Shown here piece after piece: positions 1 to 64,000 of a stretch of 64,000 nt of DNA. Every line of letters begins with the position of its first letter. Position 1 is the first letter of the stretch. The DNA is from Podarcis filfolensis (taxonomy: Eukaryota): assembly GCA_964270895.1 (NCBI GenBank), contig OZ185436.1; one strand, given 5' to 3'. The notes beneath the pieces are model-generated. The model had not been told where the DNA came from. It worked only from the letters and a program-made list of their open reading frames with translations, and searched no databases. The position numbers were made by a program, and so were the translations under genes.

Positions 1-166
1 ATGCTTTGTGGTTCAGAAAGCATTGAAAAATGCATTGAAAAGTGTGGTGTGAACAAATGATTAACAAGACATCTAAACACAGCAGAAGAAATCAATATGA
101 GAGCTCATTGTCATATAACAAACAAATCAGAAGAAATTCTCAGTGAAGACCACACATAGTGTAACC

Positions 167-302
167 CAGGCTTCCTCAACCTCGGCCCGCCAGATGTTTT
201 GAGACTACAGTTCCCATCATCCCTTACCACTGGTCCTGCTAGCTAGAGATCATGGGAGTTGTAGGCCAAAAACATCTGGAGGGCCAAGGTTGAGGAAGCC
301 TG
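167..302. mobile_element. hAT-like foldback MITE (~136 bp)
   Basis: TIR CAGGCTTCCTCAACCT...AGGTTGAGGAAGCCTG; the arms are nearly self-complementary; flanking 8-mers GTGTAACC / GTCTAACC (7/8 TSD). Confidence 0.8.
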
Positions 303-1018
303 GTCTAACCTCTGCAAAAGCTTTATGCAAGCGAATGTGGATGAATGCTCCAAAACATTATTTGGAGGAGCCTATCAACTCTCCTCCCTTTCCCCACCAT
401 TATAGCAGCTTGAAATCTTTCATTTGTGAATTAACATCAACATGAGCCAGGCACTGCTGGCCATCTTTTGCCAAAGCTTTCTATTACCTTGTGGGAATGC
501 TGCATGGGCAGAGGGACTTGGCTTGGCTGAGAGACCTTTGGCAGACAGTGCAGCTGGGGTTGCAATCCAGTTTTAGCCTTTCCCTTTGCTCATGGAGCCC
601 TCTCTTCTCTGTTTACAACAGTAGAAAGGTCCGCTGGCAACTGTGTTAATTGCTCACATGGAAAAATAACATTAGTGTGTGTATTTTTAGCTGCATTTTT
701 CTCCTATATTTCAACTGAAAACTAGGAGAAGGGTTGTGGTTGCTCATCTCTTCACATAAAGCAAGTGTGAACCTCTCTCTCAGATACTGGAGATCAACTT
801 CAATTGACCCAAGGGTCTTTTCGCAGAAGACGCTTTCAGGTCAGAACAGCTTGACCAGCCTATAAGACTGAAAAAGTACAAAACTTAATTTCTTCTGTGA
901 GGTAGCTTACCTCAGTTGTCCTGCAGCTTACAGCTGTGAACCAGATAAAGGTAAGACTACTGATGTTCTCCATTAAAGTTGGTAGGACCATTATTGAGGG
1001 GGAAGGGCAGCAACAGTA

Positions 1019-1260
1019 CAGTGGTACCTCGGGATACATATGCTTCAGGTTACATACGCTTCAGGTTACAGACTCCGCTAACCCAGAAATAGTACCTTGG
1101 GTTAAGAACTTTGCTTCAGGATGAGAAAAGAAATCACACGGCGGTGGCGCTGCAGCAGCAGGAGGCCCCATTAGCTAAAGTGCTGCTTCAGGTTAACAAC
1201 AGTTTCAGGTTAAGAACGGACCTCCGGAACAAATTAAGTACGTAACCAGAGGTACCACTG
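1019..1260. mobile_element. Tc1/mariner-superfamily (Tigger/pogo-like) MITE, subfamily A
   Basis: TA|CAGTGGTACCTC...GAGGTACCACTG; internal TTCAGGTT motif reiterated; near-identical to the copies at 8000, 34003 and 54409. Confidence 0.85.
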
Positions 1261-2034
1261 TTCTAACAAATATTATCTTATAGTTGCCTTCTGTGTGGTT
1301 GGCTGTGTGTCAGATACAATATAGTAGTAATGTGCGCATATCAATTTTGCTGGTTTTGGGGTCTTTCTAATAATAGTTTACTTGTGAGACCACAGAGTAC
1401 ATGCAAAGAATACTGCTGGATTATTTTGAAATGCTGCAGTTAGGATTGTCTGACTCTTTGCACAGATGTCTTGTTAGAATGACACTTCTTTTGTGCTTGG
1501 ATGACTTGGCTACATTCAAAGCTGTTGTCATGTGATAGCAGCCAAAAGCAGCTGTCTTTGTATTGATGGCTGAAACCTTAAAGTGAACTTTCTTTAGAAG
1601 TGGGCTGTGATTGTGGTGTTAACTCCTTGTATACTTAGGAGTTGTTATGTGTGTGTGGAGAGGGGGGTAGCTTCTAAAAGCTTCCTGAATTGCAATGATG
1701 CTTTTACTATAGTATTCCTTTAAGTGTAGAATATCTTTTTTTATATATATTACAAATAGCTGGTGCAACCCCCTCCATTACCACCAAGCTGGATTGAGAC
1801 AGTGAAGTGGGTGGACAGGGGCTTTGCTCCCTGCTGCAGTCCTCATCCCTGCACCTACAATTTTAAGGGGGGCACTCCCAGTATCCTTTACAGCAGACAA
1901 TCTGCTCTTTATCAGGTAGCTCTGGCCCCTGGCCCCTAACATAGGAATCAGTTAAATTGAGCTAAGTGGGTCTTCCAGGTCTCATCTTTCACATCTGTCA
2001 AGCAAAAGCAACAGGACTAAAACCTCTGTCAGAA

Positions 2035-2036
<2 letters not shown>

Positions 2037-2111
<75 letters not shown>
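2037..2111. repeat. Compound microsatellite (TC)n(TG)n
   Basis: Direct reading. Confidence 0.97.
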
Positions 2112-2113
<2 letters not shown>

Positions 2114-2531
2114 TCTGAAAGCTCACATACAAACACAGATGGTGTATCCAAAACAGATGATGAATCACTATTGCTCATCTTTCCCCCCACCTCCCCAAGG
2201 CTTTTTCACCACCCCGTAATTTTAATGTGTGTGCTTATGCTAATATAGCATCCACACCTGTTTGGGGGAATTGTGTGGGAAGCTAAGTTGCTGGATAGGT
2301 ATTTCATTTAGGAATTTGTTACAATCTTACAGCATTTGCCTACACAAAACTTAAATTAGCAAGGAGTTAATTACGGTACCCGTGATATGATGGAAACAAC
2401 TATGAAAACCCTTCTTAAATTTAAACCAACTGTTTCTAACCTCTGTTTACTCCAAGTTTTTATTTCAGTTTATTGATCATAAGGCCCCCACCTTTTACTC
2501 TTGTCAAATTCCAGTAGGAATAGGCTTAAGG

Positions 2532-2669
2532 CAGGTGTGGAGAACCTTTGACGCTTCAGATGCTGCTGAACTAGAGCTCCCATCAGCTCCAGTAAGCATG
2601 GCCAATGGCCAGGGATGATAGGTATTGTAGTTCAGAAACTCCAGGAATGCCAAAGGTTCCCAACACCTG
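2532..2669. mobile_element. hAT-like foldback MITE
   Basis: CAGGTGTGGAGAACCTTTG...CAAAGGTTCCCAACACCTG; flanks GCTTAAGG / ACTTTAGG (6/8). Confidence 0.7.
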
Positions 2670-3771
2670 ACTTTAGGCTACATTGCTTAGCAGAATTACA
2701 TATGTGTGCTATGGGCAAAGAAGGGAGCACATTTTGTACTTATCTCAAATCTCAAGGTAACACGCAATCAATGTGTGTTCCTCCTTTTGCTGCTGCTTTT
2801 GCTAACGTAAAACAATCCTGTTCCCCCACCCTTTTCCTTTATTCTTCTTCAGTAAGTACATCCTTACATTGTTAGCTACATCACACAGTCCCTGTAGCTG
2901 CTACTCAGTTAGACTGGCATGTTTGCACGTATCTGACTCTTGCTTTTGTTTTCTCAGTAGTATTCCTGTTTGCTGGCACATCCTAGCCATTTTATTCTAT
3001 GGAATGGAGAAGGCACATACAGACATACTTGTGCTTTGTGATATGGCCCCAGGAGCCAGCTTTTGTATTAACTGCTGAAACAAAAGACCGATTCATATGC
3101 AGTGTAAAAGCTGTCAAAACCCTTAAGATTTCACAATGTGAAACAGAGGGTTTACTTTGCTCTGCTTAAAGGGGGTATTTCATCCAAAGCAAATACACCT
3201 CTTACTTGGGGGTGCAGGGAATAAGGTTAGTCAGTTGCAAAAGAATCTATCAGAAGATGCATCTGACTCTTGTCCTTTAAGCCCTGACTGGAATGTGCTT
3301 TATCAAATTGAGTGCTGCCCAGCCATATTCTTTCCGAAAGTGCAGTCTGTAGTGCTAATAGTGTGGTACTCAAGTCTATGTGTTGCTTTTGGAGGGGGTA
3401 GAAAGGATAGCATTGCTGCAGGGGAGCAGCTGTGCTGCTTTTCACTCTGCACAACCCTCTTACTTAATTATTATTTTTAAAAAAGAAGGGCTGCCATCAG
3501 AACATTGGAGGAAGCTGGAGGAGGTTAAATTCAAAAACCAAAGAAGTCACATGTCAGGTGCTTAGGAGATTTTGCAAGAACTTCCCAGAACTGGAACACT
3601 GAGTGCCCCCAAGCAAGGGGGAGAGCTTAAAAGCTCTTTCTGAACCAGGAAACTCAAAGTAGACCCAGCACAAAACAAGCTTTTTAGTTCTCCACTTTGC
3701 TTGGATTTAACTGCACAATTTCAACCAGCCTGCCTTTAACTGGGTTTGGTTGAGATTGCACAAGTTAAATG

Positions 3772-3920
3772 TGCATAAGATGTGATCATACTGCATGTCA
3801 CCCTGTCCTCACAGTGGCCGAACAGATGCCTGTGGGAAGCTGGGAAGCAGTGCAACAGCTCTCTCCTCGCAACTGCCATTCAGCTGCATACCTCTAACAG
3901 TGGATGTAGAATATAGCTGC
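3772..3920 (-). mobile_element. L2-type LINE 3' fragment
   Basis: Resembles the reverse complement of the squamate L2 3' end (cataaga...ctcacagtggcc..cagatgcctgtgggaag); similar to 9392-9615 and 21150-21366. Confidence 0.55.
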
Positions 3921-4478
3921 ATAAATGCTTTTGGGGTGCAAATAGGCCTTTATTTTGTCATCTCTACCTAGTATGTTATTTTACTTATCCATGTATCTAT
4001 TGCAGCTTCTTTCTTTAGTGTAATTTTCAGTTCTGCCAAGAATAATTTTCTTGTTTGTTCCCTTATGTAGATTAAATGTCCAAAAACTGTTGAAGATTTT
4101 TAAAAGGTGTGGTGGACTTGCATAGCTTCTAAGTGTCTCCTACTGTAATGTAATGGAGAAGTTATCACAGCCTGGATCAGGCTCTCCCTAGGTTGGCATG
4201 TTCCAGAGGATGCTGAGAATGCCCCTTAGGCACTGATGTGGGTGGGAGAGAGACTATATTGTGTTCTTGCATAATTTCTGTTCTGTTAGGATACATAATG
4301 AGGCAAAGACCAAAGTGCTTATGAGTCCTAGCTATTTTCTTACTGGATTTCTGTAGTTGCTCATCAACACATGTTCCCTACAAGCTTGCCAGACAAAACA
4401 AAAAACAATATGATACAGATGCCTTGTTGAGAGGTGAACAGCGTGAAGTAGATGCATCTAATGTTAAACTGGGAATTA

Positions 4479-4727
4479 CAGGTACACCTCTTCTTACGTC
4501 CGCCTCCGCTCGTGTCCATTTTACTCAATGTCTGCAGCAAACCCGGAAGTAACTGGCGGGTTTGCTACTGTTCACGCATGCACAGGAGCGGTGATCGCCG
4601 TTCGCACATGCGCAGAAGCGGGTAATCACCACCTGCGCCTGCACACAACGGCGCCTCTCCCAGCGACCCATTTTGACTTCTGGACTGCCTCCAGAACAGA
4701 TTGTGGTCATGAGTAGAGGTTCCATTG
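4479..4727. mobile_element. Diverged Tigger-like MITE related to subfamily B
   Basis: TA|CAGGTACACCTC...GAGGTTCCATTG|TA; internal acccggaagtaac and gcacatgcgcag are shared with the 32042/38425/61519 copies. Confidence 0.6.
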
Positions 4728-6589
4728 TATGTATTTACAATGGAGTTCACTGAATAGATAAGAGCCCAGAACATAAAGCTAGGCACACTTTAAAAAATGT
4801 TGCTACCTAGACTGTGCGCTACCCCCAATCTCTACCAAGCAGTAGCAAGATCCCAGGGGGTCCAGGTGCTCACCCAGAGTTGTGTTTCCATTGGGAAATC
4901 AGGGCAAAGTGGAGACTAGTGTCTTTAAGAAACATGGTTTATTGTACACGTATTTATACCTGGTCTACTTTGGAGAGAGTTTGGAGCATTACATGTTAAT
5001 AGGGTCTTGTTTTCCAGAGCAGTGCAACGTTAGAGTCCAAGGCATCCTGCATACCCTCTCTATGTATCTGTCCCAGCCTGCACAAGATGGTTCTGCCCTT
5101 CACAGCAGCTTTTGGAGTTCTGCCCACTTCCTTTCTTCTTCCTAAGTACCCCTGCTCCAAGCAGCTTCTCCCCATCTGTCTGCTTGCCCACCTTATCCAG
5201 ACCTCTGATTTTAAAAGGACAGTATTTTTCTAATGTGACATCACATCCTCCCCATCACCTTGGCAGCTTCCTGTCCTCACCAGCAGAGCTTCCTACCTGG
5301 TTGATGGATTCAATCAACCAGGTTATTGTGCTTCTGTCCCAGCTGTCCCAGTTTGGTTAATGACTTGTTTCCAGCACCTTTTTTCATTCTTCAGGGCTTC
5401 TATCTCAGGTGAGGCCCTGGCCTGGCATCTTCCCTTTAGTACTCCAAATATTATCTAAATTCTATCATTTATTAATTTCTACAATTCGCCAACTCTAGCA
5501 GTTTTAAACTGTGTTTTGCGTCCACAATTATAGCTCAAGCAGTTCCTTTGAATATTCATGGTAAGGGAGAGCAAGCAGGGTTTCTGGTGGTGGCATGATT
5601 ACATAGGGAATAGTCTAGTGATATCAGAGTTCAAATATGTAGAGGGTGGGAGGGGGTTGGCTCCAAATGACTCCAGTTGTTGGAACAGTGCCGGTCTTGC
5701 ATTGCTAGTGTAGTTTTCTGGAATGTGTGTACTCTACAAGTTGCTTTCCTCTGAAGTATAGGATATTAGAGTTCAGGGGCAGTTATCTTAAAAAAAAGAG
5801 GGGAGGAATTAAAGGAAGAAAATACATGAAATGAAGAATAATTGATCCCAGGGATATACCTGTGGCATTTTGGAAGAGAAGAGGGACCCAGTTTTCTGAA
5901 ACATTAGTGATCCAATATTATTTTAAAATGTGTACCCTGACAAACATGGCTCATGGAGTCCTTGATGCACCCAATGCACAATTATTACACCCACCCAACT
6001 TCTCTGAATGTTGAAAAGTTTACAGGCTGCAACAGAGTTAGTGTCCTTTGGGAAGGAGGTCACTGGAGTCTTATAGCAATTGGCACTATCTGAGTTGATT
6101 TACTAAATATTCAGGTTGGACTACATATGGGGAATCTGTGGCCCTCCAGCCCCAGCCAGCATGACCAATGTTCAGGTACAATAGGAGTTGTAGTCCAAGA
6201 ATATATGGAGGGCTACTGGTTCCCCATTAAATACTTCAGTAGCCAAAGTCTACTGTCCCACAGATTATCCCCATAAAGTGATGGGCCCCCAAATGTTTAC
6301 AAAGCTCAGTTCTCCATTTGCAATTTGTCCGCAAGCACATATGCTGCCACTTGAAAAGGAGAAAAAGCAGCTTTTAGTTTCAAGAAGAACCCAGCTGCCT
6401 ACTCTGAACAATTGTGTCTGAAGTGGCTGGGGAGGGATTTCTAGGGCTTACGCATGTCCATCAGTTAACGGCTGCATCAGTATTGGGATTTTTTACAGTC
6501 TGCACCTGCATTGAGGGTGTTTTTAAAGATGTTTTTAATTGCCTTTTTATTGTTTTATTGCTTGTTTGCCGCCTTGGGATCCTTTGGGA

Positions 6590-6719
6590 CAGGCATCTCC
6601 AAACTTGACCCTCAAAGTATTTTGGGACTACTATTCCCATCATCCCTTACCACTGGTCTTGTTAGCTAGGGATGGTGGGAGTTGTAGTCCCAAAACATCT
6701 GGAGGGCCAAACCTGCCTG
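6590..6719. mobile_element. hAT-like foldback MITE with perfect 8-bp TSD
   Basis: CAGGC...GCCTG flanked on both sides by CTTTGGGA (6582-6589 and 6720-6727); same family as 167-302. Confidence 0.85.
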
Positions 6720-7448
6720 CTTTGGGAGAAGGGTCAGGATAAAAGCATAAAAACATGATAGATAAAAAATAAAATTGCATTTTAATTCTACCTAGCCCTT
6801 AGTCTGATCTTCTTTTTAAATTGGACATGAAGCAAGCTAGGCAACCCAGCTTTGTCCCTTGGAGAAGACACAGTAAGCCAAAATCTGGCTTGGGAAAAGG
6901 AATGCATATTCTTCTTCAAAAAATAGTCTGGAGGTGGAGTCCAGGCTTGATTGTGTCAGCTGTAACATATCTGGCAGTTAGGATTGTCCCCATCTGCCCT
7001 ACTTAGGACCTAAGAGATTATGTTATAATCTTTAAATAGTTTGGGAATTTTGTTTAAAGTGAGCTGCTTTGAGATGACTTGCAGGATAATTCATAACCAA
7101 ATAAGGGTATATTTGTCCCCAAGATTGCTTCCATTTCGTAGATACTCCATGTATTGTGGAGAATCCCTAAACTAGACAGCATTTCGAGATCCCAGGTGTA
7201 TATGATTACATCTGTATTACTTCAGTTCAGCAAATAACTAGAATTGGCAGTTTAAAAGCTAGGTTGAAATTAGTCCCACCTTTGTCACTAAACCGTACAG
7301 AATCTGAAATACTAAGCAGTTGAGAAAAAGTTTTGGAGACGCCAGTCGTTTATACGAAACAATTATACAAACAAAAAGCTACAATGTTAACATATTTTGT
7401 CTTCTGTTTCAAGTCAGCTTAACAAATATCTGAGAAATGAGCAAACTC

Positions 7449-7515
7449 ATAATTATTAACTAATTAATTATTAACTATTAACTAATTATTAAAATCTTAA
7501 CTAATAACTATAACC
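7449..7515. repeat. AT-rich degenerate tandem repeat (taattattaac-like units)
   Basis: Direct reading. Confidence 0.6.
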
Positions 7516-7999
7516 TTTCAGTTTTCCCTATGTTCCTCTGGCTTTTCTTAGCAAGATCTAGAGGTGTGTTTCAAATTCTACTCAAGGAAATTACAATTTA
7601 GCTAATACCTTATCGCTCTCCTTTTCTGTGACTGGCTAATCACTTTGACATAGCTGGTCCTTTTAAAGACTATTCTGGTGTGCATAACTTCAGGTAGCAT
7701 TGTGCTATATGAATCATGGGGCTTGGAAAGCAAAGCAAGTAAAGGGAAAACTTGAAGCAAGTCTAATCTGGTTGCTGAATGGATCAGATAAATACGGGGC
7801 TGTTGTTTGTTGAGGCTTTGCCATCTGTGCTGTGAGCAAACACTTGAAAAACTTGCACCTTGTAGCATCTGTGTGGGTAGGTGCATTGCCAGTCCTATTT
7901 TGGTAGGTAGGAATCTCTCTACGGGACAGTTTATATATTTGACAAATCCCACTTTACGTTAAATATAATCTAAAAGAGAATAAACATTTGGTATAAATA

Positions 8000-8241
8000 C
8001 AGTGGTACCTTGGGTTAAGTACTTAATTCATTCCGGAGGTCCGTTCTTAACCTGAAACGGTTCTTAACCTGAAGCACCACTTTAGCTAATGAGGCCTCCT
8101 GCTGCCGCCGCACCGCTAGAGCATGATTTCTGTTCTCATCCTGAAGCAAAGTTCTTAACCCGAGGTAATATTTCTGGGTTAGCGGAGTCTGTAACCTGAA
8201 GCGTATGTAACCTGAAGCGTATGTAACCCAAGGTACCACTG
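8000..8241. mobile_element. Tigger-like MITE, subfamily A (opposite orientation to the 1019 copy)
   Basis: TA|CAGTGGTACCTT...AAGGTACCACTG|TA; reiterated AACCTGAAG. Confidence 0.9.
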
Positions 8242-8289
8242 TATACAGTGTGTGCTTAAATCACATTTGTGCTCTTTTCCTCAAATCTG

Positions 8290-8426
8290 AAGGGAGCTAG
8301 GCAACATGCTGTTCACCAAATACTATAGACCACCACTCCCATCAGCCCCAGTCAGCATGAGAAGTGGGCTGGGATGATGGGAACCGTAGTTCACAACCTC
8401 TGGAGGGCACCATGTTGGCTTCCCTT
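8290..8426. mobile_element. Degenerate hAT-like foldback MITE
   Basis: aagggagc..caacatg / catgttggcttccctt ends; internal ctcccatcagcccc...gatgatgggaaccgtag as in the other copies. Confidence 0.55.
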
Positions 8427-8568
8427 GGGACAACTACTGTCATTTTAAAATAGACTTAAATGCATAGCATTAAAAATGCTTCATAAAAGCGAGTGACATC
8501 CAGCACAACAGTTCTGCATCCCTCAGCCTAATTTTATAGGAATTCCGCTGGTAAGAGATCATCTGAAT

Positions 8569-8779
8569 TAGGGCTGCCATACGTCTGGATCTTCCCAGAA
8601 ATTACCGTGATTTCAAAGGTGGAATTGATTTACGGGGGGAATTTCTAAAAGGTGGTGCTTTGTTCTTGATTTTAGGCAAGTCAAGTCAACAGTTTCAGTG
8701 GTTTCTCCCTAAAGCACAACAACAACTCAACGACTTTCAGGGTGTCCTGGTTTTTACTTTTTTAAATATGGCAACCCTA
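8569..8779. mobile_element. Non-autonomous DNA transposon with TAGGG TIRs
   Basis: TAGGGCTGCCATA...TATGGCAACCCTA; flanked by the 7-bp direct repeat TCTGAAT. Confidence 0.75.
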
Positions 8780-9391
8780 TCTGAATATATGTTTTTGGAT
8801 TCTAGTTGTGAACATCCCCCACCCACCCACAACTCTTCTTACAGCAATGAATGATAGGAAATCCTTGAAATGCATCCTGACAGTTGAGCAATCCTAAATG
8901 CTGAAGTTTGCTGCTGATGAAACCACAAACTATTTTTGTCTAGACTAAATCCATATAAAAAAAATAAAAAATAATTATTAATCCCAGCTAGCCAGTTAAA
9001 TTAGGACACCTGATTACAACACAATGGGAACTTGAAGTAATGCTGGTAATCTTTGTGTTTCTTTCCCCACCCCTTAACTCTGTGTTTAGGCATTTTCCTT
9101 TTAAAAGTGAGAGTGCCTTGGACCTGTACAGATATACCATATATGCTCTTAAGAGATCACACTCTTTGAACTATTGAGTGCCTGTGAACATTTTGTTGAT
9201 TTATTTATCCCACAATTTATAAGCTTCCTTTGAAACTAGTGCACTCAAAGGAGATTACAAAGTAAACTAAAATTAAAACAACCTCCACAGTATGATCTTA
9301 CAAATTGCAGTGTGATCATACAAATAAAACAAATGGCATAACAACAGTAATTTAAAATGTAATAATAATAATAACAATAATAGTCACTAAT

Positions 9392-9615
9392 TAAGTACAT
9401 AAGAAGTGTCTTGTTGGATCAGACCAAAGGCCTACCAGGCTCAGCAACCTTTTCTCCCAGTAGCCAACCAGATGCCTTTAGGAAACCCATCAGGAATACC
9501 TGAGTGCAATCCTTTCCTGGCAACTGGTATTTGGAGGGGTAGAACATAACCAAAATGGCTAGTACCCACCCATAGCCTTATTGTCCATGAATTTGTCTAA
9601 TTCCTTTTATAAAAC
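9392..9615 (-). mobile_element. L2-type LINE 3' fragment
   Basis: taagtacataagaag...ttggatcagaccaaaggcc...gcaactggtatt...atggctagta..ccatagccttattgtccatgaatttgtctaa is the reverse of a typical squamate L2 3' end. Confidence 0.65.
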
Positions 9616-9875
9616 CACCCAAAATTTGTGTTGTTATTTATTCCTGTATCTGCCTATGAAAAGGCTGTCATGTCTGAGCATGTTAAGGCAGCACTGGGAA
9701 AACACACTACTTCTCATTCCCAGCCATTTTGTAATTGGGAACCAGCAGATTGTCTGATTCTTCCTGTCCCCACCCTTGACCCCAAGGTGTTGCAATCCCT
9801 TCCTGAATGTGCAGTCTTGTTTGCAGAGTGTTTTATGTAAATGCATCTAAATGAAGTGTGAATAGGATATGCATA

Positions 9876-10139
9876 CAGTGGTGCCTCGCAAGACGAAATT
9901 AATTCGTTCTGCAAGTCTTTTCGTCTTGCGTGGTTTTTCGTCTTGCGAAGCTCGGTCAGTCGCAACTGCACCTCTTCAAGCGGTTGTAAGAAAAAAGGAA
10001 ACAAACTCGCAAGACGTTTTCGTCTTGCGAAGCAAGCCCATAGGGAAAATCGTCTTGCGAAGCAACTCAAAAAACGAAAAACTCTTTCGTCTTGCGAGTT
10101 TTTCGCCTTCCGAGGCATTCGTCTTACGAGGTACCACTG
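9876..10139. mobile_element. Tigger-like MITE, subfamily C
   Basis: TA|CAGTGGTGCCTCG...CGAGGTACCACTG|TA; internal TTCGTCTTGCGA motif repeated in both orientations. Confidence 0.9.
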
Positions 10140-12020
10140 TATCTATCACACAGGTACAATTGCTTGGGATCTGGCCTTTCTGACTCTTTGAAGTTCACAT
10201 TCAGTGGCAAACTTGAGATTATTATAAATAATATGTGAAAGCTATGAGGGTTTTACTTGGTGAGCCAGATAAGAAATCCACACATTTCTCTAAAAACATA
10301 TTTTTAATAGAAAAAGGGTGACCTGTAGGTGGGTTTTTGTGATTAGAGTTAAGCATAGGACATTCTTGGGAACAGATAATGGTTTTCACACACATACCCC
10401 ACACCCCTCAATTTTCTACATGTAGCTCCTGGCAAAACATAGGTGCAAAATAACACACCAACCTTACATAATGTAGAATAAGATACTTGATCATATCCCA
10501 GAATTGTGTCTGTATTTTTGTAAGTCAGCTCACTGATACAGGAAGTTGAAGTTTTCCAAACACAGCTGAGATCATATAGAAGCTAATTGCATTATGCAAA
10601 ACAGCCTTTGACAATTAATTTTCAGTGGGTGTAAATAGAATCATTTGGAGAACTGCCAAACAGCTAGTGCATGCAAGCCCTTAACGGCAGGCTGAAATAA
10701 GTGAAATTTAATTTGTAAGTAAATTCCATTACGCTTAAGTGGCTAAACAACTGTCTAAAAAGCTATACACCATTATGCAGTTTGTTTGCATACCAACTGG
10801 TATTTACAGGCAATAATGGCAATATCTCACTCTTAAAAAAGGGTTGTATGACGGAAGATTTGGTGTAACATTGGCTTGTGTTCTTATAGGGACGGCTTGC
10901 ATGCTGGGTGGGTTTATGTTTTGAACGTTATGTTGAACTACCCACAGAGTATCTTTTACAGCTTTAGATAAGCAGTGATTCTTTGAAGATGTGGGTGTTG
11001 TGGTATAAATGCCCACAAGTTTACACACCCACCCACACACATTTTTTTTATTTCTGTTTTTAATTTTCCTTTCATGTGTCATTTCATGCCCATCTTACTA
11101 CTTGGGTGGAAGACTAACTAAACAATCCACTATGTTTGCGCAGAAGTAAGTTGCACTGATTTCAGTGAAACTTAGTCCAATGCAAGTGAATATTGTACCA
11201 TAGCCTTACTTTTAAATGTGGAATCTTAAAAGTGCTTCCTCTTGACTAGAGTCATCCAGAGCTTTAGCTATGAGGTTAAGATACCTCACCATTTCTGTGG
11301 TGTGTGTGTGTGTGTAAACTGCATTTAATTTCCTCTGCCCTACCTACTTAAGAAGAGTACATCTAGAATGTATGTAAAATAAGCACAGAGATAAGAAGTG
11401 CAATTTGTCTCTGGTCATATCTAAATGAATAGAATTTAATTACTTGATGAATTCAGCAATTTTACATTGGAGCCTTCCTTTGAAATTCCTTTGTTCATGT
11501 AGCAGAGTGTTAAGACTGAAAACTTCTGCTGATTTTTGAATACTCCCATTTCTGATGTCATTTATGCCTATTGATTCTTTTCCATAAGGACTGGCCTTTT
11601 TTTACTTATTATGTAGAATGCAGAAGGAGATTTCTAACACATGACATATATCACATTGGAAGATAAGCAGGTGATGTTGTGGCTCTCATTATGATGTCCT
11701 GTAATAGTGTTGCCTGACGACATATGGATTTGTTGCAGGTACTGGTTCCTCTGTGTGTGTTTGTTTTGTGGTCTTTTATTGCTGGTAAATAGCTATTTTG
11801 GGTTAGTGGGCTGTAAGTGACCTATCACCTACAGCTTGTGAAAAGGAAGTGTCATTGTCCAGGTTAGACTGTAGGTCCTTAATGGTATGTTTGGCTAATT
11901 TTAGCTGGGACCTATAGATGACAGGTGGTCATTTTTTTCTTCTGTACTAGACTGTTCCTAAGTATCAATGTTTCTTTGTTAATCTGTTGGTTTTTACTTA
12001 ATTAGAAGGTTTTGTAACCT

Positions 12021-12192
12021 TAAGCTGCATACACACACCATACATTTAAAGCACATGCCCCCCCCAAAGCCTGGGAATTGTAGTTTGTTGCAGGTGTTAG
12101 AACTTGTACATCTGTGAGGGGTAAACTACAGTTCCCAGGATTCTTTGAGGAAAGTCATGTGTTTTAAATACATGTTTTATATGCAGCCTTAA
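12021..12192. mobile_element. Palindromic MITE, possibly PIF/Harbinger-like
   Basis: taa-gctgcatac...tatgcagcct-taa ends; internal arms ctgggaattgtagttt / aaactacagttcccagg. Confidence 0.55.
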
Positions 12193-12208
12193 GAAATGTA
12201 CTTTCTGC

Positions 12209-12297
12209 CTCTGATGAATTAGACTCCGGGCCACAAAATATTAGTCCATAATCAACATGTTAGCCTTTAAGGTGCCATAAGACTCTTGTTGTTCTTG
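12209..12297 (+). mobile_element. Penelope-like element terminal fragment
   Basis: ctctgatgaa...ttagcctttaaggtgccataagactc resembles the reptile Penelope terminus as recalled; a second remnant, taaaggtgccacaagactc, is at 47902-47929. Confidence 0.5.
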
Positions 12298-13299
12298 TGA
12301 ATTCAGTTTCTTAACTGAAGCATAGGATAAATAAATGCTTGACCTGACAAACTGGTTTTAGGAAGCTTATTGAGTGAAAGGCTCTCTTGAGTAATAAAAA
12401 GAGCTCTGGAACTGTGGTGACCCAATACTTGATAAATTCCTAATCTAAATTCAATTCGTGTGCCGATAAGGAAACAAATTTCCAAACTTACATATGCCAT
12501 TTTATGCAATTTTAGCCAAGCTGCTAACTAGGGATATCTCTGCAATAGCTAAAAGACAGGCCATGGAATCTTACTCTTTAGAGGTTTTCAGAAAAGAACA
12601 GGGAAAGAACTTCCTCCCAACTGGCTACTGAAGGTCATAGGCAGAAGTATTTCCAAGGCACAACAGCCCTGTTACCTGGAGGCAACAAGGTGAGAGGATG
12701 GGCTATGTGATTAAATCAGTGCTAAGAGTGTCCCTGTTCTCAGGCTCACAATCTAAAAATACACAATACACAGGAAGGAGGTATATGTATTATTATGGGT
12801 ATGGTTGCAGGGAGCTGACGTTGCTAGTGGAACCAGTGGCTACCTTGCTGATGCAAATTTACTATGCCAAAATCTTTGCTTCAGGTTGCACAGCACCTTT
12901 TCTCTATTCAGGAATGGCACTGGTTGCTTAACATAAGGCTGGGTTTCCCTTTGTTGTGGAAAGCTACTCCCATCCTCCCTGATCTGGCTGAGGTGGTTGA
13001 GAGTTCTGTATCCCTGCTGCCCATTCTGGCTGCCCTGACCTCCCTCCCTGTGTTAGTGGCTGGGTCCCCCACCAAACTCAAAAACAGAACAGGGCAGTCA
13101 GCTATTCATTGACAAGGGGAAGAGGTTGGCCACCCTGAGAAGAGTATGCTGGAGTAGGCGGGTCATGGGCTTCATCCAGCAAGCTGTTGTGGAAGCTTAT
13201 TTCCCAAAGATGGAACAGAAAGGGGGCATCCTTATGTCTTCCCCCACCCTGTATTTTCATGCAGAAAATTAAATCCTGGTGTTCCTCACACACCTCGAG

Positions 13300-14200
13300 G
13301 CACTGATATAGATAAGCTCCTCAGGCCCTCCTGGCACGTCGCTGTCAGTCACGTCCACAACAGCGACTGTGCCTACTTATTGTCCGCCCAGCCCAGCCCA
13401 GCCCCTCGCTCGAGGAGAGGAAGTCGCCAGGTGCCTGCGAGGCTGAGGCAGCCGCCTCCTTCCCTCAGCGCTTCGCCGGCCGCCCAGAGAAGTTGGCGGG
13501 GTGGGTGGAGCCGGGGTGGAGGCAGCAGCGCCTCGCTCCATTCGCCTCAGTAGTGCCGGCGGGCGCGTCGTTTCTCTTGCGCAGCGGCGGGGCGGGATCT
13601 GTGCCTTCGGCGAGCCCTTCACAGCCTCTGTCACGCTCCCGGCTCCCGCTCTGGTTTCCTTCGGCGGCGATGAAGTGAGCTGGAGACTGAAGCTGCTCCG
13701 TTTTCGCTCAGCGCTCAGGACCGAGGCGGGATGATCCTCACGCGTAAGTGGCTTCGCCTGGGGGAAGTTCTGGCAGCGAACGAGGCGCCTTCAAACGGAG
13801 AGCGGGAGTTTGGGGAGACCGAGGAGCCGCAAGCGCCACGCAACAGGGAGGGGGTTGTTTCTCGGGAAGGGGCTGCGGGTTTTGCCCGCGGAGGACGAGA
13901 GGTTTTCCCAGACTCGAGGAGGATTTTGTGCCTGGGTCGGGTAGTTGCCGAGCTTGGCTTTTCGCTTGGGGTTGGCTGGGTTATTTGAAGGGGTTGAAGT
14001 TTGGGGAACGTACAGGTTTGTTTGCGCGCATGTTGAACACAAACGCGACCCCTTTTTTTTTGCAGCGGGGCGGGGTAAGATACTAGTTTCAGTAAATATA
14101 ACGCACATTGACTGCAGAACGTGTTTTAGGAAAGATGTATGCCGTTAATAGTGTTGTGAAATACGAACTCACTCCAGCATGGTGATCCGGCAGAGATTGT
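13300..14200 (+). promoter_or_regulatory. CpG island / promoter and 5' UTR of the DLC-like gene
   Basis: Abrupt GC- and CpG-rich segment surrounding exon 1, with GC-box-like sequences (e.g. ggggcggga near 13589) and a short (CCCAG)3 run near 13386. Confidence 0.85.
13731..13743 (+). CDS. DLC-like exon 1 (MILT + first base of Q)
   Basis: ATG ATC CTC ACG C|GTAAGT within a CpG island; an in-frame TGA lies upstream at 13671; joins exon 2 to give MILTQIEAKE as in the DLC1 short isoform. Confidence 0.88.
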
Positions 14201-17200
14201 GCCTCGCCGTAAAACAAATCCATCGTCTGCGCCCCGTTTTGTCACGTGTGGAAGCTGGCAGAAGCTGGCTAGCTATCTTTCCTGGAGCGAAGCTTTTGAG
14301 TGAGTGAGAGCGTTTTCTACTTAAGTGAAAGAATAATAATACTAATCTGCCACTGTTGGGCTTCTAAACAGCCCTAACTCAGCTCTGAAGAATGTAGGTC
14401 AGCAGTGGTGGAACATTTAAGGTTAGTTCTCTTTGCAATCCAGACAGTTGGAAAAGGATCCATGGAACTGATTTAAAGCTGAATCTTCACTCTCACACAA
14501 CTATCTCATAAAACCAACGTATGAGGGATGTTCCCACTCCATAGAGACAGAAGTGATGCTAACAAGTTCCCAGTGAGCACCTTTGATATTAGCAGAATGA
14601 AGTGCTGCAACCTGCAATTTTGTACATGGAGGGTGAGACTGAAGAGAAGACCTCCTATTCTAGACCGTATATTCTGGTACCCTCTATCTCAGTGGTTCCC
14701 AGTTAGGGGTCCAGGGACCCCTGGGAGTCTGCAGAATACCCTTGCCTCCCCCAACTATTTTTTTTTGTCATTTTTGCATGGTAATATCACAAGTTTTATG
14801 GTATGTTTTAGCACTGTGTGTTTTTTAAATATATTGGCCAAAATTGGTTTCAAAATCACACCAAAGTAATGATTTTGACCCAGCAATACATCACTCGTTG
14901 CATGAGGAAGAGCAGGGGCAGCCAATTTCAAGGCACTGACTGCCACCACTCCGTCTCCTTCCCCCACCCATTCAATCCCTGTGGCTGTTCCTTCCCTCAT
15001 CCCCATGCCTGATCTCCAATTTCAGACATTGGGATATATCAGAATATCATGATGTTTAACTGCTGATATATCATGATGTTGAAAACCAGATATCGCTCAG
15101 CCCTATGTTTTTTAGCATACCTAAAATCTTTTGCTTATTAGGGGCATCCCAACGTTTTGTTTAAAAAATTGCTTTGCAGAAGTAGCTACCATAGTTGTCA
15201 AAATTTTCAAAAGTAGAGGGTCCGTGGCTTGGCTTTTGAAAAATAAGGGGTCCTCAGTAATTAGCAAATTGGGAACCACTGCTGACTTTTTAGTTATGCA
15301 GTACTTGCAAAATACTTTTCAATTTTACCTTACTATTCTGATACAGTAGGCACCTTGTGAATTGGAGCTCACCAACACCGCTGATGACAATAGTGACTTG
15401 TACTTAACAGTATGGTCATGTGTATGCCAGATTTAGAGCCATACCTTTTTCTTGACACTTTTGTGGAACAGCAAAAATGCTCATGCATGTGGCTATGCAG
15501 GAGGAAACTTACTGCTGCTTCACTCCTCCCGGCCACTGCTGTGTATCCAGAGCTAAGCCATGGTTTGGGTAAGTGAACCTGAGCTTGTGTTTTGCCTCAC
15601 CCAAACAAACCTCAAGTGATAAACCAAGCACAAACCTTGATTACAACTTATGGTTTGCTATGGCTTCCATGAGACTGGGTCTGAACACAATACTGAGACA
15701 AACCGTAACTATCTTATGGGTAGCAACAAGGCCAGGGGAGGAGCAGAGTGGCAGCAATTTTCTCCCTTAGTACCCACACACTTGCCCCTTCTAAGTCCTA
15801 GTTTGACTTAGCATTAAATTTGAACCAGACCATTCTATGATAGTCTGAGCATAGATTTAAATGAAGAAATTCTTCATTAAGACATGATGTGGCATCCAAA
15901 GGATAGTTGGTTGAGGTTCATTCAACTTTATTATGATTTTCATAGAGACATATATGCAATAAAATAAGCTTATCTGTCTGAGCACAGTATGTGAAAACAT
16001 TTATTTTTGGGAATAGGTGCTTTATTTGAAGTACTAATAAAATTAATAGGCAGCATGTCCTTGCCTTACTGTTAACTCCCCAGCTGCAGAGACAGCCAAG
16101 AACAAGAATGATACAACAGAAGGCTGCACAAAGGGTCTTGTCAGAACAGTTGCTGATGGGATAGACTCTGGTTCTATAGGTAATGTGCATTTCAGTGTGT
16201 GACATCTGGCTTCTGCAGCTGTCAGGCAGATAGATCCCATGCATATTGACTGGTTCTGGAGCAGATGGAGGGCGTTGGAAGAAGAACAATAGAGTTAAGT
16301 TTCCAAGAACAGGAGGAGTAGGAGGCAAAACATTAGTTTAGTTCTGGGGCAGTTTGCTTTTTATTCTTCAGAACTAGCAAACACAATGTTTTGTTTCGTT
16401 TTTAATTGTGTTAGGCTTTTCGTTTTGCTGCCACAATGACATTAGTATGCAAAAGCGAACACCTACAAGTATTGGTACAAATAGTAATGGGAGCAAAACT
16501 ATCTTAATGTATTTTTTTTCAAAGCTGGGAATCTTATTCCAATGGTAAAACATAGGATTTTAGTGCCAGTTCTATATAAAATGTTTAGATTATTGAAATG
16601 TGGTGTTGTACATGCAGCTACCTGTAAAACTCTATGGAAGATTCAGTTAGTCCAAAATAGGGCTGCAAGGTTGTTAACTGGGATTGGACTTCTACCTTTG
16701 GTTATTGCTTTTAGCCAGGTTACTTCCCATATGTTCCTTCCTGGACCTTGAGGTGATTATTAGTAACCTTCTCCCAAGTGTCACTGCCAAGTGAGGTCCC
16801 GTAAGTGACTATGAGTCAGAAGGGCCTTCTCTGTGACCACCCTGGTTGCGAAATGCTTATCCCCAGTGAGGCTTCTCTGAGGCCCGCTTTGTATTTATTT
16901 TGGCACTAGGCAAAAACATTTATTTCCCAAGCTTTTAATGGGTAGTTTAGGACCTTTTTAAAGTTTTGAGGTCATGACTGTCTAATTTGCCATGATCTGT
17001 GGTGTGTTTGTATTTTTATTGTAATTGTATTTTAATTTAGCTAGATCTAGACTTTGAATGGAAAGGCTTGTGATCTAGTAGAAGAAGCCTGCTGATGGAA
17101 TGGAGAGTGAAACAACATTTGTTTACTCCCCACCCCCTTTACAGCCCTTATGCCCCACTAAAAATATGCTCTGTAGGGGTTGGGGGATTCTATGCAATAG

Positions 17201-20200
17201 CATGAGAGGTGGCACTGGGGGTTATAGGAGGAAGTGGGATTCAATGAAAATACTCCCATCACTGTTTTCTCCTGGCAGGAGCATCCTGAGCAGAACTCCA
17301 CCAGGTGATGCTGCTACCAGTGCCCACAAACTTTGGAGCCAAACCCTTTTGCTTACATATTGTGTTAACAGTTTTTATGCACACCAGACACAGAGGAGCA
17401 TAGAAATACCACAAGCAAATTCTATACTTTGGATTGGAATTAACGTTCAGTTGAGATGCCAGTATCATTTTCATGTAAATGCAATAATCAAGACGTAAAG
17501 CAACAAAGAACAGTAGAAGAGAAACATTCTGCTTTTGGGATATGTATGGGCATTTTGAAATCTTAATATGGAACTAAATGTTTGAGATTTACTCAGCTCT
17601 TTCAGGTCTCCACTACCCCACGACATGGGAAGCTGGAAATGGTGGTTGTGCATCAGATATTATTGTTGTTAAATTCAAACATAGTTTATGCATATAATTG
17701 GTTCTCATTTGCATCTAAGCTTAAAAACTGTGTATAAGATATAAAGCTGAAAGAGGTGGCCAGGTGATGAACTTAAATCAGATGTCAGTATAATGGCATT
17801 TCCTTCTCTAACCACCAAAGATAGTTAAAAATGAATTACTTAGTATATATGTTTACTGTCAACTAGAAATTTTTATATTCTGTAGCTTTAAACAAGGGTC
17901 TTTTAGAAGTAAGTACCAGTTTAGATTGTTAAAATGAAATACTTGGAATATTAGTTTTTATTTTTTTATTTTTTAAAAAGTTTTCAATAATAAAGCATTG
18001 TAACAAAGCACAAATATCAAAAGTAACCAATGCTCAAATATGTTAGACAATGGTAAAGGACAGGCATTATTCCTACTTGCATTTCTATAAAATAAAGTTT
18101 GGTTTTCATTCTTCTGGCTGCTACGTGATTACTTTCTGCTTGTGTGTTTAATGTATTTTCACAGTAATCATAATGATGCATGCAATTAGAAGTGGATATG
18201 CTATTGAAATAACTGGAATGGAAGCATGCCAGATTATGTTAATCAGTTTTGCATTAGTTTGCTTCATACCTAAGGGGAAGCTGGCTTAATTTTCTTCAGT
18301 GATAGTTGTAAATGTTGCTTAAGGAAGATTTGGTATCTTGTGCCTCAGCACAGAAGAAAATTAATAGCACATTCTTCCTGTTTTCTCAGGCACAGACTGA
18401 TCTGACCTGCTAGCATCCTTTTTAAAGTATTTGTCCTGTATAGCACTCAGAATGAAAAATTAACCAGAATTCATAACACATGTTTGTATGATTTCTCAAA
18501 AGGATCTAGCAGTGATAGTTTTATTAAGGAAGAACAATTCATTTTGAACTTCTGCTTGTTCTTTAATCTTTGAGTAATGAGGCCTGCAGGAAGTGGAAAC
18601 ATTCAACTGTTCAAATGTTTAGAAAGCCAGGAAATGTGTTACATACAAAGAGTAGGGGGTCATGTCAGAGCTGGCTCTGGAATCTTGCACTGTATGCCAG
18701 TGGTTCCATAAAATATATTTAAAGCCCTGTCATCTTTTTTTCCTTTAGCAAATGCCACTCAATGGAAACTAGAAAATAAAAAGACTGATACTGGAGCATT
18801 CTTTGAAAAGGCAGCCCTGGAATGAGATACACAAAAGAAGTTGCCCAATTTGAATCTGTCTCCTGCTAAACAAGCTTCTTTTAAGTAGCTTTTCACAAAA
18901 AACAAACAAACCTAGGGCTTGCCACATATTTTTTCTCTGTTGGTGGCATGTATGGGAAATATGACAGTCAACATGTCAATTTTTTTATGAAAACAGACTT
19001 TGCTGACTGGCTGATTTAGGGTGTTCATGCCAAGTGAAATATCCCTGGTTCTTTATAAATTTCAGTATGTGTGGCATAGTGGTGCTCCATGTGGCTGGTC
19101 TCAATCCTTCAGCCCCATGTTGATGTCCTGGAAGCGCAAAATTTTGAGCAGGGAAGTTTGTTATTGAATACTTGGTACTCAGCTAGTCCCACGTAAAGCT
19201 CTTGCTTCTACATTCCACACATCTAAGGCTCCTGCCTTAAACTTAAAATCATTTTTGTAAAGAAAAGTTGTTCTCCATAATATTGTTTTGGAATTGCATA
19301 TACCAATAAAAGTTGGTTAGTCATCAATGTGAAACTAGGACATTATTATTATTATTATTATTATTATTACTGAAAATTTGTTTGATAAGAAACAAAGCAA
19401 AACTTGTGAGACTCTGGAAATATTTTTTGATACTCTTTTCTCTAAGCTGATAACTTAATGATGACTATTTTGAGGAAAGGTACACTATAAATTAATAATA
19501 ATGCATTCCATCAGGAAAGCTTTGCCAGCTGGTGTGTGTGTGTGTGTGTGTGTAGGGATCCTTTTCAGTCAGCAGTCAGAAGGCCTTGGGTGGACATATG
19601 AGGGCTGTAACATGAACTGGACTAGAGGAGAGAACAGCCTGCGGCCTTCCTTAACAAGAGACACAGTAACTTGCAATATTGGTTCACTTTGGAGACTGAT
19701 GGCTTATGCTCTTCCAGAAGTATATTAAATATGTTTACATTTTTAAGGCATCTGGTGAATGTTCTGTAGTTCTGCAAAGTTGTGTTTTTCCTTTTTCCTG
19801 TGGGAATGTTATACTGTTAGCCACAGGATTTTTATTAATTGCCACAAAATAAGTCATTAGTTTTTAGTTCCTGACATCTGTTTTTGTGAACTAGATGCCA
19901 GGTGTTATAGATAGTGAGCTGTAAAACAAATAGTAAAATACTTTAGGAAATAGGTGGGCCATATGTAGCATGGTTGTTTCCTCAAAGCACCACAGAACAC
20001 CTTCCAAGCCACCAGAGCGCCTAGTTGTACACTCTAAAGCAACAAGCATTTCTCGGCACACTGGAGGCATTAGCCTCATTAGCCTTGTTTTCAAACCGTC
20101 ATCATTTCTCAAATGCAGAAAGTGTGTCTCACAAATAATTTCTCAGTGTTTAGACAAAAGTATTGTTCTGACTATACAAAAGATGCATCTGAGCAGGAAA

Positions 20201-23200
20201 ATCACTAGGGGCACTGAGTAAGTAAAGCTATTATACTCAATGCCACCAGCTTAGACGCAACTGCATGTCAAAAGCATCTGTTGTATGCTTGGATACTCAG
20301 AATGAGATATGTGTATGAAGAGTACGCCGATCAGAAGGTCGGCGGTTCGAATCCCCGTGACGGGGTGAGCTCCTGTTGCTTGGTCCCTGCTCCTGCCAAC
20401 CTAGCAGTTCGAAAGCACGTCAAAGTGCAAGTAGATAAATAGGTACCACTCTGGCGGGAAGGTAAACGGCGTTTCCGTGAGCTGCTCTGGTTCTCCAGAA
20501 GTGGCTTAGTCATGGTGGCCACATGACCCGGAAGCTGTACAACGGCTTCCTCGGCCAATAAAGCGAGATGAGCGCCGCAACCCCAGAGTCAGTCACGACT
20601 GGACCTAATGGTCAGGGGTCCCTTTACCTAACTATTAAGAGTACAGGCAACCCCTGGTTTAGGCGAGTCCAAATGATGTATGCCAAACCCAGAAGTATCC
20701 CCAAAATGTCATAAAAACGCCATGAAAAGGGGCAGAGTAGACTCATGCACTCTGCCGACGCACCTGGGGATCTGGAACACAAAACGAGGATTGCCTGTAA
20801 TATATTAAAAGGTAGGGAGGAAAGAAAACGGGTTGCTTTAAAGATAGTAGCATAGCTTAACAATGGTTTGTTGTTGTTGTTGCTCAGTATTGGAAAGCAA
20901 AACTTAATTTGTGTTCTTTTTTGTTTTGTTTTTAATTGCAGAAATTGAGGCCAAAGAAGCCTGTGATTGGCTGAAAGCTGCTGGCTTCCCCCAATATGCT
21001 CAGATGTTTGAAGGTACTACTTCACCCATGGCGTTCTGAGATGCAGAATAATTGAAAAGTATTGGCAACATGTTCCTTCCCTTTATAAACAGCCCCTCTT
21101 GTCGTCCAATATGCAGTCAGTTATAGGGAAATATCTAACCAGTTCATGGCTGACAAGGCCATCAGTGGCTACTAGCCATGGTGGCTGTGTTCTACCCTCC
21201 ATTGTCAGAGGCATTATGCCTCTGAATACCAGTTGCTGGGAATTGCAAGTGGGCTAAGGGCTGCTGTGCTCATGTCCAACTTGCAGGCTTCCCACAAGCA
21301 AACTGGTTGGCTTCTGAGAGAAGAAGATGCTGGGCCATTGGCTTGATCCAGCAGGCTTGTCTTATGCAAGCTTATTCAAGTTTATTTGTGTGCAGTGGGC
21401 AATTGGAACATAAAACATTTTATTATCTGCTAATTATGCTGTTTTAAATGTGCATTTTACATTTGACTTTCTTCTGTAATGTTTGCTTCTGGACTGTTTT
21501 ATTTGATTTTTTAATGTAGGTTGATTTTTTAATGTAGGTTGTGAGATTTTTTAAAATCAAAATATAAAATGATCTAGAAATGAACTTAGTGATAGACTCT
21601 TGACAATGTTATGAGTCTGTTTTGCATTATCTGCTTGTTCCTATCTCTGAGTAGACAATGGAGATAGAGATTGAGCATCTAATAATCAGTGGCTATGTTT
21701 GTAGGTAACGCTAAGCATAATCACAGATTAGCATGAATGCTGGGGAGGAGATTGCACCTACTTTGCACCTCTCTGGTCACTTTAGCTCAGTGATGACTTA
21801 GCATGTTGTCTGAATCCAGGGATGTGGTTAAGCTCTCTCCTCCTTAACCACAAGCTGCAGCTGAGGTTGCTTCTTGTCTTAACAGCCATGTCTAGCTGAA
21901 AGGACAAGGTAGGCACAAAGTGTGTGCAAGGTCCTCTCTGGGAGCTAGTGCATTTCTGCTGTCTTGGTAAGCCATAGTTTGCTAGGCCAGTGTTTATTTC
22001 CTTCATAGAAGATTTTGAACCTTTTTTGGTTAAAAATGAATCCTATCAGCTGGCAAGCTGATGGTGTGTTCATTTATAAATCTATGCTTTCTTCCTTGCA
22101 GAGATTGAGACCATTTTGAGTCTGGCAGCTGTCACTATAAAAAACCACTGCTTGGGGAGTTTGTTTGTTGTTGTTGTTGTTTTGTATTTTTATTAGAGAT
22201 TTTCTTGATTTACAGAAGTGGGGGGTTTGTTTTCGAGCTGATTTAAGAACTTGTGAAATTAATCCCCCTCTCAAAAAAATAATCATTTACCATTGTGAAC
22301 TCTGTTTTGCAGATATGCAGTTTCCTATTGACATCAAAACTGTCAGAAAAGATCATGAGTTTTTAGACCAAGATGCAATAGAATCCCTATACAGGTAAAC
22401 TTTGCTCTGAATTAAATAGATGTGTATTTAGATTGACAACCTGAGGCTTTAACTAAGTCAGTGGCTGTATCTTACTAGTTTCCTGTTTGGCTGTCTGAAG
22501 ACAGGCACATTACTATATAATTATTAGAATATTTGTAAGTAGTAAGAACTGCTATATGGCTGTACAAGTCTTCGAAGGGCTTTTTCTTTTGAAAGCTAGG
22601 ACAATTCCACACATACAGTGTTGCTGTCATGCTGTTGATTGCCTCCAAATCAACCTGGGTTTGCTCATGCATTATCCTCTAGACTGCCTAGGAATAGTCT
22701 TGTATCTTGTATGAACTGAAATAACAATTATTATTATTAATTTTATATACTACCTTTCATCTGAGGATCACAAGGCAGTTTACCATATAAAAACACAAAA
22801 ATGCATAACATAGTAACAAATAGAAACAATAGCCCTCCACAGTGTAAAAGGCCATAGATGGTTTAATTAGCTTGGGGAAAGAAGAATGATTTTGTTTTGT
22901 GACTAAAGATACTTCTGTTTTTGGATTGTTGGCTTTCTGAGAAAGTTAGTAGGTTATTTTAGAATGCTATTTTATATGTTATATTGCAATGGACCAACAC
23001 TGACTCCACCTCACATCCCTTATCTACTGACTTCCTTTATTTTACCTACACTAAGGAAGATCCCTCTCCCCCTGAATTCTAACTTTTCAGGGTGCCTAAT
23101 GTTTAGGAATAATCTGACCCAAACTACAGTGAATAAAAGTAGCAACATTTGCAAAATTATGAACCCTGGAATTATTCTCAGAAAGAGCTTTGGTAAGATG

Positions 23201-26200
23201 CTGCAGGCACAAAAGTGATGCTGACATTTTGCCAAAGCAGCTGTAGTAATATAGGTGCACTTTACAATTTATTTTTCTTTTTTTAAGGCAACAGTAGCTT
23301 TGCTAAATATATGACTCTTACCCACTCCAGGGGAGTACCGGAGTAATTGCTTAATTGCAAACAAATTGCACAACAATCTTTTTAAAAGCTGCTTAATTTC
23401 TCAACAGATCGCTTAAAGGCTTCATGTAACCCACACTAACACAATTTGGGCCTCCCTTTTAAATAGCTTCTCAAGATAAAAAGAACAAGTCTCTCTTCAT
23501 AGAGTCAGGTCTGAACTGGCAAATTTTTATTCATTGATCTATTGTTGAGGCTTTTATCAACTTGTGCAAAAGTGGAAAGATAAGAAGGTGCCAGGTGTTT
23601 GTAATTGGACTGCAAGAATTTGAGATTTATGAGTTACAGAAAAATCAAACTTTCTTGGAAATGACACGAACCCCTGTATTTTTATTTTTTGGGCTTCCGT
23701 TTATTCACTGCATAGAACAAAAGCACATCAGGAAATTTATATTATACCAGGCAATATGTATATATTAATAGTTTGCTTATATGTGCTACCTTGAATAAAT
23801 GATGTTACCCACATTAACTTTTTTAGCCATTACTTGCTGAAAGAGGGACTTGTTAACCATTCTTTAACGTTTTCTACCTGCATCTCAAGAAGGTTCTCAT
23901 GCACTTTTATCACTGTTGACATTTTGACCATTTTTGTGTTACCGAGGCATGATTTTGTACCTGTTTCCATTTGTATGTGTTTAAGAGCATTAATAGGGAA
24001 TTGTAGGGTTTTATCCAATATTAGTTATACTCAATGTAGACCTACTAAAATCAGTGGCCTTAAGTATATTAGATCCATTGATTTCAGTATGGATTATGGA
24101 TTATGGAGTATGGATTAGCTTCCCACATTATGAGCCAACTATTATTAGTGGAATACTGGAGCAAAATGAAGATGGCTTAATGAAATTACATGTTAATTTC
24201 CTTTAAGAACTTTAGTGGATTGGGAGCCATTTAGTACAAGAACCATTTAGTACAAGATTATAAGTAACCTCAGGTTAAACGTCTTAATGTGTGTCCCCCC
24301 CCCCTTCCAGGCGTTTGAATACACTGAACAAGTGCACAGCAATGAAGGTGGAAATAAGTCGGCAAAGAAAGAGGGTATGTTTCCAAATTATGCAAATGTT
24401 TTTATAAAAGAAACTCCTCAATATAAATTCAAAGGTGTTGACATAGAAGACTATAAACCACAGAGAGATTTAATTTTTTTACAATTTCTGTTTAATAATC
24501 AGCAAGCACCAGTTATTTATGACTGGGAACTGTTTGTGAGTTTTGTTGTGCTGAAGCTCTTCCTCAGTTACAAATATGTTTGAACCATTCTCAATTCTCA
24601 CCAGGAAGCCATGCCAATGGAATAATGTGAGAACCCAACCCTGAAGCTGAGCTCTGAATTGCCCACTTTGATTTTAGAGTTTTAGTAAGATAACTAGAAG
24701 CAGATGCAAAGTAAAAAAAAAAAAGCAAAACAACTCACCTAAGCTAGCATTAAGCAGAAATAGTTCTCAAGTGGTTTAAAAATCACTTTAGATTGAACCA
24801 TTGCAGCACTAAAATGTTGAGCATAAGTGCAGCTGATTGACCAAAGCATCCTTTTACATTACATGATGTCTTGGCTGCAATCCTTTGCATTTTCAAGGCA
24901 AGCTTTAGGGTGAAAATATTAGGTTGAATACTTTGAAAAGCACTGAATGCTTTGAAAAGCATTCTCACACACATGTAAAATATCGCAGGCCTAAAATCCA
25001 CCAGTCATAAGTATCTCCTACTGAAATCAGTTGGACTTGCTTAAGTAACTTGGATTCAAAGATGAGATCCATGAGTCTAGGCATATGTAGGGTAGGTGTC
25101 ACACTTCTTTTACCCATGGAATATGTGTCTGGAGTCAGAAGAGTTCTCTGCATTTTTGGAGTGGCTTTCTTGGCGTGTGGGAGAGCTGGCAATAGAAGGC
25201 AGGGACTGAACCATAATTGCATTGTAGTAAAATGTAACAATGAATATTAAATCAAAATTTTGATCAACTGTCTCATCTTTTTTTAACCTCTATTTTGTCT
25301 TAAGAGTGATGAATCTGAAGAGGATGAACCTTGTGCAATAAGCACCAAATGGACTTATGAGAAATGTAGTCGGAGATGGTCTCGGTTAGAATGCTCGGAA
25401 GGTTCTGGTACACCAGCCTTTGACGGTCTCAGACTTAAATGCTCTGGCAGTGGGGATATAGCCTTTTCTGATCAAGGGGAGCGAAATGACGAGTCTTCAA
25501 TTCACAGTTCTAGTAGCGGGGATAGTGATTTAATCAGCTTTCCAAAGACGTTTGAGGAGGTTGAGATGAGCAGGAGTTCTTCAACATGCTCCTCAAATAT
25601 ATTGGCATCTCCTGACTCTACCTTCAGTTGCTCTTCTTCACCTAGTGAAACCTTGAACATAATTAGTGAGGACAAGCTCTTGGATAAGCCACTACACAGA
25701 AAGGGAAGGAGTTTCTTAAAGAGAATGGAGAAGCTGCGCCTGCGAAGCAGCAGTTTGAAGAGAGAAGCACATTCAAAGGCCAAGCCCATTATTAGCGAGC
25801 CTATTCTTATAGAGGGACTAAATGAAGAAAAGCTGAAAAATTTCAATTGCGTAAGTATTTCTGACGTGTCTGAGAGTCAGCCGATGCAGCAGTCTTATTC
25901 CTCACAGACCTGCAGCAGTAGCAGCCAGTCTGAAAACAGCAGCACTGTGAGCACGCCGAGCCCCATTATCAAAATGAGGAGACACAGTAAAAGAGAAGGA
26001 ATGTATGGAGAAGAATTTGATTCCAGCAAGTTTTCCTTGTGGAATTATATTTCGGAGCATAACGAGATACATTTGCACAAGAACAAAGTGTTTCAAGTAC
26101 CTCAAGGCCATAAACCTGGGACTTTCCCCAAAGCCCTTACATACAGCCTCTTGTCTCCAATGGACAACACTTCTGTGAACTGGAGAACTGGGAGTTTTCA

Positions 26201-29200
26201 TGGGTGTAGGAGGAACAGGGTTCAAAAGGGTTCTCAGGAGCCTGAAACGCCACCTGGCTCCCTTTCATTGATGGATAACAGACTGAGCATATATGACAAT
26301 GTGCCAGGCAATCATCTAAACAAAATGGATACACCAGAGGTTGGTGATGATGATGTTTTTACAGAGCTAGACAGTGTTATGGAGCATGTCAATGGACTCA
26401 GGAAGTTGGTCAGTCAGTGGACAGAGAAATTCTCTGATGATGGGGACTCCGACTCTGCCAGTCCTTCCAACCAGTCCATCTCTCCTTGCCCATCATCCCC
26501 TAAAGAGATCCGTCTTGAGACTGAAAAGCATTCAGAAGGGAAATTGCCAGAATTGTCAGTTACTGACAGTGAAGGGAACTGCAATGAACGTGGCCTCACA
26601 GAACTGGCATATGTAACAGAATCGAGGATGAGACGGACATTGGCACATTCTATCAGGTCAGCTATATACTGGTTGAAGTGGCAAAGAATTAAAAATGAAA
26701 TTTGGCTGGGGTTGTCATTGTAAGGGGTTAATCAGTTGAGCTTAAAGCAGTGTAGCATAAACTTAAGCTGAAGTAATGATTTAATAGTGAAGATAATCTG
26801 GCTGAATAACTTGAGGTTTTGATTATTGAATGCTGCAGAACTTGGTCTCTAAAGTACAGTGTTCTACCTTTCACAAGGTATTTTGAAATTCATAGTGATT
26901 TTCTGTGGGTGTGCAGCTTTAGAGAGACAATAGTAATACTGAAGAGCACTGAAACAAATGTGGTTTTTTTCTCTCTTTAGACATGTGAGGAGACAATGGT
27001 CTACTGAGGAAGGCACAAATTTGGAAAGTCTTTCTCAGCAAATTGACTGCCAGTCAGCTGCCCACCTAAATCGATTGCAGAAGCTTGCTTTGTTAAAATT
27101 GACTACTTTAATGGACAAATACTCTCCTTCCAGCAAGCAAGGATGGAACTGGTAAGTTAGAATGAAGTGGAAGTGTTTCTGAAGTGAAAGAACTACCTTA
27201 GTCTTGAATTGGAAATTGAGCCTGACCCTATATGCTGATTTTCAGAGCAAATCCCTCCAAAGGAAACTTACAAAAGACAATTAGCTTCATATACATTAGC
27301 AGGAACATGGTGCTTTCAGTTGATTTACAGTACCAGTCCACTTGCAATGCTTCTAGTACAGGACCCCAATGATTTCCCTTTTACTTATCCCATCTGTGAC
27401 CCTTACTGCTATCCACCAACCCGAGCTGTTCTCGAGCTGTATGCCTCCTTCCCCCGCCCACTTCATTTCATGTTCTAGATGGTTCAGTTCCTCAAGTCTG
27501 TGAAACTTCTGCTGTAATTGCAGAAATATTTTAGACTTTTAGCAGCACTTCCTTTCAGGTAATGATTAGACTTGTCTTGACTTTCTGTCTTGTGTAATGG
27601 GCAGTAATTCATCAGGTCATGGAGCTAGTTCTAAACATATATCTTCTGATGGTCTCAGCTGGTCTCAGAACTGTGTGCAGGTATGATGGAGGTGTGCCCA
27701 AATGCTTCTCTGTCTCCTGATAACCTCTGATTGCATTAGCAATCAAAACTCAGTGGCATAAATTTTAGAAAATGTATTCTGGTCCTCAAGGCATCTGTAG
27801 GAAGTTGCCTGTATGTAATTCTCTCATCATAGTGTCCCTGTTTCTCTGGCTAACCAGGTAGAACTCTCTACGGAATCTTCAGTATGTTTATGCTGATGTT
27901 TTTGCTTACAAACAAGTATATTGGGGTTTGCAAAATTTGGGGGAATAAATTGGCTGAGGATTGCAATAGAAGAAGGGCAGCAGGAGATAAAGAGCAGGAA
28001 ACTGGAGGGCGGATAGCTGTGCAGTAAGTAGCTGTACTTCAGCTTAAAGAAACTGGTATTTCATATTTGAACAGTATCTTGTTTGGCATAACAAATACTA
28101 AAGTAAAACTTCTATTGGGATGCCACATGGCTAGCATTGGCAGATGCAGCAGCTCCAATGGTATGTTTCTTTTTCCATTGTTTTGGTAAATACTGCTTTC
28201 CTTTCAAACTAATAAGGGTTAGAATTGTTAATTGTGTCCTCCTGATACTTTTTGTATTCTATAAATGAATTCAGTGTATCTACCCCACCTGCCTGATATG
28301 CATACCCAGCTCAGGGCATAAATCTGCATAAGCAAATGAATTCTGTATTTTCAGGACTGTTCCAAAGTTCATCAGAAAAACAAAAGCACCAGACTATAAG
28401 GACAAAAATGTATTTGGAGTACCGCTGCTGTTAAATGTGCAAAGAACAAGTCATCCTATTCCAAAGAGCATACTCCAAGCCATGGACTACTTAAGAGACA
28501 ATTTTCTTGATCAGGTATCAGTATGAAAGTTTATACTGTATTAAATAGGAAAAAGCCTTTCTGTTACTAATATGAGCAAATGTCTTATAATATTTCCCCT
28601 TGTGGTGGTTCTTCCACCCCTTCAAAACTTAAGCAGTTTTCTTTAAATGGGGTAAAGCTTTATTTTACTCACAAAACACTCATTATCTCCATATACTTGC
28701 AACAATTTCTTATGCTGAATTTATGAAGCTTTGCTCATAATTTTTCATCGCCCTGGCCGGCTCTCAGCCCTCTATTTATTAGAGCCTCTTATTCTGATTT
28801 TGTTTACGTACACACATATGCCAATAACATTTGATGTGTTTGGCTTGGTATAGCTGCAAATTCCTTATTTTGGTGGGGTTGGGGGACCCCTGAGTTTACT
28901 GTTCTAATGGTCTGGAATGCTTATGTGCTGGAAACAAAAACAAAAAAAAGGGATACAAGGCGAGGGGTTGGGGCAGAGTAACACTGGGACTGCTGAGGCA
29001 GACATTTTCATCACTCAGAGCCTGCATTATCAAGCAACAACTTGCTTGTAGGTGACTGCCATCATAGTCCAGACACCATAAACACGACTCTCTTTAGCAC
29101 TTTACATCACCTCCAACCTGCTGAGTGACAATATAGTGTGTACAATACTGCAGATGAAAGGATCTGTACATGTAACAAGGAGAGATTAAAGATGCATTAT

Positions 29201-29860
29201 CAACATTCTTTTTACATTTTCAAACGAAATAATCTCTCCCCCCCCCCCCCCGTTTCTTTTATTGCGCATATATCAAAGTGCCTTTGAACATAGTACAATC
29301 AAAAGTGCCTAGAAAGCTTGTGGATATGTAACCACATTAAGAGTTCCATGCCACAGCCAGAGTCAAAGGACATTATTCTGCAGATTAAATGTTTACTCTT
29401 TTTGTTGTTGTTTTTCATAGGTTGGCCTTTTCAGGAAATCTGGTGTGAAATCCAGGATCCTTTCCTTAAGGGAAATGAATGAAAATGACCCAAACAATGT
29501 AACTTATGAGGGACAGTCAGCATTTGATGTGGCAGACATGGTGAAGCAGTATTTCCGAGACCTTCCGGAACCTATATTCACCAGCAAGCTCTGCGAATCC
29601 TTCCTCCATATCTACCAATGTACGTACCTGCTGTTGTTTTAATTCTGGTTGGCTATTTTAGACATTGATTTTATAAGTGGAATGTAATTTTGCTTTGTTA
29701 GTTTAAGTGTGCCTGATGCTACTTAGTTTGATTATCAATTAATTCAGTTTCTTAAGTCAGAGGTCAAGGGACAAATGATGTAGGAATATATTTTTCTTTC
29801 TTTAAAATAGTCTCTAAGATGAGCCTTCTTCTTCTTCTTCTTCTTCTTCTTCTTCTTCTT

Positions 29861-29891
<31 letters not shown>

Positions 29892-32800
29892 AAATTTGTA
29901 TACCACAATATACATGTAGATCTCAGGGCAATTCACAACATAAAATTGCAATATAAAAACACAGAATACATAATAAAAATACAAACAAAGACAACCCAAT
30001 AATCCCCTCTACTGCAACACATTTAAAGGGCACCAGATGTCAGCTCAAAGCCTGGTTATAGAGGAATGTTGTGTGCCTGATGCCTAAAGATGTGTAATGT
30101 AGGCATCAGCCAAACCTCCCTGGAGAGAGCACTCCACAAGCATGGAGCTGTTCAGAAAAAGCCTGTTTGGTATGTGTGTTTAAGTTTCTTCCCTACTGTA
30201 TTAAAAGTAAATGGAAACTACATTGTACTCAAATAATAAATGTCAACTCTTTTTGTAAGAAGATACCCTAGTTCCTGATCTTGGCTTCCATCTTTTTCCC
30301 CTCTCTAGATCTGCCAAAAGATCAGCAATTTTATGCTGTCCAAGCTGCTGTTCTTCTGCTTCCAGATGAAAACCGAGAAGCTTTGAAAACACTGCTATTC
30401 TTTCTCAGAGATGTAGTGGCTTTTGTGGAGGAAAACCAGATGACTCCAACCAACATTGCTGTTTGTCTAGCACCATCCTTGTTTCACCTTAATACCCTGA
30501 GGAGAGAGAGTTCCTCATCGTCTAGGTATTTTTGCGTGAACAATACTTGCTTGCTGATGAGCAGTGAAGGAAAATACATTGTACAAATGTAAAGGTGCTT
30601 CAAGTCAAGTCACCTTTTTATATGGCATAAGCACAGTATTGCCTTTTTACTTGCTTACGGTGGTCATTTCTTTCAAGTGTAGGTTTCTTTTAGCCAATTT
30701 GTGCTGCTTTAGCTGAGTTCAGGTACAAATCATAGGTCTGTGAGGTTTGGAATGCACCTTATTTCAGATGTTAACAACTGTTAATGGCTGTTAATTGAAT
30801 ATGGCTGTCCTTTTTAATCATGGTGTGATTAAAAAAAGAGTTAGCACTGCCAGAATGGACAGTAGATAGAGAAAATACCCCCTGTACTGTTTGGATATTT
30901 GGTGAGTAGCTGCCTAAGGATAGCTAAAGGATTTTATATCACCTGTTAATATTTAAAAATCATAGCAGTGCTGATTGTTAGGGGACAAAAATAAGTAGAT
31001 CAAGAATGGGAAACCTGTGGTCCTCTAGGTGTTGGTGGAATTCAACTCCCATCAGCCCCAGACAGCCTTGTTAATGGCCAGGAATGATGGGAACTTCAGT
31101 TGCCTCAACATTTGGAGGACCACAGGTTTCCCCCCCCCCAGTAGTTTGAAAGCTTTTTCTCTGAGAAAAAATTCATTTCCTGACAATAGTTAGTGTATGT
31201 TGACCTCCATTTAAACGTTGGTTTCTTGCAGAGGGGTGAGTGTGTGGGGTTTTGCTTATGGCTATTCCAGACATTCTTACTCTGGAGGACCTTTTAGCTT
31301 TATTATACTCATCAAGTTAACCAGCGATAAGCACTATACTGTCCTTCTCTGAATGTATGTACTTTCCTAAGATGCTGTTGTTATTTTACCTCATAAGTAT
31401 AGCAGCGCTTCAGTGTAGCTTCATGCCATACATGGCTCGATAACGCAATAACACAGTGGTCCTGGGCCAATTACTTCCTGGGCCAGTATGCTCCCACCTT
31501 TTAAAAGAGGTAGCACAGGGGTGGGAAGTAGCGACATAACTGGCGGCTCCCACAAGAGATTTGTGACCAGAGTAGTGGGGGAAGCAACCCCATGGTGAAG
31601 TAACAGCACAAAACGGGATATTGGACTGCATCCCACAGGGCTATACTTCCAACGTAACATTTCTGTAGAGGCAACCAGAAAAAGGTGGCAGACATTTTTT
31701 TTTAAAAAATATGGGGGTAGCTTTGGATCAGCCTGAAAAGACCAGGGTGGTTTAGCAGAGACATACATCTCAAAGAGGCTTTCAAGAAGTGAATGAATCT
31801 CAGTTTACTGATCCCCATATATACCTAAAGTGTAACTTTTTCATCTCTGCTACAGTGAGATGTAGATGCTGTCTCTGCATTTGGGGAGCTTGCCAATCCC
31901 CACATGCAGCAATCCCCACAGTCATTTAGAAAGTTGACTGGGAGTCAGGTTTAAAATCGTAGAAAAATAGTACTGTGGGTACAGAAAGTTGCATCAGTAC
32001 CATCACTGTACCAGAGGCCTGTTCATGATGAAATGCATATACAGTCATACCTCGGGTTAAAGTCACTTCGGGTTAAATCTTTTCAGGTTGCGTCCCGCGG
32101 TGACCTGGAAGTAATGGAACGGGTTACATCTGGGTTTTGCTGCTCGCGTATGCGCAGACGCTCAAAATGATGTCACATGCATGCACAGAAGCAGCGAATC
32201 ACGACGCGCAGATGCGGGTTGTGTTCTGCTCAGGATGTGAACAGGGCTCCGGAACAGATCCCGTTCTCATCCAGAGGTACCTCTGTACTAACTAATAGGA
32301 AAAACTGTACTTGAGCAAGAAGCATTCTTTAGATTGTGTGAGTTGAATGTCTGTGGCAGGTTAATGCCATTAAGGCTGCAAATTCTATTTCATGAGTGGG
32401 GGTGGGAAGCTTGAAAAAGTATCTGCATGTTTTAGGATGATAGCTCAATCTTTGAGAGAGGTGAAGAGAGGTAAAGCATGTGAAGAATGTGCTTTTAAGA
32501 AGAGTACGCATCCCAGATGCGTATCAGGCTATAAAACAAGTCCTGTGATGCTCAGCATTCCCCAGAGAGAGAGAGAGGAATCTAGAACTGAGATGATGAC
32601 AGCATTGTCAGTCATAAGAGAGTGAACACATAATCACAGCCAAGAATGTGTCAGAAGAATTGATTGCAAAATAAAATGCTAAATTCTTAATTCCAGGTGA
32701 AGAAACTTATATTTTGGAAGTTTAGAACTTTTAGAGGAGGAGGCCTCTACCATCCGACTTTGCTTTGAGCTCTGTACTACAGCAGGAGCAGCTATCTTAA

Positions 32801-35800
32801 GAAAAGAGGGAGTGCTTGTCTTTTCTCCCTCTCCCCACCCCACCTCATTGTTTTAACAGCAAGGTTGCTTTGAATGGGAAATTTGGATAATAAATTTGCT
32901 AATATTTTACTTTCAGTGTTGGGACTTCAAAAGGACCTAATCTAACAGCTTTGGCTTCAAGGATTAAAGTCAAGCATCTTTATCTAACAACCTCTTTTAA
33001 AAAACCATTCACAAAGAATTTTCCAAGATAAAGCTATTAGAGATGAATGCCAGGCTCTTGGCAATCCTAATCTTGGCATGATGCCACAAATAAGCTTAAA
33101 ATATGAATTAATGCTCTTTGGCAAAGCATTTGGAGCTCTTAAATAATGTGATTGGCTTTCCCTTAGACTTTCTGGGCCAGCCTTTAATTAAACACGTCTA
33201 ATGATAATAGGCAAATCAATGAGAGCTTTGTGTGCGCCTTTGAATGAAATGTACCTGACCAGGATTGGTTAAAGCATACTCACTTAACAGGACTCATTAC
33301 AATTAAAACGTCTATTTTTAAAATATATTTTATTAACATTTCCAACATGAGTAATAAGCACAGAACAGAGAGTAAACTGTAGCTCGTGCATTTCAAAAGA
33401 AATAATCACATCCAGTAACAAGAAAATTTGATATAGTAACAGAGATAATAGTGGTTACAATTGAATAAGAAGTCCAACTGGATACCAAGAGAGTCTGTCC
33501 AAAACAATGTGTGTACATTTGGTGGTGAAGGTTTCTTGCTCATAATTATGACTGGAACTACAAATTTGAACATTGGACAGAACACTCCCTTGGGAAGTAC
33601 TTTATATCCTATGCTGTATTTCTCAATGACCTACTTCTCAATGAGGTAGTATTCCTTGTGTCTGAACTACAAGAAGGGGCTTGTGAGATTAACAGTCTTC
33701 CTGTCTCTTGTGATGTTTGGGAAAATTAGTGTTGTGCAACAAATGTCAAAAATATGGCAGGCAAGTGCACAGGACACTAACCTGCTCCATACATAATGCT
33801 AAGGTACGGTTTGTGTTTTTACCAAACTGTGTGTAAAAATCGCTTAGTGTTATGTGGTAGAACAACCTGCGGTTAACATTCACCATAGTTTATAAACCAT
33901 AGTTGAAGCTGAAATGTCTGACAGATAATCCCTTAATCCATGGTTCATTATGTCACAGAATAATTAAAAGCACCAAAAAAAGCAACTGAGCCATTTGAGT
34001 TACAGTGGTACCTCGAGTTAAGAACTTAATTCGTTCTGGAGGTCCGTTCTTAACCTGAAACTGTTCTTAACCTGAGGTACCACTTTAGCTAATGGGGCCT
34101 CCCGCTGCCACTGCTGCACTATTTCTGTTCTCATCCTGAAGCAAAGTTCTTAACCCAAGGTACTATTTCTGGGTTAGCAGAGTCTGTAACCTGAAGCGTC
34201 TGTAACCTGAGGTACCACTGTATTTGAATTTTTGGCCATTCTTCACTTGTGGCTGTGCAGCTCATTGGGCAGTGACAGCTCCATGACCATAGTTGAGGGA
34301 GTTCAGGTTAACCTTTGGTTAACATTAAAAATGCACCACAAACCTTAGATATTGAGAGACCGCTTACAATACTTAATAAACCATAGTAAGCTATGAGGCT
34401 TGGTTCACATACAGCGCCAAGCCATGGTTTAATAAAACTTTTTTTTTCCTTGGAAGAAATTCAGTGTTGTGCTTTGGCAATAATTTCATTAGCACAAGCT
34501 GTTCAGCTTGCTGGATAGGATGATCCTCCCTCCCTTCTTCCTGCACACTTTTCTGGGGGGTATTTTAAGGACCCACCCCGAGCCAGTCTTGCGAGGGCCC
34601 TGGAGGAGGAGAGGGGGAACCTTTGTGTGGGCTTCTGATAGCAGGACTATTTAGTTGAACTCTGTCCTCTGAAGTATGTTTTGTTTTCCATTGCTCTTGC
34701 CTCCATTCATTTGTAGTTTGGTGAGCTTTGGTGTGAAGTTGTTAAACTATGGCTAAGAAAGTATACTGGGTTCATATATGACACCAAGCCATACTTAAAA
34801 CAAACCAAAGTTTGTAAGCCAACAGCAAACCATGGCTTCAGTTCATGGTTTATTGGACTGCATATAAGCTGCTGGGCAGGGTTAAACATACTAAAGTTGT
34901 TTAATAAACCATGGTTTAGCATTATGTGCAAACTATCTTTTGAGATGCAGCCTTCAGGGGTCCTGCCCAACCTATTATCTGTTAATTTTTTAGATTGTTG
35001 GTGGAGATTATCTTATACTAGAGGGCTGTCACTGTTTAGATTGACAACAAAGCATGCCACAGAACCAGGAGCAGTTATTTTACATTTCTATCCCTCCCTT
35101 TCACCTGCAGTCTGAAGTGATAGTGTCCTTACCAGCTACATTGTGTGATTTGAATAAGCAGCCCTTTGTATTCTTCTCCTTAGGTCAAGCCAGAGGAAGC
35201 ACAGTACAGGAAAACCTGACCAGAGAGACCTGAGTGAGAACCTGGCTGCAACTCAAGGCCTGGCCCATATGATAATGGAGTGCAACAGACTCTTTCAGGT
35301 AAGTTGCTTTCTTCAGGAAGAATCGCTGCTTAACTTCTTTGGCATCCTCCATCCCTCATGCTGCTTAGAAACTTGTGTAGTGGATACTTTGTTGGTTTGA
35401 AATCAGAACAGCAGCCCTTTTCATTGTTGGCAATAATGAAAAGCAGATGTTGGACCAACTCTTAATTGGTATTCATTAGTATACCTCTCTAAACAAGCAA
35501 AATTTACTTTCTCTTAGTTCCTTGATAGCAAAGGAAAGTTTGCATTTTTATTTTGAGCTAGCTTGCTGGTGACAGCAAGTGCCTGGCTATTTTGATTCTT
35601 TGATTTGCTACTTTCTGCCACCCTTGGTTTCTTCTTGGCTTATGCTAAATATGGGCTTAGAAATGCCTTATGGTGTGGATGTGACTCAGCCTGTCCTTTT
35701 TTGAGGGGCAGCACCCATGTTAAGCATGAAACCAACAGAATACCACTTTCTACGTTGATCTAAAAAGTTGTTAATGATGAGGGAGAAGTGTGAGTTTTCC

Positions 35801-38800
35801 AGTCTCTTGTTTGAGCACAGCATGACCTTGGTTATGCCCATTTAGTCCTGACTTGTAGGCCCACTGGAATCTCTTCTTCCTGCATTACGTTGTTTGCATC
35901 TTGTGTGTGGGAGTTTGACCTGCTTAGCGTGAGGCCAGAGCTGGGAAGGGTGAAGAATGTGTGGCATTTGGGCCTTCTGACCACTCCTCTTGGCAGCACT
36001 TGAGCAGATATGAACTAGTGCCAAGATGCCCTTCCACTCTGGCATTGAAATTACTTGTTGGAAAGGCCTGGTGAACAGGGCTTTCGTGCATGAGGCGGGA
36101 GAGTGGCTTTTAATCAATTGAGATGTTCCAGTCATTCTTGCTTCCTCCCTTGTCTTTGACCTTGTTTTGTGGCATGAAGTGTGTGGGAAAGGGATAAAAA
36201 AAAACAGAAAAGCAAGAAGGGGAGGGTGAGGAGGAAACTGCAGAGAAAAGAGGATGGGAGGGAGAGGCCACTGACTATTTGTGCAGCCTGCTGGGCCAAA
36301 ATTAGACTCAATAGTTCAGGCTAAACGTTAGTGTGAACTTTTTCTGCTTTGGCACAGGGAGCTGGCAGTGACTTTGTTAAGAGCTAGGAGCAAAGCCCCA
36401 AAGAGTGCAAAGGTTGATATACTATTTGTTCAGCCTCACTTTTTGGAGAATGGCAGCTTAGGTTCCTTCAAATAAGTGTTTTATATGTATCTATGTGGTT
36501 CCCACAAACTGAGTACTCAAAAATCCTTTCCTCCCTTTTTGTCTTAAGTTATGTGTTTGATTCATACATAACTGTAGAAGCGCTATATTGTAGCATTCAG
36601 CATCAAAAAACCACATTCCCACTCTGCTTGCGCCTTGATGGGTGACTGTGTGACAATTGTGTGTATACTGTTCTTGAGCTCCTTTACAGGAAGCCTGGGA
36701 TAAAAGTGTAATAAATACAGTGGAATATATTGGGATATCCATTTCTTATGACCTATGCTTCCTAGCAACTAATTTCTAGTATTCTTCTGCAGATTCCTGA
36801 CTACTGTTTGGATCACAGTTATGAAAATTTACATGATCAAACTATCTCCAGTGAAGTAGATCCACACCAAACCTCCTTAGCAAAGCACTGTAACACAGTG
36901 GTCTCCCTGGAGCGCTCCATGCAGGACTTGCTCCGAGATGCCAAGGAAAAATTCAAGAACTGGGTTACTTGCTCCACCTTAGAAGGAGTGGATTCTGCAT
37001 ATAAAAAGGTAATTTTGGCATGAGAATGTTAATGAGGCTCAGAGTAAATGAGTTTTAAAATGACATTAATACATGTGTATTCTGTGAAAATAACCAGTTA
37101 AGAGTATCTTGTCCCATTTGCAAATAACCTCCCCCTGAGAAATAGGTCACACATTAATTAGAAAAGGTATGGCATGGAGCACAAACGTACTGAAATGCCA
37201 CCATAGTACTGTTTCCCAAACTGGGGAAAAAAATTTTTTTTTTGAATATGTGGATAGTCACTTTAGATGCTGTGATATGACATCCATAGCTAGCAGGACC
37301 AGAGGTCAGAGGTGATGGGAGTTGTAGTCCCCAAACAGCTGCAGACCCAAGTTTGGGAAACCATGTCTTAATGGATTGAGGGACCATGTTGACTCCAATT
37401 CCAGGGGTTCTACAGCCATTGGATCCCAGGTTGCTTTTGGCAGACTCAAATCATTTCCTCATGGATTAACTGTCTTCTAAGGTGGATGATAACTACTTGG
37501 TCCGGGTATGGAAAGCTTCAGCTGAAATTGATGCTGCCCCTAAAGTGGTTCTATATCGGATACTGATGGAACAGCACCTATGGAACCCAAACCTTCAACA
37601 AACAAGAGTCCTAGAAATCTTAGATGATGAAACAGACATTTACCACTATGCAACGGAGAGCATGTCTCCACTTCCTCCACGAGAATATGTGGTTCTAAGG
37701 TAAGGAATCTACAATATTCCTGTCTCTGCCATCTGCTGTAATTATGAGATGAGCTGCAGCAGAGGTAATGACTTGACTTAACCTTAGTTGAATATTATTT
37801 TTATACATACAGCTGAATACCTTGATCATGTGCAGAGCCTGGAAGTTGATGTAAATGAGCTGTTACAGTTGATAGCATGGTTGATAAGCATAATGGCATA
37901 TTGATGATAGCCAATGAGATTATTGATTTGACCTTTTGTTTCCAGGACTTGGCGGACTGATCCTCAAAGCAGCACATGCATATTAGCAGCTACCTCAATA
38001 GACTGTGAAGGTGTTACCATGACGGGGATCTTGGGTCAGGTCCTACTTTGTCAGTATCTTATAGAAGTAGTTGGCACTCAGAAATCCAAAGTCACACATG
38101 TCTGTCGAACAGATACCAGGTATCTATATTTATTTTATTTAGAGTGGCTTGACATAATAGATTAGATTCCAAGTGCAATAAAGGTCAAGGGCTTGCTAGA
38201 GGAATAAGATTCACGTATGAAAAACTGGCATTTGGTTTGTGAATTGGCTGGCCGCTTGTTATACGTCACTGCACAAATTGTTTTGCTCACTGCTACAGCT
38301 GTTTTTTCAGATGTACAGAAATGTGATAGAAGCTTTGATTGCAGTCTTTTTAGTTAATAATGATTAAGTTCTTCTTTAATGGCCACATGTGCTTCAGGGG
38401 TGTGTTGTAAACATGCAGTCAATACAGTGGTACCTCTGGATGCAAACAGGATCCGTTCCAGAGCCCCGTTTGCATCCTGAGTAGAGCGTAACCCGCGACT
38501 GCGTGTGATGTCATTTTGAGCGCATGCGCAAGCGGCGAAACCCGGAAGTAATGTGCCCCGTTACTTCCAGGTCCCCGCAGAGCGCAACCCTTAAATACTT
38601 ACCTCGGGTTGAAATAGCTTCAGGTTATGACTAGTTTTATAGCACTGGTGGTGGAAGAGGAATGCCTAAAATGAAGGGTGGATTTAAGTGTTGCACTAAT
38701 AGCATTTCTGCTTGCCAGATGGAACAATCTGTACTCTCCTCCTCCCCCTGTGCACTGTTCTGTGGGTTCCCCAGAGAGATTTTGGGGGAGACATGGGGTG

Positions 38801-39018
38801 GAAACCCTTGTTGGAAAGCACTTTGCTGGAAAGCACAGTTAGCTCAACCTGGCTCAATAGTCGGGAAGAGAAATCTTTTAAGACTTTAGTTTTTTTAACA
38901 GGCTGTTTCCTTTATTGGCAGGGGCCGCACAACTGAATGGTACAACAGGGCTTTTGGTCACATGTGTGCTGCAGAACTGGTAAGGATTAGAGAGTCATTT
39001 AAAACTTCATCATACTGA
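13731..39018 (+). CDS. Rho GTPase-activating protein 7-like gene (DLC1/STARD13/STARD8 family; SAM-RhoGAP-START), 14 coding exons, 3150 nt, ~1049 aa
   Basis: Exons: 13731-13743, 20942-21013, 22313-22394, 24311-24374, 25305-26656, 26981-27151, 28355-28514, 29421-29619, 30309-30525, 35184-35298, 36793-37008, 37482-37699, 37946-38119, 38922-39018. All introns are GT-AG with compatible phases, and the sum is divisible by 3. Translation starts MILTQIEAKEACDWLKAAGFPQYAQ and contains RLSIYDNVPG, VGLFRKSGVKSRI, NQMTPTNIAVCLAPSLFHLN and a START domain, all matching the DLC family. No symbol is given because orthology to DLC1 itself is doubtful. Confidence 0.95.
14690..15281. mobile_element. hAT/Charlie-like non-autonomous element with a nested fragment of a TAGGG-TIR element (15020-15104)
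   Basis: CAGTGGTTCCCA...TGGGAACCACTG TIRs; TSD is poor (4/8). 15020-15104 matches the 3' half of the 57451-57724 element. Confidence 0.65.
15480..15700. repeat. Interspersed repeat rich in (A)AACCATGGTT(T) motifs; related copies at ~33780-33960, ~34390-34930 and ~51130-51440
   Basis: Shared gctaagccatggtttg / caaaccatggcttagc motifs between the loci; probably an old DNA-transposon family; boundaries approximate. Confidence 0.45.
16600..17040 (+). mobile_element. L2-clade LINE 3' fragment (decayed ORF2 end and 3' UTR)
   Basis: ORF-track peptide KTLWKIQLVQNRAARLLTG resembles the L2 ORF2 motif LQLVQNAAARLLT; followed by a T-rich tail. Confidence 0.65.
19342..19368. repeat. (ATT)n microsatellite
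   Basis: Direct reading. Confidence 0.9.
20326..20629 (+). mobile_element. Sauria SINE, 5'-truncated
   Basis: gccgatcagaaggtcggcGGTTCGAATCCcc (B box at 20344-20354), ctgccaacctagcagttcgaaagca core, and an ACCTTT-type tail; diagnostic of squamates. Confidence 0.9.
20942..21013 (+). CDS. DLC-like exon 2 (SAM domain start)
   Basis: ttgcag|AA ATT GAG GCC ... TTT GAA G|gtac; encodes IEAKEACDWLKAAGFPQYAQMFE. Confidence 0.95.
21150..21366 (+). mobile_element. L2-type LINE 3' fragment
   Basis: ggctactagccatg...ctgaataccagttgctgg...gggccattggcttgatccagcaggct..cttatg. Confidence 0.65.
22313..22394 (+). CDS. DLC-like exon 3 (SAM domain)
   Basis: ttttgcag|AT ATG CAG ... TAC AG|gtaaac; encodes DMQFPIDIKTVRKDHEFLDQDAIESLYR. 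Confidence 0.95.
24311..24374 (+). CDS. DLC-like exon 4 (SAM domain end)
   Basis: ttccag|G CGT TTG AAT ... AAG AGG|gtatgt; encodes RLNTLNKCTAMKVEISRQRKR. Confidence 0.93.
25305..26656 (+). CDS. DLC-like exon 5 (large serine-rich linker / focal-adhesion targeting region)
   Basis: taag|AGT GAT GAA ... ATC AG|gtcagc; 1352 nt open, in frame with the ORF-track hit 25566-26723. Contains SDESEEDEPCAIS, FLKRMEKLRL, HKPGTFPKAL, VNWRTGSFHG, RLSIYDNVPG, SDDGDSDSA and SPCPSSPK. Confidence 0.95.
26981..27151 (+). CDS. DLC-like exon 6
   Basis: ctttag|A CAT GTG ... AAC TG|gtaagt; encodes QIDCQSAAHLNRLQKLALLKLTTLMDKYSPSSKQGWN. Confidence 0.95.
28355..28514 (+). CDS. DLC-like exon 7 (RhoGAP start)
   Basis: tttcag|G ACT GTT CCA AAG ... 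GAT CAG|gtatca; encodes TVPKFIRKTKAPDYKDKNVFGVPL...LDQ. Confidence 0.95.
29421..29619 (+). CDS. DLC-like exon 8 (RhoGAP, arginine finger)
   Basis: tcatag|GTT GGC CTT TTC AGG AAA ... CAA T|gtacgt; encodes VGLFRKSGVKSRI; catalytic Arg codon at 29433-29435. Confidence 0.96.
29826..30150 (-). mobile_element. L2-type LINE 3' end with a (TTC)n microsatellite tail (29826-29890)
   Basis: A pure (TTC)n run abuts aaatttgtataccac...tctcagggcaattcacaacataaaa, the reverse of an L2-type 3' end. Confidence 0.65.
30309..30525 (+). CDS. DLC-like exon 9 (RhoGAP)
   Basis: ctctag|AT CTG CCA ... TCT AG|gtattt; encodes LLLPDENREALKTLLFFL...NQMTPTNIAVCLAPSLFHLNTLRRES. Confidence 0.96.
31008..31132. mobile_element. 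hAT-like foldback MITE
   Basis: gggaaacctgtggtcctc...gaggaccacaggtttccc inverted arms. Confidence 0.65.
32042..32285. mobile_element. Tigger-like MITE, subfamily B
   Basis: TA|CAGTCATACCTCGGGTT...GAGGTACCTCTG|TA. Confidence 0.85.
34003..34220. mobile_element. Tigger-like MITE, subfamily A
   Basis: TA|CAGTGGTACCTC...GAGGTACCACTG|TA. Confidence 0.9.
35184..35298 (+). CDS. DLC-like exon 10 (RhoGAP end)
   Basis: ccttag|G TCA AGC ... TTT CAG|gtaagt; encodes GKPDQRDLSENLAATQGLAHMIMECNRLFQ. Confidence 0.95.
36793..37008 (+). CDS. DLC-like exon 11 (START domain start)
   Basis: ctgcag|ATT CCT GAC ... AAA AAG|gtaatt; encodes LLRDAKEKFKNWV...SAYKK. Confidence 0.93.
37482..37699 (+). CDS. DLC-like exon 12 (START)
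   Basis: ctaag|GTG GAT GAT ... CTA AG|gtaagg; encodes VWKASAEIDAAP...EQHLW...VLEILDDETDIYHY...REYVVLR. Confidence 0.95.
37946..38119 (+). CDS. DLC-like exon 13 (START)
   Basis: ttccag|G ACT TGG CGG ACT ... ACC AG|gtatct; encodes TWRTD...QYLIEVVGTQKSKVTHVCRTDT. Confidence 0.93.
38425..38633. mobile_element. Tigger-like MITE, subfamily B (reverse orientation), in the last intron of the DLC-like gene
   Basis: TA|CAGTGGTACCTCTGGATG...; right end degenerate (caggttatgactag); contains GCGCATGCGC and CCGGAAGT. Confidence 0.8.
38922..39018 (+). CDS. DLC-like exon 14 (START C-terminal helix and stop)
   Basis: tggcag|G GGC CGC ACA ACT GAA TGG ... TAC TGA; encodes GRTTEWYNRAFGHMCAAELVRIRESFKTSSY*. 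Confidence 0.9.
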
Positions 39019-40096
39019 GAGCAAGCCAAAGATGACATGGTGCTTTTGGAAGTTAAATCAAATGTGTGGTGTCCAAAGCTGAAGTTTACCAGACTTCATT
39101 ATCGTAATTGAAGCATTCTAGAACTGTAAAGACATTTTTATGCATTTTATAATGTTACTGCTTTTTTATTAAAAAATTCTACTGAGAAAATTAAATTGTT
39201 CAATATTACGTATCAAAATAAGTTATTGAAAAATGAACATCTTGATGTTCTAATAATGTATAAAGATGAGATTTTATTTCCCCCCAGATGCTTTTTAAAC
39301 TAAAAATGTGAGAACAAATGTGTAATATTTTAGCAGTGCTATTTGACTAAAGAAAACTCCGCACCTGTGATGTCTTTTTCTGTTTTTAGCATTCTAAAAT
39401 AATGAATATAATGAATATAATGATCATATAGGAAGCTATGCTGTATTTATTGGTTACAGACATTTGTACTTTCTACAGTGAAGAAACAATCAGAAAAAGG
39501 GCTTCTTTTTTCAGTGGAACTGTGTGTTCCAGCACCTCTCAGCTGGGCCCCGGAAGTGGGTGGGGGTGAGAAACTTGACCTGCACCTTTTATGGGCTCCA
39601 GAAAATTGCAGGAGGCCTGTGCGGAGGTTCTTCAGCCTTCTAACTGGCAGGGGGAAGCCACTTGTGTGAGGTGGGGGCCTTGTTAAACTGTTCCACTGAG
39701 GTGCAGGCAGCTGCGCCCCTCAGCGGAACAGTTTCAAGAAGGCGCCCACCTGTGCCTCAGCTGCCTTTGCACAGGCAGGCAGTTGGGACACCTCTTGCTC
39801 CTGGGAGGAAGAGGTGGCCTGCCCGTTGCCTGTGTGAAAGCAGTTGAGGCAGCCCCGCCAACAGAGCAGCCTCTGGCTCGGGAAGACACATATTTTGAAC
39901 TTCAATTTGCAGTACACTGCTGTTTTGGAAATGGAAAAAAAAGGGGTCGTGGGGGTGGGAGGGAAAAGATAATATATTGATACTACTGGTACTTCCAGAA
40001 TATATATGATACTTTTAAGTCTGTACATTCATTGCATTTCCTAAAATACTGTAATTTAGTGTCAATTGTGTTTATAAGCTCAGACAATATACCTTT

Positions 40097-40102
40097 AATA
40101 AA
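40097..40102 (+). terminator. Candidate poly(A) signal AATAAA of the DLC-like gene
   Basis: AATAAA about 1.08 kb after the stop, followed by T/GT-rich sequence. More proximal ATTAAA candidates exist at 39168 and 39190. Confidence 0.55.
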
Positions 40103-40261
40103 AAGGTTAAGCACTCAATGACTGTTTTGTTCACTAAGGGTTATTAACCACTGTGACATTTGTGGACTACGGCAGTGGGAGAAATCACATTACCTCCTGC
40201 TTCTTGTGGCTCTAGACTACTGCCCTACAACATGGAGTAGAGACAATGAAACTTCAACATT

Positions 40262-40267
40262 TTTATT
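40262..40267 (-). terminator. Candidate poly(A) signal AATAAA of RARS1
   Basis: TTTATT on the + strand, about 76 nt after the RARS1 stop codon. Confidence 0.55.
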
Positions 40268-40342
40268 TTTCAAATAGGCCATAATAGTCAACTAAATAGT
40301 TCATTTTTGTGTGTAGAAAAGCTATCTGAAAAGTCAACATAG

Positions 40343-60359
<20,017 letters not shown>

Positions 60360-61518
60360 CCTCGCGGGTCAGACAAAAGGGAAACCAAGACCGGAAGCGG
60401 AACTCCAGTTCTCTATGGTGAGTTCCAGGCAAGAGCGGCAGCGGGAGAAAAAGCCCTCTTGCCTCCGTGTTGGTGCTCCGTGCTCTTGCGCCCCCTCTAC
60501 CGGTCCCTTTGCGCACTCCGCTCTTCCAAGGCAAAGGTGTCTTTTTGTCCAGCGCCCCCCTCCAGCGAAATCGGCGTAAAAGCCAATCAGAGCGAGGAGA
60601 AAACGGCAAGCTTCCCGCCCACAACGGACCAACTTTCCAAATGATTATTGTTTTTAATTCAAGGGATCGTTCCTCCTCGCTAGCCAAAAGAATAATAATA
60701 AAAAAGAGGGCCATCCCGTGCGCATCCCGTCTCTTGAATTGCGAGTGTGTATCGCAGCGAGCCTCAGCCGACCCCGAGATTATTCCGGACGGATAAACAC
60801 AGCGGCACTTGCTGGGGAACTGATTCGCACTTACAATGATTCTCACTATAAACAGATAGCATGGCAAGCGTGCTATATATATTGCTGGCTCAGATTAGTG
60901 TCTAAAGAAGCAGTGTGGTGTAGTGGTTATAGTGTGTTGGGACCCACAGCCCCCGTTTTTGTTAATGGTCACTAGTTCCTTTTCAAATTCGAGAACATAA
61001 CTTCACTTCCCGGTCTATATTTTAAAGTGCCCCTTTATATGCAAAATATGCTGTGGTATAGCTTCATACACACAAGCATTTTCCGATTAGCAACTCCATG
61101 AACTGCAAGGATCTCGTAGTCACTACTAGAATCTATAGAGTTGAACACATAAAAATATTTTCTTCATTGAGTCAAAGCCACATCCAGTACTATCCCCTCT
61201 GGTAAGATGTACCCATAAGCCCATTTGCCTTTCTATTATTATCCAGCTGTGAAGCTCTCTACTGAGATGATGGTCCAGTTCCCTTTTCAGAGTGAATACT
61301 TGACCAAATGAGGTAACAGCATGCAATGTAATTATCAGATATTGTTGCCCTCTTTCTTTACAGTGATGGAATTCTAAATTGACTCTTCATGGCCTTTAAG
61401 CTCAATAAAACGTCAAAAACAAATCAGCATGCAATTTGGAAAATATTTTAGCATGCTCTGTGAACTATTATATCAATGGGGAAAAAATCTCCAGGTTGAT
61501 GTGCTTAAAGGAAATAAG

Positions 61519-61778
61519 TAGTCATACCTCGGGTTGAATGTGCTTCGGGTTGAGCGCGTTCGAGTTGCACTCCGTGGCAACCTGGAAGTAACGGAACGCA
61601 TTACTTCCGGGTTTCGCCTCTCGCGCATGCGCAGACGCTCAAAATAATGTCATGCACATGCATGGAAACGGCAAAACGTGATCCACACAAGCACAGATGT
61701 GCCGTCGCTTGTTACGTTTGCTTCAGGATGCGAACGGGGCTCTGGTATGGATCCCGTTTGCATCCTGAGGTACCACTG
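61519..61778. mobile_element. Tigger-like MITE, subfamily B, ~1.2 kb upstream of the RARS1 start codon
   Basis: tAGTCATACCTCGGGTT...GAGGTACCACTG|TA; contains ACTTCCGG (61603-61610) and GCGCATGCGC (61623-61632). Confidence 0.85.
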
Positions 61779-64000
61779 TATATCCATTTCTATCAAGCAT
61801 CCAATGAAAACAAAATTGATAAAGAAAAATAATCCACAAAATGTATTTTAAAATTTTATACACAACAAAGGCCTACACAGCTTCTTGGTCCCTGAGAAGC
61901 ATCTTTCTTCCCCAACTCAAAGTGTGGCTTGAAACATGTCTTAAAGATCTATACCTTCGGCAGCAGGCACTGATACAATTCAGAAACATCATTTATACAG
62001 TCAGAAAAAGAGACAGAGATTAGGTATATAAATTTCTATAGCAATTTTAATCTGTTAATCCTGACAAAAATTTAAAATAGATATAAAGTCAATCATTTAG
62101 TGCTTGCCTATTAAAGTGTTTTTATACATGAAAAAGAACTATGTACATCTCAAGAGACTTCCAGTTTTAAACCACTCATCAACTTTACTCATGAAGGCGC
62201 ATCTTGGCTTGTGGACCTTTAAGGCCTTTGTATTCCTATCCCCATTGTTCTCATTCTTGTGTTGGCAACAGGTAGAGAAATGGGAGGGGGAGTGGTGCTG
62301 GTGAAAGATGGAGAAAGTGTGTGAACCTGTTCAGGTATCACATTCCAAATAATTCAACATGGTTTGAGTTTAAAGCTCTCACACACCCCGCCTTCTCGTT
62401 TATTCACACATGGTATCCTGAAATAATTTATGTCTGTGATTTTTGAAAGTTGAGTGTTCATCAATATACTAATGTTCAAAAACAGTATACGTACCACAAT
62501 TTGTTCCCACACCTCACAGTGACAGGGAGCAGAATAAGGCCTGGATATAGGACTCACACTAGGCTGAAAGCTTTCTCCAGAATATACTGCCTGAATAGTC
62601 TGTGCATACGTGCATATATGCCCCCCCCCGTGTGTGTGTGTGTGTACACACAGGCAAAGGTGAGAGTGTAAGCAAGAGAATGCTTGTGTGTGCACGCAAG
62701 TCAAGATAAACACATTACCAACCAAGGTGAACAAGCTGGGGAAAATATATACACAAATACTAACAACAATATGGTAAACTATGGCTTTTAGACATGGTTA
62801 CAGTATTTCTAGACAAGGCTTCATTGTATTTTGTTTAGTAGCTGTTTTCAAAAGTAGCAAGAGGCAACCCACTCCAAATCAGTTATTCCAATCAATAAAA
62901 TAAGGGAGATTAGATTAAAAAAACCACAAAAGACTGCTTAGAATTTAATAGAAAATTTTGGTCAAAATACTTGTTTGTAAAAGCTCTTTATCAGGTGTTA
63001 GGATTTCATGAGCATTTCTTTGCTTGCTTAAACCAACTTGAAATATAAAATAAAATAAAAAACAAAGTGTCATTTTCCTTAAAAGTTGGAATTGTTTTTG
63101 ACTGCTAGTTGGTCATGATTCTGTTTTCTTTGTTCAGTAAAACACTGAGCCATCAGAAAGTCTCACAGGGGCATATGTTCCATGTAGCTCTCTCCCTATA
63201 CAGAAATGGGTTCACTGAGCTTTGGAATTTTTTATAGGTCAAGTACATAATGAGCTGAAGTAACAACCTCCAAATTAAAGTGCAGTAGATATCTTGAACT
63301 CCACACCCATTTTTATGACTTGGAAAGAAATTGAAGTGTTTCATAGCTCACAGAGCACTCATTTACAGCTCTTTTAAAAAAAACTTATTTCCTCTTCTGT
63401 TGGGTACAAAAATATTTAAATTAGCAAAAGCTAGCTGGGATATATTTAAGAATCAAAGAATTCTTGCTGTCTCAGATTCAAATTTATTGTGGTAAAACCT
63501 CTTTTTAAAAAAAGTAGAGCTGTACAAAACATCTAAATGGAATTTATTAAAACAAAAATGTTGAGCTGAATTTGTTCGTATTTAAAAAATCTTTCCCAAA
63601 AATACATTGCTAAATATACAAACTATATAATCAAGTCATTTTAATGGTGGGGTTTGCAATGACAAGGAGAAAGCTAAAAATTTGGACATGGAGCTGCAAC
63701 ATACAAATGACTTGGTACCTTTGTAATACCACATAAATAAACTTCAGTGAAACAAAAATTATACTTTTCTGAAGTGGTTTGAAAAGAAATACTTAAATAG
63801 ACATTAAACATCATCCACAGAGAGAGCAGGAATGTTTATCCTCGGCCGTGTGAAAAATGCCATTTTCTCTCTACAAAACACAAACATCAATTGTTAATGA
63901 AAGTAAAAAATAAGACTTCACTATTCAACAGTCCGAAAATAAAAATCTATATATGCCTTGTCATGTACAACTTCACAGAAGCCCTACAGTAAGACTTCCA

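Follow-up and report, generated by a model that had tools for sequence, protein, structure and literature searches.

Which member of the DLC family lies beside the arginyl-tRNA synthetase gene RARS1 in the wall lizard Podarcis filfolensis? As Rho regulators and tumour suppressors, the DLC genes have received intense study, and the family consists of three genes in all papers that we found. A first-pass annotation of the 64,000-nucleotide stretch of DNA analysed here (the window; contig OZ185436.1) had proposed an additional, fourth RhoGAP of this family next to RARS1. Our analysis leads us to regard this gene, with high confidence, as the wall-lizard orthologue of an ancient fourth DLC-family paralogue, together with its RARS1 link and its proposed family function. 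We refer to it as DLC4 or L4.

Gene model and domain architecture

Reading the plus-strand frames and splice sites yielded a 14-exon SAM-RhoGAP-START gene at window positions 13731-39018 (+ strand), all of whose splice sites are AG acceptors and GT donors. The coding sequence of 3150 nt starts with MILTQ, encodes 1049 aa and contains a single, terminal stop codon (TGA, 39016-39018). Frames, splice sites and Pfam domains bear out the first-pass description of a complete, open 14-exon gene, with one qualification. Annotations of other squamates also include an alternative first coding exon of 36 aa (MAYPG...RLS), the second and older of the two, for which tblastn found no match in the window; with this exon outside the window, the locus reaches upstream of window position 1.

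Exon 1 (13731..13743, + strand, as for all exons below) supplies the ATG and encodes MILT plus one nucleotide. The MILTQ-type start is also annotated in Gekko, other squamates and a skate DLC1 isoform, which begins MILTQIEAKEAC, in agreement with the earlier statement that this start is shared with DLC1. Exon 1 is surrounded by a CpG island (13400..14400) with a GC content of 0.61-0.72 and a CpG observed/expected ratio of 0.9-1.2, compared with whole-window values of 0.41 and 0.27, respectively. The island probably acts as an alternative, internal promoter, and L4 transcription would be driven by at least two alternative promoters.

To assign domains, Pfam was run on single exons, and a 99% identical protein (P0281) was used for structure matches. 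The SAM domain is encoded by exon 2 (20942..21013; AG/GT sites, Pfam SAM_2 E 3.3e-4), which holds its first part, exon 3 (22313..22394), which aligns to DLC1 and STARD13 SAM structures via P0281, and exon 4 (24311..24374), which holds its end and is delimited by its splice sites. P0281 matches the DLC1/DLC2 SAM structures 2DKY, 2GYT and 2H80 at its N-terminus with E values of 1e-28 to 8e-27. Exon 5 (25305..26656; 1352 nt) encodes a serine-rich linker with the motifs KPGTFPKAL, RLSIYDNVPG (tensin-type, residues 404-412) and ELDSVMEHV (LD-like, about residues 431-439), the latter two conserved throughout the L4 clade described below. Exon 6 (26981..27151) is again defined by its splice sites.

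The RhoGAP domain begins in exon 7 (28355..28514), which falls within the segment that P0281 aligns to 3KUQ, the RhoGAP structure of human DLC1 (333 bits for the RhoGAP of P0281). Exon 8 (29421..29619; Pfam RhoGAP E 4.3e-15) contains the arginine finger R643 in GLFRKSG, a motif invariant across the family, and scores 94.5 bits against 3KUQ on its own. Exon 9 (30309..30525; Pfam RhoGAP E 1.1e-13) contains MTPTNIAVCLAPSLF, which is intact, as are GLFRKSG and KQYFRDLPEP. Exon 10 (35184..35298) is 90% identical to its eagle counterpart, and the START-less bird genes share no coding exon beyond it. Exon 11 (36793..37008) encodes a linker and the beginning of START, which continues through exon 12 (37482..37699; Pfam START E 2.8e-10) and exon 13 (37946..38119; E 3e-3) and ends in the coding part of exon 14 (38922..39018), placed by its splice site and an RNA-supported junction. 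Residues 888-1079 of P0281, at the C-terminus, match the human STARD13 START structure 2PSO with 207 bits, and lizard DLC1 reaches 290 bits against the same domain, which upholds the earlier description of the L4 START domain as diverged. The 3' UTR (39019..40208, + strand; about 1.1-1.2 kb) is delimited by RNA coverage of matching strand up to about 40.0-40.2 kb, transcript contigs extending to 40208 and a poly(A) signal at 40097.

Judged from the sequence, the SAM, RhoGAP and START domains, the linker motifs and the tree position all fit membership in the DLC family. The protein is predicted to act as a GTPase-activating protein specific for Rho, with R643 as its arginine finger; motifs are the basis for its proposed GAP activity, substrate and localisation. 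SIYDNVPG and ELDSVMEHV would target it to focal adhesions, and the N-terminal SAM and C-terminal START domains would serve as regulatory modules, with lipid binding by START and tensin binding by the linker as putative family features.

Phylogenetic position and origin

The phylogeny that the first-pass annotation had called for was inferred by maximum likelihood from 55 sequences and 1045 columns under LG+C20 PMSF, with invertebrate DLCs as the root. The window gene fell into a separate fourth gnathostome clade (support 100/100) whose branching, from chimaera to lizard, resembles the species tree and whose stem measures 0.35 substitutions per site. This L4 clade contains cartilaginous fishes, ray-finned fishes, coelacanth, lungfish, amphibians, sauropsids, a monotreme and marsupials. 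The DLC1 clade is likewise supported at 100/100 and excludes the window gene; L4 and DLC1 are sisters (98/95), and STARD13 and STARD8 form the other sister pair (100/99), with STARD8 represented by two sequences, both sauropsid, and cyclostome genes unplaced. All vertebrate DLCs, the window gene among them, are separated from the invertebrate outgroup at 100/100. A quick tree of 81 sequences gave the same picture, with an SH-aLRT value of 100 for L4. When exon 5 was used as a query against a library of 1.84 billion proteins, the family was found, and the best representative was a bird protein named 'RHG07' (58% identity).

The DLC1, L4 and STARD13 clades each hold cartilaginous as well as bony vertebrates, while amphioxus, acorn worm and echinoderms have a single gene. 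DLC1 and L4 would thus descend from one ancestor that predates the last common ancestor of jawed vertebrates. An origin by whole-genome duplication fits this timing. The human map positions in its favour are 8p22, 13q12-13, Xq13 and 5q32-34, the last of which includes RARS1. SLC7A2/SLC7A1/SLC7A3, ZDHHC2/ZDHHC20/ZDHHC15 and MTMR7/MTMR6/MTMR8 connect 8p22, 13q12 and Xq11-13 in human, and SGCZ/SGCG/SGCD and CDX2/CDX4/CDX1 join 5q32-34 to this set. The same ancient paralogue might instead have arisen before the gnathostome ancestor by a small-scale duplication, segmental or tandem and then moved, in which case it would not strictly be an ohnologue. The flanks that we viewed extend at most 10 kb around each orthologue, which leaves this reading some room. 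We nevertheless consider it unlikely, given that the topology ((DLC1, L4), (STARD13, STARD8)) is combined with single invertebrate genes and that all duplications precede crown gnathostomes. Four clades in two pairs are the classic 2R pattern.

Expression, constraint and linkage to RARS1

An ancient paralogue may still be annotated as a gene in lizards while decaying into an expressed, non-functional copy. Such a state could be suspected from the faster evolution of L4 relative to DLC1 or STARD13 (stem of 0.35 versus 0.10 substitutions per site), from its apparent absence in placentals and from the lack of START in the bird genes examined. Against it stand 1049 open codons with canonical splice sites and intact catalytic motifs, as well as correctly spliced, stranded RNA in several runs. 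Raw reads and transcript contigs from a sister species put the junctions 10/11, 11/12, 12/13 and 13/14 at exactly the bases that the gene model calls for, thereby confirming both sides of exons 11, 12 and 13. Junction 10/11 is covered by 11 and 8 raw reads and two transcript contigs, and junction 13/14 by 8 and 9 reads. Junction 9/10 is supported by loose ends, namely the 3'-end sequence of exon 9 in 19 RNA reads abutting exon 10, so that the RNA-seq check proposed at the outset now covers five junctions, 9/10 to 13/14. In two RNA runs, the exons at these junctions are covered by transcript contigs, and one contig of 3882 nt comprises exons 10-14 and the 3' UTR. Relative to the sister species, 820 nt of coding sequence contain 5 synonymous and 1 non-synonymous differences; the 3' UTR, by comparison, has diverged by about 3%. 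The window protein is 99.0% identical over 1047 aa to the Podarcis muralis 'Rho GTPase-activating protein 7-like', and identity is 75-88% among squamates, turtles and crocodile. A decaying gene is, in light of these data, very improbable.

Next to L4, RARS1 (about 40262..60359, - strand) was identified by its exon translations and by the Pfam domains DALR_1, tRNA-synt_1d and Arg_tRNA_synt_N (E 1e-6 to 2e-22). Its last exon (40262-40453) is covered by an RNA contig and reads whose strandedness is opposite to that of L4; from the frames, its stop codon would lie at 40343-40345 and its ATG at about 60359. Since RARS1 is on the minus strand downstream and L4 on the plus strand, the two genes lie tail-to-tail, as the first-pass annotation had described. 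This arrangement extends well beyond lizards. A convergent arginyl-tRNA synthetase gene lies 1-5 kb downstream of the L4 orthologue in echidna (1.1 kb), gar, catshark and eagle. In three marsupials and one frog, the 10-kb flank of the L4 gene contained neither RARS1 nor any other neighbour gene, and the linkage may therefore not be universal; the 10-kb flank of skate DLC1 likewise contained no neighbour gene. L4 would have remained tail-to-tail with RARS1 ever since its origin.

The RARS1 linkage also bears on a further explanation, namely that the window gene is the true DLC1 orthologue, or that of STARD13 or STARD8, relocated beside RARS1 in lizards. L4 resembles DLC1 (ARHGAP7, STARD12) in its SAM-linker-RhoGAP-START order and in the two alternative first-exon types, MILTQ and M..PLRRSFS...RL. 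The arginine finger, KQYFRDLPEP and MTPTN are identical in both, and DLC1 also has SIYDNVPG and LD-like linker motifs. Full-length identity to DLC1 is about 51%, close to that with some shark L4 genes (52-58%). Identity to STARD13 and STARD8, which share the domain architecture and catalytic motifs with L4 as the other paralogue pair (DLC2 and DLC3), is only 44% and 40%. Within the L4 clade, the arginine finger, KQYFRDLPEP, MTPTN, SIYDNVPG and KPGTFPKAL are conserved, and signatures separate L4 from DLC1: PQGHKPG versus PEDHKPG, DNRLSIYDNVP versus GSRLSIYDNVPGS.LYSSTGDL, and VMEHVNGL versus ILYHVKGM. Unlike DLC1, L4 has a more diverged START domain and adjoins RARS1 instead of occupying the DLC1 locus, and the 1500-aa long isoform, a DLC1 feature, was not seen among the L4 proteins sampled.

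Constraining the window gene to group with the DLC1 clade lowers the log-likelihood by 614 units, and the AU test rejects this placement (p = 2.9e-216). Heterodontus, Leucoraja, Rhinoraja and the lizard Elgaria each possess both L4 and DLC1 on different chromosome-scale contigs, DLC1 being a separate gene on another chromosome in sharks, skates and Elgaria. The RhoGAP of the separate Elgaria DLC1 scores 436 bits against the human DLC1 structure, compared with 333 bits for lizard L4. Together with the 100/100 support for both clades and the RARS1 linkage in shark, gar, echidna and bird, these results leave a relocated orthologue with a negligible chance and sustain the earlier view that DLC1, STARD13 and STARD8 are paralogues, not orthologues, of the gene. 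That the gene is a young squamate or sauropsid duplicate of DLC1, a reading for which only the '-like' in its database name speaks, is contradicted by clade support and synteny, and we give it practically no credence: a cartilaginous fish, a ray-finned fish, a monotreme and a bird all have orthologues next to the same neighbour, and the clade tracks the species tree from chimaera through to lizard.

The fourth paralogue is also distinct from the single invertebrate DLC (Drosophila Cv-c and the amphioxus, acorn worm and echinoderm genes). This pre-duplication homologue has a RhoGAP-START core that is 54-67% conserved; it differs from L4 in being present as one gene per genome and in a linker that is not alignable beyond the SIYDNVP motif.

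Distribution, annotation and significance

L4 persists in cartilaginous and bony fishes, amphibians, reptiles, monotremes and marsupials and, in a form without START, in birds. The first-pass annotation had considered the gene absent beside RARS1 in mammals, which does not hold: the echidna gene is adjacent to RARS1, and seven marsupial genera retain an intact copy. In placentals, one protein-database search returned no match above paralogue level; on this search, the gene appears to be lost there. Loss of a single 2R paralogue is common in placentals. The bird L4 genes examined keep SAM and RhoGAP and are devoid of START, a form revealed among about 120 bird entries listed; their transcript would end in TDFPA.

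The gene is present in databases under automatic names. Annotation pipelines call it 'rho GTPase-activating protein 7-like' or si:dkeyp-23e4.3 in hundreds of genomes. The NCBI entries of the former name are L4 orthologues that share the clade and the RARS1 neighbour and show no substantive difference. The latter, an Ensembl/ZFIN name, is attached to L4 orthologues of coelacanth, elephant shark, platyfish and medaka. Many teleost genes named plainly 'rho GTPase-activating protein 7' are actually L4. The literature that we searched contained no study of a fourth DLC, DLC4, 'rho GTPase-activating protein 7-like' or dkeyp-23e4.3; of the two automatic names, one occurred there in a single gene list and the other in three unrelated papers. 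The proposal of an unstudied fourth RhoGAP thus stands as far as studies are concerned, and L4 is not a new discovery because it had already been auto-annotated. It is a new, unstudied member of the known DLC family, and its significance is bounded by a mechanism that is that of the known family and by its existing database entries.

The pairing with RARS1 in lizard, bird, monotreme, ray-finned fish and shark provides a clear-cut marker of synteny, and common regulation at the 3' ends may underlie it. The L4 clade also offers natural deletion variants in START-less birds and in placentals without a detectable copy. From these observations we tentatively propose, at somewhat less than even confidence, that the number of DLC RhoGAPs in non-placental vertebrates, zebrafish, Xenopus, chicken and opossum among them, is four and not three. 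The fourth, sister to DLC1 and tied to RARS1 from a time when cartilaginous and bony vertebrates had not yet diverged, would have been dismantled stepwise. The birds examined would have lost START while SAM and RhoGAP stayed constrained, the marsupial gene would be accelerated and possibly relocated, and placentals would apparently have lost the whole gene. If true, this would constitute a natural experiment on the need for the START domain and for the gene as a whole, and would point to hidden redundancy, and to 'dlc1' genes carrying the wrong label, in knock-out work on fishes and frogs. A fourth expressed gene that is sister to DLC1 alters the reading of loss-of-function phenotypes in zebrafish, Xenopus, chicken and marsupials, since genes may be redundant.

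Structure and expression of the window gene

The first-pass annotation had described an open 14-exon gene lying tail-to-tail with RARS1. By translating the three + strand frames over 13-40 kb, reading splice sites and joining the pieces, we reproduced this gene exactly (window 13731-39018, + strand): 14 exons, GT..AG at all introns, and a CDS of 3150 nt encoding 1049 aa, from MILTQ at 13731 to the TGA stop at 39016-39018. Pfam searches with single exons placed SAM_2 in exon 2, RhoGAP in exons 8 and 9 (E 4e-15 and 1e-13) and START in exons 12 and 13. Around exon 1, GC rises to as much as 0.72 and CpG observed/expected to ~1 (0.27 for the window), which marks a CpG island. The description of the gene as complete holds for one isoform but not beyond it, since an alternative first exon lies upstream, outside the window. 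This conserved coding exon (MAYPGRSHLRRSFSEHIRVSTNKAWDVFWKSAREKRLS in Podarcis muralis) was not found within the window, and positions 1-13700 are therefore probably an intron of the longer isoform rather than intergenic DNA. It is also the sole difference from the P. muralis entry, with which the window protein shares 99.0% identity over 1047 residues. Both first-exon types, the short MILTQ and the longer M..PLRRSFS...RLS (the latter outside the window), occur in DLC1 and in the fourth DLC-family branch (L4; database names "rho GTPase-activating protein 7-like" or si:dkeyp-23e4.3) of sharks alike; thus, the probable two-promoter design would be older than the DLC1/L4 duplication.

Arginyl-tRNA synthetase exons, which bear DALR_1, tRNA-synt_1d and Arg_tRNA_synt_N and the last of which ends in ...GIKPVQKM, occupy the - strand from ~40.3 to 60.4 kb, so that the two genes are indeed convergent. 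Within 39019-40453 their 3' ends approach to ~50-150 nt, the last RARS1 exon lying at 40262-40453 with a - strand poly(A) signal at 40262.

Two raw RNA-seq runs and two RNA contig sets of a sister species were mapped on window 35100-41000. Junctions 9/10 to 13/14 were confirmed, the first by 19 reads that stop at the exon 10 start with the final bases of exon 9 as a loose end. Spliced reads (run 1/run 2) supported 10/11 (35298/36793; 11/8), 11/12 (37008/37482; 5/4), 12/13 (37699/37946; 6/10) and 13/14 (38119/38922; 8/9); GT..AG was present in 4/4 of these, and transcript contigs showed the same four. One RNA contig of 3882 nt spans exons 10-14 and enters the 3' UTR, with ~2.6 kb of additional upstream sequence. 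Read orientation was opposite to that of RARS1, as predicted for convergent genes, and the 3' UTR extends to ~40.2 kb: RNA was seen up to ~40208, past a poly(A) signal at 40097, and RARS1 ends at ~40262. Over 820 coding bases, the sister species differed at six sites (five synonymous, one N>S), compared with ~3% difference in the 3' UTR. Exon 5 was present in contigs from many sister-species RNA runs; because ~73% of its 31-mers were common, we estimate a divergence of roughly 1% at this exon. The window gene is transcribed, spliced correctly and under constraint. In introns 11 and 13 (37267-37463; 38252-38645), RNA depth reached 10-50x that of exons, on both strands and with many loose ends; we read both stretches as copies of an interspersed repeat that is abundant and transcribed.

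Phylogenetic position within the DLC family

Two ML trees were computed, one quick (81 proteins) and one careful (55 proteins x 1045 columns; LG+C20 PMSF, 1000 ultrafast bootstraps and SH-aLRT), both rooted on the DLCs of amphioxus, acorn worm and echinoderm; the two were concordant. The window gene falls within the L4 clade (support 100/100, stem 0.35), whose branching matches the species tree across chimaera/sharks, ray-fins, coelacanth/lungfish, amphibians, mammals (monotreme and marsupials) and sauropsids. Its sister, at 98/95, is the true DLC1 clade (100/100), sampled from sharks/skates, osteoglossomorph teleosts, the lizard Elgaria and one bird, while STARD13 (100/100) and STARD8 form the other pair (100/99).

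A position nested in DLC1 was rejected: both clades are supported at 100/100, forcing the window gene into DLC1 cost 614 log-likelihood units (AU p = 2.9e-216), and Elgaria has both genes. In Elgaria, as in Heterodontus, Leucoraja and Rhinoraja, one L4 and one DLC1 gene lie on separate chromosome-scale contigs. Against human structures, Elgaria DLC1 scored 436 bits vs 333 bits for lizard "7-like" with the DLC1 RhoGAP, and 290 vs 207 bits with the STARD13 START. Trees, AU test and structure scores together show neither nesting in a known clade nor a young duplicate. The two-pair topology and its timing fit a possible origin of L4 by whole-genome duplication, with which the human map positions 8p22, 13q12-13, Xq13 and 5q32-34 would also agree. 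At least two or three genes of the DLC family occur in lampreys and hagfish (database proteins P0392/P0036, P0037/P0064, P0071); long branches and deviant composition give them no firm place among the four gnathostome clades.

Taxonomic spread, RARS1 linkage and lineage-specific change

In a profile-free search of exon 5 against 1.84 billion representative proteins, the best match was a bird "RHG07, partial" (58% identity), followed by a sugar glider "rho GTPase-activating protein 7-like" (47%), skate DLC1 (46%) and poeciliid "si:dkeyp-23e4.3" entries (42%; representative P0009). The RhoGAP-START part of a marsupial "7-like" protein retrieved the gene from seven marsupial genera and echidna; turtles, crocodile, tuatara and ~20 squamates; frogs, salamanders, caecilians, coelacanth and lungfish; sturgeons, bichir, bowfin, gar and teleosts; and sharks, rays and one chimaera. 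Over its full length, the window protein is 74-88% identical to other squamates, 75-77% to turtles and crocodile, 59-68% to amphibians, 63% to coelacanth, 61% to echidna, 55% to the marsupial Macrotis and 52-58% to L4 of sharks and rays, and ~51% to lizard and skate DLC1, 44% to STARD13 and 40% to STARD8.

A 660-661-aa arginyl-tRNA synthetase gene lies tail-to-tail downstream of the L4 orthologue in four further lineages, at 1.1 kb in echidna, 2.9 kb in golden eagle, 3.3 kb in cloudy catshark and 5.1 kb in spotted gar. Counting the window too, the arrangement is older than the divergence of cartilaginous from bony vertebrates. The pairing is tight in all four, with 1-5 kb between annotated gene ends. 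The 10-kb flanks of one frog L4 orthologue and one skate DLC1 were empty. The proposed absence from mammals is contradicted by echidna, which has the gene beside RARS1, and by marsupials. With the marsupial RhoGAP-START query, no placental protein scored above paralogue level (top, sloth STARD13, 516 bits); L4 was not found in placentals at the protein-database level.

The stem leading to the marsupial L4 proteins (P0002, P0100, P0267, P0270) is very long, at 0.48 substitutions per site vs 0.23 for echidna. No gene, RARS1 included, was called <=10 kb downstream of L4 in three marsupials, and in Dromiciops L4 falls within the span of a PPDPFL-like gene. The long stem and missing RARS1 may stem from a move of the gene, or from selection that was relaxed or altered, ahead of an apparent loss in placentals.

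A bird-protein query retrieved genes of ~820 aa from >100 bird species, with SAM and RhoGAP and without START. The START domain was lost on the bird line, because crocodile retains it. Those START-less birds recognised are all Neoaves. The bird proteins (P0001, P0146-P0264) stop shortly past exon 10, in the conserved terminal sequence ...ECNRLFQ-TDFPA. At the golden eagle locus (L002:17163-33268) exons 1-10 are present; START exons were not found in the 2.9 kb ahead of RARS1, and exon 11 is represented only by a relic of 18 aa (67% identical, L002:32760-32813, E 0.014).

Motifs, naming and significance

The DLC RhoGAP-defining residues are all present in the window protein and invariant across the L4 clade, namely the arginine finger in GLFRKSG (R643), KQYFRDLPEP and MTPTNIAVCLAPSLF. 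Its linker retains KPGTFPKAL, the tensin-type RLSIYDNVPG and the LD-like ELDSVMEHV, while clade-specific substitutions set L4 apart from DLC1. Judged from these motifs, the L4 protein would most likely work like the other DLCs, being recruited to adhesions as a GAP directed at Rho.

The L4 gene is already auto-annotated and thus not new to databases. Many teleost L4 proteins (P0361, P0372, P0378, P0011, P0367, P0376, P0018, P0552) carry the plain NCBI name "rho GTPase-activating protein 7", that is, DLC1; true DLC1-clade genes occur in Scleropages and Brienomyrus (tree) and in Electrophorus and Anguilla (best match). The automatic teleost names merge two genes. In the papers found, the DLC family comprises three genes. 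In the literature searched, "dkeyp-23e4.3" occurred once, in a gene list, "rho GTPase-activating protein 7-like" in only three papers, none studying the gene, and "DLC4" together with RhoGAP returned nothing; recognition of L4 as a fourth ancient DLC paralogue thus appears absent from the searchable literature. The original finding is real and its core reading correct: the window gene is an unstudied member of a known family.
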